This document shows positions 1 to 64,000 of a stretch of DNA of 64,000 nucleotides, piece by piece; within the stretch, counting starts at the first letter, position 1; every line of letters starts with the position of its first letter. The stretch covers positions 1 to 64,000 of the IMG/VR virus record IMGVR_UViG_2524614764_000005, one strand, 5' to 3'. A program made the position numbers and the translations under genes. The DNA is from a virus. Its lineage: Duplodnaviria > Caudoviricetes. The notes under the pieces are model-generated. The model saw nothing but the letters and a program-made list of their open reading frames with translations, searched no databases and had not been told where the DNA came from.

Positions 1-1269
1 ATGATTGATTACACCAAGTTTCCACGTCACAAGATACTCTGCGTTGATATGAAATCCTTTTACGCCTCCATTTCAGCAGTTATGATGGGCTTAGATCCTC
101 TTGAGTGTTACTTGGCTGTTGTAGGTAACACAGAGAGGCAGGGGAGTGTGGTGTTAGCTGCAAGTCCAAAACTCAAGCAAGATTTCAAAATTAAAACTGG
201 CTCAAGGCTATTTGAAATTCCGAATGATTCAAGAATTCATATTGTTAATCCCAAAATGGACACTTTTATAAACGTTTCAACAAAAATCACACAATTGTTT
301 TATCGTTACGTTCCAGAATGTGATGTTCACACTTATTCCATAGACGAATCCTTTTTAAAAGTAGATGGTGTTATGAGAATGTGGAACAGTGTTGAAGAGA
401 TTGCTGAACATATCCAAGATGCCATCATGCGAGAATTTGGCTTACCTTGTACAATTGGAATTGGTGATAATATGCTGATCAGCAAACTTGCTTTGGATTT
501 AGAAAGTAAGAAAGCACCGAACGGTATAGTTAGATGGAGATATGAAGACATTCCAGAAAAACTATGGCCAGTTAGACCAATCTCTAAGATGTGGGGAATA
601 GGTAGACGAATGGAACAAAACTTGAATCGAATGGGCATATACACAGTTGGTGCATTAGCTAAATATTCACTTGAATCCTTAGAAAAGAAATTCGGAGTGA
701 TGGGGAATCAAATATTTCACCATGCTTGGGGTATAGACTTATCTGAGATAGGTGCCCCAGTGTTACATGGTCAAGTTAGTTTTGGAAAAAGTCAGATACT
801 ACTCAGAGACTACACGACAAAAGAAGAAATCAAAGCAGTGATTCTCGAAATATGTGAAGAGGTTGCTAAAAGAACACGAGATCATAACAAAGTGGGGAGA
901 ACGATTAGCTTAGGTATCGGATATAGCAAAGAAGAATATGGCGGAGGGTTCCACAGAAGCAAGACAATTGAAAGCCCAACTAATATAACTATGGACATCT
1001 ATAACACCTGTATTGAGTTGTTTAACACTTTTTATCAACATAAGACTGTTAGAAGTGTTTCAGTAACATTAAGTAAAATTGAAGAAGATGCTAATCAGCA
1101 GCTAACTTTATTTGATGAAAGAGGATTAGAGAAAAAAAGACAGCTTGGGTACGTTATGGATGGTATTAGAAATAAATACGGATCGAAATCGCTACTGAGG
1201 GCTATATCATATACTAAAGGCGGTACTGCATTATACAGAGCTAATTTAACGGGCGGACATAAAAGTTAA
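1..1269 (+). CDS. uvrX: Y-family (UmuC/DinB-like) DNA polymerase UvrX
   Basis: CVDMKSFYAS and YSIDE motifs, HhH MWGIG, C-terminal little finger; SPbeta position. Confidence 0.92.
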   Translation: MIDYTKFPRHKILCVDMKSFYASISAVMMGLDPLECYLAVVGNTERQGSVVLAASPKLKQDFKIKTGSRLFEIPNDSRIHIVNPKMDTFINVSTKITQLFYRYVPECDVHTYSIDESFLKVDGVMRMWNSVEEIAEHIQDAIMREFGLPCTIGIGDNMLISKLALDLESKKAPNGIVRWRYEDIPEKLWPVRPISKMWGIGRRMEQNLNRMGIYTVGALAKYSLESLEKKFGVMGNQIFHHAWGIDLSEIGAPVLHGQVSFGKSQILLRDYTTKEEIKAVILEICEEVAKRTRDHNKVGRTISLGIGYSKEEYGGGFHRSKTIESPTNITMDIYNTCIELFNTFYQHKTVRSVSVTLSKIEEDANQQLTLFDERGLEKKRQLGYVMDGIRNKYGSKSLLRAISYTKGGTALYRANLTGGHKS

Positions 1270-1271
1270 TG

Positions 1272-1382
1272 TTGACATAAAATGATTTCTGATGTATTAT
1301 AAAAATTTCATAAGATTTCTTCTTCTTAATGAAGAAGGGCTAGAAGGTGTTCATGGATTATTCTGTGAGCACCTTTATTTTT
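1272..1382 (+). ncRNA. Candidate small antisense RNA (antitoxin-like)
   Basis: TTGACA-17-TATTAT promoter right after uvrX, hairpin cttcttc..gaagaag, terminator aaggtgttca..tgagcacctt followed by T-run; convergent to a degenerate toxin ORF. Confidence 0.4.
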
Positions 1383-1438
1383 CACATAAAAATTGAAACC
1401 TCTAAGATGAATTCAATTGATTACTGGACTGTTATAAG

Positions 1439-1471
1439 TTACAATTTAATTATAATAGTGGATAGCTTCAT
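1439..1471 (-). pseudogene. Truncated type I toxin-like peptide ORF (MKLSTIIIKL*)
   Basis: AGGAGGTG RBS sequestered in cacctc..gaggtg hairpin, same leader design as the unit at 1804-1908; stop after 10 codons. Confidence 0.35.
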
Positions 1472-1579
1472 ATTTTTCACCTCCTTTGAGGTGGAATGAG
1501 CTTGGGCTAGTGCAATAGCCTAGGCTCTTTTTGATTATACCTTAAAACATCCATCGATTGGTGCTTGTTCACATGTTAT

Positions 1580-1812
1580 TTGCAAACTGTATTTTATTGA
1601 TGCTATAATGAACTTGCATAACTCTTACACTTGTGATTGAAGTACAGCTAAATGAGTGCCTCTTTTTTTAAAACTGAAGCGCAACAAATAATTAAAAAAC
1701 TCTTACATTACGATATTGAAGCGCAAACAAATATTAAACTTCCGATGAGGTCTCCTTGAAGTAGACGGAGGAAATGGAAATAAAGAAAGACCCGATAGAC
1801 GGGTCAATCTTT
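1580..1812 (+). ncRNA. Candidate sRNA with internal repeats, convergent on a small toxin-like ORF
   Basis: TTGCAA-18-TATAAT promoter with extended TGn (1580-1609); no ORF; terminator gacccgatagacgggtc overlapping the toxin stop. Confidence 0.45.
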
Positions 1813-1908
1813 TAAGCTTGCTTTCTGCTGTTTTAGTAAGAATCGAATCGTCATAAACGAAGCGATTATACTAAAACAATTTGCAGTGACGTCTAATGCA
1901 AGCAACAT
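1804..1908 (-). CDS. Small hydrophobic peptide, type I toxin-like (MLLALDVTANCFSIIASFMTIRFLLKQQKASLKD, 34 aa)
   Basis: Read by hand; GGGAGGTG RBS sequestered in hairpin; TM helix plus basic tail. Confidence 0.65.
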   Translation of the reverse strand: MLLALDVTANCFSIIASFMTIRFLLKQQKASLKD

Positions 1909-2136
1909 TTAAATTCACCTCCCTTATATGAGGTGTGGGAATACTGCTATGCCCGTAGCTGTATTCCTTTTCTTATTGTACCTTTTTTCAGCTTTAGTTG
2001 AAACCTAAAAAACGTGCCTGTGTGATTAGTAGACATGTTTTTCTTTTTATAACCGTAATTTTGTTTAACAAAATGCAAATTTTGATTAAGTGGAAACAGA
2101 GATTAATAGCCACAAAAAAATGAATTTAATAGCTTT

Positions 2137-2222
2137 AAAAATTTAGTCGTTCATATATGAGCGGCTTTTTTTATTTATATAAAAACGAAAAAAATACCCC
2201 TACTCAAACGAGAAGGGGCTTT
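2137..2222. terminator. Two intrinsic terminator hairpins ending the late operon
   Basis: agtcgttcatatatgagcggct plus T-run; cccctactc..gagaagggg flanked by A-run. Confidence 0.6.
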
Positions 2223-2226
2223 ACTT

Positions 2227-3078
2227 TTATTGAATCCTAATGGCAATAAATTTTGAAATAAATGAGGAATAAATTGTTGAAGTGCCAGGAGTCGTTTCAA
2301 AAACCCTATACACTTTTTTTTCATCTTTAATTAAGTCTCCATTAACAAGTCCATCTGTAGAACCAAAAGAGAAAACTTCAGGTATTGTACCCTTTAAGCC
2401 TTCGCTAGTACTCCCATAAATAACGTTACTCATCAATATGTTTTCACCGATTTTATTCTTACTAGCTAACCCTAGGTAGGTCAAGCAAGTGATTGGTACA
2501 GTTGCAGTATAATCATTTTTAATGTCAGTTACATATAATCTTCTGCCACTTCCGATGATGCTTGATGCAAATACGCAAGCACTCCATTCATGCTCATCTG
2601 CGAAAGTTACGGGCACACCTATGTAATTCAATGTAGCGGGCAAAGAAAGTGACAAGGAGTAATCAGTCAAAAAAATTATTCTGTCCTTATTACAGCTGTA
2701 ATAAAGTTCGATTGGCTGATTAGGAAGAATTTCTGATTGATAAGTTATCGCTACAGCTTTCCATGTGTCACTATTTTTTGAAAATGTTCCAGTAACACCA
2801 GAAGATCCAGGCAGATACTTCCCTGATAATCTCATTGAGAAAAATCGTGAGTTTGTATTTGAAAATGTCGTGGATGAGCCTGCAGTTGTACTAGCTATAT
2901 CTCTCATCTGAAAATAAATTTCTTTCTTCCCATTCTCACCATTTGAAAACATTACATCATAGTCAGTCGATGGACGACTGGAGATATTTTGCCATCCTGA
3001 TTCGAGCATAATTTGCTTTAGTTTGCTGTACAATTCTTTCTTTAAAACAGTTATTTTATTGAAAATTGTATCAGACAT
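2227..3078 (-). CDS. Putative virion structural protein, paralogue 3 of 3
   Basis: Shares GW-N-S, DYDVxYS-GE-G, NKDRI and EG-xG motifs with 3350-4198 and 4201-5049. Confidence 0.6.
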   Translation of the reverse strand: MSDTIFNKITVLKKELYSKLKQIMLESGWQNISSRPSTDYDVMFSNGENGKKEIYFQMRDIASTTAGSSTTFSNTNSRFFSMRLSGKYLPGSSGVTGTFSKNSDTWKAVAITYQSEILPNQPIELYYSCNKDRIIFLTDYSLSLSLPATLNYIGVPVTFADEHEWSACVFASSIIGSGRRLYVTDIKNDYTATVPITCLTYLGLASKNKIGENILMSNVIYGSTSEGLKGTIPEVFSFGSTDGLVNGDLIKDEKKVYRVFETTPGTSTIYSSFISKFIAIRIQ

Positions 3079-3350
3079 TAATTCTTCATCCCCTTAGTCC
3101 AACTGTGCTCTAATGGTGTTTGTCTAGGGGCATTCGTGGTTGTTCCACCTAAAACGAATCCTTTTCTAATATCAGTTTTCTTCTTAGCTGATTTAATTGC
3201 AAAGGGATCCGAAACAATGATCTGTTTTTCGAAATTCGAGTCCCTTAACCCCACAACAGGCGTAGGTGAAACAATCTTGACTTTAGTATATGATGGCTTC
3301 CTCTGGCCAAATAAAGTTGAGCTCATTACAAATCCTTTTAGCTTATCCAT
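3078..3350 (-). CDS. Hypothetical protein (90 aa)
   Basis: Translationally coupled (1-nt overlaps) to both neighbours. Confidence 0.7.
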   Translation of the reverse strand: MDKLKGFVMSSTLFGQRKPSYTKVKIVSPTPVVGLRDSNFEKQIIVSDPFAIKSAKKKTDIRKGFVLGGTTTNAPRQTPLEHSWTKGMKN

Positions 3351-4198
3351 TATTCCACCTCAATTCCAATATAGTTTGAGGGGAAAGAGGTTGTTCTGTT
3401 AGTTGTGAAGTAAGTATAGAACACCTTATATTTCTTCTTTGTAATAGAGTCAATGTAGACATCGCCATCTAACAGAGCAGTGTCTTTTATAGCATATAGT
3501 CCATCTAAATAACCTCTCACGCCTTCTAGGGTGTCACCAAAAGCAATTGGACTAATAAACATGGTGCCAAAAATGTTAGTTAGGTTATCGCTCATAAAGG
3601 TACTTAATAAATAAGAAGCTGCTTGAGGATAATCTGATTGATCGTCTATTAATGCTTTTCCAGTAGTCAATGGGTTGGCTGAAGTGGCATAAAGGCAATT
3701 AACATTCTTAGCTGTTTTACCATAAATAGTAGGCTTTCCAAAATAGCATATGCTAGCATTAGACCTTAAGATAGTGGGAGGGACGACAGTGAAAACTATC
3801 CGATCTCTATTTACTGAATAATACAAAGTCAAATCAGTTTCTGGGTTGAGCGTTGCTGCAGTTGTTATAAAAACAATATTCCAAGCTTCATTTCTTTTGA
3901 AAGTTCCAGAATTCATTGGAGTAGAAGAGGGGGTGTACTCCTTGCATAATCTGAAGGAAAAGTAAGCGTAGTCCGTTGATGAAAAGTTTGTTGAAGCAGA
4001 AGGGGAAGTAACTGCACTAGCAAAAGGACGAATATTAAAATAGATACTCTCTTTACCAGTCTCCCCAGTTGAATACAGAACATCAAAATCTGTACCAGGA
4101 TTCGATGTAACATTAGTCCATCCAGCATCAATCAATAAGGATAGAATCCGATTATAAAGATTCTTTTTCTTAATGGTTTCCTTCTTGAACACACTCAT
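3350..4198 (-). CDS. Putative virion structural protein, paralogue 2 of 3
   Basis: Shared motifs with neighbours; 282 aa. Confidence 0.6.
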   Translation of the reverse strand: MSVFKKETIKKKNLYNRILSLLIDAGWTNVTSNPGTDFDVLYSTGETGKESIYFNIRPFASAVTSPSASTNFSSTDYAYFSFRLCKEYTPSSTPMNSGTFKRNEAWNIVFITTAATLNPETDLTLYYSVNRDRIVFTVVPPTILRSNASICYFGKPTIYGKTAKNVNCLYATSANPLTTGKALIDDQSDYPQAASYLLSTFMSDNLTNIFGTMFISPIAFGDTLEGVRGYLDGLYAIKDTALLDGDVYIDSITKKKYKVFYTYFTTNRTTSFPSNYIGIEVE

Positions 4199-4200
4199 AA

Positions 4201-5049
4201 TTAATATCCTGTGACTTCGATTGCTAAAGCAGCAGAACCAAATGTATTGCTGGAGAATACGCCTGGAACAACGACGAAGTATTGCCTTGCGCCGTCTTCT
4301 ATAATGCTTCCATGCAACACATTATCATTTGGCAATCCATAAATTCCAGTTAGTTTACCACGAGTTCCTTCACTTGTGTTTCCATAATAGAATTCGGAAA
4401 GCATGTATAAACCTTGAGTGTTTGGATTCTTTGGTGAAAGATTCACTATGATTGGTCTAACTGTAGCGCTAGTTGCAGGTGCGATGTTCACTGGTGAATT
4501 TGAAATAAGTAGGTTGCTTGCAACATCTGCTCTTGAGGTAGTTGCAAAAATCAATCCTCTGCTATCTGGTTCATCTGCATAGATTTCGTCAGGAATGCCA
4601 ATGTAATTAAGTACACAACCTAATCCTGTTGCGGAAGGACTTTCAATGACTATAATCAATCTATTTTTGTTAACGTTAAGACGATATGTCATCGTAGTGT
4701 CTTTCGATAGTGTGCCCGAACTAGGGGCTACCATGAAATACTTCCACGGCTCGCTAGGTCTACCTACAGTGCCAGCAGCACCATTTGAACCAGGGGTGTA
4801 TGATTCAACTAATCTTAACGAAGCCGTGCAATAATCGGTTGAGATGATTGAGTTTTTGTCTGTGATATCAGTTGCTCTCATCTGAAATACAAGTTTTTTA
4901 TCTCCTGATTCTCCAGTAGAATAAAAGACATCATAATCAGAAGTGGCGTTAGAGGATTTGTTTTCCCAGCCAGCATTAATTAAAGAGTTTTTAATCACTG
5001 AGTAGAGATCACTCTTAAGACAAGTTCCTGTTGTAAATATGTATCCCAT
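4201..5049 (-). CDS. Putative virion structural protein, paralogue 1 of 3
   Basis: Shared motifs; GGAGG RBS. Confidence 0.6.
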   Translation of the reverse strand: MGYIFTTGTCLKSDLYSVIKNSLINAGWENKSSNATSDYDVFYSTGESGDKKLVFQMRATDITDKNSIISTDYCTASLRLVESYTPGSNGAAGTVGRPSEPWKYFMVAPSSGTLSKDTTMTYRLNVNKNRLIIVIESPSATGLGCVLNYIGIPDEIYADEPDSRGLIFATTSRADVASNLLISNSPVNIAPATSATVRPIIVNLSPKNPNTQGLYMLSEFYYGNTSEGTRGKLTGIYGLPNDNVLHGSIIEDGARQYFVVVPGVFSSNTFGSAALAIEVTGY

Positions 5050-5059
5050 AAATAACCTC

Positions 5060-7162
5060 CTATAGTAAGTTTGTTGTTTTGATTTTTAATGTTACTTGAG
5101 CATTGTTCTGGCTGTGATTGATTAATTGAACATGTATTTTTTGCGTTCCATCTTTATCCTGACAAGGAATGTTTGCGATATCATAGATTGAATCTGATTT
5201 CAAACTCTGATAAACAACGTCACCATTTGAAGATTTGTCAAAAACAGACACGGATATTAAATTCTTGTTCTCATCTTTTGCGTAAATGGTTCTAATATCA
5301 TATTTATCAAACCACGCATCTAGTGAGAGTGTTTTTGTTTCACTAGGCAGCAATGCAACAGTATCATTAATCTCGTTTAACGTAGGCACTCCACCTCGTC
5401 CTCCTGACATTGCAATAAAGACAATATGGTCTTCAACTGGGATTTCTTTAATAAATTCAATGGATTTATTCGATTTTTCAATGTAATCCATCTGATTTGA
5501 TTGAAGAACACCGTTTTTGTAAACCATCATTGTGTCATTGTTGTTTTCGTATTCTGGTACATTAAACAACTTAGCTGGGGCAGAACGATCATTAGGCAAT
5601 GATTCATAACGATATTTAATCCCACCGCTATTAATAGAAGTGATCGTGATTTTCTTTCCAGTTTCATCTACTGCCAGTTTCGTATATCCTCCAGCAATCA
5701 ACTCATAGTTCCCTGTGATTTTCTTCATGCCCACAAACACTGAGCTGCTTTCTACAGGTACATAATTCAGTCTTTCAGTACCTTCGTTATATGCAAGAAC
5801 TTTATTGTTTCCGATGCTAGATTCATCAACTAAAACTGTGCCCAGCAGAGCAGGATCGTGCAAGTTTGTATGAGTGTGATTAGTATTAGCCTTGAAATTT
5901 AATGACTCATTAATTTTATCGCTTGACCATGTAGACACCTTATCAACGTTATTGTCATTTATAGCAGTTGATTGGCCATTTGCTATGCTTGAAACTCTTC
6001 CTTTTTCATCGACAGTGACAGTGGGATTAACATATGTTCCAGCTTCAACACCATTCTTGGCCAATTGAGGAAGAGAAGCCGTTCCTGTCAAGTCACCACT
6101 TAATGTAATTCCGCCCTTAACTGTCGATGTGGCATCATTAATAGTCGAAGCTCCACCTGCATACACCCAAACATCTCCGCTATAAATATACTGCGTTTTA
6201 CTTCCACCGTGGTTTGAATCACTTTTTACAAAAATCCAATATCCACGTTGAGGAGAAGGGAAAGCTTGCATAGCTGCTGGGTATGTATCAAACTCACCTT
6301 TAAATTGAACTCCAGTAGTGATTCCATTAATCTGATCCTGGATATTACCTGTTACGCCTAATAGGCTATTAATTTCATCGATTGATACAACTTGGCCAGA
6401 AAGTGATTTTGCGAAGTCGACAATATCATCGCCATCAGCATCGTATATTAATTTTTGCATATCTCCTGAAGCCACTTTTGAGTTGCCATACATCAGGTTG
6501 CCGTTTTGCTCAGTAAATTTATCAATCACTTGCTTGTTGCTGTGTACATGACTTTTTATCTCAAGTTGATCAATAGAATCATTAACTGTTCTGATGGCTT
6601 CTGCTGTAGTTTTTAACCTGTTTTCGACATTGCCTGTTAACCCTTGTAAGTAAGCAATTTCTTTAGGTTTAACATTTCCAATGGAAGTTGTTTCAGGTAA
6701 TTGGACTACGCCCTCAAATACAGGACTATCAATAGGAGCTTTTTTGAAGTCCATTTCCTCAATAGCTGTTTGTACGTTATCAGATTCAATTGAATCAGTA
6801 GGGGTGAACACGACCGAAGAAGCGTCACCGCCTGATCCACCACCTTGCGGAGCATCAACAAATATTAGCCCAGTACCACTTGGATTTATCTTAATCCACT
6901 TGTTCGCATACCCTTCATACGAAGCAGGCGTGTCTATCAGGTCAAGAAAACTTAATTCTGTATCACCGACAGATGATCCACTAACAAGCTCAAATTGTCC
7001 ATTTTTATAAATATAGAGAGTTGGCTTATTAGATTGGGATTCATCATTTAAAACAGCGTAGATAGCGCCTTCTTGACCATTCGATAACTTAGTTCTATTC
7101 TCTACAACTAAAACAGCTTCTTTGCCAGCTAAATGCTGTATGGTCTGTAAGATTAAATTCAA
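5060..7162 (-). CDS. Phage fibre-like structural protein
   Basis: DATSTVKGGITLSGDL and GTYxxxTVTVDEKGRV tail-fibre repeat motifs; FLDLIDTPASY motif. Confidence 0.65.
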   Translation of the reverse strand: MNLILQTIQHLAGKEAVLVVENRTKLSNGQEGAIYAVLNDESQSNKPTLYIYKNGQFELVSGSSVGDTELSFLDLIDTPASYEGYANKWIKINPSGTGLIFVDAPQGGGSGGDASSVVFTPTDSIESDNVQTAIEEMDFKKAPIDSPVFEGVVQLPETTSIGNVKPKEIAYLQGLTGNVENRLKTTAEAIRTVNDSIDQLEIKSHVHSNKQVIDKFTEQNGNLMYGNSKVASGDMQKLIYDADGDDIVDFAKSLSGQVVSIDEINSLLGVTGNIQDQINGITTGVQFKGEFDTYPAAMQAFPSPQRGYWIFVKSDSNHGGSKTQYIYSGDVWVYAGGASTINDATSTVKGGITLSGDLTGTASLPQLAKNGVEAGTYVNPTVTVDEKGRVSSIANGQSTAINDNNVDKVSTWSSDKINESLNFKANTNHTHTNLHDPALLGTVLVDESSIGNNKVLAYNEGTERLNYVPVESSSVFVGMKKITGNYELIAGGYTKLAVDETGKKITITSINSGGIKYRYESLPNDRSAPAKLFNVPEYENNNDTMMVYKNGVLQSNQMDYIEKSNKSIEFIKEIPVEDHIVFIAMSGGRGGVPTLNEINDTVALLPSETKTLSLDAWFDKYDIRTIYAKDENKNLISVSVFDKSSNGDVVYQSLKSDSIYDIANIPCQDKDGTQKIHVQLINHSQNNAQVTLKIKTTNLL

Positions 7163-7177
7163 ATTATCACCTCATTT

Positions 7178-7435
7178 CTATCCAAAACATCTCACCATGA
7201 TCTCGAACAAATTCGTATCAACTGGGTTATTAAAGGTTATTTTGTTTTTATCAGTTTTTACATAAGAGGAAGGAGAGCACTCAACTCCTCCAACAATAAC
7301 TGCAAGTTGATCTTTAGTTGGGTCGTAATCTGGAACTACAATATACGAGATTGTTTGGTCGTTCTCGTTAGGGATATATTCAAAAGACCATTTCAGTGAT
7401 ATTCCGCTATTCATTCTTGGATTGAAAAAGCTCAT
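7178..7435 (-). CDS. Hypothetical small beta-domain protein
   Basis: Resembles the VPEY..VYKNG..Y...ITF domain within the 700-aa fibre protein. Confidence 0.6.
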   Translation of the reverse strand: MSFFNPRMNSGISLKWSFEYIPNENDQTISYIVVPDYDPTKDQLAVIVGGVECSPSSYVKTDKNKITFNNPVDTNLFEIMVRCFG

Positions 7436-7716
7436 GTGTGAGCTCCAGCAAAGTTGTATTGAATTCCTTTTTCTTTAATTACAAAACTAAAGATTGGAGC
7501 ATCGATATGATCCATTGAAAAACCATCTCCAGCCCTTATGAAAATCGGTTCACCATGATTGATTGAAACAGAACAATCTTGATCGTTGCGGAATTGAAAC
7601 TTATAGAATTGCGTAAGTTTTTTCGAACCTTGTGTATCAGGAGGGACAATTTCGAAGTTTTCAGTATTTGTTGACTCCAGTTTTGATGATCCTTTGTAGC
7701 CAGATCCTAATATCAT
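7432..7716 (-). CDS. Hypothetical protein (94 aa)
   Basis: AGGAGG RBS; operonic overlap. Confidence 0.7.
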   Translation of the reverse strand: MILGSGYKGSSKLESTNTENFEIVPPDTQGSKKLTQFYKFQFRNDQDCSVSINHGEPIFIRAGDGFSMDHIDAPIFSFVIKEKGIQYNFAGAHT

Positions 7717-7759
7717 AGTTAACCTCCTAAAAATGAAAAAAAGAGAGGGATTAGCCCTC

Positions 7760-8026
7760 TCACATTTGTTTAATCATATCTTTTAAAACTTGAAGAAATG
7801 CTTTAGCATCTTCTTTTTCCATCCTTAAAATATCTTCGTTGCCCAAGCCTTCAGAGAGTGAAATCTTGAGAACGGGGAAGATAGCTGGTTCCCTATCTTC
7901 ATCAGCTTGGGGAACTTCAACTTCGTCTAACAACAGAGTTAGAACTTTCTCCTCACCCTCAGCATTAATGTGGGCTTCACTGAATTTATTTGGGTATGGC
8001 GAATACTTAATGTTGACTGTATTCAT
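7760..8026 (-). CDS. Hypothetical protein (88 aa)
   Basis: Coupled to holin; followed by hairpin gagaggg..ccctctc. Confidence 0.65.
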   Translation of the reverse strand: MNTVNIKYSPYPNKFSEAHINAEGEEKVLTLLLDEVEVPQADEDREPAIFPVLKISLSEGLGNEDILRMEKEDAKAFLQVLKDMIKQM

Positions 8027-8277
8027 TATTTTCTAGGCTCTTCATATTCTAAAGCTTGATCACTGTCAGATACACCTTTAGTGGTCGGATCATCAATAAT
8101 GCCGATAGCAGATAAAAATATAAGCAGAGCATTAAATTTTACAGTTAGATCATCGCCAAATCCTGTTAAGTCATAACCGAATGCTTCAGCGATCATTTGA
8201 ACGAATAAAAGGGTGGCGGAGAGGATTGACACCCAAAATGTTTTCTTTTTTAAACGTACTTTCCAGTTGATTTTCAT
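8026..8277 (-). CDS. Phage holin (phiLC3-like family)
   Basis: INWKVRLKKKTFW N-terminus, two TMs, GIIDDPTTKGVSDS motif. Confidence 0.9.
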   Translation of the reverse strand: MKINWKVRLKKKTFWVSILSATLLFVQMIAEAFGYDLTGFGDDLTVKFNALLIFLSAIGIIDDPTTKGVSDSDQALEYEEPRK

Positions 8278-8290
8278 TACATCAAGCTCC

Positions 8291-8680
8291 TTATTTATTA
8301 ATTCCGAAATGGTATAGCAAATATGCTCCGATTATCGTTGTAACTACTGAAGGAAGAATCTTATAAAAAATATCTTTGGTAAACTGCGAGGGATCTATCT
8401 TTCTTGTTGAATCACTTCGTTCAAGAGTTTCAACCCGTGTATCTAATTTTTCATAAGATTTATTGAGGTTTTTTAAATTATTACTCATTTCAATGAGTGT
8501 TGAAGTTAACTCTTTCGATTGCTTTTGAGACTCTTTATTAAATTCAAGTTGTTGTTCGCATATCATTTCAATTCTGTTGAGTGTATTTGTTTTATCTTCT
8601 AGCTTAACAATTTGAATTGCTTGCTGATTTGATTTTTCTTCAAGCAAGCTTATACGAACATGAACATCATTACTTTCCAT
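8291..8680 (-). CDS. Holin-accessory/XhlA-like coiled-coil membrane protein
   Basis: Coiled coil plus C-terminal TM, located between endolysin and holin. Confidence 0.6.
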   Translation of the reverse strand: MESNDVHVRISLLEEKSNQQAIQIVKLEDKTNTLNRIEMICEQQLEFNKESQKQSKELTSTLIEMSNNLKNLNKSYEKLDTRVETLERSDSTRKIDPSQFTKDIFYKILPSVVTTIIGAYLLYHFGINK

Positions 8681-8788
8681 TTGACACCAGCCTTAGAGAA
8701 GGAGGTGACTTTAGCTCACCTCCTTGAAGTTGATTTTCATAAATTCTCATGGATATTTGTAAATCCACAAAAATCTATATTAATTTAG

Positions 8789-10150
8789 TTATACTTTACT
8801 GCCATATTGTCCTGAAATGTAAGCACGTTTACCCTCGTGAATTACTTCCCAGTAACCTTTAGGATTGTTACTACCTTTAACAGATCCAGAAATTTCAATT
8901 GTTTTACCTAATGCGATGGTGTCTAGATTCTTGGCTGAATTGCGATCAGGTTTATCCATAATAAAAGCAGCACCTGACACGCCGATAATTTTGATTTTCC
9001 CAACAGATTTAATTGATGAACTTTTAGAGCTCTGTTTTGGCTTTGAAGCGGTCTTAGCAGGAGCAGATGCTTTAACTGTGCCTGTTACTTCAACATACTT
9101 ATCTGAAGCAGTGATATAAAACGTTGCACCTTTTGAGTTTTTCACTTTATATTGGTATGCCGTACCAACTTTTACTTTTTCGACAACAGTAGGGAAGCCA
9201 ACACCTTTATTTACAGTACTGACAACATCTTTATCATCCCATGAAGCTTTAGCATAAAATCGAAGACCGTCTACTTTAGATTTTAGAGAGCCACTTGCTT
9301 TAGAAGAGTTAGACTTGGAGGGAGTAGAGGAAGAAGGAGCTTTAGATTTAGTTAGCAATTCTTTAATTTTTGCAAGAGTTGCTTTACCAGCGATTCCGTC
9401 AACAGCAAGTTTGTTCGCTTTCTGGAATGCCTTCACAGCAGCGACAGTTTCATCTCCAAAGTGAGAGTCAGCACCATATTTCGGTAATTTATAACCGAGC
9501 TTAATTAGATTAGATTGAATTTCTTTTACTTTCGTACCTTTGTCTCCAATACCATATGTTTCAACAAGTTCAAGATCATTCTTGTTAGTTGGCTTTGGAG
9601 TTGGAATAGTTACAGTTTTTCCTGTTAAAGCTTTATTAACATCGCTGACAAATTGAACCCATGCGCTAGGATTGTTAGTGTAATAACGATGACAATCTTT
9701 CCAGCCGACCACTTGATTATGAGTCCATAGGTTTTCAGATTTAAGTCTATAAGTCTTGAGAAGGGAAGCAGCTAATTCTACAGTTGTTTTATAAGTTGTA
9801 GCATCAGGTTTACCAGTCCAATCAGGATGCGTCATCTCAATACCAATGGTGCAGTTGTTAGGGTAAGAACTTAAATTTCGAAGTGCGCTTGCTGTATAAA
9901 CATTAGAACCGACATGATAGGCCAACTCACTGTTCGGCAAACATTGAATTACTTTTGTGCCTTCTACAATGTAATGTGCTGATCCAAAGCCCGATGTACC
10001 ACTCTTTCTATTGTTGAAGAAGTTACGGTTGCCTTCAGCAGATGACCCTGGATTAGCAACCCAGTGAATTACAACAGCTTTTACACCTTTCAAAGCCGTT
10101 TGAGGTCTGGAGTATTTGTTGGGAGTCAACAAACTTTGTGTAATATTCAA
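8789..10150 (-). CDS. blyA: Endolysin, N-acetylmuramoyl-L-alanine amidase (Amidase_2 + PG-binding + SH3-like)
   Basis: VIHWVAN, SAHY, IGIEM, H..V..KDC motifs; PG_binding_1 (FGDETVAAVKAFQ); probable TTG start at 10150 after GGAGG. Confidence 0.88.
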   Translation of the reverse strand: MNITQSLLTPNKYSRPQTALKGVKAVVIHWVANPGSSAEGNRNFFNNRKSGTSGFGSAHYIVEGTKVIQCLPNSELAYHVGSNVYTASALRNLSSYPNNCTIGIEMTHPDWTGKPDATTYKTTVELAASLLKTYRLKSENLWTHNQVVGWKDCHRYYTNNPSAWVQFVSDVNKALTGKTVTIPTPKPTNKNDLELVETYGIGDKGTKVKEIQSNLIKLGYKLPKYGADSHFGDETVAAVKAFQKANKLAVDGIAGKATLAKIKELLTKSKAPSSSTPSKSNSSKASGSLKSKVDGLRFYAKASWDDKDVVSTVNKGVGFPTVVEKVKVGTAYQYKVKNSKGATFYITASDKYVEVTGTVKASAPAKTASKPKQSSKSSSIKSVGKIKIIGVSGAAFIMDKPDRNSAKNLDTIALGKTIEISGSVKGSNNPKGYWEVIHEGKRAYISGQYGSKV

Positions 10151-10276
10151 ATTAAATTCCTCCAATTGATTTTTTGAGCACAAAAAGAGAGCAGGGGATA
10201 ACCCAACTCTCTCGTTCTCACACATGCTCTGTTTTTCTCTGTTATGTATTGAATATATTCCTATAAAATCATAGTT

Positions 10277-12391
10277 TTATTTCAATAATGCTGCCTTAAG
10301 TTCACGCATCTCTTGCTGCATCTTTTCGGTTTCACGTCTCATTAGAGCCATTTCTAGGAATTGACACTCATCAGCACGAATGCCCCACATGTATCCGCCT
10401 TTTACAACTTCGATTTTCTCACCGAATTCTCCAGTTTTAGTATCTACCTTGTTTACAAATTCAGAATCCCATTTGTCATAGCAAAGTAATCCGATTTCGG
10501 TTGCATCTAAGCCGTGCTTTTTAAACACTTCGTCAATTTTCTGTGCAATGACACCAATATGCCATCTTGCAGAACTTCCTTTTTCACTCACTGCATCTTT
10601 AAACTTAAATCTACAGAAATCAACTTCAGACCATGCATCCAGCCATTCATCAGGAATATCAGTAATGTTTTGCTTATATCTTTCATCAGAAGTATTAATC
10701 GTTCCATTTGAAGCATAGATGTTAGCCCATCGTCTTGAAGGCGCTCCTAATGATTGAGAAGCATCAGTGTCTGGTCGCAAGTTTGCACGAAGGTTCATAA
10801 TATTGTTTCCCATATCACCATAGATGAAAGGAGAGGCGTTGCCATCATTGCCGTAATCAATCCATAGCAATCGATCTTGGTTACTGTTAGGCATCGCTTT
10901 ATTTCCGATGATGATTGAGTTGTTGCCAGTATAGTTGATGCCAGCTTCAGTCCCTACAACAACGTTACGACTACCATTGGCACCGTTCAGAAGTGTTCTA
11001 GCACCGATAGAGACGTTTGCTTCACCGTCTGTTTTATTTTGATGAGCGTAAGTTCCAATAACGGTATTTAAAGTATGAGATGCATTCTTATTTCCGTTTG
11101 ATCTTTGTCCAGCTTGATGCCCAATGAAGATATTTCTAGTACCGAAAACATCATAACCCATAGCGTTATTGCCGATAACAATGTTCTTTTGACCAGTTTG
11201 GTTGTACTTCATTGCATTTCTACCAATACCGATATTTTCTTTACCAGCAAGGTTGTTGGCCAATGCAAATGCACCAATAGCAGTACATCTTTCGGTAGTA
11301 TAAGATCTTGCTAGAGCTTGATATCCAATTGCGGTATTATGGATACCTCTAACCAATTGAAGCAAGGCGTTACGGCCAATGCCAGTATTCCCAAGCACTT
11401 GAGATGAAGAAGTTGCTGCAGGGAATCCTCCGCCCTCGTTAACAATAACTGCACCTTGAGGAGCAGGGTATCCTGTAGGCTGAATCAGCTTTTCAACTTC
11501 TGGGTTCATCTGCTTAAGAATGTAAGAATCCGTCCCTGAAATATTCCAAATATTATTCAAATCTTTTTCATTAAGCCACAACTCATGTCTAGAAACTATC
11601 GGATCTTTAATACCTGCCCATTTTAAGGAGTTGTTACCGATAGCTGTAGTACGACTGTAATATGTTCCTTGGGCTAGTGAACTTCCACCAAGTGAAACGT
11701 TTGAGTATTGTGTTTGGTTATTCATTTGAGATAAGAAGCCAATAGCAGTATTTTGCTTGCCAGAAGTGAGGTTTCTTAAAGAATCTTCCCCTGTAGATGT
11801 GTTGCCGTAAGCGTCTAAAGTAATTTTGTATCCTGAATTTTTTCCATAGAATTCATTGAGGATAGGAAGAGGGGTAGAGGTAAGAGGGAACAGCCGTTGA
11901 TCTCTTTTTTGACTTGGAGGAGCAGTAGCATTAAAAGCTTCTCTTTCTTTGACAATAAGGAATGCGCCGTTACCGAAGTAATTGCCTTTCAAATCAGCTT
12001 GATCAGCTAAATAAGTGCCTGGCGGAACAAAGATCGGATACTCATTATTAGATAGTGCTTCTGAAGCAAGGAATGCAGGCGTGTCATCTGTTTCACCATC
12101 TCCAACTGCACCAAGCCATTTAACGTTTATTCCACGTTGGTTTAATTCTTTTTTTATTGTATCTACAATGCTTCCAGTATCTCCTGCAAGCTCACCAATG
12201 TCTCCGATTAAATCAGCCATTTCTTTCAACTTGTCAGTAGTTGTTGTAGACAGGTTTGTTACTGAATCTAGAATTCCATCAAATTTAGCTTTAATTTCAG
12301 GTGCAGTATATCCAACACCGTCAGATTTCAGCAATTCAATGGCCATTGGTACATATTCACCAGTAACAGGATGTGGCATTCTAAAACCCAT
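10277..12391 (-). CDS. yomE: Tail spike with beta-helix repeats and C-terminal Peptidase_S74 intramolecular chaperone
   Basis: NVKWLGAVGDGETDDT, repeated NTAIG units, TSDERYK cleavage motif, GVIAQ. Confidence 0.8.
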   Translation of the reverse strand: MGFRMPHPVTGEYVPMAIELLKSDGVGYTAPEIKAKFDGILDSVTNLSTTTTDKLKEMADLIGDIGELAGDTGSIVDTIKKELNQRGINVKWLGAVGDGETDDTPAFLASEALSNNEYPIFVPPGTYLADQADLKGNYFGNGAFLIVKEREAFNATAPPSQKRDQRLFPLTSTPLPILNEFYGKNSGYKITLDAYGNTSTGEDSLRNLTSGKQNTAIGFLSQMNNQTQYSNVSLGGSSLAQGTYYSRTTAIGNNSLKWAGIKDPIVSRHELWLNEKDLNNIWNISGTDSYILKQMNPEVEKLIQPTGYPAPQGAVIVNEGGGFPAATSSSQVLGNTGIGRNALLQLVRGIHNTAIGYQALARSYTTERCTAIGAFALANNLAGKENIGIGRNAMKYNQTGQKNIVIGNNAMGYDVFGTRNIFIGHQAGQRSNGNKNASHTLNTVIGTYAHQNKTDGEANVSIGARTLLNGANGSRNVVVGTEAGINYTGNNSIIIGNKAMPNSNQDRLLWIDYGNDGNASPFIYGDMGNNIMNLRANLRPDTDASQSLGAPSRRWANIYASNGTINTSDERYKQNITDIPDEWLDAWSEVDFCRFKFKDAVSEKGSSARWHIGVIAQKIDEVFKKHGLDATEIGLLCYDKWDSEFVNKVDTKTGEFGEKIEVVKGGYMWGIRADECQFLEMALMRRETEKMQQEMRELKAALLK

Positions 12392-12415
12392 TAATTAATT
12401 CCTCCTTTATGTGTA

Positions 12416-13234
12416 TCAATCAGGCTTATACCATATCTGGCCTGTTTCTGGAGCTGCGTTGGAAATAACAACTCTTTTCTTGGTAGGACTTAAACTCTCA
12501 TCTTGATACCAAATATAATTTAAACTGTGTGGCTCATAAGCGCTCAAAAGAATATTGAATCCTTCATATACTTCTGAAACACCTATATCAACCCATTCGA
12601 ATCCATCCCATCGATAAACTGTTTTTATATTCTTAACAGCAACAGTCCAACCAACTTGAGGGTTTGGATATTCAATAATTAAATCTGAGTAGTTATTGAC
12701 GGACGGGTAGTATTTTTTCTTTGTTTCTTCAACGACACGTTCATATTGCGAGGTGATTTGACGGCACCAAGCAGTTATTTCTAAACATCGTTTGATGACC
12801 CGTTCGCATTCTAAGATTCTCTCATTCATACGAATAATACAATCTTCAGCTTCATCAATTAGACCTTGAAGTGTCTCAACTACTGTATTACCTGACCGTC
12901 TAACCCAAATACGTGCTGCAGGGAAGAAGTGGGCACCTTCGCCAACGTATTTTACCTGTAATTCTCTTCCTTCGTTAGAGGCATTAAAAAAGACAACTCC
13001 CATCATGTAATCAACACGATAACAGTCATCTTCTAATTCACCATCTTCAATTTCTTTCCACTCAGTATTTCCGCCACTTACCACAACTCTATTTTCACGA
13101 TTAGGATTTTCAGTTAACAATATCCGCCCATTTAAAATAGAATGGGTTTCATCATAGCTCATATAAGGATCATCGTAAGTGTTTTTTCGTTTGTTGTATA
13201 AGATTGGATCGTTATAAAGTTTTGGGAAATCCAT
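12416..13234 (-). CDS. yomF: Tail/baseplate protein YomF-like
   Basis: Synteny and recalled similarity to SPbeta YomF. Confidence 0.75.
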   Translation of the reverse strand: MDFPKLYNDPILYNKRKNTYDDPYMSYDETHSILNGRILLTENPNRENRVVVSGGNTEWKEIEDGELEDDCYRVDYMMGVVFFNASNEGRELQVKYVGEGAHFFPAARIWVRRSGNTVVETLQGLIDEAEDCIIRMNERILECERVIKRCLEITAWCRQITSQYERVVEETKKKYYPSVNNYSDLIIEYPNPQVGWTVAVKNIKTVYRWDGFEWVDIGVSEVYEGFNILLSAYEPHSLNYIWYQDESLSPTKKRVVISNAAPETGQIWYKPD

Positions 13235-13251
13235 ATAGAATCACTCCTTTC

Positions 13252-15942
13252 CTATAGATTTCTATATGCTTCGAAGAAGTATGTGACTCCTTGTTTGTTG
13301 CCTTTAAAAGTTGAATCAGAACCAGTAATAAACCCCATATTTGCAAGTCGTCCGTTTGTATTATCGGGAAGGTTGTTTATTCCTTTAAAATAGATATTTG
13401 ATTCGAATATTTCCTCCACATAGCCTCCACTAGTGCTCACAATAGCTAACGCAGGATCGCTTTGAACTGTTGATTTAATCTTAACCAAGGAAGGGGAAAA
13501 GGGAAGGGAGACTGTTCTGTTTTGAGTCCCATTGCCGATATAAGTACCTGCGAAATTTAATTGCTGAAGATTAGACAGTTTAATCTTTCCGTTTGCATCT
13601 AATGCTGCAATTCCATTTGGTGCATCCTTATCTGTGTTTAGAATAAAATCTTGGTCTGTATACTCACCTAATTTAGATGCGCTACCCGAAATAGATGCTG
13701 AAATCACACCGTTGTCGTCTCTTACAGGAATAGTGTTTGGTTCTTCATGTAAAGCAGGAGTGATCCCATTTAAAGAGTCTGCACTACCTGCAGTCTGGAC
13801 AATCCATTGTTCACCATCATATAGTTCAGATTTATTGTTTGCTGGGTCAATCCAAATGGTACCTACATCTGGATTTGAGGGCTTTTCACTTGTAGAAATC
13901 TGATACAATCCATTTACTTTTCCTTTGACCTCAACGGTACTGGAAGGTCTATAAGGATTCTCACTTGGCGTTTGCGGTTGAACAATGTCTGATAACAAAA
14001 CACCATTGGAACTAATTGAGGTTTCAACATTTCTGTAGGACTGTACTCCAAAAGTGAAATATTTTGTTGGAACTTGTGAAGTAAAGGTAGCTATTCGCTT
14101 ATCATATCTAACTGAAATTCGTTGCTCCTTTGCTAACGAAGCACCAAACAAGTAGGTATCTGAAGATGTGTCAGGATAACAATGTACGACAAAGCCGTCA
14201 ATGTTGTATTTATCTTCATCAGTGGTTGGATAATTCCAAGAGACCGAAATATCTACAGAACCATTTTCATTTACTTTGTGTGATACGGATTTCAATCCGA
14301 TTGTAGGAGGAGAAGGAGGAATTGAAATGCGATCATTACGTGCATTGTAATTTGTGGCAAGCGTATCATAATCGATTTTCCGAGTGTTGAATTCAGTAGA
14401 TGCTTTATCAACTCTATAAAGCAATTGGATAAAGTCATCGTCTTTTTTAGTTTTTTTTCCATTTGAGACTGCTACAGAAATAGATGCATCATCAAAATTT
14501 AAGCTCATACCAGTTAAGGTTGCTTTATATTCAGTTGCAAATTGCTTATTTTGCACTCTAACAATATCACCTAAAGAAACTCTGTCCCAATACTCCTTTT
14601 CACTTAGAGCATTATAAAAATTGACTATATTTGTTTTGATGTCGATAGGAGGGGATTTACGCTTATCTAACTCTTCATAACTCTTTTCGTACAATTCCGT
14701 TTCATCGAAGATATTTTCATTAGTCCATTCATCTTCGTGAATAAATTTAGACAGTTCAATTGACAGTTTTTCACCTAAATAACTATCCATATCTAGCTTG
14801 TTTCTAAGTTGTTGAATCTGGTCACTTATCGCAGAAAGTTCTGAATTACTCTGATCAATCTCAGCTTTTTTTGCGTCTACCTCTTTTATCTTTGCATCCC
14901 TTTGTTTAATTAAATCCTTGGTATCACCATTAGTTTCTTTGACAACTTCGATTCGATCTAGGATTTGTTGTAATTCTAAGCTTTTCAGTATAAATAGTTC
15001 ATTTTCTTGAGTTGTTTTGTTGGCTTCTATTTGTTTTTTTTCATTCAACAAAGCTTTAAATGCTCCAGATTCCTTGTTTACCATCTCATTGTAATCTAAC
15101 AAAGCATGACACAATTCATTGCTCATGTAGTCACTTTTTTTTACTACATTCCTGTTTTCATCACGTTGAAATGGGTTTAAAAAGAAGCTGAAGTCATCCA
15201 AGTAACCTTGACCTGTCGGATTTACTGAATTGATAACAATGCCGTCTTTTCCGGTTACATGAAGCCTAGTCACGACATCATCCATGCTTCTAGTATCTGT
15301 CATATCAATCATAAAGTTATGAGATGAAATCTTAACACCTTTGTATTTAGATACACTGTCCTTTTCGAAGAAGGATATTTTATTATTGATAGTGTCAAAC
15401 ACAGGCACAGCGTCAAATGTTTCACAAATATTCCTTAGAAAATCAAACCTTGATGTAATTGATCCAATGGAGAATGATCGTCTTTTTTCATTAAGTGTAC
15501 TTTCAATTTCTCCAACAGCCCAACCAGTTCCCTTAAGACAAACCTCACCGATTTCTTGGAGGTTCTTTGATATACCTTCATATTGCCTGATTTTTGGCTT
15601 GTTTAGCATGTAAGGAGAGAGTTGGCAGCTTACCTGAATTTCTTCTTTTTCTGATGTGCTATTTTTAGTAATACTGTCAATCACATAATATTCAGTTCGG
15701 TTAAAAAAAGTAGCCTTAATCAAATACCACTGTTTAATAAGTTGCGCTATGTGATTGGTCTTTATTTTATCACCATATCTAGCTTTAAGAGGTATGCTAA
15801 AACTCAAATCATTAATGGCTGCGTGATTTAGGTTGACTGATGCGCTATTAAAATCAACAATATTTGCGATTTTCTTTTTGTTCGTCTTACATAGCTCTAA
15901 TTTAAGCTTACCTGGCTTAAAAGTGAATTCTCCTAAATTCAT
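13252..15942 (-). CDS. yomG: Tail tip (Tal/phage tail endopeptidase-like) protein
   Basis: VVTRLHVTGKDG and LGDIVRV motifs; follows Dit. Confidence 0.8.
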   Translation of the reverse strand: MNLGEFTFKPGKLKLELCKTNKKKIANIVDFNSASVNLNHAAINDLSFSIPLKARYGDKIKTNHIAQLIKQWYLIKATFFNRTEYYVIDSITKNSTSEKEEIQVSCQLSPYMLNKPKIRQYEGISKNLQEIGEVCLKGTGWAVGEIESTLNEKRRSFSIGSITSRFDFLRNICETFDAVPVFDTINNKISFFEKDSVSKYKGVKISSHNFMIDMTDTRSMDDVVTRLHVTGKDGIVINSVNPTGQGYLDDFSFFLNPFQRDENRNVVKKSDYMSNELCHALLDYNEMVNKESGAFKALLNEKKQIEANKTTQENELFILKSLELQQILDRIEVVKETNGDTKDLIKQRDAKIKEVDAKKAEIDQSNSELSAISDQIQQLRNKLDMDSYLGEKLSIELSKFIHEDEWTNENIFDETELYEKSYEELDKRKSPPIDIKTNIVNFYNALSEKEYWDRVSLGDIVRVQNKQFATEYKATLTGMSLNFDDASISVAVSNGKKTKKDDDFIQLLYRVDKASTEFNTRKIDYDTLATNYNARNDRISIPPSPPTIGLKSVSHKVNENGSVDISVSWNYPTTDEDKYNIDGFVVHCYPDTSSDTYLFGASLAKEQRISVRYDKRIATFTSQVPTKYFTFGVQSYRNVETSISSNGVLLSDIVQPQTPSENPYRPSSTVEVKGKVNGLYQISTSEKPSNPDVGTIWIDPANNKSELYDGEQWIVQTAGSADSLNGITPALHEEPNTIPVRDDNGVISASISGSASKLGEYTDQDFILNTDKDAPNGIAALDANGKIKLSNLQQLNFAGTYIGNGTQNRTVSLPFSPSLVKIKSTVQSDPALAIVSTSGGYVEEIFESNIYFKGINNLPDNTNGRLANMGFITGSDSTFKGNKQGVTYFFEAYRNL

Positions 15943-15952
15943 AGCAACCTCC

Positions 15953-16744
15953 TTAATAATATTTGAATCGATAGCTAAATCTTATCAAGCAAGAACCCTC
16001 AATTTTGATTCTATTTTGACCTTCACCAAGAATCACATAGCTTTCGTTTGATTGCTCGTAACATTCGTAGCCCGTCACACTAGATTCCATTAGCTCTTTT
16101 ACCGAGTCTATTTGTAGTACTTCTTTATCTTTTAAATTATCAATTGTGAAAGGAGTTCGATACATACTAAGATTCGTGATTTTTAAATTCCCATCACCTA
16201 TTTTTTGAATCTCCATTGAGAGAGGGACATCTAAGTCTCCCTTATTGTCAAAAGTGATAATGTTATCAACTTTATTTGAAGGGTTTATCCAAGGTGTTGA
16301 GATTTTTGTGCTGAATTTAAAAGGGAGGACTTTCATAGTCAATCTTATATAACCGTCTTCAGAACAGTTATGTACTAAGTCCATAGCATTCAATGGAATT
16401 GCGTAGTAAACGATATCTAAATTCGAGCTGAAGGAGAGGGGAGAGTAGTCAGACACACTTAGCCATCTTGCAATTTCTCTTAGTTTCTTTTGCGTTAGAT
16501 TTCTATTTTTATAAAATCCTTCACGAATGTTCTGATCAACATAAAAGTTCAAAGGCATCTCAAAAGGTTCATAAACAATACTATCAACAATAGGATCAGG
16601 TCTATCTTTAAGAAACGTTTCGTTAATTGTCTTTCCCGCTAAAAAGTTCTCTTCTTGTAGGCCACCATCAGTATTAACATTAACAACACCCATATCAATA
16701 GATCTTATATGATTAAATAAAAAATATTGGCTTTCTTTTATCAT
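15953..16744 (-). CDS. yomH: Distal tail protein (Dit)
   Basis: Position after tape measure; NKGD...GQNRIKI Dit-like motifs. Confidence 0.8.
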   Translation of the reverse strand: MIKESQYFLFNHIRSIDMGVVNVNTDGGLQEENFLAGKTINETFLKDRPDPIVDSIVYEPFEMPLNFYVDQNIREGFYKNRNLTQKKLREIARWLSVSDYSPLSFSSNLDIVYYAIPLNAMDLVHNCSEDGYIRLTMKVLPFKFSTKISTPWINPSNKVDNIITFDNKGDLDVPLSMEIQKIGDGNLKITNLSMYRTPFTIDNLKDKEVLQIDSVKELMESSVTGYECYEQSNESYVILGEGQNRIKIEGSCLIRFSYRFKYY

Positions 16745-16789
16745 TTAAAATCTCCTTAGTTAAAAGGAAAAGAGCCTGATTTCAGACTC

Positions 16790-19700
16790 TTATACCTTAC
16801 CTTTCATTTGCTTTAATCCTCTTCTGATGTTTTCCATTACACTGTTTGCGCCATTCTCATCACCAACCATTTTATCAATCTGCAAGGTTAGATTGTAAAC
16901 ATCGCCCTGATCATTCGACACAGTAGACATAACTGTAGACTGAGGAGCTTTTGTAAGTTTTGTGATCGCACTAGGAATAATGCTAATAGCTGACGCAGCG
17001 CTTTTCACAATATTCGCTCCTGCTAATTTAACTGCTTCAGTTGGCACACTAGTTAAAGCGGAGCTCAGTTTTTGTCCAGAACCCCATTTCGGGGTAAATG
17101 GCACATCATTTTGACTGATGTCTCTAACAGTTTCGACAGCTTTAAGCATATTTTCAGTGTCAGTCTTGTTAAGAACTAGCTCTTTATCATGGAGTACAGC
17201 TAATTTACCACTACCTAAGCCAGTACCAGTGTAACCACCAGTGTCAAAAGCGGCTACCTTTTTACCTGTTGTATTTCCCTTAACGACAACACCAAGAGCA
17301 TTTGAAGCCTCTTTAAGCTTATCGATCAAATTGTTAGAGATAGACTTGCCGATTGACTCCATATTTGAATTGATGAATTTAGTGAACTCAGAAAGCTGTT
17401 TATTGATATCACTAATCTTACCGTTCATCAATTTTCCTTCTAAATCCTTGAACCCACGCTCATCGTTTACAAGATCATCATATTTTGTGTTGATTGATTT
17501 CTCATCTTTTTCAAGTTGATCTTGTAGCGCTTCTTTACGCTTTGAGTTTTCCCGATCTTTCAGAAATTGATCTAAATCAAGCTGTTCTTTTTGCATCTGT
17601 TCGGTAAGCTCTTTAACCTTTGACTTACCAAACTCTGAATCATCTAATGCGTATTGATTTATCTGATCTAGAAGCTTTTGAATGCTTTCCTGACGATCTT
17701 TTAAATCTTTTTGGAACTTAGCTTCATCGTCTTCCTTGTCAATGCCATCAATGATATCTTGAGTAGCTTTACGATGAGCTTCAAGCTCAATATCGCGCAT
17801 CTTTTCGTACATCTCTTTATAAATGGAGACAACTTCATCAGCAAGCGACTTATAAATATCCTTAATACTTTTCTTGGTCTGATAAAGCTCAAGATTGAAA
17901 TCTTTTTGCTTATCTTTCCAAGATGAGATTTCATCCGATATTTGCTTTTGGATTTCAGGGAAACCCTTAGCTGCTTTCTTTTGTTTCTCTAAATCTTTTA
18001 TGTACTTTGCAGCTTCTTTTTGCTGTTGCTGAATCAGCTTGATTTGCTGACTATAGTACTTAACTTTATCTTTGTCTTCTTCGGTTGTCTGGATCTTGAT
18101 ATCGACGTTCTTAAGCTTTGATTCAGTCTTTTTGACTGACTTATCAATGTTATTAAGAATTTGATCGGTTTTAGATTGAACAATAGTAGCCTGCAACTCA
18201 TAAACCTGATCTTTGATGCTGATGAGGTCAAGTTTAGCTTGCTTTAATTCTTCACGTAATTGATCACGCTGAGCAGCATTCAATTGCTTATTTTGCTTTA
18301 GCTCTTTGTTTATCCAACTAACCTTTTGAGTTTGTATCGTTTGTTGCGCTTCAACTGCTTTACGTTGCTCATTTGTATATTTTCTAAACTGAGCACTATC
18401 GTTGAGATAGCGACTGGCTTTAGATTGGTTTTGAGCAACTTTCAACTCTAAATCAGACTTGCGTTTTTCAAATTCATCAAGTTTTGACTGAACGATTTCA
18501 TATTGTAGGTCTTGAATTTGGTCTTTGACAGAAGATAGATCACCTTCAAGTCCCAATAAATCTGATTTAGCTTGTGAAATAGCTTGTTGACGTTCAGCTT
18601 CAGAGCTAGACAAATCTGAGCCGATTTGTTGCATATATGCTTCTGGATCAATCGCTTTACCGTTTTTCTCAATCTGCATATGCAGATGAGTACCGGTAGA
18701 ACGACCAGTGCTTCCCATTTTGCCGAGAGTTTGACCAGCTTGAACCTTTTGGCCAGCCTTAACATTGAGACCTTTTTGCATATGCATATACTTTGCTACG
18801 GTGCCGTCATCTTGTTGAACAACTACCCAATAACCAGCAGATTTAGAGTATGCAGCAGTGAGGACTTTGCCCGATTTAAGGGACTTGATAGGAGTACCAG
18901 ATTTAGCAGCTAAGTCTAAACCTTTATGAGGAGCAGAGCGTAAACCTTTTTCTTGCTGACCGAAATGAGATGTTCTTCTCATGGAATCGTAATAACCAGC
19001 AGCCGATCCACCACTAGAGGATAGTGAACCACCCATTTGTTTAAAGTAGTTGTTTACTTTCTTAACGTAATTCTGCGTTTCCTTAAACGGAGGGATACCA
19101 CCATATTTAGTTACATTACCAGGCCCCGCATTGTATGCAGCTAAAGCTTTTTCAATCGAACCAAACTTATCAAGCATTTGCTTAAGATACTTGGTACCGC
19201 CCATTACGTTTTGATAAGGATCCCTAGAATTCTTAACTCCTAGACCTCTTGCTGTAGCAGGCATAAGTTGCATTAAACCAGTTGCTCCAACCGATGAACG
19301 AGCATTAGGGTTAAAGTTAGATTCTTGCTTAATAACCGCAGCAATTAACGCAGCTGGAACATTGTATTTCGATGCAGCTTGATTAATAATGTTTGAGTAT
19401 TTCCCTGAGTAAGTACCACCTGAAGCAGAATATGAAGAGCTAGAAGGGGAATAGGATGAAGAAGAATCAACTATGCCCGTTTGAGCAATGTATCCAGATT
19501 TAATTTGTTCTTTAAGTAGCTTAATCTGACTCTTAAGAAGTTTTTCTTTTCTTTCTAACGCCTTTATTTCCTTCTTAATTGAATCACGATATTTCTGACT
19601 CCATTTAGGGTAGTCGTTGGTCTTTCTATTTTGCTCTTCAATTTGTTTATTAACTCGCTCTAATGCTTCTTTATATTTGTCTGCAACGTAAATTGAATTT

Positions 19701-22075
19701 TTGGTAGACTCTGAGGCTTTATCAGCAGAGTCAGACATTGTTTCATAAGATGTGCCAACTTCGGTTAAGGAGGAGTTTACCAACTCAGACATCTTATCCA
19801 AATCTTCAAGCTGACTTGTGATATCTGACATTTCACCATATTGTTTATCCATCTCTAACAGTTCTGTAGGGTTTCTAGCTCCGCCGTCATCAATCTTCTT
19901 CTTTAAAGAAGCTAAATTAGATTGGGCATCTGCTACAGTTTGAATTGTTTTTACTTCTAAACCATAGTTTTTAATCTTTTTAGCAGTTGCATTAGCTTGA
20001 TTAAGCAGATCTTGTTTAACCGATTGTTGCATGTCGTTGTATGCTTTAAGCTTAACGTTTCTTAATTTTACAACTGCATCACGATTTATTTTCACTACAC
20101 CATTTTCAACGGAGATGGCTTCTGATAAACCTTTTTCTTTTTGGATAAGCTTCATTGCTTCTGAAGCTGAAATAGATTTGCCCTCAGCCATTTTCTCTAA
20201 CAGATCATTGAGAGGAGACATCTGGTCAGCTAAGTCATCATATACTTCACCTTGCAAAGCTTCCATTGCTGCTGTTGTTTGACCAGACTTCACCAATTGG
20301 TTCAATACATCTACAGTAGCTTCAATGTCGCCTTTAACTTCTTTGAGTTTATCAGACAGATTTCCAACTGATTCGCCTAACTCATCTACACCTTCACCAT
20401 TTTCATTCCAAGTTACTTTTGCTGAATCACCAGCATTTTTAGCCTGATCTAATGAATCTTTAAGGGAAGAGTAGGAGAGGTTCAAGTCGTCAACTTTTAC
20501 TTTCCCACCTGAAAACTCAGTGATAAGTGATTTTAGCGATGCTGTTTGCTTATCAAATTCTGAACCATTGCCATTGTTTAGAGACTTTTGAAGTGAATCC
20601 ATAATGACGGCAACTTGTTGTGAAAAGCTCTTGAGTTCATCAGGACTCAACTTGCTGAAGTCCATTGTATTCAAGATGTCAGTTATGGACTTTTTAATAT
20701 TAGGGTTAATATCAATCGAATTAAACGCACTGATTACATCTAAAACCGAAGCTTGAATTTCCGCATTTGCACTAACAATGGATTTTTTTAAGCGTAATGC
20801 TTCACCCTCGTATTTATAACCTTCTTTTACATAATCGCCATCGTCAGCAAAAGGGTTTTCAAAGATTCTTGTAATCCAACTTGAACCTTCTTTGTAGTTA
20901 TCAGCTAAGGCTTTATTTGCTTCCATTTCTTTGTTCAAATCTTTTAGCTTCTTAATTTGATCTTCAAAGTTGGAAGCTGCATTATCTTTTAAATCACGTT
21001 TATTGAAATTTGCCATCTCTTCAGTATATTTGATTGCCTCTTTTAAGGCTTCGTTGTTCTTAATGATGGCATTACCTTGAGCATCATACCCTTCAACTAG
21101 GTTAGGGAATGTTGCTGCTAACTGCTGTGAAACTGATAAGTATTCTTGTTCTTTTTCAGGCGTTAGTTGGTTCTCGTCTTTAGCTTTACGAAGCTCTTTA
21201 TATTTGTCTATTAAACCTTGAGTAGCTTCTTTATTTATAGTCCAGGCTTCTACGGAAGTTTTTTGTGCTGTTTCAAATTCCTCTTGAGCTTTTTTGGCAT
21301 CAGCATAAGTACTTACAAGCTTTTCAATCACAAATCCAAGAGCGGCAAAAGCTGCAATTGGAAGGGCGGTGCCAGCTAAAAACAATCCTGCTGATCTAGC
21401 GGCTTTACCAAGCGTAGCAAAAGAGAGAGAAAGTACTCTATTTGCAGTTGTTGCTAATCCCGCACCTGCTGAATATGTTTGCAATGTAAGAGGGAGGTTC
21501 TTGAGGAGGTTCCATATTTGAGAACCACTCTGCATAGCCGTTGTTCTTAAAGCATTAGAAAACAGTATAGTGGCCGCTGTAGCTGTTGCAAAAGCAGGAG
21601 CAAGGAAGCCGATATTTTTAACTAAGCCAGTGGTCAATCCCATGAAATTTCCTAGAGCTTCTGTAGAAGCGATAAGACCATCTGAAATGAAGGCATCACT
21701 GGCGGCAACAGCGAATTCAGTAACCGTATTTTGAAGGCGGTTTATCCGTGCCTGTAAACTGTCTGCATACTTTTCTTGCTCTTTCCATGCAGAGCCCATA
21801 GAGTTTGCAGCTGTATTGGCCGCATCTTGATAAATAGAGTAGTTATTTAAGAGGGCGTTAAATCTGGATAGTTGATAAATACCAGCTACACCAATGGAAG
21901 TGTTTTGCTTTTGAGCATCTGATAAGCTATCCCATTTTTCTGCCACTTCTCCAATTAGCTCGCTGGATGACTTAGCTTCACCAGCTGCAGTTTGTACTGA
22001 TATACCAATTTGGTCTAGTGCTTTAATAGCGCTCCTGTTATTGCCTATTCTTGCAAATATGGTTTTTAACGAGTT
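16790..22075 (-). CDS. cwlP: Tape measure protein / CwlP, exon 2 (SLT lytic transglycosylase + M23 peptidase)
   Basis: [20 protein letters not shown] (SLT), HKGLD..HLH (M23); frame extends upstream to 22075 ([11 protein letters not shown]). Confidence 0.88.
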
Positions 22076-22299
22076 CGATTCTGTTACTTCACCTTAAAGG
22101 TTACTGACCATTAAAAAATGGCGGTGTGGCACTTCAACCACACTCTCTATGTTTCCATAGAAGTTCAGACTGTCGCTTCACAAATAGTGTCTCTTCGCTC
22201 AGTCGTTCAGGCTGCAATTACGCTTGCCCCTTGTTGTCCTCGTCTATACGTTAGGAGTTCCAAGTCAATCAGAAGAGATTTAAAGTCAGCAATTCGTTT
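22076..22299 (-). ncRNA. Group I intron (224 nt, no ORF) in the tape measure gene
   Basis: Exon ends in U (GTCGGU), intron ends in G; P1 (AGUCGGU/GCUGACU), P3 (UCUCUUC/GAAGAGA), P7 (GACUG/CAGUC); removal restores the in-frame RESGNIVG|NSLKTIFAR. Confidence 0.88.
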
Positions 22300-23838
22300 A
22301 CCGACTATATTTCCACTTTCACGTGTTGTGCTTCCAATGGCTGCTGTATAGCCGATTAAGTCATTCAATTCAACACCGAAGGTGGAAGCGGTACTTCCAG
22401 CTTTTCTTATCGAATTAGCCATGTCGAGTGTGCTTATACTAAAATTATTGTCAACTTCATTCAACTTATCAGCAATTTGGATAGAGTCTTTTGCGGAAAT
22501 ATTGAAGTTGAGCATAGCAGCAGTAAGTGAATTAACTGTATCAGTTGCAGTTAAATCAGAAATATTCTGCAATACTTGTGCAGTTTTGGTTAAATCAGAT
22601 AACTCGTCTGCCTGAAAACCCATTCGACCAAAACTTCCCGTAATCTCAAGAACGTCTGATACTTTGTTTGATAATTCATTACTTAAATCTAATGAAGTTT
22701 GAAGAAGTTCATTAAATTTGTAATCTGGCAAATCCATGACTCTTCGGATATTTGTCATTAGAGTGTCGATTTCAACAGCTTGCTGAGTTATATTTTTTAG
22801 AGCTGTAATAGCTCCATAAAATATAGAACCTGACAGCAAATATGCTGGAATACGACTAAAAGCATCGCCTAATTGTTGACCAAATGATGTTGCTCTTTGA
22901 GTTGAGTTTTGAATAGAGGCTGAAAGCTCTCTAAACTGCATATTGAGGTCTTTAATCTTTGAAGATAATGCAGGGGTTTTAGAGGTAAGTTGAGTAACAG
23001 CAAGAAGGTACTCTTGAATCTGAGTTTTGCTACTGTTGCTAAGGTTATTTCCGTACTTGCTCGTTAAGTTGTTCGCATTAAGCTGTGCTTGTCTTTGATA
23101 TAGTGCAATTGTTTGTTTTAACTCATTGTTTTTTGCTACAGCAGACGACTTGTCATCCAATGTGCGAATTTTTTGTTTGAGAGAGTCAATTTGAGCTGAG
23201 GATTGAGCAAGGTTGATTTTACGGCCGAGAGAGGAGAGGATAGTATCAGATAGAATACCTTGCTCACGAAGTCTCTGAAGAGAGGCGTTTAACGCATCAA
23301 TATCTTTTCTTTTTTTATCGAAGTTAGTGGAAACAGTAGAGTTTTTCACGTTTCCTTTTTCATCAAGATTATACGTATAATCTTTGTAACCATCACGATT
23401 TTTCTGAGTAGAACCTGTAACTTTACCTTGAGCATTCAATCTCTCAGTATTCTTAACAACTTGTCCAAGGTTTTGTTGAGCACTTGCTAATTTATTGGTT
23501 TCTGTTGTTTGCTCTTTGATTTTTTGTGTTGTTCTTTGAATAATTTCGCCACTGCGCTTATGCTCTTGAGTTACCTTAGTAACATTACCATTAAGATGTT
23601 GAGTAATCTTAGTGGTTTCTTTTACAGTGTCGTTGTAATTTTTTAAATTGGACTGATATTTGTTCATTGCCGCAGTGAACTCTTTTAAAGCCTTTAACGT
23701 ATTGTTATCAATGTTCGTTTTTAATTCAAGGGCATTAAGCTTGGATTGCATTTGTCTGATTTGCTTGTTTAGGTTTTCAGTTGTTTGCGAAGACGTGTCT
23801 GCTACAGGAGTAACAAATATTTTTAGTTGTTCGCTCAA
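22300..23838 (-). CDS. cwlP: Tape measure protein / CwlP, exon 1 (513 codons)
   Basis: TP901-type TMP core; spliced product 2274 aa. Confidence 0.88.
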
Positions 23839-23926
23839 TTAATTGCTCACATCCTTTCTAAGCTACCGAGAATAGAAGAAGGGAATCAAAAAGGACTCCA
23901 TAATTTAAAGGAGTCCTTTCTAAGAT

Positions 23927-24139
23927 TTATACTTCTTCTGCTTCGTTCACTTCATAGTTCAACTCATATGCTTCGAGTTTTAGAGTTTCTCCATGTCTGT
24001 TTATCAAAACAATCTCAAGTATATCGTTGAATTTTGCTAAGAGATGATCAATAGATAAATCAGCTGTCTGATGTGATGAAGAAGTTTGATCAACCATTGC
24101 AACTACATCTAATATGACTGAATTAACATATTTGCTCAT
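23927..24139 (-). CDS. Hypothetical protein, paralogue of 24821-25056
   Basis: 4-nt overlap with the BRO gene; shared ILDV...VD pattern. Confidence 0.6.
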   Translation of the reverse strand: MSKYVNSVILDVVAMVDQTSSSHQTADLSIDHLLAKFNDILEIVLINRHGETLKLEAYELNYEVNEAEEV

Positions 24140-24834
24140 TTCGCTTGAGCCAACTTTCCTCTAGTCTTGTTATGTTTTATTGACTTAATGTCAAGAGCAA
24201 TAATTTTTAATAATTCAGATACAACTGATACAAAGGCAAAATTGAGAGATTGCTTATATTTTAATTCCCGCTCTTGAAGTACATTTTCAATCTTTTTCAT
24301 CATTTCAATCCGAGAATCTGACAGTGATTTTTTCTTATCATTTCTTCGATGTTTTGAACTTCTTTTATAATCTAATCGGATTCTATTTTCTTTGTAATAA
24401 TCAACGCATTCCTTATAAAGTTCATGTAGACTTTCTATACCGCAGTTATGGAAAGTCTCTTCTAATAGATCATAGTTGAATAGTTTCTGATCTCTTGTAG
24501 CATCTTCTGAGATATACATTCCGTTTTTACGAATTGCAGGCAATACATCATGTGTGATCCAACGTTTGAATTGTTTTGCTTCAGGTTTGCGACTGCTTAG
24601 GATTAATGTATAGAGACCTGATTCATTAATGATAGCAAATTCCCTTTTTTGTCTGCCGTCATTTAAAACGACGCCAGCTTTTTCATCGTCATCAAGACGA
24701 CTTACAGCGTGACGGTTATTATTAATTTCTAATATGTCACATACATCCTTAGCGACAAACCAAATTTCCTCATCTCTCATAAACGTTCTTACATTATTCC
24801 CTTTATAATCGAAAGCTTTTTCAAATTGATTCAT
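24136..24834 (-). CDS. BRO-N domain antirepressor-like protein
   Basis: WFVAKDVCDIL..INESGLYTLILSSRKPEAKQFKRWIT..VLPAIRKNGMY. Confidence 0.9.
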   Translation of the reverse strand: MNQFEKAFDYKGNNVRTFMRDEEIWFVAKDVCDILEINNNRHAVSRLDDDEKAGVVLNDGRQKREFAIINESGLYTLILSSRKPEAKQFKRWITHDVLPAIRKNGMYISEDATRDQKLFNYDLLEETFHNCGIESLHELYKECVDYYKENRIRLDYKRSSKHRRNDKKKSLSDSRIEMMKKIENVLQERELKYKQSLNFAFVSVVSELLKIIALDIKSIKHNKTRGKLAQAK

Positions 24835-25057
24835 TCTTTATTCCCCCATTAAAATTATTCCAAGAAATACTCACATTATGTACCTTAACAGTTCCTAATT
24901 TTTTACCGTTCTTGTGCACAAGCATCAATTCATCTAGGTGAACTCTTTCTTCTGAAATAGAGTAATAAGACTCCAATATGGCCAATTCCTCTTTATTAGA
25001 ATCAACACTTTTTGAAACGTCTAACAATATAGTCCCAGTAACATTGTTAACTGACAT
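24821..25057 (-). CDS. Hypothetical protein (probable start MSVNN)
   Basis: AGGAGG RBS before internal ATG. Confidence 0.6.
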   Translation of the reverse strand: MSVNNVTGTILLDVSKSVDSNKEELAILESYYSISEERVHLDELMLVHKNGKKLGTVKVHNVSISWNNFNGGIKNESI

Positions 25058-25307
25058 TTCTGTTCCTCCTAACAGTGATTCTTTTTGTTTTAGCTGGAGA
25101 TTAAATATCTCTTGGATACTCAACCCAAAGACGTTTCATATAATCCTCCTTCATTTAAATGTTTGTGAACAATATTTCGCTTTCGTGAATTAATGATAAG
25201 CTATCACGAATAAGTAGTCAATACACATTTTTGAATTTATTTATAAGTTTGTTTATATTCAAACTTACATATGTTATTATTAATTCAAGAAAGCGAAATA
25301 GAGAGGT

Positions 25308-25529
25308 ATGCGAATGAAATCTAAAGTGAGTTACAAACCCCTGAAAATTACACTCGTACTAAAAGATAAAACTACTGCTGATTTGAAAACTGATTTAGGG
25401 ATTGCTCCAGCAACAGTTGCAAAATTAAATAAGAATGAGTATGTTGCATTAACAGTAATTCATAAAATTTGCGATTATCTGGATTGTACTATTCAGGAGG
25501 TTGTTGAGTTTGTAAGGGAAGAGTCTTAA
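25308..25529 (+). CDS. XRE/Cro-like HTH regulator
   Basis: HTH_26-like (SYKPL...ICDYLDCTIQEVVE); divergent from the BRO operon. Confidence 0.85.
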   Translation: MRMKSKVSYKPLKITLVLKDKTTADLKTDLGIAPATVAKLNKNEYVALTVIHKICDYLDCTIQEVVEFVREES

Positions 25530-25577
25530 GCAAAAGTATTGCAAGTGATGTTATAATTAGAGGAGAGGTGATACAAA

Positions 25578-25826
25578 ATGGAAAACAAAATGTTGCAAGC
25601 CATCCATGAACTTTCAAATGAGTTGAAGACAATTAAATCTGAAATTGTGGATTTTAGAGAAGATACAAAAAAAGAATTTAATCAAATCAACGTTAAACTA
25701 GACAGGTTGGAAGAGAACCAACCGAAAGATATCACTGCACATTTAAAACAGATTCAAAATGTAGACAACAAAACAGTCCTGCTAAATAAAAGGCTATTCG
25801 AAGTAGAAAGCCGCTTAAAAAATTAA
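25578..25826 (+). CDS. Hypothetical coiled-coil protein
   Basis: Own promoter TTGCAA/TGnTATAAT-like and AGGAGAGG RBS. Confidence 0.7.
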   Translation: MENKMLQAIHELSNELKTIKSEIVDFREDTKKEFNQINVKLDRLEENQPKDITAHLKQIQNVDNKTVLLNKRLFEVESRLKN

Positions 25827-25836
25827 GTCGCCCAAA

Positions 25837-26463
25837 TCATTGAGCGACTTTACTTGCTTTTCTTATAGCAACCTCAAGTATCCCTTGCCATTTTTCTGCA
25901 TTTTGTAGGGCGAGTTTAACTTTTGGATCTTCAGCTTTGAGACCATTGACTAGATCAAATCCAATTTCATTTTTTGTTGGCATAAAAGGGAATTTTACTA
26001 TAGGGTTTTTAAAGTCTTCGACTGTTAATTTTAAGTCAATACTTTTAAAAGTCTTTGTTTGAGTAGTACTAGAAGATAGGCCACCAATGAGAGCACCTAC
26101 ACCACCACCAACAAGTCCACCAACTAATGCCCCTGAAACCTGACCGCCCCTAGAAACCTTGGTCACAGCATTATCATCAAAGAATATTTCAGATTTAATA
26201 ATTTTCTCAAATGAAACTTGCTGTTCTTCTATTCGATTTCCATCAAACATTTCATAAATAACAAATTGACTATTTGCTTCATCAAGGACAATTTTCCTTC
26301 TGAAATCTTGATCTATACATGACACATCAGATTTAATGCCATGGCTTAGAAATTTTTTTCTTACGTTATCTTCTTTAATTTTTTCTTTATCAGCAAAAAT
26401 GTCAAGTTTGATTAAAAACCAACTGACAATGAGTAAAACTAAAATAGTTATCCACCAACCCAC
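25837..26463 (-). CDS. Membrane-anchored hypothetical protein (glycine zipper)
   Basis: N-terminal TM, GALVGGLVGGGVGALIGG. Confidence 0.7.
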   Translation of the reverse strand: MGWWITILVLLIVSWFLIKLDIFADKEKIKEDNVRKKFLSHGIKSDVSCIDQDFRRKIVLDEANSQFVIYEMFDGNRIEEQQVSFEKIIKSEIFFDDNAVTKVSRGGQVSGALVGGLVGGGVGALIGGLSSSTTQTKTFKSIDLKLTVEDFKNPIVKFPFMPTKNEIGFDLVNGLKAEDPKVKLALQNAEKWQGILEVAIRKASKVAQ

Positions 26464-26709
26464 TCATTCCCACCACCAGTATATTTTTCCTATAGTATAC
26501 CATGATAACCCAATCTAGAGGAATAGGGCAGGGGATATTCATTCTTAATCGTGAAGCTGGTATCATTTAATATGATAGTGGATTTATATACGTCGCTAAG
26601 TTCAACTTAGGCAGCTGAATACCCTCATTTAAAATGATATTATTCTTCAACATACCGCAATAATCTACGATCAGTAAACTCAATAAGAATAAAAAGGGCA
26701 GGGGAGAAG

Positions 26710-27234
26710 CTAATCAATTTCAATATCGTTCTTTTTCTCATTTCTTGCAATAATAAGCAAGTCTTTAAAATAATTAACTGTTGCTTTGCTGAAACTGTCC
26801 ATTATCACTGCCCTTGAAAACATTAGACTAATAATAAGGGGAACTATGTATATCATTGCAATAGTTGTGGCAATATCTAAATTGGTTACTTTAGGGGAGA
26901 ATTCTATGTTCCTGAGAATGGTACCAATTGCAGCGGCGATTATTGTTGACATTGCTCCAATAAAGAAGAAAAATCTTTTTTGGTCATTAACATGATTAAT
27001 CCTATCCATTCTAGCAATAGCGTGTGATATATCTTCCGTATCTAATGATTTTAGAATCAACATCTTCTTTTCATGTTCGGGATATTCTTGACCATCTTTA
27101 GGGAAGTTCTCTATTAAGTAAACAATTAGCCCTCGTGAACTCAACTCTACCAAATTACGCTTTAAATTTTGCTTAGTAAACTGCTGCTTTCTAAATTCCT
27201 TAATTTCTCTATTTTCCTTCAGTGTGCTTCTCAC
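26710..27234 (-). CDS. Two-TM hypothetical protein
   Basis: Two hydrophobic segments; GAGGTG RBS. Confidence 0.7.
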   Translation of the reverse strand: MRSTLKENREIKEFRKQQFTKQNLKRNLVELSSRGLIVYLIENFPKDGQEYPEHEKKMLILKSLDTEDISHAIARMDRINHVNDQKRFFFFIGAMSTIIAAAIGTILRNIEFSPKVTNLDIATTIAMIYIVPLIISLMFSRAVIMDSFSKATVNYFKDLLIIARNEKKNDIEID

Positions 27235-27285
27235 TTATAGTCACCTCATGGGTAATATCGGAAGAAGAGAAAATATTTCAAGCAG

Positions 27286-27444
27286 TTATTCTAGAGCATC
27301 TTTAAACCGTTCAACATATTCTTTTTTCTGTTTTTCTATTGTGTCTTCATCTTGAAATGCTGAAAATCCTTCCAATGTGCTTTCTGCACTATACCAGTCC
27401 TCCAAAAGTTCATTAAATATTTCCAGTAATTTCTCTTTTTTCAT
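27286..27444 (-). CDS. Small acidic hypothetical protein (probable start MKKEK)
   Basis: GGAGTG RBS before internal ATG. Confidence 0.55.
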   Translation of the reverse strand: MKKEKLLEIFNELLEDWYSAESTLEGFSAFQDEDTIEKQKKEYVERFKDALE

Positions 27445-27503
27445 ATTTATCACTCCGTAATTTTGGTATATTAAAAACATACTTAAATTTAGGGGGAAGA
27501 TCA

Positions 27504-28220
27504 TTGTCAATTAAAGAAGCATTATTTTTAACTGAAGAAGCAGAAAAAACTCTTAAAGAAATCGAAGAAATGCAAGAGAGAGCAATGTCAGAGAATCTCG
27601 AGAGGCCTTTAGCTTTTAAAATTAAATATTTTTTAGATTCTTTGAATTCCTCGTTGGATTACGCAGCATATCATACTTTCGAAAAATACTGCCTAGAATT
27701 AGCAACGTACAAATTAAATGAAACACAGCTAAGTAAAGTCAAAAGAAAAATATATTTTCCTTCATATAAAAAAGAAGATGTTTTTATTAAACATGTGGAT
27801 CAAAGTTTTATTGGTTTGAAAGAAAATCATCAAGAAATATACGACATATTTAAAAAATCTCAAGCGTTCTCATCTGAATCAACATGGTTATCGGATTTTA
27901 AATTACTTACCAATCAAAATAAACATATAAAACTAACTAGCAGTAGAAAAATGTTCGATGGGATAATTAAGAGAGCAGACATAGGTAATGGTGTAATCCT
28001 TGAAAATAATGTATTTATTAATTCAGGACAACCAGTATCAGTAAATGGAGAACCACTTGATGTCTTTAATCCTCAATCCAACAGTTTTGTTCGTGATTTT
28101 GAAGGAGAGTTCACTTCATATTATTGCCTCAAAGGCAGTCATGTTCCTGTAGTCACAGTTTTAAATGAATACTTAACCAATATAAAGAATATTGTCATTG
28201 AAATAGACAATTATCAATAA
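27504..28220 (+). CDS. Hypothetical moron protein (possible HEPN-like)
   Basis: Counter-oriented, AT-rich, own terminator; SSLDY..IYFP..WL..NQNKH pattern. Confidence 0.6.
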   Translation: MSIKEALFLTEEAEKTLKEIEEMQERAMSENLERPLAFKIKYFLDSLNSSLDYAAYHTFEKYCLELATYKLNETQLSKVKRKIYFPSYKKEDVFIKHVDQSFIGLKENHQEIYDIFKKSQAFSSESTWLSDFKLLTNQNKHIKLTSSRKMFDGIIKRADIGNGVILENNVFINSGQPVSVNGEPLDVFNPQSNSFVRDFEGEFTSYYCLKGSHVPVVTVLNEYLTNIKNIVIEIDNYQ

Positions 28221-28414
28221 GACATAGATCAGATAAACCCTTTCCTTTTTAAATAAATGAAGGAGGGTTTATCGGATTAAAATCAACCTTAAAATTAATA
28301 AATCCTTATGTCAATGAATTCTAAGGGCGCTAGTTATCTATGAGATATTTTTTGTTTTAACCATAAGCAAAATCCCTCAAAAGAAGGATCTTGATTCTGA
28401 ATAAAAGAGGGATT

Positions 28415-29416
28415 TCAAACGAAGATTTGATTCTTTTCTTCTTCGAAGTTTCTTAAGTCGTAATGTTTGATTGTGGTTGATACATCTTTATGGTGAGCAA
28501 TGTATTTACTAACCAATTCCAACTTGATCTTTTTTACTTCGAGAAGGTAGGTAATACAAGAGGCTTTAAATAGGTGAGGATTGATTCGTCTGCCGAGAAT
28601 GTCCGAAAGTACATCTGAACAAAAGTAATCTGCCCACGACTCTGAGATTTGCTTAGGCTCACCACCATATTGACTAGTGAAGATGTACTCATGATCATAT
28701 CCACGTTTTTCATGCCATATTCTCATGTACTTAAGCGCCTCTAAATTCACCATGTATTCTAAAACTTTCCCTTCGCCTCTGCCTTTTCCGAACACTTTAT
28801 GACTCATTACATATGATTGACCTTCACTTAAAGGATAGTCTAGTAGTTCTGTTTTAAACTGGACTAACTCTGCTCTACGACCACCAACATTAAATGCAGT
28901 GGCTAGCCATGCCATACCAAGATAGTTTTCATCTTCTGCTAGAGTATCCATCATTAATTTGTAATCATCGTATGTTACTTTAACTTTTTCATAAGTCACC
29001 GTTTTGGGTATAGCAGGAAGGCCACGAGTGAAGTTACGAAAAGTCTTATAGTTCGGATCGTCTTCTGCAACTATATTTTCAAGATAGTTGTTAAGAGAAG
29101 ACACTGAGGCTTTTTTCAATGCAATGCCACTTGAAGACATTCCACGATTTTTCAAGAAGCTCTGGTATCGTATAAAATCTCTTTTAGTGATCTTGTATAG
29201 CTTCTTGCCATTTAACGATGTATGTACCCACCAGAAAAACTGACGAAGTGTGGAATGATATTGTTTTTTAGTTTTATCTCTGAATGAGTTGGCATCTAGA
29301 AACTCTGATACCAAGTCTCGATGTTCTTGATCGACCTGTGACCACATTTCATCTGTAACTTCAGGAAGCTTCTGCGCTCTTTTGCGGAGCATGTTTTGTT
29401 CGATTTCTTTGCTCAT
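28415..29416 (-). CDS. yomM: Tyrosine recombinase YomM-like
   Basis: GGRRAEL, PHLFKAS, HHKDVSTT..HY catalytic motifs; probable start MSKEI. Confidence 0.88.
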   Translation of the reverse strand: MSKEIEQNMLRKRAQKLPEVTDEMWSQVDQEHRDLVSEFLDANSFRDKTKKQYHSTLRQFFWWVHTSLNGKKLYKITKRDFIRYQSFLKNRGMSSSGIALKKASVSSLNNYLENIVAEDDPNYKTFRNFTRGLPAIPKTVTYEKVKVTYDDYKLMMDTLAEDENYLGMAWLATAFNVGGRRAELVQFKTELLDYPLSEGQSYVMSHKVFGKGRGEGKVLEYMVNLEALKYMRIWHEKRGYDHEYIFTSQYGGEPKQISESWADYFCSDVLSDILGRRINPHLFKASCITYLLEVKKIKLELVSKYIAHHKDVSTTIKHYDLRNFEEEKNQIFV

Positions 29417-29435
29417 TTTTAAATTCACCGCCAGG

Positions 29436-29858
29436 CTATTTGATTGTCTTATAACCAGCCTTGCGAACATCTTTTATAGCAGCTTCCACTAGTTCACCAC
29501 CATGTTTGAGCTTTTCGGCAGTGTTGCCCATAAAAGGACGAGGCTCGCCATATCCATAACCATATTCATCAGGGAATTGGTAGCCTTCACCAGTCTCAAC
29601 AATAGTCGCAACATCTCGTCCTTCATCTGTTCTGGTGTTATCTAATGAGATTCCGTTCGATTCATTCGCTACAACAAATGAAGCCTTTAATTCACCAGTT
29701 CGATTGTATTCCACAGGATTGTACGAGTTATAAACAACTGATTGGACTTGTTCTTGACCTGTTTTGATTAAGAACTCTTTTGTATGACTGCCAGTTTGCA
29801 AGGCTTTTAAAGCTGCTTTTTCAACCATAACGGCTAATTCTTTATGATTTTTAGCCAT
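29436..29858 (-). CDS. yomN: Neck/tail completion protein (HK97 gp10-like) YomN
   Basis: YNRTGELK..PRPFM motifs; synteny. Confidence 0.7.
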   Translation of the reverse strand: MAKNHKELAVMVEKAALKALQTGSHTKEFLIKTGQEQVQSVVYNSYNPVEYNRTGELKASFVVANESNGISLDNTRTDEGRDVATIVETGEGYQFPDEYGYGYGEPRPFMGNTAEKLKHGGELVEAAIKDVRKAGYKTIK

Positions 29859-30340
29859 TAAGATTCTTCTGTTAACTTTTGAACTTTTTTCAAGATTTCT
29901 TGATTAGCTTTGTCAACAAGTGCTTCTTGAGTTGCGATCACGCCTTCTGTCATTGTGCGTAATTTCTCATAGATGCTTTCAATGCTTTCTTCTGGAAAGG
30001 ACTCATTGATCGTTTTAAAGTATGGGGATTTAACCAATTCGCTCATTAAATTAACTTTAGAAGTAATGCCTTGAGGGATATTAGCGACATCACTGAATGT
30101 AAGGGTTGTATAGATGTTTAAAAGATCAGAGAAATTAAGTTTGTGTTTGATCTTTTTATTTGTCTCAATTTCAGTTAAATCTTCTAGAGCCATTTTGATC
30201 ATTTGAGTAATCTTAATTGGATCAAAGTTAGGGTAGATGTGAACATGGAACTTATCATCTAACTGAACTTTAACTTTCTCATCGTACTTTTTATTTCCCT
30301 CTTTAATATGATCTAGTGTTAATTTTTGTGTTGTCATCAT
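29858..30340 (-). CDS. yomO: YomO-like protein
   Basis: Synteny. Confidence 0.65.
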   Translation of the reverse strand: MMTTQKLTLDHIKEGNKKYDEKVKVQLDDKFHVHIYPNFDPIKITQMIKMALEDLTEIETNKKIKHKLNFSDLLNIYTTLTFSDVANIPQGITSKVNLMSELVKSPYFKTINESFPEESIESIYEKLRTMTEGVIATQEALVDKANQEILKKVQKLTEES

Positions 30341-30407
30341 ATCTCTCCTTATGATTAAAATAAAAACACCTCAAATAGGGGAGAGGTGTCTAGATAAAAT
30401 TCTTATT

Positions 30408-30557
30408 TTATTGTGGTGGAGTGTACTGCTCCCCAGTAATTTGCTCATATTGTTCAGGCGTAATTCGGCCAGCAGCTACCGTATTGTATACTCTTTCTTT
30501 AGACCATGAACCTTCATCATAAAAACTTTTAATCAACTCATACCAGTTAATATCCAA
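30408..30557 (-). CDS. yomP: XkdX-family small protein (49 aa)
   Basis: Read by hand: MDINWYELIKSFYDEGSWSKERV...ITPEQYEQITGEQY; missing from the ORF track. Confidence 0.85.
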   Translation of the reverse strand: MDINWYELIKSFYDEGSWSKERVYNTVAAGRITPEQYEQITGEQYTPPQ

Positions 30558-30830
30558 TTAAATTCCTCCCATCGCAATAATATAATAAAGATCAGATACC
30601 CGTTGTTTAACTATGCTTATTTCAGAAGGCTCGGGTTCGACTTTAAAAGAATCCATGTATTCTTGAGTAGCTGATTCTTTCCACGTCTTTTCATCTGGAT
30701 AGAATTTACCTAAATATAGTGATTGGGGAGGTGCGATATCTGTGCTCATTTCTGGCAAAACTTCTCCTTCAAAGTAATCAGATTGTCTTAAGTAAATAAA
30801 GTTTTCATCATAGTAAAATATTGTTTTCAT
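30558..30830 (-). CDS. yomQ: Tail fibre assembly/XkdW-like protein
   Basis: STDIAPP..F..W motif; lies between fibre and XkdX. Confidence 0.7.
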   Translation of the reverse strand: MKTIFYYDENFIYLRQSDYFEGEVLPEMSTDIAPPQSLYLGKFYPDEKTWKESATQEYMDSFKVEPEPSEISIVKQRVSDLYYIIAMGGI

Positions 30831-30844
30831 AGATGTGACCCTCT

Positions 30845-31927
30845 TTATGATAGTGGTATAGTTTCATTTAAGGACACTCTTTCAACTTTGCTATCATCCT
30901 TTGAAAACAAACCAGAATAGATTAAGTCTCCTGTTGTCGTTAGTGTCATTCGTGCTTGCCCATAAGAACCTACAGTAACACCTGTAAAATCAATGTTTTG
31001 AACAGGGAAATAAGACAACTTGGCAATCGTTGCACCGAGCGGAGCGGTGAATGTTCCCTGTATCTCTAAAGTTTTAGAAACAGGAATATATCTGTGTCTT
31101 AGTGGGTATTGCGGGTTTGTAGTCCCGACTACTAAAGTAGTATTAACCCAAACCACATTAAGATCATTAGAGGATACAAGCTTGTTCCAAGTCGAATTTA
31201 CATTTTGCAGTTTCGAGAAAAGCCATGTTTCATTATTTTTCAATGAAATTGCCAAGATTGTCTTATTAGATGTGTCCTTAGAATTGATTAAAAATAGGAA
31301 GGGATCAGTTGCAGAAGGGGCGTTAGTTAAACTTTGTCCAGTGTAAACCCCAGTGGGAAGTGTTAGCACATCTGTTCCGTTTGCAAGATTTTGAGCTTTC
31401 CCGTCATCTTGAGTCAACCTGTATTTTTGTGCAGCACCCAAAGTTGTCGCTAACATGTCTATCAAACTTTCATAACCGTTCCATTTGTCTTTCTCACCTG
31501 GCTGAGTATGTAAGTTTGTTTTCTGTGCGTGCTCATCAGTATATTCTTTAGAATTTACTAAAGCCAAATCAGCTTTCTCTTGCGAACCTTCAATGGTTTC
31601 TTTTTTATCCCATTGTTCTTTTTGATCTTGATCAACATGGATGGCAGAGTCGTTTTGATGTTTATTAAACTCCGTCTTGCTGGCTTGTTCGATGTTCAAT
31701 ACATCACCAAGACCAACTTGCTCTTTTGTGACAGCATGAGGGTTTTTAGTGTTTTGCTTATGAGTTTCTAAGTCGCTTTTAATTTCCAACTTAAATGAAT
31801 CATTGTCACTTTTGAAGCTTTCAACATCACGCTTCATGGAATCCTCACTGGTTAAAAAGAGGTCTTTGAGGTTAGCGATTTGCTTCTCTAGCCTTTTGTA
31901 CAACCCTCTTACTAATGAATCAAGCAT
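30845..31927 (-). CDS. yomR: Tail fibre/baseplate protein YomR-like
   Basis: NPHAVTKEQVGLGDV repeat, AQKYRLTQDDG. Confidence 0.75.
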   Translation of the reverse strand: MLDSLVRGLYKRLEKQIANLKDLFLTSEDSMKRDVESFKSDNDSFKLEIKSDLETHKQNTKNPHAVTKEQVGLGDVLNIEQASKTEFNKHQNDSAIHVDQDQKEQWDKKETIEGSQEKADLALVNSKEYTDEHAQKTNLHTQPGEKDKWNGYESLIDMLATTLGAAQKYRLTQDDGKAQNLANGTDVLTLPTGVYTGQSLTNAPSATDPFLFLINSKDTSNKTILAISLKNNETWLFSKLQNVNSTWNKLVSSNDLNVVWVNTTLVVGTTNPQYPLRHRYIPVSKTLEIQGTFTAPLGATIAKLSYFPVQNIDFTGVTVGSYGQARMTLTTTGDLIYSGLFSKDDSKVERVSLNETIPLS

Positions 31928-32283
31928 TATGTCGAAGCCTCCCCAAACACAGAGACATCTCCATCAGTCACATCTTCTAATTTAATAAATACTTTTTTGA
32001 AAGGGGAAATCGGGAATTCCCAAGCCTCGTTAATTCCTTCTGTTCCAGTTGCTATTCGGTAATCACTTAACTGAGTACCTCCTAATTCAATTTCCTGATC
32101 ATCATTCGTCAATCCCACAAACGAAATTTTTCTTGAAGTAGATGTCCCAGTGATGCTGATGGCTAATTTTTGATAATGTTTAACTTCAAATGGCTCACCG
32201 TCAGAAGGGGAGGCTGACTTCTCATGAAAAACAAATGATGCACGATCAGGAATTACGACAATAGGAGCTGTATCTTCTGCTAT
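31927..32283 (-). CDS. yomS: YomS-like protein
   Basis: IPDRASFVFHE..ITGTSTSR similarity; best RBS points to an ATA codon at 32283. Confidence 0.7.
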   Translation of the reverse strand: MAEDTAPIVVIPDRASFVFHEKSASPSDGEPFEVKHYQKLAISITGTSTSRKISFVGLTNDDQEIELGGTQLSDYRIATGTEGINEAWEFPISPFKKVFIKLEDVTDGDVSVFGEAST

Positions 32284-32332
32284 AATAATCACTCCTTTTA
32301 AAAAGAGGAGGGGAGACCTCCTCATAAATAAA

Positions 32333-32914
32333 TTAATCCATACCCCATACAGCTAAAGTAAAGCCAGTTAAATCAACAGTTCCACTCGCCTTTACAACAA
32401 TTGAAATTTTAGGTGATTTAAAAGAAATAGATTTAGAAAGAGGGGAATTTTTTGTAAGTGTAGATTCATTAAATAATACGTTCTTATCACTTTCGGAAGA
32501 AGGGAAAAATAAAGAGGAAGCCTTAGGGATTGCATAGACTTCACAATCAACTTTACCCAATTCATCTTCTTGCGTTGATAATAATGAAATTCCGTATGTA
32601 TTAAATAAGCCAAAATCATCTACCAAATCAAGGGCGTATACAGAGGACTCTCCACTTGAAATATCTACATTTTCGGCAAGCAGTGCTTCTTTATAACCTT
32701 TTTGAACAGTTGTTTTAATTGGAATTGTGTTCCTAATAACAACAGGAATAGAAGATGTGTTAGAAACTTCCACAGAAACTTTTTCATTTGATAGAGTTAC
32801 ATCAATTGGCTCCTTGTTGTTCACTTCAACAGAGGTGATAGGGTTGCCATTCCCGTCATCTTTAGATGATGTATATCGCCCATTAGACTGGTTTAAAAAG
32901 TCACCCAATAACAT
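32333..32914 (-). CDS. Hypothetical structural protein
   Basis: AGGAGG RBS; YTSSKDDGNGNPIT motif. Confidence 0.65.
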   Translation of the reverse strand: MLLGDFLNQSNGRYTSSKDDGNGNPITSVEVNNKEPIDVTLSNEKVSVEVSNTSSIPVVIRNTIPIKTTVQKGYKEALLAENVDISSGESSVYALDLVDDFGLFNTYGISLLSTQEDELGKVDCEVYAIPKASSLFFPSSESDKNVLFNESTLTKNSPLSKSISFKSPKISIVVKASGTVDLTGFTLAVWGMD

Positions 32915-32927
32915 ATACCTCCTTTAA

Positions 32928-33719
32928 TTACGCTCCCAGATCGCCATCATTAGCGCCTTCATCCGGCTGAGTCGGCGATTCTTTTTCTGGTTGTTCACGT
33001 GGGATTTCAGAAATCACAGCCATATTATCAGTGTCCATATCTGCAAGTGCTTCAAATTTGAACTCTGGAGTTAACGCTTGTCCGTTTTCTAAAGATAGCT
33101 CAAATTCTCCTGAAGGTGATACGTTAGGGAACTGAATGATGATATCAGAGTAAACTTGCTCAGTCTCTGGATTGTAAGCAATTGTTCTGTATTCAACTTC
33201 ATATCTCTCAGAAAAACGAGAAGCCTTGATATTCATACTTCTACCCATTTTTTCAACATGGAATACTGCAGTAACAGTTTCCTTAGGAGATACAAACGCA
33301 GTTGGCAACGTGTATTTTCCATCGCTGTTAGAAATGACTTGATATGTCTGATTTTTTTTGTTGTAAAAAGTAACCATGTGATCCGCAAGAGGCTTTCCTT
33401 TTAATTCAACACTATTATCTTCTGAAACTTTAATACTGTGCTCTCGATCAAACAGTTTAACACTCACATCTTCTTGAACCCCTTCACCTTGTGACATCGC
33501 CAAGAATTCAAGATCAAACAAAGCATTCCTAACAGAGAGTGTAAGTTCTTTTTGAGTCTTGAGAATGTAGATAGGCTTGTTGCCAATTCCAGCGTATAGC
33601 TTTTCTTCGGAGATAGCTCCAGAAAGTGAAGCTAATTGAGCTTCCGTTGTAAACACAGTATGTCCATCGGATTTACGTTTAAAATAAACATCGGCTGTGT
33701 CTTGAATTACCATTTTCAT
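32928..33719 (-). CDS. yomU: Major tail (tube) protein YomU-like
   Basis: Synteny, strong RBS, IQFPNVSPSGEFELSL. Confidence 0.75.
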   Translation of the reverse strand: MKMVIQDTADVYFKRKSDGHTVFTTEAQLASLSGAISEEKLYAGIGNKPIYILKTQKELTLSVRNALFDLEFLAMSQGEGVQEDVSVKLFDREHSIKVSEDNSVELKGKPLADHMVTFYNKKNQTYQVISNSDGKYTLPTAFVSPKETVTAVFHVEKMGRSMNIKASRFSERYEVEYRTIAYNPETEQVYSDIIIQFPNVSPSGEFELSLENGQALTPEFKFEALADMDTDNMAVISEIPREQPEKESPTQPDEGANDGDLGA

Positions 33720-33761
33720 TAATGAATTCCTCCTTAAAATAAAAAAAGACGATGCAATGCA

Positions 33762-34490
33762 TCATCCTTGTGCGAAACCTTTAGTTGAATTAAAGAAGCT
33801 TTCTCTACTCATGTAGTGTTTTTCTTCCTCAAATAAGTCAATAGACTTACTCCAGCTTTCAATGTTTTTACCAGCTTCTGGGCTTACAGTTGCAAACAAA
33901 GTAGTGGTTTCGTAATTCTTGAATTGAGCCAGTCGATAATACAGCCTGTATAACTGATACATCGATCCCTCATTAATAATGTGAATTGGGGTATTCGCAC
34001 CGATTGCAACACTATCTATAATGTCAGCTAGTTCAACGTTGCCTGAATCTGCTTGTTTAACCCTTCGACTTCGTTCGTTTGCTCTTTGTATTTCGGGATT
34101 CGAGCTGATTTTCTCTTCTTTAAGTACGCACATTTTCAGAATCAAATTTCTAATATCGTTGAAATCATCTTCAGAAATTTCCTCTAAGATGTTTTTTCCA
34201 AACATATAGGAAAAGACTGATTCATATGCTTCTTTGAAGTTTTCTAGCTCGCCAGTTATCTCAAACAATGTCATTTTTTTTAATTCAGCAATTAAATCGT
34301 CTAACTCACCATATTGATTGTTTTCTTTCTTGCTATAGTTATAGATAATCTCTTTCTTGGACATTTTGAACAAGGCTAAATGGCTTTGGAATTGCGGATA
34401 ATCTTTAATCTTTATAAAAGAACACTCACCATATGGAGTTTTAATGGGCTGCCCAGTAATTAAATAATCAAGATTAAATGCAATCACCAT
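33762..34490 (-). CDS. yomV: YomV-like protein
   Basis: Synteny. Confidence 0.7.
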   Translation of the reverse strand: MVIAFNLDYLITGQPIKTPYGECSFIKIKDYPQFQSHLALFKMSKKEIIYNYSKKENNQYGELDDLIAELKKMTLFEITGELENFKEAYESVFSYMFGKNILEEISEDDFNDIRNLILKMCVLKEEKISSNPEIQRANERSRRVKQADSGNVELADIIDSVAIGANTPIHIINEGSMYQLYRLYYRLAQFKNYETTTLFATVSPEAGKNIESWSKSIDLFEEEKHYMSRESFFNSTKGFAQG

Positions 34491-34999
34491 TTTTGCCCAC
34501 CAATCTTAAAAATCAATTTGTATCCAGTGTAACCACTTGGAGGATTAGCGATTGGTTGCCCTCTCACAAACTGTGTTTTCCCATAACCAGCAACATTCTT
34601 CCCTAAATATATCTTTGAAAGTCTGTCAATAATTTTGAGACTCCTAAATTCGTTTTCTTCGAATGTGTCAATGTGAGTGTATACATCAAAATGCAAATCT
34701 CGCTCTAAAACTTTCTCACTTAAATGCGGAGGGAGAGGAGAAGAGATGCCAAAATAAATACACACTCTGCAAATAGGCTTATCATCAGTTAAATCGTTTG
34801 TTTTAGCAGCCCTTTTGAAGATTGTCTTGAAAATTGAAGTTTTCTCATCTGGGGTTGGTTCGAAATAGTTGTCCAACTCTTGGACATTAGGAAGATCAGG
34901 GGAGAGGGGGGTGTCTTTATAATAGAGAAGACGATTTAGATCGATATCCTGCCATGCTCTATTAAACAACTCAGTCATTTCTTGAACCATCATACTCAT
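34484..34999 (-). CDS. yomW: Tail terminator-like YomW
   Basis: Synteny. Confidence 0.7.
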   Translation of the reverse strand: MSMMVQEMTELFNRAWQDIDLNRLLYYKDTPLSPDLPNVQELDNYFEPTPDEKTSIFKTIFKRAAKTNDLTDDKPICRVCIYFGISSPLPPHLSEKVLERDLHFDVYTHIDTFEENEFRSLKIIDRLSKIYLGKNVAGYGKTQFVRGQPIANPPSGYTGYKLIFKIGGQKW

Positions 35000-35643
35000 T
35001 TGGTATCACTGACTTTCTTTTTTGCAATGAGTTTAATGGTACCCACACCATCAATTACTTTTGAATAATCAATATCGTGGACAATATACTCTTCTGAATA
35101 AAATTGCGTTTTTAACCCAATTTTTAATTGAGGATTAGTGGAGTAGGGGAGAGTGATGTGGGCTTGGCCATCAGGTAGATTGATCGGTTGATCAGAGCCG
35201 CTAACTGAAACAGTTCGCTCAAAAATACAAGGGATTTCAATGCTTTCACCAGGAACAAGTTTTTTAAATGGTCTTCCAGTGATCTCATTGACCTTGCCAG
35301 TGTCTATATAGATGTCTCCTGAAGATAATTTGATTGAACTGTTGCATAGTCGCATTTCTGCTTTTTTGTAAATCTTATTGTCATAAGGCTGTGTTACAAT
35401 TAACCAATTACCGATATCCCATTCAACAATACTACCCAATTTAATCTCATCAGGTTTAGCTAATATGTATCTAAATAATCCGTCATTTGATTTAGATTGA
35501 ATCAGACATTTCGCAGAATTACCGTCAACAAAAACCTCTTCACCTTGAAAGCCTTCTAATCCACGTTCAAAAATACCCTGACCATCAAAAGAAATCTTCT
35601 GATTAGGATTAAACTTATGATAATTTCTAAAGTCCCTCATCAT
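34996..35643 (-). CDS. yomX: Head closure-like YomX
   Basis: Synteny; probable start MMRDF. Confidence 0.7.
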   Translation of the reverse strand: MMRDFRNYHKFNPNQKISFDGQGIFERGLEGFQGEEVFVDGNSAKCLIQSKSNDGLFRYILAKPDEIKLGSIVEWDIGNWLIVTQPYDNKIYKKAEMRLCNSSIKLSSGDIYIDTGKVNEITGRPFKKLVPGESIEIPCIFERTVSVSGSDQPINLPDGQAHITLPYSTNPQLKIGLKTQFYSEEYIVHDIDYSKVIDGVGTIKLIAKKKVSDTK

Positions 35644-35863
35644 GATCACCACAAACAATTGAATTTTCCAAACGCACGATATCGCCACTTACTGACAAAA
35701 TAATGTCTCTAATTTCAGACAAAGAGGGGTCAGCAATCAGTTTTTTATCTAGGAATTCTTCCAATTTGAATAGCACTGAATTATTTTTCCTACTTAGTCT
35801 AATAAGGTGTTCATTAATTGGAACGCAACTAGAATACAATTGATCGTTTACGTATAATTTCAT
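35627..35863 (-). CDS. yomY: YomY-like small protein
   Basis: Synteny, overlapping stops/starts. Confidence 0.6.
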   Translation of the reverse strand: MKLYVNDQLYSSCVPINEHLIRLSRKNNSVLFKLEEFLDKKLIADPSLSEIRDIILSVSGDIVRLENSIVCGDHDEGL

Positions 35864-36261
35864 ACGAAATCTACCTCCGTATTAAAAATTATTTTGTCAA
35901 TTGTTCTTTGCTGCTCATTCACTTGGGATTCTAGTGCTTTAATCTGCGCTGAAAAATGAGTTGTCCCAATGTCTTTGGAGAAGGGTTGCCATGTACTCGA
36001 ATAAGCGGTTAATTCATTTTTCAAAAACACTAAACGGATGTAGTTTCCCAAGATAAGTAGATCATCCTCATTTAGAAGACGATCTACAGTCTCTGTATCA
36101 TTGTCACATATAATGCGATTATCTCTAAATCGATTATTGAAGAGAAGGGAGGCATTCTTGATTTGAGAGTAAATACCTTCATCATCAGAAGGGAGGTTTA
36201 TGTCAGAGGTTTTGCAATTATCTAAAAAACATTGCCAAATTTGATCATATGTAGTATTCAT
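35860..36261 (-). CDS. yomZ: Head-tail adaptor-like YomZ
   Basis: Synteny. Confidence 0.7.
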   Translation of the reverse strand: MNTTYDQIWQCFLDNCKTSDINLPSDDEGIYSQIKNASLLFNNRFRDNRIICDNDTETVDRLLNEDDLLILGNYIRLVFLKNELTAYSSTWQPFSKDIGTTHFSAQIKALESQVNEQQRTIDKIIFNTEVDFV

Positions 36262-36271
36262 AAATTACCAC

Positions 36272-36742
36272 CTAATCAAAAAGAATTGAACTGTCTTCTA
36301 CACCCATCCAGTCAGCTAACACTGTAAGTTTTCCTTTTGCAATATCGTCACTGAATTCTGATGCAACATCAATTACGAATTGTTTTTCAGCTTCAACAGT
36401 GATCTCTGCCAATTGTTTCTTGAGTTGAGCGGCCGTACTAGACTTAATCATAGTTTCAATTTCTTCTTTGGTATGAGTGTTATTAACATAAGTTTCAACA
36501 TCATTAATAGAGTCTTGAATTTCTTGCGATTCCTCATTTTCCTCAATCAGAACCAATTCACCTTTATCAAAACATACGCTACTCATAGCTAACCAATCAA
36601 CAAGTTCTCTTGGAACTTCTTTGATATCGACTTTTCCATTTTTACTCCCTGCCCAATTATACTGTTTGAGAGCGCCATCACCTGTGTAACCAACAAAATA
36701 TGATGTGTTTCTATATCGTGCTAATTTAACTTTTTCCGCCAA
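36272..36742 (-). CDS. yonA: YonA-like protein
   Basis: Synteny and recalled similarity. Confidence 0.75.
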
Positions 36743-36777
36743 CTAATATTCCTCCTAAAAAATCCTTATTGTGTAAA

Positions 36778-37791
36778 TTAAATAGATACTGCTGCTTGTT
36801 CTTCAATAATACCGATAGCTTCACCAAACAATAGAACGATTGAAGCGGATTGAGTAATTTTCATTTTTACTCTTTCATCCTCAATATCTTGTTCTGTCAT
36901 CTGTTTCAATCCACCATACTCAACTACAGAGAAAGGTTTTTGCGAAACGCCTCCAGCAAACATATAACCTTTATTTACAGGGAGTTCAACTTTAGAGTTA
37001 GTCTCATCAGTGAATGGGTTGATTAAGTTTACTGCAGTAGTTCTTCCGATAGTGGTAGGGTTTAAAGCTGTAAGAAGTTCCTCTTTAATCTTGTCAGATA
37101 AAAGGTTTACATACTTCGGATCAGTTGCTTGTTGAGATGCGAAGTAATCAATCAATAGTGAGTCAGCGATGAACACTGGGCGACCACCATATCGTTGAAG
37201 GACAGAAGCCACTTCACTGTATTTTTGCAGAGTTAGATTAGAACCTGTCTGAACGTTCTTTGCAGGAATTTTACCAGAGGTAACAGCTGATGCGGTTAGT
37301 TCGTGAATTTTGTCTAGATAAAGCCGAACTTTAGCGTCTGCAATATCGTTTACAAGATTATTAAAAGCTGCAATTGTGTCAGTTACAAGATCAAGCGGTT
37401 CATAATAGAATCCAGCAGACATAGTTTGCGGAACGGCTGTGATCGATTCACGACCTTCAACACGAACCAAGTCTACGCCTGATCCTGAGGCTGACCAAAC
37501 GACTTTAGCCTTAGTTTTCTTAGGGATTTTAAGTTGTTTTAAATTACCTGGCTTCTCTTGTGAAGTCTCAGCAAATAGTTTTAATAGCTCAGTTACTTTT
37601 GGTTTAGCAATTGCGTCAGCTTGTTCTACAACCAAGTTGTTAAACTGGTGTAATAAAGAGGGGTCAGGAGTAACAGTACCATCACCAAAAACTTTTTTAA
37701 TACATTCTTCGATATCCGATTCATCCTTTTGCTCCATTTGGTTGTTTAGAACACGGCTGAATAGGCCTCTAACTTTTACATTATCAAACAT
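36778..37791 (-). CDS. yonB: Major capsid protein YonB-like
   Basis: Size and position after scaffold and decoration genes. Confidence 0.78.
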   Translation of the reverse strand: MFDNVKVRGLFSRVLNNQMEQKDESDIEECIKKVFGDGTVTPDPSLLHQFNNLVVEQADAIAKPKVTELLKLFAETSQEKPGNLKQLKIPKKTKAKVVWSASGSGVDLVRVEGRESITAVPQTMSAGFYYEPLDLVTDTIAAFNNLVNDIADAKVRLYLDKIHELTASAVTSGKIPAKNVQTGSNLTLQKYSEVASVLQRYGGRPVFIADSLLIDYFASQQATDPKYVNLLSDKIKEELLTALNPTTIGRTTAVNLINPFTDETNSKVELPVNKGYMFAGGVSQKPFSVVEYGGLKQMTEQDIEDERVKMKITQSASIVLLFGEAIGIIEEQAAVSI

Positions 37792-37832
37792 TAAAATGCT
37801 CCTTTTATTGAGAAATTTTTGTGTGTAAATAC

Positions 37833-38369
37833 TTAAGCTTCAATTACTTCAAGTCGAACAAGTTTTTGACCCATCGTATAACTAAGGTCATCTTCACCAT
37901 TAACTACTAGGAATTTAGCTGAAGAGTCTTCATAGTCTTCATGTGGTGCTGCAGCATCACTCAGAATATATTTATCCGAAGCAATGTCGAAATGAGCCAC
38001 TTGTCCACGTTTAACTTCAGTTTGACCAGTGTTAAGCGTGAATGCCGAAACATCGAAGCGAGTATAAGCGGGCTCTAGAATAACAATTCTTGCAAGTTCG
38101 CCTTCACCATTGTAAAAGTCTCTTAGCGACTCACCCATGTAACGAGTTTCTGGAGTCGCAATCAGATATGCTTTTTTCGTCTTATCAGACAGTTTTTTCG
38201 CAATACGATCTCCATCAGAATTGAATCCTAATTCCACCAATGTGAAATTATCAATATCAGAACCTGACACTTTAGCGCCATGCGCCACTGTTTTAATTTT
38301 CAATGAATTTAGGTTGCCAGTAGTATGTTTACCTACTTCAGTAATAGCTTTTTGAAGTTTTGTTGCCAT
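37833..38369 (-). CDS. yonC: Head decoration protein YonC-like
   Basis: Synteny. Confidence 0.7.
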   Translation of the reverse strand: MATKLQKAITEVGKHTTGNLNSLKIKTVAHGAKVSGSDIDNFTLVELGFNSDGDRIAKKLSDKTKKAYLIATPETRYMGESLRDFYNGEGELARIVILEPAYTRFDVSAFTLNTGQTEVKRGQVAHFDIASDKYILSDAAAPHEDYEDSSAKFLVVNGEDDLSYTMGQKLVRLEVIEA

Positions 38370-38386
38370 TATAATTTTGCCTCCAA

Positions 38387-39808
38387 TTATTTAATAAGAT
38401 ATCTTGATTCAAATGAATCTTCTTTTGGGATTAATTCCTTACGGACACTTGATTGTTCTCTGAGAGGGGGGATCTCGGTAGGGGAGATATTAGTGGAAAC
38501 TAAATCAACTAGAATAGAATTCAACTGCAATAAAGCTCTATCAGAATTCTCATCCTGTTTTGCTACTTCTGATAGAAGTGTTTGAACTTCATCAGTCTCA
38601 AACTTATCCGAAGCATTCAATGCATTAAATTTTGCTTTGAAATGCTCACTTTTTTCATTTAAACGAGCTTCGAATTGAACTTTTTCATACTGTTCTTTAA
38701 AAGGAGTTAAATCTTCAACCATTTGATTAAGTTTAATTAGCTTGTCACTTGCGTCATTATATTTTGTCTCTAATTCTTCTTTTGCAGACAGTTTAGTAGC
38801 TAAATCACTGATTTGTTGATCTTTTGCATTAAGTTGATTCGCGACTTCTTCTGGAGTAACTTCTTCCCAATTTCTCTTAAGGAACACTTCTTGTTTAGAG
38901 TCGAATTGGATGTCGACAACGTCATCATTTTTTGTGTAATTGTACTTATAGTATGAGTCTGTCTTTGCGTTGTAATCTTCGATGTTAACGACAAAGTAAT
39001 TTTCATAAACATCACAAATATATGAGTGAACATTCTCACCTAATTCTGGATCTAGCTTGGAGTATAACAGTGATCTAACATCATCATGGGATAACTCAAA
39101 CACTTTCTTAAAACTCACATTTTCACCTTCCTTTTCATTGATAATTGCCTGTGCAATAAGCTTTTCAAATTTATTTTTTTCATTAAAACTCAATAGTTTG
39201 CTTGAATCATATGCAGGGAAAACAATGTCTTGATCTCCACGTTTTTCAGAGTTCAAAATAGCATGACCTTCCAAATAAACAGGTGACTCAAGGTATTCAA
39301 TACCGTCTTTAAATGTGTAATTTGAATACAATAACTCGCAACTTGTATTAATATTTATTCCTCTAGAGTTCCATTCTAAAAGTAGATCACAAGCATCTTT
39401 AAAACGTGATCTCCATAGAATAGCATCAGCAGCAAGAACTTCAGTCTTTTCTCCATTAGAGCCCAGTATTTCCATGATGTAGCCCTCACTTGTGAAAACA
39501 CCGATTGCTGCGGTATCCATCTTCACCTCTAAATCACCGTGTTTATCAGTGCTTAAATACATCTCGTGAGACCCAAATGAATCAGTTGCTGTTCCAATAG
39601 AATCAACCTCATTGTATTTTGCTACAATTGGCTTATTGATAATCGTAGCGGCTGTTTCAATTGCTACTTCTTTTGAAATGACTGTATTATTATGAGACTT
39701 TTCAAAATCAAAAATGACAAATGTGCAAGATAACTTGGATGGATCATCGTTTGCTTTAATTTCATTTAATTGAAGTTTATAATCAATTTTCTTTTGTTTG
39801 TCTTTCAA
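38387..39808 (-). CDS. yonD: Prohead protease/scaffold YonD-like
   Basis: N-terminal protease-like domain (SCEL), C-terminal coiled coil. Confidence 0.75.
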   Translation of the reverse strand: MKDKQKKIDYKLQLNEIKANDDPSKLSCTFVIFDFEKSHNNTVISKEVAIETAATIINKPIVAKYNEVDSIGTATDSFGSHEMYLSTDKHGDLEVKMDTAAIGVFTSEGYIMEILGSNGEKTEVLAADAILWRSRFKDACDLLLEWNSRGININTSCELLYSNYTFKDGIEYLESPVYLEGHAILNSEKRGDQDIVFPAYDSSKLLSFNEKNKFEKLIAQAIINEKEGENVSFKKVFELSHDDVRSLLYSKLDPELGENVHSYICDVYENYFVVNIEDYNAKTDSYYKYNYTKNDDVVDIQFDSKQEVFLKRNWEEVTPEEVANQLNAKDQQISDLATKLSAKEELETKYNDASDKLIKLNQMVEDLTPFKEQYEKVQFEARLNEKSEHFKAKFNALNASDKFETDEVQTLLSEVAKQDENSDRALLQLNSILVDLVSTNISPTEIPPLREQSSVRKELIPKEDSFESRYLIK

Positions 39809-39845
39809 GTATTTTCACCTCCTTCCAAAGACAAAAAGGGGAGAG

Positions 39846-41372
39846 CTATGGAGTGTTGTTCCCGTCTGATGATTTTGATTTTAAAGTGTTTTCATTAGTC
39901 GAAGTGTCATCAGAAATATTCCCTGAATCGTTACCTGAGAATGTATATGATGTTTGGTAAGGCTTGATTTTATCTTGTAGTTGCAATGATTCGGTTTCGT
40001 GGAGTGTTTGATCTAAATATGATTCCCACGACACGCCAGGAATATTGTCAACTACGTGTTTAATAGACCAACCTTTATCATTTAATTTCAACAATAAGTC
40101 AACTTTCTCTTTGAGAGTCAGTGGTTTCTCTTTGTCGTATACAATATAGTAATTATCACTTTGATTCTTCGGCAGAATTAAATTAAACAATTTCTGATAC
40201 ACTTCTTGTTCAATATCTTCTAAAAGAACTCCAATTCTTTTATAAAAGGTATCTAAATTCAATGAAGATGTTGCATAGTTACCACCTTCGCCATTTAACA
40301 TAGAGCCAGAAAGACCATATGCAGATTGAATGTCGTTGTTTATATGATCGAATTTCTTGCCATCCAAACCGTCAGTTTTAACATCAGGAAAGTCTAAGCT
40401 TGCATAATCTGGAATGGAAACGACAGTTACACCATCAGTTTGATTTTTCTCTAAAGCTTGCTTTACTCCTGAGTGGATTTTTTGTTTGATAGGCTTAGGG
40501 AGTTTTTGGTTGCTGTATTCTCCATTATTTTTATCAGTACCAATTGTCAATACCGCAACCGCATTAATGATTTTATTCGCAATGGATTGCTCAACATCTT
40601 TAAGCTTTTTCTTATGGAGAACATCATAGAGACCAGGAGCAACCCAAGACGTACCTAAACCCTGATTTCTCTTAAGAGTCCCAGTTCTAAGACAGAATGT
40701 TCTATTTTGAGGAAGCTCTTTATATTTATATTGAACGGAATCTTTTTTGAAATTTTGATAATCTTGATATGTAATATAGGGGTGGAAATTCAAAATGAGG
40801 TCTTTGCGGTAGGAATCATTATCTGAAATATTGTCAAAAAAACTCATATCCAACGTACATACCCATTCGCCATTTCTACGATAAGAGGGCTGAGCATATT
40901 CCGATCCATCGAAGATGAAGGGGTAGGGGGATTTTTTATCACCTAACCAAATACCAATTAAAATACCCGCAGCTGCAGTTTGTTTCAACAAATCTCTAGT
41001 TAATCGCTTGTGCTTATTTTTGTGCAAAACTTTTTTTATTGTTTTAACATGGCTCTCTGAAGCATCGGGATTTTCAAAGGAATCTATTTTAAAATTTAAT
41101 GTGGGTAAAGCTTCAATTAGTTCGAAAAGTTGATGGATTTCTCCAGTGGACACATAAAAATAATTGGCTAAATCTTCGATTTCTCTTTGATACGCATCAG
41201 GTGAGGAGAAATATTCTTTTAACTGTTCCGCTGTTACGTCATTTATAATTCCTTTTGAAAACAAGTTTGAAACGAAACCAGTCGCAAAAGTAGATGCGTA
41301 CGTTTCAAGATCATTCAACATTTGCTTATGTTCCTCAGATTCAATATCAACTTGCTTAATTTTTTTCGCCAC
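39846..41372 (-). CDS. yonE: Portal protein YonE-like
   Basis: Follows terminase; ~500 aa. Confidence 0.8.
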   Translation of the reverse strand: MAKKIKQVDIESEEHKQMLNDLETYASTFATGFVSNLFSKGIINDVTAEQLKEYFSSPDAYQREIEDLANYFYVSTGEIHQLFELIEALPTLNFKIDSFENPDASESHVKTIKKVLHKNKHKRLTRDLLKQTAAAGILIGIWLGDKKSPYPFIFDGSEYAQPSYRRNGEWVCTLDMSFFDNISDNDSYRKDLILNFHPYITYQDYQNFKKDSVQYKYKELPQNRTFCLRTGTLKRNQGLGTSWVAPGLYDVLHKKKLKDVEQSIANKIINAVAVLTIGTDKNNGEYSNQKLPKPIKQKIHSGVKQALEKNQTDGVTVVSIPDYASLDFPDVKTDGLDGKKFDHINNDIQSAYGLSGSMLNGEGGNYATSSLNLDTFYKRIGVLLEDIEQEVYQKLFNLILPKNQSDNYYIVYDKEKPLTLKEKVDLLLKLNDKGWSIKHVVDNIPGVSWESYLDQTLHETESLQLQDKIKPYQTSYTFSGNDSGNISDDTSTNENTLKSKSSDGNNTP

Positions 41373-41390
41373 TTTTTCACCTCAATTCTT

Positions 41391-43163
41391 TTAGAAATAT
41401 ACTAAATCATCTTCTTCGTCAAAATTGTTTTTGGTCAGGCGCTCACTCTCTAAGTGTCTCGCCAAATAATTCCCATATGCCAATGAGGAGTATCTGTCTT
41501 TCCTCTTGCCAGATTTCTCTTTAATCTTTATAAAACCACCAACAATTTCGTGGTTCAAGTTAACCAATTCGTTTACAAGAAGAGTTGTTTGTATGTAAGG
41601 GGTTTTCATTCTGACTTTATCTTCAATATCAGCATTTTTGTATGAGGATTTATCCGAGAGGAAGTCACTACCTTCAATTTCACTAATTAACAACTCGATA
41701 TTCGAACTTTGAAGATTCACACGTAATGCAGAGGCGATTTCGTGGTTTAATTTAGTGTTTCCTTTAATTGAATATACAACAGGTAATGGATTGGGAGTCT
41801 TTGCTCTTTTTCTCATTTCTTCATCATTAAAAGCACACCAAGCCTCGTATTCAACATCTCGCTCTTCATCATAGTTTACTTTTGCTAGAGCATCATAAAC
41901 TGACATTCCGTTTCCGTGGGTATCTAAAGCAACGTAGCTTGCTTGAAAATCTTCAAATAACTGCTTGATTCTGATTGCTTGATCCTCAGTGTGGTTTCCC
42001 TCTAAAGTTTCTATGTAAGGAACCTTACGTTGGTATTTATCACCATTAGGCAATAGTCTCATACACGTTATAACGGTGTTATCATTTGCATCTCCACCCA
42101 TTAACGCCACATCGACGCTAAGTATTCTAATTTCTCCATCTTTAAGCTTTTCTTTTCTTTTTTGTTTTTGAGTGGAATATTCAATATTGGTGATAGGATA
42201 GAAAGGCTTTTTGAGCGTTCTGTTTTTTGTTATATCATCTAGTTTATATAGGGCGTTTGAGTTTTGACCATACATTAGATTTTCATATTCCATAGTGAAT
42301 GAAATTTCGTCAAAATCAGAACTTTCTCGGTCTTTGTCAATTCTTTCTTTTGAAAGTAAGCCATGATAAATTGAGGTTAAGTAGTCCAGCGAGAAAATCA
42401 TTGTGTCTCTACCTTTTAACATCGCATCTCTTGCAGCCTGCATAGATTTCCACATCCAGTTTGATGTGTAATGAGCCGAAGATATGTAAACTTCGATATT
42501 TTCCTCTGTAAGATGACGATACTTCTCTTTCTTGAGATAGGGAGGCTGTCTATACACATTTAAGAAAGGTTTCAAAACAGTTTTGAGGACATTTTCATCA
42601 ATCATTCTAAATTCTTCAAGAATTAGGATGTTTCCACGATAACCACGAGAATTTTCATTAGATGTAACGGCTTCAATTGTGGATCCGTTGTGAAAAACAA
42701 CCATTGCTTCATTTGAGGAGGATCTTATTTGTTTTATTTCTCTACTTAAGTTAGGGTATTGCATTAATTCCTTCTCGATTTTTTCGGTAATAATTAATTT
42801 TGCTTGTTTTTTAACACCAGAAGCAATCACAACTTTTGTGTTTGGGTAAAGCACACATCTCGCACATGCAAAGATTGCAATCATAAATGATTTAGATAAA
42901 CCCCTTGCAGCTACTAACATAAAATAAGTGTTGATATTCATGAAATACAATAAAATTTTTTGGAACAAAAAAAGGTCTATACCAAAGTAATGTTCAACAA
43001 ATCTGTGGGTGTTGAGTCTATAGAAAGTTGTCCATTTTTTAATCTGCTGACGCATATGATTGTCTGAACTTTGATTTTCTGATAACTTTGAAACACTTGT
43101 GGTTTGTTCGAGGTAGTTTTGTCCTTTAGATTCTTTGTTTCTCTTAATTTGAAAATTTCCCAT
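41391..43163 (-). CDS. yonF: Terminase large subunit
   Basis: AARGLSKS Walker A, ILILEEF Walker B, LSVDVA and KDRYSS nuclease motifs. Confidence 0.92.
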   Translation of the reverse strand: MGNFQIKRNKESKGQNYLEQTTSVSKLSENQSSDNHMRQQIKKWTTFYRLNTHRFVEHYFGIDLFLFQKILLYFMNINTYFMLVAARGLSKSFMIAIFACARCVLYPNTKVVIASGVKKQAKLIITEKIEKELMQYPNLSREIKQIRSSSNEAMVVFHNGSTIEAVTSNENSRGYRGNILILEEFRMIDENVLKTVLKPFLNVYRQPPYLKKEKYRHLTEENIEVYISSAHYTSNWMWKSMQAARDAMLKGRDTMIFSLDYLTSIYHGLLSKERIDKDRESSDFDEISFTMEYENLMYGQNSNALYKLDDITKNRTLKKPFYPITNIEYSTQKQKRKEKLKDGEIRILSVDVALMGGDANDNTVITCMRLLPNGDKYQRKVPYIETLEGNHTEDQAIRIKQLFEDFQASYVALDTHGNGMSVYDALAKVNYDEERDVEYEAWCAFNDEEMRKRAKTPNPLPVVYSIKGNTKLNHEIASALRVNLQSSNIELLISEIEGSDFLSDKSSYKNADIEDKVRMKTPYIQTTLLVNELVNLNHEIVGGFIKIKEKSGKRKDRYSSLAYGNYLARHLESERLTKNNFDEEDDLVYF

Positions 43164-43990
43164 TAATCTTTCACATCAAAATCTTTAGATATATTGAATA
43201 TGTTTTTGAAAGGACGGACAAACCATTTTTGAATATACTTGTTAAACTGATCGAAGTCTTCATATTCTTTCTTGTTTTCAAATGCTTCGCAAGGCTCTGT
43301 TTGTTCAACAGATTTAATCCACAAACCATAAGCGGAGAGACCCTTGTCATCATTTGCTCCTGTGGACTGTATGGGTTTTATATTCCCGTCATTGTGTAAT
43401 TTGGAAGAAAGTTCAAGTAAATCCTTGTATTGCTTAACATTTCCGTTAGCTAATTCTTTATCAGCCTGCAGGTGAACCTTTGCAATGTTTCTGTATAAAT
43501 TTATTTGGACAGGGGTGTCAGTCGCATAGTTTTCACTATAAGAGCGGTAAAAGTTAATCAAATAATCTAGATCCTGTCCACTGTAGCCATTTCCCCATAT
43601 CTTATCTTCATTAACTGATGATGTTTCGATGTCTTCGTCAACAGAGACGGTTTCTTTCACGCTAAATTCACTGTCAGACCAATTCTTACTCTTATAATCT
43701 TTCATCCCTATGTTTTTCATGTATATACCTAGCACATTTCCAGTTGCCTTCTTTTTAGCCTCATTCAATGATGAAATCCATAAATCATAAATAAATGGAC
43801 GATCAATCATTCTGAGAACGTGTTGCAGACTTTCCATTTTACTACCAGATTTTTTAAATTCATCAACTAGACATTTCTTACAAACAGATAGTTTTCCAGT
43901 AGAAAGGTGGAAAGGGGATTCTGACAAGTAAAATTGTGTTTGCAATTGCTGCTTTCCGCAACATGTACAGGTTAATTTACTAGTAGCCAT
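43163..43990 (-). CDS. yonG: Putative terminase small subunit YonG-like (Zn finger)
   Basis: CxCC..CKKC; coupled to the large subunit. Confidence 0.7.
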   Translation of the reverse strand: MATSKLTCTCCGKQQLQTQFYLSESPFHLSTGKLSVCKKCLVDEFKKSGSKMESLQHVLRMIDRPFIYDLWISSLNEAKKKATGNVLGIYMKNIGMKDYKSKNWSDSEFSVKETVSVDEDIETSSVNEDKIWGNGYSGQDLDYLINFYRSYSENYATDTPVQINLYRNIAKVHLQADKELANGNVKQYKDLLELSSKLHNDGNIKPIQSTGANDDKGLSAYGLWIKSVEQTEPCEAFENKKEYEDFDQFNKYIQKWFVRPFKNIFNISKDFDVKD

Positions 43991-44069
43991 TGCTTCAGTT
44001 CACCTCCAATTAAAAATAAAAACACATTTTACGAAACGCCCAGATTGACTAGACGTTTTAAAAATGTGT

Positions 44070-44660
44070 TTAAGCAGTATAGAATCCGCCTAAAATTTCA
44101 ATGTTTTTATTTTCTTTGATATACTGCAATTGTTTTTCACTGACAGATTCATCAATTAATATCTTTCCTCTTCTACCATTAAGTTGATCAGCTGTTAATA
44201 TGAACTCTGTTGTTGTATCTTTGAGTTGCCAGATACCGCTTTTCTCAAGAAGAGCTCGGTATAATTCACGATATAATTTAGCGATAGTTGCATTTCCCAC
44301 CACAATCAGCGCACTATCATCGTAGCAGCAGTTGAGAAGAATAGTGGTTTTACCTTTGCCCCTGTCAACTTTAGCGTTAACTTGTGCCAATTTTGGCTGT
44401 GCTTCCCTAAACCTTTTATTTAATTCAGAGTCCACTAAACCAAATCGGAGCTTATCTGTTGCATTTTCTACATTCGAGAAAAAGTTATTGTCACCGAATC
44501 TAATGATAGGTTTTTGTTTAAAAACAATTCCATGTAATTTTGATAGAACATCATTGATTTCACGGTCGCATCTATACCCAGTTTCCTTCAGCCTAGTAAG
44601 TACTTCTAAGTGTTCACGCAAGAATTCAATATGTTCTTTGTTTTGGTTCTCGATCATCAT
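44070..44660 (-). CDS. Hypothetical protein with P-loop-like segment
   Basis: RGKGKTT and ILIDE motifs. Confidence 0.6.
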   Translation of the reverse strand: MMIENQNKEHIEFLREHLEVLTRLKETGYRCDREINDVLSKLHGIVFKQKPIIRFGDNNFFSNVENATDKLRFGLVDSELNKRFREAQPKLAQVNAKVDRGKGKTTILLNCCYDDSALIVVGNATIAKLYRELYRALLEKSGIWQLKDTTTEFILTADQLNGRRGKILIDESVSEKQLQYIKENKNIEILGGFYTA

Positions 44661-44704
44661 TCATCATCCTCATCAATAAATTAAGTTAAAATTAAAGTTT
44701 TATA

Positions 44705-44800
44705 TCAATTAGCAATCATTAGTGACAGTACGTTCTTGCTATCATCAGATAAATCGTGCCAATGTTCTGCTAAGATACGAATAAATTCATTACCAGACAT
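44705..44800 (-). CDS. Small hypothetical protein (31 aa, MSGNEFIRILAEHWHDLSDDSKNVLSLMIAN)
   Basis: Read by hand; AAAGGGA RBS. Confidence 0.45.
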   Translation of the reverse strand: MSGNEFIRILAEHWHDLSDDSKNVLSLMIAN

Positions 44801-44813
44801 TTAATCATCCCTT

Positions 44814-46013
44814 TCACTTACTGTTATTGAAACGAATTATGTATGTAGCTTCAATACCTTCTTCATCAAATACCATGAATTTCTGTGAAGGCTTAGTTCC
44901 AAAACGTCCTTGCATAGCGTAGTCATCAGCGCCTACCAAAGCTCCGTTTACAACTACAGTAGTGCTGCCGTATTCTTTTTCGTAATTGTGGTGAACATGT
45001 CCACCGAATATGTAAGAAGGAATATAACCAAGTAATTGAGGTAATCGTGTCACGCATTGATCAACACGATCATAGTGACCATGCACAAACACCACTTCTT
45101 GATTTTTAATTTTTGTAGGGATGAAACCGTCTTGTTCTTGTTCGAAAGTGATATTTGGAAAGTGGCTGAGGCGTGCTTTTAAGTACCAGTTGATGAAATA
45201 CTCAAAGTTCTCTTTGATTCCAACATCATTTTTCGAAGGGGATAAGCGACCATGGTTTCCTGCTACGCTATAGAATTTAACATGCTCAAACTCACTAGCG
45301 AATGCCGCTAAAATTTCAGCTAATGTTTCAGTAACATACTGAGTTTGCTCAACAGAGTCAGTATTAGCTTGAACTCGTGTTGAAACATGAATCAATCCAC
45401 CGATCAAATCACCAAGGTTGGCTACATGCAGAGTTGAAATTCCGTTTGTTTTTCCATGTTTAATAACGTCCTGTGCTAATTTTTGAACTCTTTCATTGAA
45501 AACTTGTTCGTTGAAGGTGTTAATACGATTATCGATATCCATTCCAAAATGCCAGTCACTGAATAATGCTAGACCGTGCTTATCAGAAGTTGAAGGGGGA
45601 GGTGGAGAGAATGTAAGAGGGCGCTTTTTCTCTAATTCCAAAATTGCTTCAGTCATATCATCACGAATACGATCGAAGCGAGCAGAGTTTCTAATCTTCT
45701 TTGTGAACTCTCTATTCTGATCACGTCTACGGACTTCCGCTTTAGCAGCTTCAATTTTAATCTCATCATATTTGTCAACAATTTCTTGTTCAAGATTCTT
45801 GTTTACATGGTAATCAGCCCATCTGCGGTATTGAGCAAAGTCTTTACGCCATTTACTTTCTCCATAGTTCTCACCAGATTCTTCATTTAGCAAATCTCTA
45901 ATAACAAACTTGTCGATTTTATAATCGTGTTTATTTGTATGTAATCTAATAAAATAGTCGTCAAAGCTTTCGTCTTTTCCACGTTGTAATTCTGGATTTG
46001 TAATTACGCTCAT
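44814..46013 (-). CDS. yonJ: Calcineurin-like metallophosphoesterase YonJ
   Basis: SDWH, LGDL, GNHG, VHGH, GHVH motifs. Confidence 0.85.
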   Translation of the reverse strand: MSVITNPELQRGKDESFDDYFIRLHTNKHDYKIDKFVIRDLLNEESGENYGESKWRKDFAQYRRWADYHVNKNLEQEIVDKYDEIKIEAAKAEVRRRDQNREFTKKIRNSARFDRIRDDMTEAILELEKKRPLTFSPPPPSTSDKHGLALFSDWHFGMDIDNRINTFNEQVFNERVQKLAQDVIKHGKTNGISTLHVANLGDLIGGLIHVSTRVQANTDSVEQTQYVTETLAEILAAFASEFEHVKFYSVAGNHGRLSPSKNDVGIKENFEYFINWYLKARLSHFPNITFEQEQDGFIPTKIKNQEVVFVHGHYDRVDQCVTRLPQLLGYIPSYIFGGHVHHNYEKEYGSTTVVVNGALVGADDYAMQGRFGTKPSQKFMVFDEEGIEATYIIRFNNSK

Positions 46014-46027
46014 TAACTCACCAACCT

Positions 46028-46219
46028 TTACTCTTTGTCTTTAACAGGCAAATCATTTTCTTCCTTAATTATAATGCTGACCTGTTTTCCATTAAATTCA
46101 GATAAAATTTCTTTGAAGTCGTATGGAAGTTCCTCGTTACTTTTAACTTCGATGACTTCCATAACATCCATATCGAAGAATCCTTTTAAATTAACTTGAT
46201 TAGTCTTTTTACTTGCCAT
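46028..46219 (-). CDS. yonK: YonK family protein
   Basis: Recalled similarity (MASKK..QVNLKG..ILSEFNGK). Confidence 0.85.
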   Translation of the reverse strand: MASKKTNQVNLKGFFDMDVMEVIEVKSNEELPYDFKEILSEFNGKQVSIIIKEENDLPVKDKE

Positions 46220-46259
46220 GTTAATACCTCCAAAATATATGTAATTTTATTTAAACCGA

Positions 46260-47170
46260 ATAAATTCCTTCGGATGTCCAATGCCGACACATTGGAACAC
46301 CCGAAAAAGGAGAGAAGAAGGGGGATAAAAAGAAATGTCGGAAGGGTGCTGGGGAAACACCCGAAGGAATTTACTAACAAAAATAACCTCATCTTTATAA
46401 GGTAGGGCTGTACGCTGATTGCGGGTTCAGCGATTGAAACCTTTGTAGTCGACAGACTTTAAGTAAGTCGATAGGATAGTAGCTAGTGAAGCACACTTTC
46501 TGGCACGTATTTTAACTCCCCGCCAGCGGAGAAATCATCGCTACTTGATGATTTGATATTCTGTGGGATTTCTTTTTTTAACGTGGGGCAGTCCCTACCA
46601 CCAATACATAATTATCAATAGAAAGGTAAGACCCATGATAATCCTTCCTGAGACAAATTCTGTTGCACTTGTCAGGTCACACGCCCTTATCTACATACAT
46701 TGCGTGTAGATCGCCAGTCTCTTATTCTGCATGGTTTTTCCTTACCTTGTGTGAGAAGGTACATGCTTGGGGAAAATTTAGTTTAAAAGAAGATCGGACG
46801 CATCCAATCACCTTAAGTGAAGGCCTAAGCACAACACTTCAATTAGTTTTAATTGTCGAGCAAAACGCCTCCTATAATAAGCCCCTGCTAGGATACAGTC
46901 GCATTTATTTGAGCGTAAAGACTTATTGGCATTTGTAGCCCGATAATATTCATTTGGTATAAGTTGAAGAAGGGGGTGTCCAAACCTATATAAATGAATA
47001 TTATCCGACTCAGGAGTAGCCATCTCCTATAAACAGAGTCAGACCTATCTTAAGAAAGGGAGTGAGACAGTTTGGAGAACAAAATTGTACAGGGTAGTCA
47101 ACCCACTAATGACTATTATCCTATTAATAATCATTAGTCAGCCACGAATACCCCCATATTCGTGATAGAC
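46260..47170 (-). ncRNA. Candidate large structured non-coding RNA
   Basis: ~900 nt without a credible ORF, higher GC than flanks, dense hairpins; strand inferred from operon. Confidence 0.5.
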
Positions 47171-47209
47171 CTCTAATATTGAAGAAGTGTGTAATTTATT
47201 TAGATAAAA

Positions 47210-47485
47210 TTAACCTTTTACAGCATCTTTAAGTGCTTTTGCAGCTTTAAACTTCGGTGCTTTAGTTTCAGGAATATCGATTTCTTCACCTGTTGAAGGG
47301 TTTCGGCCTTTGCGAGCTGCACGAGTTGTTGATTCAAAACCACCAAAACCTGCGATCTTAACTTGTCCACCTTCTTTTAACACAGATGTGATTTCATCTA
47401 AAGTCGTTTCAATTACCGAAAGTACTTCTTTCTTAGTAAATCCTGTCTTCTCAACCACAGCTGAGACTAATTCTGTTTTATTCAT
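47210..47485 (-). CDS. yonN: HU-family DNA-binding protein
   Basis: MNKTELV..GFGGF..RKGRNPSTGEEIDIP. Confidence 0.95.
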   Translation of the reverse strand: MNKTELVSAVVEKTGFTKKEVLSVIETTLDEITSVLKEGGQVKIAGFGGFESTTRAARKGRNPSTGEEIDIPETKAPKFKAAKALKDAVKG

Positions 47486-47613
47486 TCTTATTCCTCCTGA
47501 TTATATGTGTAATTTGTATTTTGAAAATTGGGGAGGGGAGATATACTAACCTTTTTAATTTGGATATTTGCTTTTTACCTCCCTTATGACGATTATCTCC
47601 AAAAGTGGTCTAA

Positions 47614-47707
47614 ACCCTTGTGGTTGTAGGGCTGAAGCCACTTTTTATTAGTGTTATTTTTGCACAAAAACGCTGTATCCCTTGTGGCTCTAAGGCTGAA
47701 GCCACTT
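47614..47707. repeat. 29-bp imperfect direct repeat cccttgtgg-N-(a/g)ggctgaagccactt
   Basis: Copies at ~47614 and ~47679. Confidence 0.8.
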
Positions 47708-47708
47708 C

Positions 47709-50240
47709 CTAAACCGTCATTTTTGTTCTGGATGTATATGATTTCTGTCTTTTTCTATGTTTTTCTTTTTCAATTGCGACTGAACACTTTGAACAAAAAC
47801 TAGAGTTGTTTGAGGTAGGCTTATACATTTGTCCACACTTTACGCAACCTTTGAAAGTTTTTAAATTCCTTTTTAGATTATTTAGTATGGTCTCACCAAA
47901 ACATTCCCACAACGTTGCTTTATACCTGCTTTTCTTTTTGTATAGATGTTTCACAAGAACATCCACAACATACTGTTCATCGCCATTTATTTCAAGTAGC
48001 TTTTCTCTAATGAGCTTATAAACGTACAATTTCTGATTCGGCTTAGTTTCTTCATTATTAGTAAGCCATTTTTTATTGCGATCAAGCTTTATGTATTCAC
48101 TAACCAATTCTTCATCTTCTTTAATACGTTTGTTTTTTAATAAGAAGTTATAATCGAAATGTCCAGCAACGGCCTTGAAATTAATCCTATCAGTTGGAAT
48201 GATTTCTTCTAGTTTATTTACTGTACTTTCATTAATAGACTGTACAGAAGAGATATCCTTATCTTTAGCATGAACAAAGAAGAAAGGCACTTTGTCTTTT
48301 ATGTAATTTTTAATTTGTTTGTCAACATTGTCTGGTCTTGTAGGCATAAACAAGGTTTTTGCATAATCAATAGCGAAGTTATTTTCAGCGCATAGCCATT
48401 TGATAACATTAATATTAACTGAAGAACTGTTCCAGATCTTCGTTATATTGTTACTATACTCGCCAATATTAACTGCATAGGCATTTGTCAAAGATTCATA
48501 AATATTTTCACTATTAATAATCTGTTTGTTTGCAACACCCATTTCATAATAAAGGGGGACGATGTCAGCAACATGCTTCTTTGCAATATTAACAAAGAAT
48601 GTATCTGATATGATCAGCGCTTTATCTCCGTCATTGTCAAACTGGAGCAATTTTGAGATTGGATCATGAACACTTGTATAAACTCCTTTAGTGATAAACC
48701 AGTCATCTAAAAGCTCATTTCTAACATTCTTTCTAATACCATGCTCACGATAAAGATGAGGGGAGCGAAGTACATCAATTTCTCCTTCATCATAAAGCGC
48801 ACAGTAAACATTGCTACCATCCAACAAACCATTTGGATGTTCAATTCCCAGAAAAAGTTTTTCACAAAAAGCGTATAAATCAGGGCAGAGATATGTGTAC
48901 TTGGAGTTTTCAATTTGCAGCTTGCCTGATTTTGCGTCTTTTACAAGACTCTTTTTCTTATTCTTAATGGTTTCTTTGACATGATCATCATTCAATAGTT
49001 GAGGATAGAGAAGTAATGCATTTTGCAAAGGCGATCTGAATTTTCGATTCTCAGTAGCCCCCATAATTTTTAACATAATATCTTTATCATTACCAATAGC
49101 CTTTATTTCCTCAACAGTTTTGTTACTAATAGACTTGAGCTCATCATGAGTAATATCAGTAAGGGTTTGAAGCATTTGATATGTAAGTTTCCCCTCAACT
49201 GAAGGATCTTCTTCATTTAATTTTGCACCTAGACAACCGTACAGAACAAATTTTTCTTGATATTCGCTCCAGGACTTATAATATTTCCACATCTTAAATT
49301 GTGATTTAGTGAAAATAATCTGGATATCATCTTTCTTAATATCCCATACCTTACCGTATATGTCAGTAATTTGTGTTTTGTTATGTGTTTCTGCAAAACG
49401 ATGAAAGTCGAAGGGCACTAACAGTCCTTTAACCCACGGCAGTCTGACCATAAAGCTTTTACTACTGAGCTTAGGTGATATAATTCCACAACCATCAGTA
49501 TGTTCAATAGGAATGTTCATTGTCTTTCTAGTAATCTCATATGTATTTCTATCAATGTAATCAACTTCACTCATTACATTAGTCTCTAAGTCATCAACAA
49601 CAACAGTTTTACTGATATCAATATCCCAATGGCTGCTGGCACTATTCGATAAAGCGAGGTAAGCATTCCATTTATTGATATTCATCCCACCATTAGAATT
49701 GATATCTTCAAGACTGAGGCCACATGTTAAAGCATTTTCAAATTTATCGTATGTAGACTTCTTAATAAAACAAGCTTTTTTCGTTCGTATTTGCCCAGCT
49801 GAACTCGTAAAGTAAACATAAAGTTCATTATTATGTACAAAACCTTTATCAAGAATACTCTTGAACACCTGGAAATGGTATACCTGAACCACAATTACAT
49901 CATCAGAGAAATTGTTTTCTTTTATACCTAGAGTTCGAGTCATAACTGAATCAAACATAGCGATCTTTTTATTATCAGTTAATGTATCGGCTCTAAGCAT
50001 TCGTACACTTTCATGTTCACTGAAGGCTTGATTTAACTCCTGTTTTAATTTAGCGATTCTGTTTTTTATGTATTTCTTATTTTTTTTGGTATCCCCATTA
50101 TGTGTTTTAAGCAAATCTCTATATCTATAAGACTTTAAAATCTTTCTATGTAATAAATTTTCCCGATCATTATAAAAACTCGAAGTATCGAGACTATAAA
50201 TAAACACTTGTTTGCTTAAATCATTTGTTTTTCTCCCCAA
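47709..50240 (-). CDS. yonO: Single-subunit two-barrel RNA polymerase YonO
   Basis: QFDNDGD catalytic motif, HTDGCG, VLRSPH. Confidence 0.93.
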
Positions 50241-50252
50241 AAGCGCTCTCCT

Positions 50253-50432
50253 CTATTTGTTATTTTGTCTTTCAATATGTAATGCCAATCTTTTAAATAG
50301 GGTAGAAGACTCGTCCATTTTGCCAAACCATTTGAAGTCTTCGTAAAATGTGTTCTCTTCTTGAGAAGCAATACCATTAACAATCCGATACTCAAGAAGT
50401 TCAATAATGTCCTGCTTGTTACATGATCCCAA
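50253..50432 (-). CDS. yonP: Small protein YonP-like (MGSCNKQDIIELLEYRIVNG..., 59 aa)
   Basis: GAGGTG RBS and TTG start; different frame from the ORF-track call 50216-50440. Confidence 0.6.
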   Translation of the reverse strand: MGSCNKQDIIELLEYRIVNGIASQEENTFYEDFKWFGKMDESSTLFKRLALHIERQNNK

Positions 50433-50469
50433 TAAATCACCTCATTTCAATTTGATATAAGGTGATTTT

Positions 50470-50520
50470 ATATGTAATTTGTATTTTAGTCAATATAAAA
50501 ATATATGTTATTTGTATTTT
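50470..50520 (-). promoter_or_regulatory. Two copies of the AAAATACAAAT(T/A)ACATAT operator (SPBRE-like) upstream of yonP-yonO
   Basis: 50470-50487 and 50503-50520; motif recurs elsewhere in the window. Confidence 0.65.
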
Positions 50521-50539
50521 ATTAAGAGAGACTGATTAC

Positions 50540-50779
50540 TCAGTCTTCAATAATGGAGAAGAGATCATGTATTTCGCATTCCAACGTTTTGCATAATGCT
50601 ATAGCGTAAGGAAGTGATGGGGGATTGGAACAGAAACCTTCATCATTATTAGCACACCAAATAGAAATTCTACTGGAGTTAGTGCCTATTTGGTCAGCAA
50701 GCCACTTCTGTTTAATACCTTTAGAGTTTAGGTAGTCCTTTAAATTGCTTCTAACCTTATATTTCATAATATCACCCAA
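50540..50779 (-). CDS. XRE-family HTH regulator
   Basis: GIKQKWLADQIG..L.CEIHDLF. Confidence 0.85.
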   Translation of the reverse strand: MGDIMKYKVRSNLKDYLNSKGIKQKWLADQIGTNSSRISIWCANNDEGFCSNPPSLPYAIALCKTLECEIHDLFSIIED

Positions 50780-50895
50780 TGAGAATTTTATATTATGTGT
50801 TGTCTTTATTCAAATGTTCAATTAAATTCACTTAAATAGATAAAAAAAGTTGTCTATATGGATAACTTTTGTTACTCTATCAGTGGAGGTGCAGT

Positions 50896-51192
50896 ATGAC
50901 ATATTTTGATGAAGTCGTTGCCAGATTAAATATTGATGATGTATCACTGTTAACATTGCTGCAAGAATGCGGAGCGAACAGGCTAATAAAAGGAATGACA
51001 AAAGAAGACTTCAAGATCGAATCAGTTAAGTTAGACACTCAATTTTCAGAAGCGACTATAAGATCAGCTTTAAGTAAATTAGAGGCACTGCTGCTTATTG
51101 AAAGAGACTCGTCAAGTAAGCACCATAAATTCATAATTACTTCATATGGAATTATGGCCTTAGAATATCATTTGGAAGGGGAAATGATTTAA
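50896..51192 (+). CDS. Winged-helix protein, TubR-like adaptor candidate
   Basis: SEATIRSALSKLEALLLI...ITSYG wHTH; coupled to tubulin gene; GGAGGTG RBS. Confidence 0.6.
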   Translation: MTYFDEVVARLNIDDVSLLTLLQECGANRLIKGMTKEDFKIESVKLDTQFSEATIRSALSKLEALLLIERDSSSKHHKFIITSYGIMALEYHLEGEMI

Positions 51193-52304
51193 TGTACGGA
51201 TTTGTGGGAATTGGTCAATGTGGTGGGAGCATTGCAGATGAAGCAATGAAAAGAGGATATTTCAGTATTGCTGTCAATTACTCTAGCTCAGATTTAAATA
51301 GTTTAGAAGTTGTTGAAGACAAACTAAAGCTAGTTGGATCCGAAGGAGTAGGCAAGGATAGGGAAGCAGCTATAAATTACTTTAAAAATAACTGGGAATC
51401 ATCTGTTGAATTCATCAAAGAAGCAATGGAAAAGCCATCGATTCAAGTAGTGTTCGTAGTCTTTTCAACAGCTGGAGGTACAGGATCAGGAATTGCACCG
51501 ACATTAATAGAATTATTAGATGAATATTTGGATAACAAAACCGTAGTTGCTGTACCAGTCATACCCGATAAAAGTGAAGTAATATTGAATCAACTAAACA
51601 CCGTTGAATGCCTTCAGGAACTGTCAGAAAAACAATTGAATGTAATTCCCCTAGACAATTTTAAAGTGTCTCAAAAGGGCATTAAATCGTTCTCAGAGCC
51701 TATCCTATATCAAAAGGTAAATAAACAATTTATTGATATGCTTGAAGAGGTTGAAGGGTATACAAACCTTCCGTCTAGCTACAGTACATTAGACAAGAAG
51801 GACTTAAATCAAATTTTCAATACTCCAGGTGTGACAGTGTTATCAAAAATGGATTTATCTGATTATAACAAAGGAAAATTCGCAAACACTCTACATGACG
51901 ATATTAAACAGTCATGGCAGCAATCCATTTTTAGCGCAGACACTTTTGATTCATTAGTTAAAGCTGGTGTTATTATAGACGGTAATGCAGATTTAACTGA
52001 TCAGATTAGCTTTAAGAGACTTTTCAGTGAGGGTGAGCCATTAGATTTATTTAAAGGATATTATGATACTGGTAAGAATCAAGTGATTTCAATTTTAAGT
52101 GGACTAGGATGGATTAACGACAGAATGAAGCAATTAGATGACCTGATTGAATCAAGAAAAGTTGAACCAGTAAAAGAAGAGGTATATGTTCCAAAATTTA
52201 ATTCAAAGTCAGCATTTTTAAAGCAGCAGACTAACACCAAAAGGGACGTAAAGCAGGTAAGTAAGGGGAGTTTCTTAGATAAACTTAAATCATTAAAGGG
52301 ATAA
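51192..52304 (+). CDS. Tubulin/FtsZ-family GTPase (TubZ-like)
   Basis: GIGQCGG, AGGTGSG tubulin signature, LDKKDL T7-like loop. Confidence 0.88.
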   Translation: MYGFVGIGQCGGSIADEAMKRGYFSIAVNYSSSDLNSLEVVEDKLKLVGSEGVGKDREAAINYFKNNWESSVEFIKEAMEKPSIQVVFVVFSTAGGTGSGIAPTLIELLDEYLDNKTVVAVPVIPDKSEVILNQLNTVECLQELSEKQLNVIPLDNFKVSQKGIKSFSEPILYQKVNKQFIDMLEEVEGYTNLPSSYSTLDKKDLNQIFNTPGVTVLSKMDLSDYNKGKFANTLHDDIKQSWQQSIFSADTFDSLVKAGVIIDGNADLTDQISFKRLFSEGEPLDLFKGYYDTGKNQVISILSGLGWINDRMKQLDDLIESRKVEPVKEEVYVPKFNSKSAFLKQQTNTKRDVKQVSKGSFLDKLKSLKG

Positions 52305-52311
52305 AACCAGG

Positions 52312-52342
52312 TGAGATGGTCAATTGACTGTCTCATTTTTTT
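52312..52342 (+). terminator. Intrinsic terminator after tubZ-like gene
   Basis: tgagatggtcaattgactgtctca plus T-run. Confidence 0.75.
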
Positions 52343-53248
52343 GTTATCGTAAATTTTTGAGGACGATATCGTAAAATTGATAAAATGGAGAAAAAACAGA
52401 GTAATAGCAATAGGTTTGATGATATTTTAATGAATATGAGGGAGATGTAATCGTAAAGTCGTTGTGGGAGTAAGGAAAAGTGGGTAAATCTGATGAAAAT
52501 CAGGAAAAATGGGTGAGTAGGGGAAGGGATTAACGTTGATATATAAGGCTTTTACGATAGCAAGTACGATAGAAAATAGGCTAAAATCGATAAAATTTAT
52601 AGGGTGTGGAAATGGAAGTGCTATGGGCACATTTGTTCTTTGTTTTAGCGATTTGGATGTTAATATACCCCCCTCTAATGGTAATAGATGGTTATGAATG
52701 CGTCTTATAATTATAGTTATAATGCAGATTCCTTTGCGAGTCTGCTTTTTTATTTGTGGCCAATCCAATGCACAATTAATAAGAAAAATCAACACTTTAT
52801 TGAACTAAATTTAAAAATTTTAAAAAATTGATGTGATTTTCAATATTTGTTCCATTATGCGGAACTCTTCGTATGAATAACAGGGGGCAGGAAATCGAAG
52901 TGTTATTTTTTTATATTTAATGTTTATTATTATATAGTCTTGGTACTGTAATCTTCTCACATTATCCACCTTAACTAGTCTCATCACCTTATATCTACAC
53001 ACATTCACCATAATATACTCTAATCCTCACATCAATCACACATCACCAAATCAATCCTGAGCACACTCACATCCTCATACAAAGGTTTAATTTAATCACA
53101 CAACCAATCTATCTAATCCTACTCAACACATCATACAGACGAATATAAGAACAAAAATAAATATAAGTAAATCAAATTATTAAAACACAAATTACATACA
53201 TTATCACGAATATATGTTATAATATAAGTATGGAAAGGAGGTGCAAAA

Positions 53249-53422
53249 GTGCTTGAAAAGGTGACTATAATAATGGCTTTACTTATCAGTCTTACTACAG
53301 TCTTAATCAATATGCTTGTGATTATTGAAAAGGTTGTCAGTATCACTAAAAGTATAAGCCAAAAGAAAAAGCGTACACGTAAGCGACCTAGGTCAAGGAC
53401 ACGCAAACGGATACGCCATTAA
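53249..53422 (+). CDS. yonT: Type I toxin YonT (57 aa)
   Basis: Read by hand: MLEKVTIIMALLISLTTVLINMLVIIEKVV...KKKRTRKRPRSRTRKRIRH; AGGAGGTG RBS. Confidence 0.85.
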   Translation: MLEKVTIIMALLISLTTVLINMLVIIEKVVSITKSISQKKKRTRKRPRSRTRKRIRH

Positions 53423-53460
53423 ACATCATAAGACATTGGGAGATACTTCTCCCTTTGTCA
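53360..53460 (-). ncRNA. SR6-like antisense antitoxin RNA (ends approximate)
   Basis: Minus-strand promoter TTTACA-17-TATAAT with TGn at ~53466-53492, between yonT and yoyJ as in SPbeta. Confidence 0.6.
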
Positions 53461-53498
53461 CCTATATTATAGCACCTTGCAGCACTTTGTAAACATAT

Positions 53499-53684
53499 AT
53501 GCAGCATAAACAATTAAGGTACTCACTAATCACATTCGGTATTACATTCATTGTATTCTGGCTTATTAAAGGTTTATTCAGCAGCAGCACACAATCACAT
53601 ATTATGTGGACATATGCTATTGCTACATCGATCCTTATAATCACTTGGTTGTCTTACTTTGTGTATAAAGGTTTTAAACGGTGA
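53499..53684 (+). CDS. yoyJ: YoyJ-like two-TM small protein
   Basis: Two TMs, downstream of yonT; start uncertain. Confidence 0.55.
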   Translation: MQHKQLRYSLITFGITFIVFWLIKGLFSSSTQSHIMWTYAIATSILIITWLSYFVYKGFKR

Positions 53685-53732
53685 GCGGTAGCTCAGCTCG
53701 CCATACATATAATTTTGAATAGGGGAGAACCA

Positions 53733-54965
53733 ATGTCAAAAGTAAAAATTATTGATTCGATTATGGGAAGCGGTAAAACAAGTCTAATGATTGATCACAT
53801 GAATGAATCATCTTTAGATAAACATTTCATTTTTATCACCCCATACCTGGATGAAGTATCAAGGATTAAGAAGTCATGCAGCAACAGAAAGTTTCATGAG
53901 CCTAAGGTGCACACAGAAAAGGGAGAGGTATTATATAAAATTGATTCATTTCATAAGTTGCTGTCAGAAAACAAAGACATTGTTGCTACTCACGCATTAT
54001 TTAGCATGTCTGACCAAACAACTAAAGATTTGATTTACTCAGGTAATTACACTTTGGTGCTAGACGAATCAATGGAAGTGATTAAAAAATTCAATATTTC
54101 CAAAGATGATTTAGATATGTTATTTAAAAACAAATGGATCATTAACAACAACGGTAAGATATTGTGGAACTCTGAGAATGAAGAAAAATTGAATAGGGAA
54201 TACAAAGGGGAGTTTCAGACATTAAAGAAGCTGGCCAAAAGTGATAATCTAATTTATCACAATGAATCTGTTTTGTTCTGGGAATTTCCTAGCGATGTCT
54301 TTAATAAGTTTAACAACGTGTATGTATTGACATATTTGTTTAATGCTCAGATACAAAAGTATTATTTTGACTTACACAAAATTGAATATGAATTATTATC
54401 AGTCGTAAAAGAAAATGGAAACTACAAATTAATTGCACATAATGAAAACTTGGATCAAAAGGTTAAAGCTGCTTTGAAAAATAAGATAAACATCTATGAA
54501 GGGGATTTGAACAAGGTAGGTGATGATTATTACGCATTGTCTAAGAATTGGTTTGAAAGTAGAACGGTTTTACATAAGCGATTAAAAAACAACATCTTAA
54601 ACTATTATCAAAACATCATTAAGTCTAAATCAAACGAGAACTTATGGACAACCTTTAAATCACATAAAGGGAAGTTGAGCGGTAAAGGATACACTAAAGG
54701 ATTCCTAGCGTGTAATATTAAAGCAACAAACGAATACAGTCACAAGAAAACATTAGTTTATTCAATAAATAGATTTGTTAATCCAGCAATTAAGGATTTA
54801 TTTAAGCAGAATAACATAGTGATAGATCACGATATATACGCACTATCAGAGATGATTCAATGGATTTGGAGATCAGCAATAAGAAATAATAAATCAATCA
54901 ACATTTACATTCCATCGTCTAGAATGAGAAACCTTTTAATAAAGTGGTTAGAAAATGACCTATGA
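53733..54965 (+). CDS. yonV: YonV-like helicase-fold ATPase
   Basis: MGSGKTS, LVLDES, QWIWRSAIR. Confidence 0.8.
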   Translation: MSKVKIIDSIMGSGKTSLMIDHMNESSLDKHFIFITPYLDEVSRIKKSCSNRKFHEPKVHTEKGEVLYKIDSFHKLLSENKDIVATHALFSMSDQTTKDLIYSGNYTLVLDESMEVIKKFNISKDDLDMLFKNKWIINNNGKILWNSENEEKLNREYKGEFQTLKKLAKSDNLIYHNESVLFWEFPSDVFNKFNNVYVLTYLFNAQIQKYYFDLHKIEYELLSVVKENGNYKLIAHNENLDQKVKAALKNKINIYEGDLNKVGDDYYALSKNWFESRTVLHKRLKNNILNYYQNIIKSKSNENLWTTFKSHKGKLSGKGYTKGFLACNIKATNEYSHKKTLVYSINRFVNPAIKDLFKQNNIVIDHDIYALSEMIQWIWRSAIRNNKSINIYIPSSRMRNLLIKWLENDL

Positions 54966-55200
54966 AAAAAAAAGCAATAAACCATTTTGAAAACTCAACT
55001 ACCGCAACAGTTTTTAGATGTCTCCCGTAAAAGAAAAGAAGTTAAAATTATAAATAATATATAGACTAAAAATAAGACCTTGGGGTGCTGACTTTGGTCA
55101 CTTCAACAAGTTGAATTGCCCTTTCGTCCTACACCACCCCAAACCCCTCATAGGACGTAATAAAATACTAAAAAAAATTAAAAATAACACACAAAAAATA

Positions 55201-55229
55201 TTGATTAAAATACAAATAACATATATAAT
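55201..55229 (+). promoter_or_regulatory. SigA promoter with SPBRE-like operator in the spacer
   Basis: TTGATT-17-TATAAT enclosing aaaatacaaataacatat. Confidence 0.75.
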
Positions 55230-55277
55230 GAAGATATAGAAAAGAACGAAATAAAATGAATATTTTAAAGGGAGAGA

Positions 55278-55472
55278 TTGGATATGAAAAAAGAAAAACC
55301 GAACAACTGGGTATGGACTAAATTAACAGAAGAAAAGCATCCTGATAGAAAAGCTGGAACACCTGTCCATACAGCTTATATGAGAGAGGGTGACGCTGAG
55401 TGGTCTCCTCACAGCTCATGGATTGCTAAAGGATATATCCAGCATGTTGATACGCTAAACTCGTCACAGTGA
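55278..55472 (+). CDS. Hypothetical protein
   Basis: GGGAG RBS. Confidence 0.65.
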   Translation: MDMKKEKPNNWVWTKLTEEKHPDRKAGTPVHTAYMREGDAEWSPHSSWIAKGYIQHVDTLNSSQ

Positions 55473-55570
55473 GTATAAACAAGCATTAGGCTGTGAGCGT
55501 CCTGGTCAATAGTGGCCAGGGGTTGTATCAAATGAAATTCTAATTTTATACAGAAGGAGAATGAGATAAT

Positions 55571-55816
55571 ATGACAAAAGAAAATAGAAACTTAGATATG
55601 CTTGAAGCCGAAAGAAAGATTGCTAAAAATAGATTGCAAGAACAGATTATTAGTATTAAAAGAACCTTGGATGATCTTGAATTTAAGCTCAAGAAAGATG
55701 ACAGGTATTTATTTTCATCTGATGGGCTTATGGGGAATAGTAATAGTATTGATATTTATTTAAATCAAGTTGTTGCATACGATCGAGCAATAGAATTAAT
55801 GAAAAGTGAAAGTTAA
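55571..55816 (+). CDS. Hypothetical protein
   Basis: AAGGAG RBS. Confidence 0.7.
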   Translation: MTKENRNLDMLEAERKIAKNRLQEQIISIKRTLDDLEFKLKKDDRYLFSSDGLMGNSNSIDIYLNQVVAYDRAIELMKSES

Positions 55817-55887
55817 ATAAAATGTTGATTTTCTACAGAAGGGAGTGATTCTGTCTGAAATACTTAAACGAGGCTGAACAGCGTGAA

Positions 55888-56187
55888 ATGTTGGAAGAAG
55901 AGGCTGAGAATTATTTGAGAAACCTCTACAATTCTAATCCAGTCGGCAGGGATGAAACCCCTAGCGTTTACCTGTCACAAGGAAAAATACAGGGTATGTG
56001 TAGAATATTTAATGCGACATTTACAGTAGAGCTTCGCAGAAAGATCACATTTTATAAATACAATAAATATCTTGATGAGAAGTTTTGGTTTCATGTAGAG
56101 AGTGAATATTTAACAAAGGAAGAAGCAGAACGTTTAATTAGCCAGATAAACAGGGATAACAGAGAAATCATGCAAGGGCTGTTATGA
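55888..56187 (+). CDS. Hypothetical protein
   Basis: ORF; start uncertain. Confidence 0.6.
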   Translation: MLEEEAENYLRNLYNSNPVGRDETPSVYLSQGKIQGMCRIFNATFTVELRRKITFYKYNKYLDEKFWFHVESEYLTKEEAERLISQINRDNREIMQGLL

Positions 56188-56204
56188 GGAAGAGGGGGCA
56201 ACCA

Positions 56205-56384
56205 ATGAAATTTAAAAACAAATATGATGCTTTAAATTACATCAATGAAAAATACGATGTTGTAAGCCATGAGGTAACATCATTTGAAGAGATAGATGAG
56301 TTTTGGCATTGTCTTAAACAATTGAATTTCATGAATAAGATACATGGTGATGATTTTAAGTTGGCAGAAAAAATTTGTGTGTGA
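56205..56384 (+). CDS. Hypothetical protein (probable start MKFKN)
   Basis: AGGGGG RBS. Confidence 0.55.
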   Translation: MKFKNKYDALNYINEKYDVVSHEVTSFEEIDEFWHCLKQLNFMNKIHGDDFKLAEKICV

Positions 56385-56407
56385 TCTGTATAGAGGAGAT
56401 TTATAAA

Positions 56408-56590
56408 ATGAACAAAAAAGAAATGACGGAGCAGGAGTTAAATGATATAAAAACTGAAATATTTCAATTAGAATCAGACAGAAATAATGTTGGTCATGCA
56501 GGCGTGATTGAATATATAGAGAAAAATTTGAAATTGTTGCGATTAGAAGAGGAGATGTATAAAAAAGAATTAGAAAGATTGAATGGATAG
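56408..56590 (+). CDS. Hypothetical coiled-coil protein (probable start MNKKE)
   Basis: GAGGAG RBS. Confidence 0.6.
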   Translation: MNKKEMTEQELNDIKTEIFQLESDRNNVGHAGVIEYIEKNLKLLRLEEEMYKKELERLNG

Positions 56591-56614
56591 AATATTAATC
56601 TTCCACAGAAAGGA

Positions 56615-56809
56615 GTGATGAGATTGGGAAATGAAGTTGTGTTTCTTTGCAGAAAATGCAATCATCACCTGTTTGCCGAAAATCCTACGATAAACACATT
56701 AAAAAGCATTTCAAAAATGGATTGCCCTGAATGTGGAGAAGAGGGTTATCATAATTGGATACTCTCACATGTGGGTGATTCTGAGAAAGAGAACTATAAT
56801 TGGAAATAG
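56615..56809 (+). CDS. Zinc-ribbon small protein
   Basis: CRKC...CPEC. Confidence 0.7.
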   Translation: MMRLGNEVVFLCRKCNHHLFAENPTINTLKSISKMDCPECGEEGYHNWILSHVGDSEKENYNWK

Positions 56810-56842
56810 TTAAATTGTTTCTTGCAGGACGGAGTGGTAAAT

Positions 56843-57121
56843 ATGAGCAATGAAAACACTTGGGGATTAGCTTTTATCCAGATCGATGTCAAAGAGGATA
56901 GGTTCAATGAATTACTGTCACTAAACTTGGGTTCAGAACATAAGGCAAGGGAAGTTTTTAATCGTGTTAAGAATGAGTTTAAGGAAAATGACGGAGAACC
57001 TGATGGTGTTATTGATCTTATAGATGAAAATGAAGAAATTATCGATGATTATGCACTTACTACAAATCAATTGATTACAGTTGCCGCAATGCTTGGTCAT
57101 GAAATCGGAAAATCAAAATAA
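56843..57121 (+). CDS. Acidic hypothetical protein (probable start MSNEN)
   Basis: GGAGTGG RBS. Confidence 0.65.
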   Translation: MSNENTWGLAFIQIDVKEDRFNELLSLNLGSEHKAREVFNRVKNEFKENDGEPDGVIDLIDENEEIIDDYALTTNQLITVAAMLGHEIGKSK

Positions 57122-57165
57122 AATGTTTCTTTTATACATAATGGAATTGTTTTTAATAAAGGAGG

Positions 57166-57471
57166 ATGATTAGTATCGCAAACAAAGGAGATATTCTTGT
57201 ATTCAAAGACGGTCAAGAATGTATGGTTGTCGAAAATAAAATAAGTCAAGGCAGCTACAATGAAAAAGGCGAATACCATAGCTGGGATGACAGCAGGTGG
57301 ATATTAGTGAATTTGGCAACAGGAAGTGTTGTATTACATTATCGATACAATATTCGATATGAAGATGGAATGCCTTATATACCTATGTGGGGCGGAGTAA
57401 CAAAAGTTAAAAAAAAGGGATCAGAAGAAATAATACGTTTGAGTGAAAATAAGATAAAACATGAGTTTTAA
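57166..57471 (+). CDS. Hypothetical protein
   Basis: AAGGAGG RBS. Confidence 0.65.
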   Translation: MISIANKGDILVFKDGQECMVVENKISQGSYNEKGEYHSWDDSRWILVNLATGSVVLHYRYNIRYEDGMPYIPMWGGVTKVKKKGSEEIIRLSENKIKHEF

Positions 57472-57508
57472 ACAAATAAATAACACATATTAAAAAGGAG
57501 TAATAGTC

Positions 57509-57679
57509 ATGTATGTTGTTAGATTAAATGGTGGTTACTTTAAAAAGGGATATATCAATATTGCAGGATTAGAGTTAGATCCATCAACGCCATTGAAAAA
57601 AGATGCTAGGAAGTTTAAGAGCATGAAACAAGCTTATTTTTTCTCTTATAAAATGAATGGCAAAGTCGAGAAAGCATAA
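57509..57679 (+). CDS. Small hypothetical protein (56 aa, MYVVRLNGGY...)
   Basis: Read by hand; AAGGAG RBS. Confidence 0.65.
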   Translation: MYVVRLNGGYFKKGYINIAGLELDPSTPLKKDARKFKSMKQAYFFSYKMNGKVEKA

Positions 57680-57707
57680 TAAATATTCTTAAAGGAGTGT
57701 ACCATGA

Positions 57708-57818
57708 ATGAAAACAATCCAGGAGCGGTTATTAAAACGGCGAGATGATTTAATCAGTGTTGCTGTATTTAGTATATTGGCCATTATGCTGCTTTGTGCA
57801 TTTGTTTATTCTGGATGA
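57708..57818 (+). CDS. Small membrane peptide (36 aa, MKTIQERLLKRRDDLISVAVFSILAIMLLCAFVYSG)
   Basis: Read by hand; AAGGAG RBS; C-terminal TM. Confidence 0.55.
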   Translation: MKTIQERLLKRRDDLISVAVFSILAIMLLCAFVYSG

Positions 57819-57852
57819 ATTATAAATTACATATATTTGAGAGGTGAATAAT

Positions 57853-58011
57853 ATGCGAGATCTAATTAAGAAAGAACTTTCAAAACCAAGTATACACAAC
57901 ATGTTTAAAGGTTGGGCAGATCAGGAACAAATTTTAGATGAACTTGAAGAAGGGTACGTAAGTTATGATGGCAGCGTAGAGGATTACTTAAGTAACAAAT
58001 TAAACTACTGA
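57853..58011 (+). CDS. Small hypothetical protein (52 aa)
   Basis: Read by hand; GAGGTG RBS. Confidence 0.6.
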   Translation: MRDLIKKELSKPSIHNMFKGWADQEQILDELEEGYVSYDGSVEDYLSNKLNY

Positions 58012-58038
58012 GCTTCTACATAAAAAGGGGTATGACCA

Positions 58039-58212
58039 ATGCCAATTGGAAAACAATTAAAACAAAAATTAGCTAACACAAATGCTTTTGAGAAGAAACA
58101 TAATGAATTCTTAATAGAAATTAAAGAATTTAAAAATAATAAAGAACTCCAAAATGAATATAAACGTGTGCAGCATGTTCTGAAAGATTCAATTGATGGG
58201 AGAGAGTCTTAA
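58039..58212 (+). CDS. Small hypothetical protein (57 aa)
   Basis: Read by hand; stop overlaps the next ATG. Confidence 0.55.
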   Translation: MPIGKQLKQKLANTNAFEKKHNEFLIEIKEFKNNKELQNEYKRVQHVLKDSIDGRES

Positions 58213-58835
58213 TGGAAAGCAGTGAAAGTGCATCACTTAAAGTGCCTAAACATATCATAAGAAATGATAAATTCTATATAACAAATCAGGAATTTCATCT
58301 ATACGCTTACCTTTGCTATATGAATTTCAGAAATTTCAATGAAGAAGAGATGGAAGTAGATCATCTCAAACTGAAAAATCTTCTTAAGATCAGTGACGCT
58401 AGGACATTGAAGAAGCGTTTAAACACCTTACATAAGCATAATCTTATAAGGAATAAAATCGATAAACTTCCAACCAAGGGTACTATGAAAATTATCTTTA
58501 ATGGAGATGTGAAAAAGGATCAAATGTTCTGCAAGATGAATCCAATCATATTTACATATTTTAAGAATGATCAAATAGACTCGAATGGAATTAGGTTGGC
58601 TTTTTATTACAAGAGTTTCTCACATGAAGGATACTGTACAGTGGGGTTTGAAACACTAAAAGAGAATTTGAAAATTGGGAATAGTACTATTTCCAATTCA
58701 AACAAATCTTTAGAGAGGTCAGAACTTCTGAAAATAAAATCACATAAGTTAGAAACGTATGGTTACAACCAAAAAGATGCGTTGGTTATCGATAGTTGGA
58801 GTAATCATTACCAAATCTTAGAACCATTACGTTAA
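58212..58835 (+). CDS. Tandem winged-helix protein (replication-initiator-like)
   Basis: Two HTH_36-like repeats (EFHLYAYL..; RLAFYYK..TLKENLKIGNSTI). Confidence 0.6.
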   Translation: MESSESASLKVPKHIIRNDKFYITNQEFHLYAYLCYMNFRNFNEEEMEVDHLKLKNLLKISDARTLKKRLNTLHKHNLIRNKIDKLPTKGTMKIIFNGDVKKDQMFCKMNPIIFTYFKNDQIDSNGIRLAFYYKSFSHEGYCTVGFETLKENLKIGNSTISNSNKSLERSELLKIKSHKLETYGYNQKDALVIDSWSNHYQILEPLR

Positions 58836-58893
58836 TTATTGAAAAAACAGTAATAAATTTCAATAGTTTAAAATAAGAGATAGGAGAGGTTTT

Positions 58894-59580
58894 TTGAGTA
58901 ATAACTCTGAATTACTAATTGCAAATGATGTCATCAGAGATCCGAATTTATCCAGTGAAGAATTTTCAGTTTACGCCGTTCTGATAAGGCTTTACTTCTC
59001 TAAAAAAGAGAAAGTGAATCCGATTCAAGTTAACCATAAACGAATTAGTGAACGGTTGGGAATACCAAAGAACGAGACTTTGAAAAAATACATAAATGGG
59101 CTTTATGAGAAGAAATTGATACTTAATAAGGTTGATGCTTTACCAAGAAAAGGCTTAATAGACATAACGTTAAATGAATCTCGACTACCTGTAAAGGGTA
59201 GCAATATAACTTTCACTCAAACCACTGAGAGCATTATATCATCCGAATGTGTGTCGCAAATTAAAATGAAGGGTATAAGGCTCTACTTCTATTTAAAGAG
59301 CTACATGGACACAAGGCACACTCCTTCATTTGCTTATCCAGGGATGGATAGAATTTCCGCCGAAACGGGAGTTGCAAAAAACACCATTAGAAAACATTTA
59401 TCTCTAATGAAAAACAAAAGGTTTATTGATATTCAACATTCGGATAAGCAAAGTTCCAAAGAGTCTTATTATGGTGAAGACGATCAAGTTATTACCACTG
59501 GATATCAGAACAAGTACATTTTATATGATCATCACATCAATGAATATGCAAGAAAGAATAGCGGTTTATCATGTGGTTGA
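58894..59580 (+). CDS. Tandem winged-helix protein, paralogue of 58212-58835
   Basis: LSSEEFSVYAVL; RLYFYLK..AYPGMDRISAETGVAKNTIRKHL. Confidence 0.65.
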   Translation: MSNNSELLIANDVIRDPNLSSEEFSVYAVLIRLYFSKKEKVNPIQVNHKRISERLGIPKNETLKKYINGLYEKKLILNKVDALPRKGLIDITLNESRLPVKGSNITFTQTTESIISSECVSQIKMKGIRLYFYLKSYMDTRHTPSFAYPGMDRISAETGVAKNTIRKHLSLMKNKRFIDIQHSDKQSSKESYYGEDDQVITTGYQNKYILYDHHINEYARKNSGLSCG

Positions 59581-60146
59581 AACCCAGTGTTCATACGAAG
59601 TGCAAAAATGTTGCGATATGGCAGCAAATAAAATACTCAAGTAAAATGGTGCTTGTGTTACTATCATTTCAAATGAGAGTATTTATTCATCACAGATGAC
59701 GGGCTATGTTAAACATAGGGCTTAGTTTCAACCGACACTCTCACAGCGCAATTTTGAGCTGTCAACTCATGAAGTAGTAATAAGCTGATGTCATTTGAAA
59801 CGACGGGAGATGCCGTCACGAATCGTTACGTCATCAATAAACAAATACTCACTCACCACAAAATTGTGGTCAGTAAAAAATTTATGGAATAGGGTGTAGT
59901 AAACAGAGTGTGTAGAAGGAGATTTTTCACTCAGTAATCTTTCCGAGTGAAAACATGAAATGAGCTTAATTTTGAGCCGGTGTCATTTCAAATGAGACCG
60001 GCTTCTGAATAAAATGATGTTTTTATTAATAAAATAATAATGTTGAAACTGATATCCTACTAAACTAACAATATGTTACAATGCCAATATAAGGATAACT
60101 TTAAAAGTAACTCACAAATGACAGCTGCTGAAAGGTTTGTTGAAAA

Positions 60147-60773
60147 ATGACAATGTTGATAGTTATGGCAACAGATAACAGTATTATTATGACTGCCGAT
60201 AAAAGAGTTACAAGAACAGATGGTTATGGGAAAGTTATAAAGATTGTGTCGGATGATTATAAAAAAATAAAAATAATAAAAGGGAAGTATATTGTTTCTT
60301 TTGCTGGCAGAACAGCAATTGCGGAAAAAGCATTCAAATTTATTGATGAAAAAATTGTATCGTTGGAATATGACATTCATTTGTTTTTTAAAAATGCATT
60401 TCAATACGGAAAAGCCTGTTTTGAAAACAGTTTTCCAAATATAGAACCTACATCAGTATTCTTTCTGGGTTATATTAAAGATGATACGAGTTATTTAAAA
60501 GGCTACTCATCAGACGATGATTACAAAGGAATGCCTATCTCTGATAGTATAAAGGTTAGAGCGGAATCCCTTGTTGTGGAGAATCTCCTTTTTAATGAGA
60601 CGCAAAATTTCCTATCAACCAAAATATCTAGTCGACCATCTTTTTATCAGTCCAATGAAAACCTTTCAGTTCTTTTTTCTGAAGCAATTAAAAGAATGAA
60701 TGATCAAATGATTGGAAAAACAACCTACTCTGTGGTTTTAACATCTAATGGTGCAACAGAACTGCACAATTAA
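60147..60773 (+). CDS. Ntn-hydrolase / proteasome-beta-like protein
   Basis: Met-Thr start, IIMTADKRVT, KI, VSFAG pattern. Confidence 0.6.
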   Translation: MTMLIVMATDNSIIMTADKRVTRTDGYGKVIKIVSDDYKKIKIIKGKYIVSFAGRTAIAEKAFKFIDEKIVSLEYDIHLFFKNAFQYGKACFENSFPNIEPTSVFFLGYIKDDTSYLKGYSSDDDYKGMPISDSIKVRAESLVVENLLFNETQNFLSTKISSRPSFYQSNENLSVLFSEAIKRMNDQMIGKTTYSVVLTSNGATELHN

Positions 60774-60869
60774 CTTATTGACTGTTATAAGAAACAATTG
60801 CAAAATGAGCTTCAGTGTTAGTAATAAAGATCAAATAAAATCATTCTTTTAAGGAGAGGTGACAGTTAG

Positions 60870-61922
60870 TTGATTAACATTTTTATAGATACGAACATCT
60901 ATGAGGCGAAGAATTTTAATTTTGATAATAGTAGTATTTCCAGGCTGCAAAATTTCATTGAGAATGAGCATGTTGAATTATTTATAACACCCGTAATAAT
61001 AAAAGAAATCGAAGATCACATTGAACAAAAGGTTGAGGGGTCAGGGAAACAAATTAAGGAATTTAAACAAAATGCGCCTATTATGATAAATTTTGAACCA
61101 TTAAAAAAGATATGGGATCGCGACTTGATAAATCAAGCAAAATTGAAAATTTTAGACCGCTTTCATGAATTTTTAAGAATAAATAGAGTGTATACAGTTC
61201 CTATCAGTGTCACTTATGCAAATCAAATTATACAAAATTACCTTGAAGGCAGTGCGCCTTTTAGTAAAAAAAAGAAGAAAGAATTCCCAGACGCTTTTAC
61301 TATGTATACTCTTTTGGAATGGGCTGAAAAAAATAACGAGATAATTTGTATAATTAGTAATGATAAGGAAATTAGGGATTTTTGTGAGGGTAATTCTAGA
61401 CTCTATTACATCAAGACATTGGAAGAGGCCTTTGATTATATAAACCAACAAGATGATGTTAAGTATCAACAAGCTCAAAACATTTATATGGATCATCTGG
61501 AACAATTTCTAGATGATATAGACAATGAAATTAATGAAGCATGCTTTGCTTTTAATATAGAGGTTTTTGATGTTGAAGATGTAAAAGTAAAAGACTTTTC
61601 TCTTGTGAGAGAAGGGGAATGCTACGATGAGCCTCGGGTTCTTGAATTAGAAGATAGTAAACTTACATTTGTACTTGATGTTAATTTTGAGTTTACTATT
61701 GTAACCAGTAAAATTGACCCCACAAGATCTCCATACGATTCTGAGGAGGGAATGTACTTATACATAGAATATGAAGAAACAGAATATACAGAAATCGTTG
61801 AGCTACCGGTAGAACTTGAATTAAATGTTCAGGATTATGAGAAACAAGACTTTATTATCGAATCAATAAAAATAAATAATGATGAAGCATATCTACATAC
61901 TATTAATGATGATTATTTTTAA
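60870..61922 (+). CDS. PIN-domain protein (DUF4935/PIN_12-like)
   Basis: IFIDTNI, E-I, APF..KKEFPDAF, IISNDK. Confidence 0.8.
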   Translation: MINIFIDTNIYEAKNFNFDNSSISRLQNFIENEHVELFITPVIIKEIEDHIEQKVEGSGKQIKEFKQNAPIMINFEPLKKIWDRDLINQAKLKILDRFHEFLRINRVYTVPISVTYANQIIQNYLEGSAPFSKKKKKEFPDAFTMYTLLEWAEKNNEIICIISNDKEIRDFCEGNSRLYYIKTLEEAFDYINQQDDVKYQQAQNIYMDHLEQFLDDIDNEINEACFAFNIEVFDVEDVKVKDFSLVREGECYDEPRVLELEDSKLTFVLDVNFEFTIVTSKIDPTRSPYDSEEGMYLYIEYEETEYTEIVELPVELELNVQDYEKQDFIIESIKINNDEAYLHTINDDYF

Positions 61923-61977
61923 AATTAAATGTGCTATTTTAAATAAAAGAAGTATTTCATTTAGAAGGTGATGAAAA

Positions 61978-62010
61978 ATGAATCTTGAAGCAATTAAAGT
62001 AGGAGGTTGA
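61978..62010 (+). CDS. Micro-ORF MNLEAIKVGG (arbitrium-peptide-like)
   Basis: Read by hand; AAGGTGA RBS. Confidence 0.5.
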   Translation: MNLEAIKVGG

Positions 62011-62029
62011 CAGTATGGGAGGTGAGTTC

Positions 62030-62056
62030 ATGGCTGATATTCGTCCAGGAGGATAA
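62030..62056 (+). CDS. Micro-ORF MADIRPGG (arbitrium-peptide-like; alternative in-frame start 62015)
   Basis: Read by hand; GGGAGGTG RBS; terminator follows. Confidence 0.55.
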   Translation: MADIRPGG

Positions 62057-62070
62057 GAGTGGAGGAGGGA

Positions 62071-62235
62071 CTAAACCCTCTTTTTCATTCCACATTTGGC
62101 ACATTTGCGTATGAATTCGCCTTTAGATATAGTGGACTTAAATTGAGCTGTATCACAATTGTCGCAGCGGCCACTATTTTTATCAGGGTATTCTCGTATG
62201 TCGTAAATCTTTTCTAAATCAATTTCTTTCAACAT
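62071..62235 (-). CDS. Small zinc-ribbon protein (54 aa, CDNC...CAKC)
   Basis: Read by hand; AGGAG RBS, TATAAT upstream; divergent from aimR. Confidence 0.65.
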   Translation of the reverse strand: MLKEIDLEKIYDIREYPDKNSGRCDNCDTAQFKSTISKGEFIRKCAKCGMKKRV

Positions 62236-62386
62236 GATTTAATTTCTCCTTAGAGCAAGTTTTTAAGTGTTTATTATAGTATATGATCAAACAAAATTAA
62301 ACTCCCTTAAATAAACAACAAATTACATATATTGTGTTGACAATGAAATGAAATTATAGTAAATTTATAGTAGGGAGTGGGGTCAT

Positions 62387-63544
62387 ATGAATCTTAAAAC
62401 ATACATAAAAAATAAATGCGAAGATGATTCTTCATTGGCTATGAAATTAGCTAAAATAGCTGGCTATTCGGATAGAACTGGCCTTTATAAATTCTTAAAT
62501 AGCCCTAACAAAGAGATGGATGATTTAAACAATCTTATTAATTTAGTTAGGGAAGTTGATCAAGAAAGAGAAATTGAAATAATTAGCACCTATATTACAA
62601 CACTCGACCCTAACAAATCAGCTGCTAGACAAGCTGTAGAATATTTAGATGCTAATCAACTTGGCGACGAAACTGATGAGCTAGTTATTAAATTATGTAA
62701 TGCCAGCAACGCAGTGAGCAAAGAGTGGGGGAATGTATATCGCATCCATAGATTGCTCACAAAAGGTGAAATTGATTTAACTTCTGCTATCAAAGAAACT
62801 GGAACTATTAAAATCAAGAGTGAGGAAATGTTTGTTTTTTCAAGAATGATGACATTATATGAATACCTAAACATTGGTGAGTTTGGTCTTATGAAAAGCA
62901 CTTCAACATATATCGATCTATCTAATTTGAAAAAGGGATACGTTAAGGATTCCTTTAGCTCAAGGTATTTGTTGCTTATGGCCAACGTGTTTTTAAATGA
63001 TAACAATTTAAAACCTCTTAGAGACTACTGTAATCAAATTATATCTGAAGAAGTTAAGGTGAATCGATTTCAAGTGTTTGCTCACCTCACTTGCGGGAAT
63101 TCTTATGTGTTTGATGATTATGATAAAGCAAAAGCATATTACATCAACGGTATGAAATTCGCAAAAAACAGTTTTCATAAATATAAACTTAGATCTGCAT
63201 TAGCATTCTTAGAAAACACATGGGGAATAAAAGAAAACAAATACCTGGAACAGGAACCTAAGAATGATTCTGATTTTATAGAACTCGCACATCATTTAAT
63301 GCTTAATGATCAAACCGAAAAAATGATGGAGGTGTTTAATAAATTAGATTCATCTACTATGCATGACAATGATTTAGGTTTTCTCTACTACGTTAAAGGA
63401 ATTTTCTATAAAGATAAGGCTTGCTATTTGAAATCAGTTAAACATTTTAAGAAATCAGATGACAAGTATTTTATCAAGCTACCTCTAATTAAGTTAAAAA
63501 CAATGGGCATAGATAGTGAGATTTTAGATTTATTGGCTATCTAA
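62387..63544 (+). CDS. aimR: Arbitrium receptor AimR (HTH + TPR)
   Basis: LAKIAGYS HTH, ARQAVEY, KSVKHFKKSDDKYF C-terminus; followed by aimP. Confidence 0.95.
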   Translation: MNLKTYIKNKCEDDSSLAMKLAKIAGYSDRTGLYKFLNSPNKEMDDLNNLINLVREVDQEREIEIISTYITTLDPNKSAARQAVEYLDANQLGDETDELVIKLCNASNAVSKEWGNVYRIHRLLTKGEIDLTSAIKETGTIKIKSEEMFVFSRMMTLYEYLNIGEFGLMKSTSTYIDLSNLKKGYVKDSFSSRYLLLMANVFLNDNNLKPLRDYCNQIISEEVKVNRFQVFAHLTCGNSYVFDDYDKAKAYYINGMKFAKNSFHKYKLRSALAFLENTWGIKENKYLEQEPKNDSDFIELAHHLMLNDQTEKMMEVFNKLDSSTMHDNDLGFLYYVKGIFYKDKACYLKSVKHFKKSDDKYFIKLPLIKLKTMGIDSEILDLLAI

Positions 63545-63573
63545 ATTATAAGACTTGAAGGGAGGTGACATAT

Positions 63574-63699
63574 ATGAAAAAATTAGTCATGGCTTTAGTT
63601 TTACTTGCAGCAGTGGCAGGTGTGTTCTCTGGAACACAACAATCAATTGCTTTGGATGATGAGAAAGTCTCTACATCATCTGCTTCTAGAGGTGCATAA
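63574..63699 (+). CDS. aimP: Arbitrium propeptide AimP, 41 aa, mature peptide SASRGA
   Basis: Read by hand: MKKLVMALVLLAAVAGVFSGTQQSIALDDEKVSTSSASRGA; signal peptide plus RGA end. Confidence 0.93.
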   Translation: MKKLVMALVLLAAVAGVFSGTQQSIALDDEKVSTSSASRGA

Positions 63700-63716
63700 A
63701 TGCATAGTTGGAACTT

Positions 63717-63740
63717 AGGGATAGAAATATCCCCTTTTTC
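63717..63740 (+). terminator. Terminator after aimP
   Basis: gggatagaaatatccc plus T-run. Confidence 0.75.
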
Positions 63741-63838
63741 TTGATAATTCTAGAATTAAAGTATATAATTATTTGAATAATTGTTGTACATAATATGACG
63801 TATAACCCTTATGGGGTTTGCGTCATTTTGTATTTTTA
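63741..63838 (+). ncRNA. aimX: aimX-like promoter and short structured transcript
   Basis: TTGATA-17-TATAAT, hairpin atgacgtataaccc..ggggtttgcgtcat; canonical aimX position. Confidence 0.5.
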
Positions 63839-63991
63839 CGACAATATGCCAGTTTTCAAGAAAATGAATAATGATCTTACAAAAGCACATTAAAAATGTG
63901 CTATTTGTCGTGAAAAAAGCTTTACATATAGTTTTTTATCGATTAAACTATAAATAAGACATACGGAAATTGAAGTTTGAGGAGGAATACC

Positions 63992-64000
63992 ATGTTAGCT
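63992..64000 (+). CDS. Start of the next gene (partial)
   Basis: GAGGAGG RBS followed by ATG TTA GCT. Confidence 0.5.

Follow-up and report, generated by a model that had tools for sequence, protein, structure and literature searches.

The window analyzed here (64,000 nucleotides) is the first 64 kb of the 104-kb genome of an SPbeta-like phage of the Bacillus pumilus group, and it contains a short symmetric motif whose copies lie at gene junctions and at the edges of homology shared with related phages. These sites are probably addressed crossover joints for gene-cassette exchange, built with the core-site geometry of a tyrosine recombinase. More tentatively, SPbeta-like phages of many Firmicutes may possess a natural form of recombinase-mediated cassette exchange, in which dozens of heterospecific sites have common arms and position-specific 6-bp spacers, and a putative recombinase acts on matching addresses, where related phages would trade accessory and anti-defence genes with the gene order left unscrambled.

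Perfect copies of TAAAA-N6-TTTTA number 12 in the window, as compared with 1.02 ± 0.99 in dinucleotide shuffles, and 0 of 100 shuffles reach 12. Nine of these copies had been listed in an initial annotation of this DNA, which also proposed the comparison with background as a check; all nine are confirmed, three more are present at 3043, 35099 and 37792, and the excess (12 versus about 1) bears out the enrichment. A spacing scan, which preserves composition exactly, gives 12 copies at N6 versus 0–3 at other spacings (0 to 24) in the window, 21 versus 0–4 in the whole 104-kb genome, and 34 versus 0–4 in SPbeta, and N6 alone is enriched in all three. Together, the shuffles and the scan rule out chance or base composition as the origin of the copies.

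One-mismatch variants show no enrichment as a class, except at arm position 2, which tolerates A or G in the left arm and T or C in the right arm, each arm independently; the arms are otherwise conserved in a nearly all-or-none manner. The true motif is TRAAA-N6-TTTYA, with 16 sites in the window at N6 versus 2–6 at other spacings. Four one-mismatch copies noted earlier all exist, and two of them (55533 and 61944) belong to this variant class, while the copy at 55818 is a border in relatives and the copy at 61926 has nothing in its favor. The consensus is symmetric to about 11-6-11, consisting of a 5+6+5 core and weaker symmetric flanks, and the two arms are identical in consensus and lie one helical turn apart. 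This agrees with the earlier reading of the arms and 6-bp spacer as tyrosine-recombinase core geometry.

The earlier placement of the sites at gene junctions and stop codons also stands, with 13 of the 16 sites located outside gene interiors (14 if a shadow ORF at 30395 is discounted), a space amounting to 12.7% of the window (p = 9e-10). In several cases, the upstream gene takes its stop codon from the site. The region from 55.2 to 62 kb, previously described as the densest, contains 7 of the 16, and the phage genome totals roughly 31 sites, spread from 3 to 100 kb and in both transcription directions. The sites in the window, to which no strand is assigned, are as follows:

3043–3058: TAAAA-CAGTTA-TTTTA, near the junction of ORFs 2227–3078(-) and 3078–3350(-); inside the 5' end of a called ORF, and of uncertain junction status.
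10264–10279: site with spacer TCATAG; ORF 10277–12391(-) stops at its TTA.
28402–28417: variant TAAAA-GAGGGA-TTTCA; the yomM homolog stops at its TCA, and the spacer is shared with SPbeta site 39886.
30395–30410: site with spacer TTCTTA, between ORFs 29858–30340(-) and 30558–30830(-).
30814–30829: variant TAAAA-TATTGT-TTTCA, at the junction of ORFs 30558–30830(-) and 30845–31927(-).
35099–35114: perfect copy, possibly a chance occurrence, within ORF 34996–35688(-).
37792–37807: perfect copy that overlaps both the start and the ribosome-binding site of the yonB-like gene 36778–37791(-); kept in SPbeta (50182) and in L009.
44687–44702: site with spacer TTAAAG; SPbeta (57148) and the B. pumilus 36R prophage have the identical 16-mer in syntenic position and between unrelated flanks.
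47205–47220: site with spacer TTAACC, located at the stop codon of the HU-like gene 47210–47485(-).
55252–55267: site with spacer TGAATA; contig homology stops at 55274/55287, and the spacer is also in L098 at 495.
55533–55548: variant TGAAA-TTCTAA-TTTTA; border at 55530/55535, and the spacer is also in L098 (3164) and SPbeta (131162).
55818–55833: decayed copy TAAAATGTTGATTTTC; border at 55817 in several contigs.
57119–57134: site with spacer TGTTTC; ORF 56822–57121 stops at its TAA, contigs diverge past 57135, and the spacer is in L098 at 4175 with both flanks unrelated.
57455–57470: site with spacer CATGAG; contig homology begins at 57444/57447, and the spacer is also in L098 at 4924.
60010–60025: site with spacer TGATGT; one contig ends at 60025 (91.5% identity), another begins at 60009 (99.9%), and the spacer is in L098 at 6019.
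60836–60851: site with spacer TCATTC, 18 nt ahead of a PIN-domain gene; contig homology begins at 60834.
61944–61959: variant TAAAA-GAAGTA-TTTCA, directly past the PIN-domain gene 60870–61922.

The motif is a double-stranded, DNA-level site and not an RNA hairpin, because the arms vary independently, hybrid arms of the A.C type are as common as those of the G.U type (81 A.C versus 70 G.U-capable on the sense strand), and the predicted fold is negligible (MFE -0.1 to -4.5 kcal/mol, z-scores near 0). Together with the lack of enrichment of compensatory pairs, these features rule out a hairpin. The broader possibility that the sites work in RNA at gene ends, as a hairpin, terminator, processing site or translation signal, draws on the complementary arms and on the position at stop codons ahead of ribosome-binding sites, but it is very improbable. 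A 5-bp A-U stem is unstable, compensatory pairs are unenriched in both the window phage and SPbeta, and the one varying position in each arm changes independently of the other. In addition, the sole Rfam match in the window, a Pistol ribozyme at 55459–55527, overlaps no site, and the late genes are a single YonO transcript with one start (PMC5467207). Since that start lies upstream of yonK, the sites are not YonO promoters either (PMC5467207), and a sigma-A promoter (TTGAAT-N17-TAGAAT) fits only a few SPbeta copies and none of those in the window.

A fully palindromic spacer occurs in 0 of 353 sites, with 3.2–8.7 expected (p 0.002–0.04), as would be the case if the spacer sets direction. Palindromes of 6 bp are avoided in general (O/E 0.80), which partly accounts for this depletion.

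Within the stretch from 54.9 to 62.1 kb, every one of the five perfect sites, together with two variant sites, has edges at which public contigs start or stop matching the window (borders at 55274/55287, 55530/55535, 55817, 57135, 57444/57447, 60009, 60025 and 60834). The two blocks that meet at site 60010 are 91.5% identical (left) and 99.9% identical (right), and the overlap between them is exactly the 16-mer. Several other borders in the window fall at ribosome-binding sites, and not at the motif. For the accessory protein encoded at 58212–58835, no relatives were found in genome or viral contigs. Decayed partners with the same spacer near sites, the signature of circle integration, give no general signal (with as many as 4 mismatches allowed, 186 versus 149 in scrambled controls); the single such case in the window, 56811 versus 57119, is an anecdote.

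Among SPbeta relatives, site edges account for 42 of 91 intergenic homology borders versus 3.6 expected, and 41 of 50 sites serve as a border, both counts being from a strict x-drop analysis, on which we rely in preference to default-parameter BLAST. With default settings, the borders between SPbeta and phi3Ts are blurred, and 3 of 54 block ends are at sites. The same 16-mer is found with differing left flanks and with differing right flanks. Many mosaic borders lie away from sites, and in laboratory phi3Ts × SPbeta hybrids one of seven crossovers maps to a 40-bp interval that has no site, the other six falling in parent-identical blocks of 1.4–18 kb in which they are not resolvable. The idea that breakpoints of gene gain and loss coincide with the sites, put forward as a check by the initial annotation, holds in the window, in comparison with the B. 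pumilus prophage, and among the SPbeta relatives.

The spacers behave as addresses. Within one genome the spacer varies from junction to junction, and the same junction keeps its spacer in related phages. In the B. pumilus 36R prophage L098, the spacers TGAATA, TGTTTC, CATGAG and TGATGT occur in the same order as in the window, and the DNA separating the four is entirely or for the most part unrelated, in tblastx comparison as well. Three phages have the TTAAAG site between unrelated flanks. At least 8 of the roughly 31 sites of the phage share a spacer with an SPbeta site, at a level of divergence where homologous genes are ~70% identical in DNA. Across 15 genomes, there are 95 spacer-sharing genome pairs, as compared with 31.7 ± 5.8 at random.

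From these patterns we infer a pairing rule, an enzyme and a reaction. Two related genomes would meet through co-infection or infection of a lysogen, and a site-specific protein would pair sites with the same spacer and exchange the DNA on one side. The candidate for this protein is most likely a tyrosine-type recombinase of phage or host origin. Exchanges at two neighboring addresses would swap one gene cassette, and the differences among the spacers of a single genome would guard against deletions and inversions. Ordinary short-homology recombination at identical islands of 16–22 bp could also carry out the exchange, without a dedicated enzyme.

A less likely, though still serious, explanation is that the sites are operators of a dimeric phage DNA-binding protein, either regulatory or architectural, and that exchange occurs there only because they are the sole islands of identity between unrelated cassettes. 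Such operators would resemble the L5 stoperators of mycobacteriophages or the SPBRE/MrpR pair. Two-fold symmetric arms one helical turn apart, and a location past the stop codon and ahead of the next ribosome-binding site, are as expected for an operator. SPbeta-like phages also encode several DNA-binding proteins of the tyrosine-recombinase fold, among them MrpR, which acts purely as a repressor (PMC10516654), and some borders as well as the one laboratory crossover fall away from sites. However, this explanation does not account for the retention of an individual spacer at each junction across ~30% DNA divergence and replaced flanks, for the lack of one-mismatch enrichment, or for the missing palindromic spacers; and the ten ChAP-seq peaks of MrpR are all at SPBRE, a different motif (PMC10516654).

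Genes of the tyrosine-recombinase fold are found at 28.4 kb (YomM), 64.8 kb (YopP-like) and 67.3 kb (MrpR-like). The initial annotation proposed that cassettes of single genes are shuffled by a phage tyrosine recombinase such as YomM, which is encoded among the tail genes. The borders and swaps at sites and the core geometry agree with such shuffling; the YomM assignment is not supported, and the integron label does not fit. YomM is a real and very conserved Cre-like protein, with Cre as its best PDB matches (E = 0.03), and is 84–86% identical to SPbeta YomM where neighboring proteins are 26–56% identical. Its catalytic set is nearly complete: against R-K-H-R-H/W-Y, the R, K, H, H and Y positions (R180, K211/K217, H281, H309 and Y319) are invariant in 21 diverse homologs, as is K284, which replaces Arg II. 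A variant site with a conserved spacer also overlaps the yomM stop codon. Nevertheless, YomM cannot be the general reader, since protein and profile searches found no match to YomM in two site-rich prophages, G046 (25 or more sites in 87 kb) and G002; both have unrelated recombinases in that region. YomM was found in 7 of 12 site-rich samples versus 3 of 5 with low counts, and with Lys in place of Arg II its activity is putative. We regard its action on the sites as improbable.

No phage protein was found to co-vary with the sites in the samples examined, and among 21 YonO prophages, no protein discriminates when ORF content is compared with site density. When TRAAA/TTTYA is allowed, every sample of phage-like GC carries sites. 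Six samples have none: four are of host-like GC, and two (G018 and G020) have no SPbeta-like gene besides YonO.

Large temperate phages keep a fixed gene order despite the constant replacement of small accessory genes, including anti-defence genes. Dispersed, addressed crossover sites, if they are such, would provide a concrete and testable mechanism for this in a genetically tractable model (SPbeta and phi3T in B. subtilis), as well as a rule to predict where cassettes begin and end in hundreds of Firmicutes prophages. Discovery of the enzyme would make available a natural multi-site cassette-exchange system. We found no published account of the motif in the literature searched, and a strict 16-mer present 30–60 times per genome in a model phage is unreported there, which would be of note even should the sites be operators.

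Of the known systems, integrons (IntI, attI and attC) are similar in that gene-sized cassettes are bounded by recombination-type sites. Integron attC sites are imperfect palindromes of 57–141 nt that recombine as folded single strands. The sites here have a core of 16 bp (about 28 bp with flanks), independent arms and an MFE of -0.1 to -4.5 kcal/mol; they are dispersed and form no stable single-strand fold. In place of IntI, attI and a one-directional array there are recombinase-fold genes at 28.4, 64.8 and 67.3 kb and sites from 3 to 100 kb in both directions, with no integrase-attI platform. The earlier description as integron-like is set aside, given that there are no attC-type folded sites, no integrase beside an array and no single insertion point, and it is also unfit because early and late regions both contain sites, which have individual spacers.

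In T4-type phages, each PeSL (promoter-early stem-loop) cassette combines a promoter with a terminator; copies recombine through their homology, and mini-circles are produced (Arbiol et al. 2010, PMC2839356). They too are short repeated intergenic motifs in hyperplastic regions of large phages, and mark insertions, deletions and replacements of small genes. Unlike PeSLs, which have a sigma-70 promoter and a stable stem-loop terminator, the sites here are 16–28 bp, fold poorly into no stable stem-loop, have differing spacers, and show no consistent -35/-10 promoter on inspection of the flanks.

SPBRE, the operator of MrpR (YopR) in SPbeta, is a 15-bp motif in promoters with ten ChAP-seq peaks (Kohm et al. 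2023, PMC10516654). It is likewise a repeated intergenic element of the same phages, read by a protein of the tyrosine-recombinase fold, and it adjoins some sites (aimR, yorE and yosX). Its sequence and promoter position are different and it does not mark mosaic borders, so that the sites are not SPBRE, which merely neighbors some of them. The stoperators of mycobacteriophage L5 are asymmetric, oriented with transcription, and bound by the immunity repressor. Here the sites are symmetric, with copies in regions transcribed in either direction, and the SPbeta repressor MrpR binds SPBRE only (PMC10516654).

In Acinetobacter plasmids, dif modules are flanked by pdif (XerC/XerD) sites (Mindlin et al. 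2019, PMC6449649). As in the phage, many core sites, each with arms and a 6-bp spacer, lie in accessory regions, adaptive genes have a site on each flank, and the same modules occur in different replicons. The phage arms are alike, forming a palindrome, whereas pdif sites, which resemble the dif site of the host, have distinct XerC and XerD arms; in addition, the phage spacers are junction-specific, the order is kept, and the carrier is a phage.

Cre/loxP, FLP/FRT and Xer/dif share with the phage sites the arrangement of inverted arms around a short asymmetric spacer (6–8 bp in those systems; in the phage N6 alone is enriched, the symmetry extends to about 11-6-11, and 0 of 353 spacers are palindromic). 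The phage sites differ in that the strongly conserved part of each arm is only 5–6 bp, and the cognate enzyme is putative; in those systems, a recombinase binds the arms and cuts at the edges of the spacer. In engineered recombinase-mediated cassette exchange, which uses heterospecific lox or FRT sites, copies with unlike spacers coexist, and they do so in the phage as well.

The window spans the opening 64 kb of one virus record (104,461 bp) and comes from an SPbeta-like phage, which encodes a YonO RNA polymerase (~71% DNA identity to SPbeta yonO) and an arbitrium AimR plus YopP/YopQ/MrpR module, and has its late genes grouped in one block, transcribed from the minus strand. The nearest cellular relative found is a Bacillus pumilus 36R_ATNSAL prophage (92% YonO protein identity). 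Also present are:

51192-52304, plus strand: tubulin/FtsZ-family protein (Pfam Tubulin, E = 4e-20), encoded directly before yonO and without a match among SPbeta ORFs
16790-21946 and 22207-23838, minus strand: yomI-like tape-measure/transglycosylase gene as two separate ORFs, both matching SPbeta yomI

The window contains 12 copies of TAAAA-N6-TTTTA, compared with 1.02 ± 0.99 in dinucleotide shuffles, which confirms and extends the excess over chance proposed in the initial annotation; the nine copies listed there stand, and those at 3043, 35099 and 37792 had been missed. As a composition control, spacers of 0 to 24 bases were scanned, and N6 is the only enriched spacing in the window (12 vs 0-3 at others), in the whole genome (21 vs 0-4) and in SPbeta (34 vs 0-4). 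The aligned copies have a weaker symmetric extension, approximately TcT-nn-A-TAAAA-N6-TTTTA-T-nn-AgA, which gives an 11-6-11 layout. In this phage and SPbeta, copies with one mismatch show no enrichment relative to other spacings, with the exception of TAAAA-N6-TTTCA (9 copies vs 2.2). A scan of 21 related prophages for all palindromic words of the form 5-N6-5 showed that the second arm position accepts either A or G, whichever of them the other arm has, and we therefore define the motif as TRAAA-N6-TTTYA. This relaxed form has 16 sites in the window, versus 2-6 at other spacings. A literature search found no papers describing the motif.

Arm counts of sites (A in both arms / G in both arms / A in one arm and G in the other).
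Paenibacillus prophage G012: 20/4/33
Prophage G046: 26/1/23
Prophage G029: 4/10/17
This phage: 21/0/10
SPbeta: 34/0/2

The form with G in both arms, TGAAA-N6-TTTCA, is common in prophages of Paenibacillus barcinonensis (L045; 10 copies vs 0.3 at other spacings) and P. illinoisensis (L041; 7 vs 0.3), both counted together with their flanks.

Between 13 and 14 of the 16 window sites lie in the 12.7% of the window that falls outside gene interiors (p = 9e-10). At several sites the preceding gene takes its stop codon from the site itself, as is expected in about one frame in three for any gene running into a TAA-containing site.

Contigs from two rhizosphere metagenomes and two isolates, four public runs in all, were aligned to 54,900-62,100, and their matching begins or ends at 55274/55287, 55530/55535, 55817, 57135, 57444/57447, 60009, 60025 and 60834. 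These positions coincide with the edges of every one of the five perfect sites in this interval, and with those of the variants 55533 and 55818. At site 60010, the left contig (91.5% identical) ends on the last base of the site, and the right contig (99.9% identical) begins one base ahead of its first base. The remaining borders in the interval fall at ribosome-binding sites or within genes, so the sites are one border class among several. Two further observations concern this region:

60870-61922, plus strand: PIN_12-domain protein, the one gene of a cassette delimited by sites 60836 and 61944, within a block from 60009 onward that is 99.9% identical to a rhizosphere metagenome contig
56811-56826: decayed copy (TAAATTGTTTCTTGCA) of the TGTTTC-spacer site, with the perfect copy 308 bp downstream at 57119-57134; the two flank ORF 56822-57121, like the remnant of a circle integration

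Paired decayed and perfect sites with the same spacer give no general signal as an integration mark.

Among SPbeta relatives (SPbeta, phi3T, SPR, Goe13, SPbetaL4 and SPbetaL8; strict x-drop BLAST of an 18-kb early region), homology starts exactly at TAAAA or stops just past TTTTA, so that the entire 16-mer is common and the other flank is unrelated. Some phages differ in the sequence to the left of one and the same 16-mer, e.g., TAAAAGATGCATTTTA, and others in the sequence to its right, and yoqD is an 835-bp block, 100% identical, with one site at each end. After collapsing, 54 of 207 unique borders are at site edges; for intergenic borders the figure is 42 of 91, against 3.6 expected under uniform intergenic placement, and 41 of the 50 sites serve as a border. 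Default BLAST extension blurs these borders (3 of 54 SPbeta vs phi3Ts block ends at sites). An evolution experiment yielded phi3Ts x SPbeta hybrids with seven crossover intervals; six of these lie in parent-identical, site-edged blocks, within which a crossover cannot be placed more finely, and the seventh is 40 bp and site-free.

Four spacers keep their order although the intervening DNA mostly does not correspond. In the B. pumilus 36R prophage, TGAATA, TGTTTC, CATGAG and TGATGT occur in the order of window sites 55252, 57119, 57455 and 60010, with DNA of different length and mostly unrelated between them, tblastx included (one of the three intervals has no hit, another a 43-residue stretch in common and another a single gene). 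The TTAAAG site (44687) occupies the syntenic position in three phages (this one, the B. pumilus prophage and SPbeta), and its flanks in each are unrelated to those in the others. This phage and SPbeta have at least eight spacers in common (TTAAAG, GATAGT, GTAATT, GAGGGA, GATCAA, GTTTTA, GGATGA and TTCTAA); at four of them the right arm is TTTCA in this phage and TTTTA in SPbeta, and at TTCTAA the left arm differs. Over 15 genomes, 95 genome pairs share spacers, versus 31.7 ± 5.8 at random. Public contigs, the B. pumilus prophage and the SPbeta relatives thus support the earlier prediction that cassette borders would fall on these sites.

The evidence points to sites that act at the DNA rather than the RNA level. 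The two arms of a site vary independently, and hybrid-arm sites on the sense strand include both G.U-capable (70) and A.C (81) combinations, a pattern incompatible with a hairpin. When each site is folded in silico with 8 flanking nt at either end, energies range from -0.1 to -4.5 kcal/mol and z-scores are close to 0. Rfam gives a single match in the window, which overlaps no site:

55459-55527, plus strand: Pistol self-cleaving ribozyme (RF02679, 65.5 bits vs a gathering score of 34.5), inside the small cassette between sites 55252 and 55533, its 3' end 6 nt before the latter, variant site

Two other candidates, YonO promoters and the SPBRE, were rejected. YonO transcribes the late genes from one start only, located upstream of yonK (PMC5467207). 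The SPBRE, the 15-bp operator of the SPbeta repressor MrpR (PMC10516654), is a different motif, and adjoins a few of the sites.

The initial annotation had named YomM as the enzyme. The YomM of the window (28418-29416, minus strand) shares 84-86% identity with that of SPbeta, compared with 26-56% for neighbouring tail genes. R180, K211/K217, H281, H309 and Y319 are invariant in 21 diverse homologs, which have an invariant Lys at the Arg II position but retain Arg I, both His and the catalytic Tyr. Neither protein nor profile searches recovered a YomM match from prophage G046, where 87 kb hold 25 or more sites, or from G002, and their late regions carry unrelated recombinases. Whether a prophage has YomM also bears no relation to its density of sites. 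The assignment is not supported, nor is the label "integron"; the protein that reads the sites may be encoded by phage or host. None of the ORFs of this phage separates site-rich from site-poor samples.

With respect to known systems, the best matches of YomM among solved structures are to Cre. The 353 sites carry 249 distinct spacers, and not one site has a palindromic spacer, where 3.2-8.7 are expected depending on the null (p 0.002-0.04), and the central dinucleotide shows no depletion of palindromes. Since these phages have a general deficit of 6-bp palindromes (O/E 0.80), this absence is only suggestive, but it fits a 6-bp spacer that sets the direction of the site, as in lox, FRT and dif.

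What the first reader, a model, noticed from the sequence alone, without database searches (positions are those of the whole stretch)
61960..62086. Two leaderless micro-ORFs encoding foreign-clade arbitrium-like peptides next to aimR
Seen: two tandem tiny ORFs, each with its own RBS, MNLEAIKVGG (61978-62010) and MADIRPGG (62030-62056; in-frame alternative start at 62015). They sit between a TAAAA-N6-TTTCA junction site and a terminator (gaggg..ccctc plus T-run), about 330 bp upstream of aimR. Both end in x-I-[KR]-[VP]-G-G, unlike this phage's own SASRGA. Known (from memory): EIKPGG is the mature arbitrium peptide of the Wbeta-type clade. Inference: these are signal-peptide-free, cytoplasmic mimics of other elements' arbitrium signals. 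They would jam the AimR-type receptors of co-resident or superinfecting phages or conjugative elements and push them toward lysogeny, i.e. a communication-spoofing system.
Basis: partly seen in the sequence, partly recalled or inferred. Interest (0 to 1): 0.9.

Follow-up and report, generated by a model that had tools for sequence, protein, structure and literature searches.

The report
Forged rival-phage arbitrium signal minigenes
An SPbeta-like Bacillus prophage carries two tiny conserved genes that encode, with no export signal, the exact six-residue "arbitrium" signals of an unrelated temperate phage family from the same hosts, so it probably counterfeits a rival's lysis/lysogeny signal inside the cell.

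Summary
ORF1 (61978-62010) and ORF2 (62030-62056) each have a strong Shine-Dalgarno site and lie between a conserved dyad and a terminator-like hairpin, 330 nt upstream of aimR.

I found 11 distinct alleles of this block in Bacillus pumilus-group SPbeta-like prophages. Each is joined to different upstream cargo genes. Within the last six codons of both ORFs, 7 of 12 third positions vary but only 1 of 24 first or second positions (p=6e-4). The N-terminal "leader" codons vary freely. Two alleles lose the GGAGG word yet keep Gly-Gly.

Both hexapeptides match the C-termini of canonical, signal-peptide-bearing AimPs:
- DIRPGG matches phage vB_BauS_KLEB27-1 and five proviruses.
- AIKVGG and its natural variant EIKVGG match KLEB27-1-like prophages in pumilus-group genomes.

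Those AimPs sit beside Wbeta-type AimR receptors. The block occurs next to three different own AimR/AimP alleles, so it does not co-evolve with its own system.

The best reading is leaderless forgeries that switch off a rival's AimR and bias it towards dormancy. Translation, trimming and binding are untested.

I found no paper describing this. The scan noted the same module earlier on other DNA (e1-5326170), plus analogous minigenes elsewhere.

The parts
61943..61959 (.). Dyad ATAAAA-N6-TTTCA at the 5' boundary of the conserved block. Upstream of it every locus carries different cargo genes.
   Evidence: Alignment of 8 loci and 10 more places. The motif family occurs 11 times in the window against 2.7 expected.
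61964..61972 (+). Shine-Dalgarno site of micro-ORF1 (GAAGGTGAT)
   Evidence: Duplex energy with the 16S 3' end is -10.7 kcal/mol, top 1.5% of start-like codons. It is conserved or strengthened (GGAGGTG) in other alleles.
61978..62010 (+). Micro-ORF1, 10 codons plus stop. It has a variable 4-residue leader and a conserved C-terminal hexapeptide, AIKVGG (EIKVGG in two alleles).
   Evidence: The hexapeptide equals the C-terminus of canonical AimPs in L099 (G019) and P0028/P0031. The E variant equals L098, L101 and P0029/P0032.
62017..62026 (+). Shine-Dalgarno site of micro-ORF2 (GGGAGGTGAG). It is the only conserved part of the 17-20-nt spacer.
   Evidence: Duplex energy is -16.1 kcal/mol, top 0.2%. 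In the 8-locus alignment, 12 of 20 spacer columns vary apart from this core; spacer lengths come from the 11 alleles.
62030..62056 (+). Micro-ORF2, 8 codons plus stop. It reads M-A (M-T in one allele) followed by DIRPGG.
   Evidence: It is identical to the last 6-7 residues of the AimP of phage vB_BauS_KLEB27-1 (L092:2516-2698) and of proviruses L104-L108, and to P0033 from B. pumilus.
62057..62090 (+). Terminator-like hairpin (core gaggg/ccctc, then T5). It ends the + strand unit, and its 3' arm overlaps the last codons of the convergent gene.
   Evidence: Fold energy is -15.4 kcal/mol, z -1.8. It is conserved in all alleles. The consensus scan did not call it.
62071..62235 (-). Convergent 54-aa four-Cys zinc-ribbon gene (Pfam DUF8096). 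It is always linked to the micro-ORF block in this lineage. Function unknown.
   Evidence: Homologues in Cytobacillus and other phages lack the micro-ORFs.
62387..63544 (+). The phage's own aimR (non-cognate for the micro-ORF peptides)
   Evidence: Matches the NF038310 AimR equivalog at 239 bits and is 48% identical to phi3T AimR. It is the only AimR in the provirus.
63574..63699 (+). The phage's own aimP, with a signal peptide and the C-terminus SASRGA

Best explanation
The two micro-ORFs are real, translated minigenes of an SPbeta-like prophage of the Bacillus pumilus group. Each encodes a short variable leader (4 residues in ORF1; Met plus one small residue in ORF2) followed by the exact mature arbitrium hexapeptide of a different temperate phage family, the KLEB27-1-like phages with Wbeta-type AimR. 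ORF1 covers the (A/E)IKVGG receptor lineage and ORF2 the DIRPGG lineage; these two receptor lineages are only 27% identical to each other.

The peptides have no signal sequence, so they are made and stay in the cytoplasm of the cell that carries the SPbeta-like phage. They are probably transcribed as the last cistrons of the variable cargo operon that ends at the hairpin.

When a KLEB27-1-like phage infects that cell, or tries to induce there, its AimR meets a pre-existing 'high signal' and releases its operator. The lysis-promoting output is then not expressed, and the rival is biased towards lysogeny or stays dormant. This spares the host and the resident prophage and removes a competitor.

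Shown here:
- the ORFs and their SD sites;
- peptide-level purifying selection on the hexamers;
- identity to canonical AimP termini of phages of the same host group;
- independence from the phage's own AimR allele.

Inferred:
- transcription and translation;
- removal or tolerance of the short N-terminal leader (Met excision alone would give ADIRPGG from ORF2);
- binding to the rival AimR;
- the effect on lysogeny.
For: **Conservation**
- There are 11 distinct alleles of the block (window, L004, L005, L008, L013, L027, L043, L112, L113, L117 and a Logan contig, X11). Start, SD and stop are kept in all of them.
- In the hexamer codons, 7 of 12 third positions vary against 1 of 24 first/second positions (Fisher p=6e-4).
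- In the leader codons, 5 of 8 first/second positions vary (p=0.0015 against the hexamer).
- The single non-synonymous hexamer change, A to E, switches between two real AimP alleles.
- GGAGG is lost at the ORF2 end in L013 and L043 and at the ORF1 end in L043, while Gly-Gly is kept.
- The minus-strand frames are not conserved, because spacer indels of -2 and +1 break them and there is no start codon.

**Exact matches to canonical AimPs**
- KLEB27-1 and L104-L108 end TADIRPGG.
- L099 ends SAIKVGG. L098 and L101 end SEIKVGG.
- The same termini appear in P0028-P0033, including a B. pumilus protein.
- The adjacent receptors pass the AimR equivalog cut-off.
- L099 has the same primase, HTH, aimR, aimP, sigma-factor layout as KLEB27-1.

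**Same host group**
- KLEB27-1's host is B. australimaris, and L013 is from B. pumilus.
- G014, G019 and G032 share 84-91% nt identity in a host gene with G021, which carries the module.

**Independence from the phage's own system**
- The block sits beside own AimPs ending SASRGA, AIGNGG or DPGRGG.
- The provirus has only one AimR.

**Context**
- The block lies at the end of a variable cargo hot spot holding a PIN_12 gene here and a PDC-S64-like gene in L004.
- Cross-talk between secreted arbitrium peptides of different phages can force early lysogeny (bioRxiv 10.1101/2025.10.13.681967 and 10.1101/2025.10.13.681337).
Against: - There is no expression or translation evidence.
- The conserved block leaves no room for its own promoter, and the scans found none above background. 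Expression therefore depends on read-through from cargo genes of unknown timing.
- The primary products are 8 and 10 residues, not 6. ORF1 needs four residues removed, or a receptor that tolerates an N-terminal extension. For Wbeta, loss of the first residue abolished activity (PMC8878798 citing Stokar-Avihail 2019), so the N-terminus matters.
- None of the five module-bearing genomes examined showed a KLEB27-like prophage. This is uninformative at this sample size.
- The activity of these particular hexapeptides on their own cognate receptors has not been tested either.
- The nucleotide sequences of the micro-ORFs and the aimP 3' ends differ at synonymous sites, so the origin (capture or convergence) is open.
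Confidence: 0.62

Rival explanations
1. The same forged peptides act outside the producer. They are released when the cell lyses, or by an unknown exporter, trimmed by extracellular proteases like normal pro-AimPs, and imported through Opp by neighbouring cells. This broadcasts a false 'many infections' signal to KLEB27-1-like phages in the population.
For: Canonical arbitrium peptides are matured extracellularly and re-imported (PMC6458997 abstract). The variable 4-residue leader of ORF1 needs a trimming step. Secreted cross-talk is documented.
Against: There is no signal peptide and no exporter gene next to the block. Release only at lysis would benefit the producer's prophage little. ORF2 needs almost no processing.
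Confidence: 0.15
2. The peptides are ligands or antagonists for some other receptor. Candidates are the near-identical phi105-like arbitrium systems, whose signals follow [ED][IV][KRI][VP]G[MA], a host RRNPP regulator, or the phage's own AimR.
For: phi105-like prophages of the same genus use EIKVGM, EIKVGA, DVRPGM and similar signals. They co-reside with the module in G021 and in IMG genome 2721755586. Cross-recognition of similar peptides is reported.
Against: No phi105-type AimP is an exact match among 32 proviruses and 25 AimP-like protein clusters, whereas KLEB27-like AimPs match exactly. The phage's own AimR is of three different specificities beside the same block. No second receptor is present in the provirus.
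Confidence: 0.1
3. The ORFs are cis-acting translated elements, either leader-peptide-type control of the hairpin 8 nt downstream of the ORF2 stop or bar-like minigenes. On this reading the act of translation matters, not the peptide.
For: The ORF2 stop lies 0-8 nt from the hairpin foot, so a terminating ribosome would cover the 5' arm. The SD sites are very strong.
Against: The hexapeptides are under selection and identical to foreign AimPs, which a cis-acting role does not explain. There is no alternative structure and no exceptional folding on either strand (z -0.30 and +0.72). No gene lies downstream on this strand to be controlled, only the convergent DUF8096 gene.
Confidence: 0.07
4. They are decaying fragments of captured aimP 3' ends, or chance ORFs in an SD-rich spacer, with no function.
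For: The ORFs are very short, gene callers never annotate them, and there is no own promoter.
Against: Eleven alleles keep start, SD, frame and stop with a synonymous-only pattern. The nucleotide sequence differs from the aimP 3' ends at synonymous sites. The block is retained across at least nine different cargo junctions.
Confidence: 0.05

Closest known systems
Canonical AimP pro-peptides of Wbeta-type-clade arbitrium systems (Wbeta EIKPGG, J5a TIKPGG; here KLEB27-1 and KLEB27-1-like prophages)
   Same: The C-terminal hexapeptides are identical (DIRPGG; AIKVGG and EIKVGG), and the phages infect the same host group.
   Different: There is no signal peptide or pro-region (8 and 10 codons against about 40-45). 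The ORFs are not downstream of, or overlapping, a cognate aimR. There are two different specificities in tandem, and they are carried by an unrelated SPbeta-like phage whose own system uses another signal.
Cross-talk and manipulation between arbitrium phages through secreted AimPs (bioRxiv 10.1101/2025.10.13.681967; 10.1101/2025.10.13.681337)
   Same: One phage's peptide acts on another phage's AimR and pushes it to lysogeny, to the emitter's benefit.
   Different: There, the manipulating peptide is the emitter's own secreted AimP acting on similar receptors within one clade. Here, dedicated receptor-less minigenes encode a foreign clade's signal and lack export signals. The words leaderless, orphan and mimic do not occur in the first preprint.
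SIP, the 8-residue leaderless signal of the RopB regulator in Streptococcus pyogenes (Do et al. 2017, PMC5635878; cited in PMC10075063; details from my own knowledge)
   Same: A tiny ORF whose primary product is essentially the mature ligand of an RRNPP-like receptor, with no Sec leader.
   Different: SIP is the cognate signal of the adjacent receptor and is secreted and re-imported. It is not a copy of a competitor's signal.
phi105/phi106-type arbitrium peptides (phi106 DPPVGM, W23 EIIVGA; bioRxiv 10.1101/2025.11.23.689978)
   Same: The motif is near-identical, and these phages sometimes co-reside in the same genomes as the module.
   Different: The last residue is M or A, never G, and no exact match was found in 32 proviruses and 25 AimP-like protein clusters.

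Membership tests
AimP arbitrium pro-peptide (Pfam PF26811 YopL_AimP) | Precursor of about 40-50 residues with an N-terminal Sec-type signal peptide and a pro-region | tested here: not met
   The products are 10 and 8 residues with no hydrophobic segment.
AimP arbitrium pro-peptide (Pfam PF26811 YopL_AimP) | Gene lies immediately downstream of, or overlaps, its cognate aimR | tested here: not met
   The ORFs lie 330 nt upstream of aimR, separated from it by a hairpin and a convergent gene. The phage's own aimP is at 63574-63699.
AimP arbitrium pro-peptide (Pfam PF26811 YopL_AimP) | C-terminal 6 residues constitute the mature signal | tested here: met
   The last six residues are identical to the C-termini of canonical AimPs beside AimR genes and are the only strongly constrained part. 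Activity of these peptides has not been assayed.
AimP arbitrium pro-peptide (Pfam PF26811 YopL_AimP) | Match to the family HMM | not testable with these tools
   The products are below the 20-residue minimum of the profile scans. Even the full-length AimPs of L099, L104 and the window gave no Pfam hit.
AimR receptors of the proposed targets (NCBIfam NF038310) | The receptor next to the matching AimP passes the AimR equivalog cut-off | tested here: met
   L099 scores 222.9 bits and L104 161 bits against a cut-off of 70. PF22871 is also met. KLEB27-1 AimR is 32-34% identical to the Wbeta-group AimRs.
Leader-peptide transcription attenuator | ORF overlaps mutually exclusive terminator and antiterminator structures | tested here: not met
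   Only the single hairpin forms. The whole-region fold has z -0.30 on the + strand and +0.72 on the - strand.
Rho-independent terminator | GC-rich hairpin followed directly by a U tract | tested here: inconclusive
   The hairpin folds at -15.4 kcal/mol, is followed by T5 and is conserved. The consensus scan did not report it.

The most novel reading that the evidence does not exclude
These minigenes are a prophage-encoded 'defence by persuasion'. The prophage keeps ready-made counterfeit copies of two rival arbitrium dialects in the cytoplasm. It thereby converts lytic infection or induction by KLEB27-1-like phages into dormancy. Together with the analogous minigenes noted elsewhere in this scan, they would define a general, previously unannotated class of signal-forging genes in phage-phage conflict.
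Probability: 0.5. Interest if true: 0.9.

Novelty: new variant of a known kind. Interest (0 to 1): 0.85.

Why it matters
Arbitrium is the model for viral communication. Recent preprints show that phages can influence each other through similar secreted signals.

Dedicated, export-less minigenes that encode another phage family's exact signal would be a new tactic. It would be deliberate forgery from inside the cell, using genes too small for any annotation pipeline; none of the gene calls in 10 contigs includes them.

It would also give a selective force for the rapid diversification of AimR/AimP alleles. It would add a non-destructive kind of superinfection defence. It would show that 8-10-codon genes can be under strong selection.

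The prediction is directly testable with existing material: phage KLEB27-1, its host, and synthetic peptides.

Tried and rejected
**RNA evidence.** No RNA holder was listed for the stretch. Three RNA runs of the same species label laid 0 reads. That is no test, because the strains need not carry the prophage.

**Nucleotide search.** The INPHARED phage collection gave no nucleotide match to the block.

**RNA families.** Rfam gave no relevant hit. The structured-RNA and antisense CCUCC-sponge ideas were dropped because neither strand folds better than shuffles and the substitution pattern is codon-periodic in the + frames.

**Minus-strand ORFs.** The 24-aa and 36-aa ORFs were rejected. They have no conserved start, and spacer indels break the frame.

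**First target hypothesis.** I first took phi105-like AimRs as the target because their motif is similar. I demoted this once exact matches turned up in KLEB27-like systems.

**phi18-2 and 268TH002.** Their AimPs end INAIGG, which matches neither ORF.

**Other aimR loci.** I found no comparable SD-led micro-ORFs near aimR in SPbeta, phi3T or the other aimR loci of the genus.

**Co-occurrence.** The test of the module against KLEB27-like prophages is too small to interpret: 0 of 5 module-bearing genomes.

**Host genomes.** L112, L115 and L116 are not held, so their prophage content could not be checked.

**Complex prediction.** Not run, because the tool asks for chains of 30 residues or more and these peptides have 8-10.

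I redid them by reference.

Full report
**What is there.**
- The window is the first 64 kb of a 104-kb IMG/VR provirus. It is an SPbeta-like phage whose AimR is 48% identical to that of phi3T.
- A 350-aa PIN_12 gene ends at 61922. Next comes a 17-nt dyad at 61943-61959, then a Shine-Dalgarno (SD) site, then ORF1 at 61978-62010.
- A 19-nt spacer follows, whose only conserved part is a second SD. ORF2 lies at 62030-62056, followed by a hairpin with a T5 run at 62057-62090.
- The stop codon of a convergent 54-aa zinc-ribbon gene (DUF8096, 62071-62235) lies in the hairpin loop.
- aimR starts 330 nt after ORF2. The phage's own aimP (63574-63699) ends SASRGA.
- The SD-to-16S pairing energies (-10.7 and -16.1 kcal/mol) are in the top 1.5% and 0.2% of all start-like codons of the provirus. 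Among 84 SD-led micro-ORFs in the provirus, only these end in Gly followed by Gly, Ala or Met.

**Are the ORFs real genes?**
- I collected the homologous block from several sources:
  - three IMG/VR proviruses (L004, L005, L008);
  - a B. pumilus genome (L013);
  - a metagenome contig (L027);
  - a Logan contig (X11);
  - a species-representative genome (L043 in G021);
  - further assemblies reached through the zinc-ribbon protein (L112, L113, L117).
- This gives 11 distinct alleles. Conservation begins exactly at the dyad. Upstream of it, every lineage has different cargo genes (PIN_12, a PDC-S64-like gene, membrane proteins, small ORFs).
- Both ORFs keep an SD, a start (ATG or TTG) and a stop (TAA, TAG or TGA) in all alleles.
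- In the 12 codons that encode the two C-terminal hexapeptides, 7 of 12 third positions vary but only 1 of 24 first/second positions (Fisher p=6e-4). In the leader codons, 5 of 8 first/second positions vary (p=0.0015 against the hexamers).
- ORF1 leaders come in eight versions. The hexapeptide comes in two.
L013 and L043 read GGT GGA, and L043 also GGT GGG. These destroy GGAGG but keep Gly-Gly.
- Minus-strand coding is excluded. There is no conserved start, and the spacer length varies between 17, 19 and 20 nt. Over ORF1, the variable sites fall on first codon positions of the only open minus frame.
- Neither strand folds better than shuffled sequence, and Rfam finds nothing.

**Whose peptides are these?**
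- The held literature confirms EIKPGG and TIKPGG as the Wbeta-group signals (PMC8878798).
- A census in the genus first showed a similar dialect in phi105-like prophages. Their signals follow [ED][IV][KRI][VP]G[MA], seen in 32 proviruses and 25 AimP-like protein clusters, but none is an exact match.
In OM654379.1 (host Bacillus australimaris) the AimR-like gp50 is followed by an unannotated, overlapping ORF with a signal peptide. That ORF ends TADIRPGG. Five 59-64-kb proviruses carry the same.
- I then searched the 49 species genomes of the genus with this AimR. This found KLEB27-1-like modules whose AimPs end SAIKVGG (L099, G019) and SEIKVGG (L098 in G032, L101 in G014).
- L099 has the same gene order as KLEB27-1: primase, two HTH genes, aimR, aimP, sigma factor.
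- The large protein collection holds the same termini, including a B. pumilus and a B. velezensis entry.
- All these receptors pass the AimR equivalog cut-off. KLEB27-1 AimR is 32-34% identical to Wbeta-group AimRs.
- The DIRPGG and AIKVGG receptors are only 27% identical to each other. The AIKVGG and EIKVGG receptors are 69% identical.
- So ORF2 equals one receptor lineage's signal, and ORF1 equals another's. The only amino-acid polymorphism in the ORF1 hexamer (A or E) toggles between two real alleles.
- G014, G019 and G032 are pumilus-group genomes, with 84-91% nt identity to G021 in a host gene.

**Relation to the phage's own system.**
- The same block sits beside three different own AimR/AimP alleles, with signals ending SASRGA, AIGNGG or DPGRGG.
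- The provirus has a single AimR. The peptides are therefore not tuned to the adjacent receptor.

**Mechanism proposed.**
- The conserved block has no room for a promoter, and no terminator precedes it. The ORFs are therefore probably the last cistrons of whichever cargo operon lies upstream, ending at the shared hairpin.
- Their products stay in the cytoplasm. Methionine excision alone would turn the ORF2 product into ADIRPGG, because the second residue is Ala or Thr in all alleles. ORF1 needs four residues removed or tolerated.
- The peptides would occupy the AimR of an incoming or co-resident KLEB27-1-like phage and mimic a high signal level. This would bias the rival to lysogeny or keep it from inducing. 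Added or cross-reacting secreted peptides are reported to have the same outcome.
- Translation, maturation, binding and phenotype are inferred, not shown.

**Alternatives.** I considered action after release, other receptors including the phi105-type, a cis-acting uORF role, and relics. They are listed with their odds under rival explanations. The phi105-type systems co-reside with the block in two genomes and could be secondary targets through cross-recognition.

**Novelty.** Searches of the held literature found secreted cross-talk but no leaderless or receptor-less arbitrium minigenes. Within this scan, the same module was noted earlier on another genome, and analogous minigenes were noted in other Bacillus and Brevibacillus phages. 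Those notes are leads, not evidence. I verified only the KLEB27-1 claim.

Noticed in passing
window 62071-62235 (-): A 54-aa four-Cys zinc-ribbon gene (Pfam DUF8096), divergent from aimR and convergent with the micro-ORFs. It is always linked to the block in this lineage. Homologues at 53-65% identity in Cytobacillus, Neobacillus, Peribacillus and other prophages lack the micro-ORFs. Function unknown.
   Followed up: partly
window 60147-61922 (+): The cargo just upstream is a weak proteasome/Ntn-hydrolase-like 208-aa gene plus a 350-aa PIN_12 gene. Other alleles carry a PDC-S64-like candidate defence gene, membrane proteins or small ORFs at the same junction. This looks like a variable, probably defence-related, hot spot.
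   Followed up: partly
window 61943-61959 and 10 other sites (e.g. 28401, 30395, 37792, 57119): The dyad ATAAAA-N6-TTT(C/T)A recurs 11 times in the window (up to 3 mismatches) against 2.7 expected. At the micro-ORF locus it marks the exact recombination boundary between variable cargo and the conserved block. Its role (recombination site, operator) is unknown.
   Followed up: partly
L092:2516-2698 (OM654379.1, about 34492-34674): The aimP of phage vB_BauS_KLEB27-1 is not annotated in the GenBank record. It overlaps the 3' end of the AimR-like gp50 in another frame. The same overlap of 64-112 nt is seen in all KLEB27-like loci examined.
   Followed up: yes
L059 (KY197768.1, 'phi105'): The record labelled phi105 holds an AimR (59% identical to L058's) and an AimP ending EVRVGM, whereas bioRxiv 10.1101/2025.10.13.681967 lists Phi105 as having no arbitrium. 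The record and the laboratory phage may differ.
   Followed up: no
L008/L010, L027, L043 against the window: The aimR-aimP cassette next to the conserved block has been swapped among at least three specificities, with AimRs only 39-42% identical and signals ending SASRGA, AIGNGG or DPGRGG. The micro-ORF and DUF8096 block stays 79-84% identical in DNA.
   Followed up: partly
L052, L054, L058: phi105-like prophages of pumilus-group genomes sit next to a truncated gerE-like reading frame, which suggests integration into or beside gerE.
   Followed up: no
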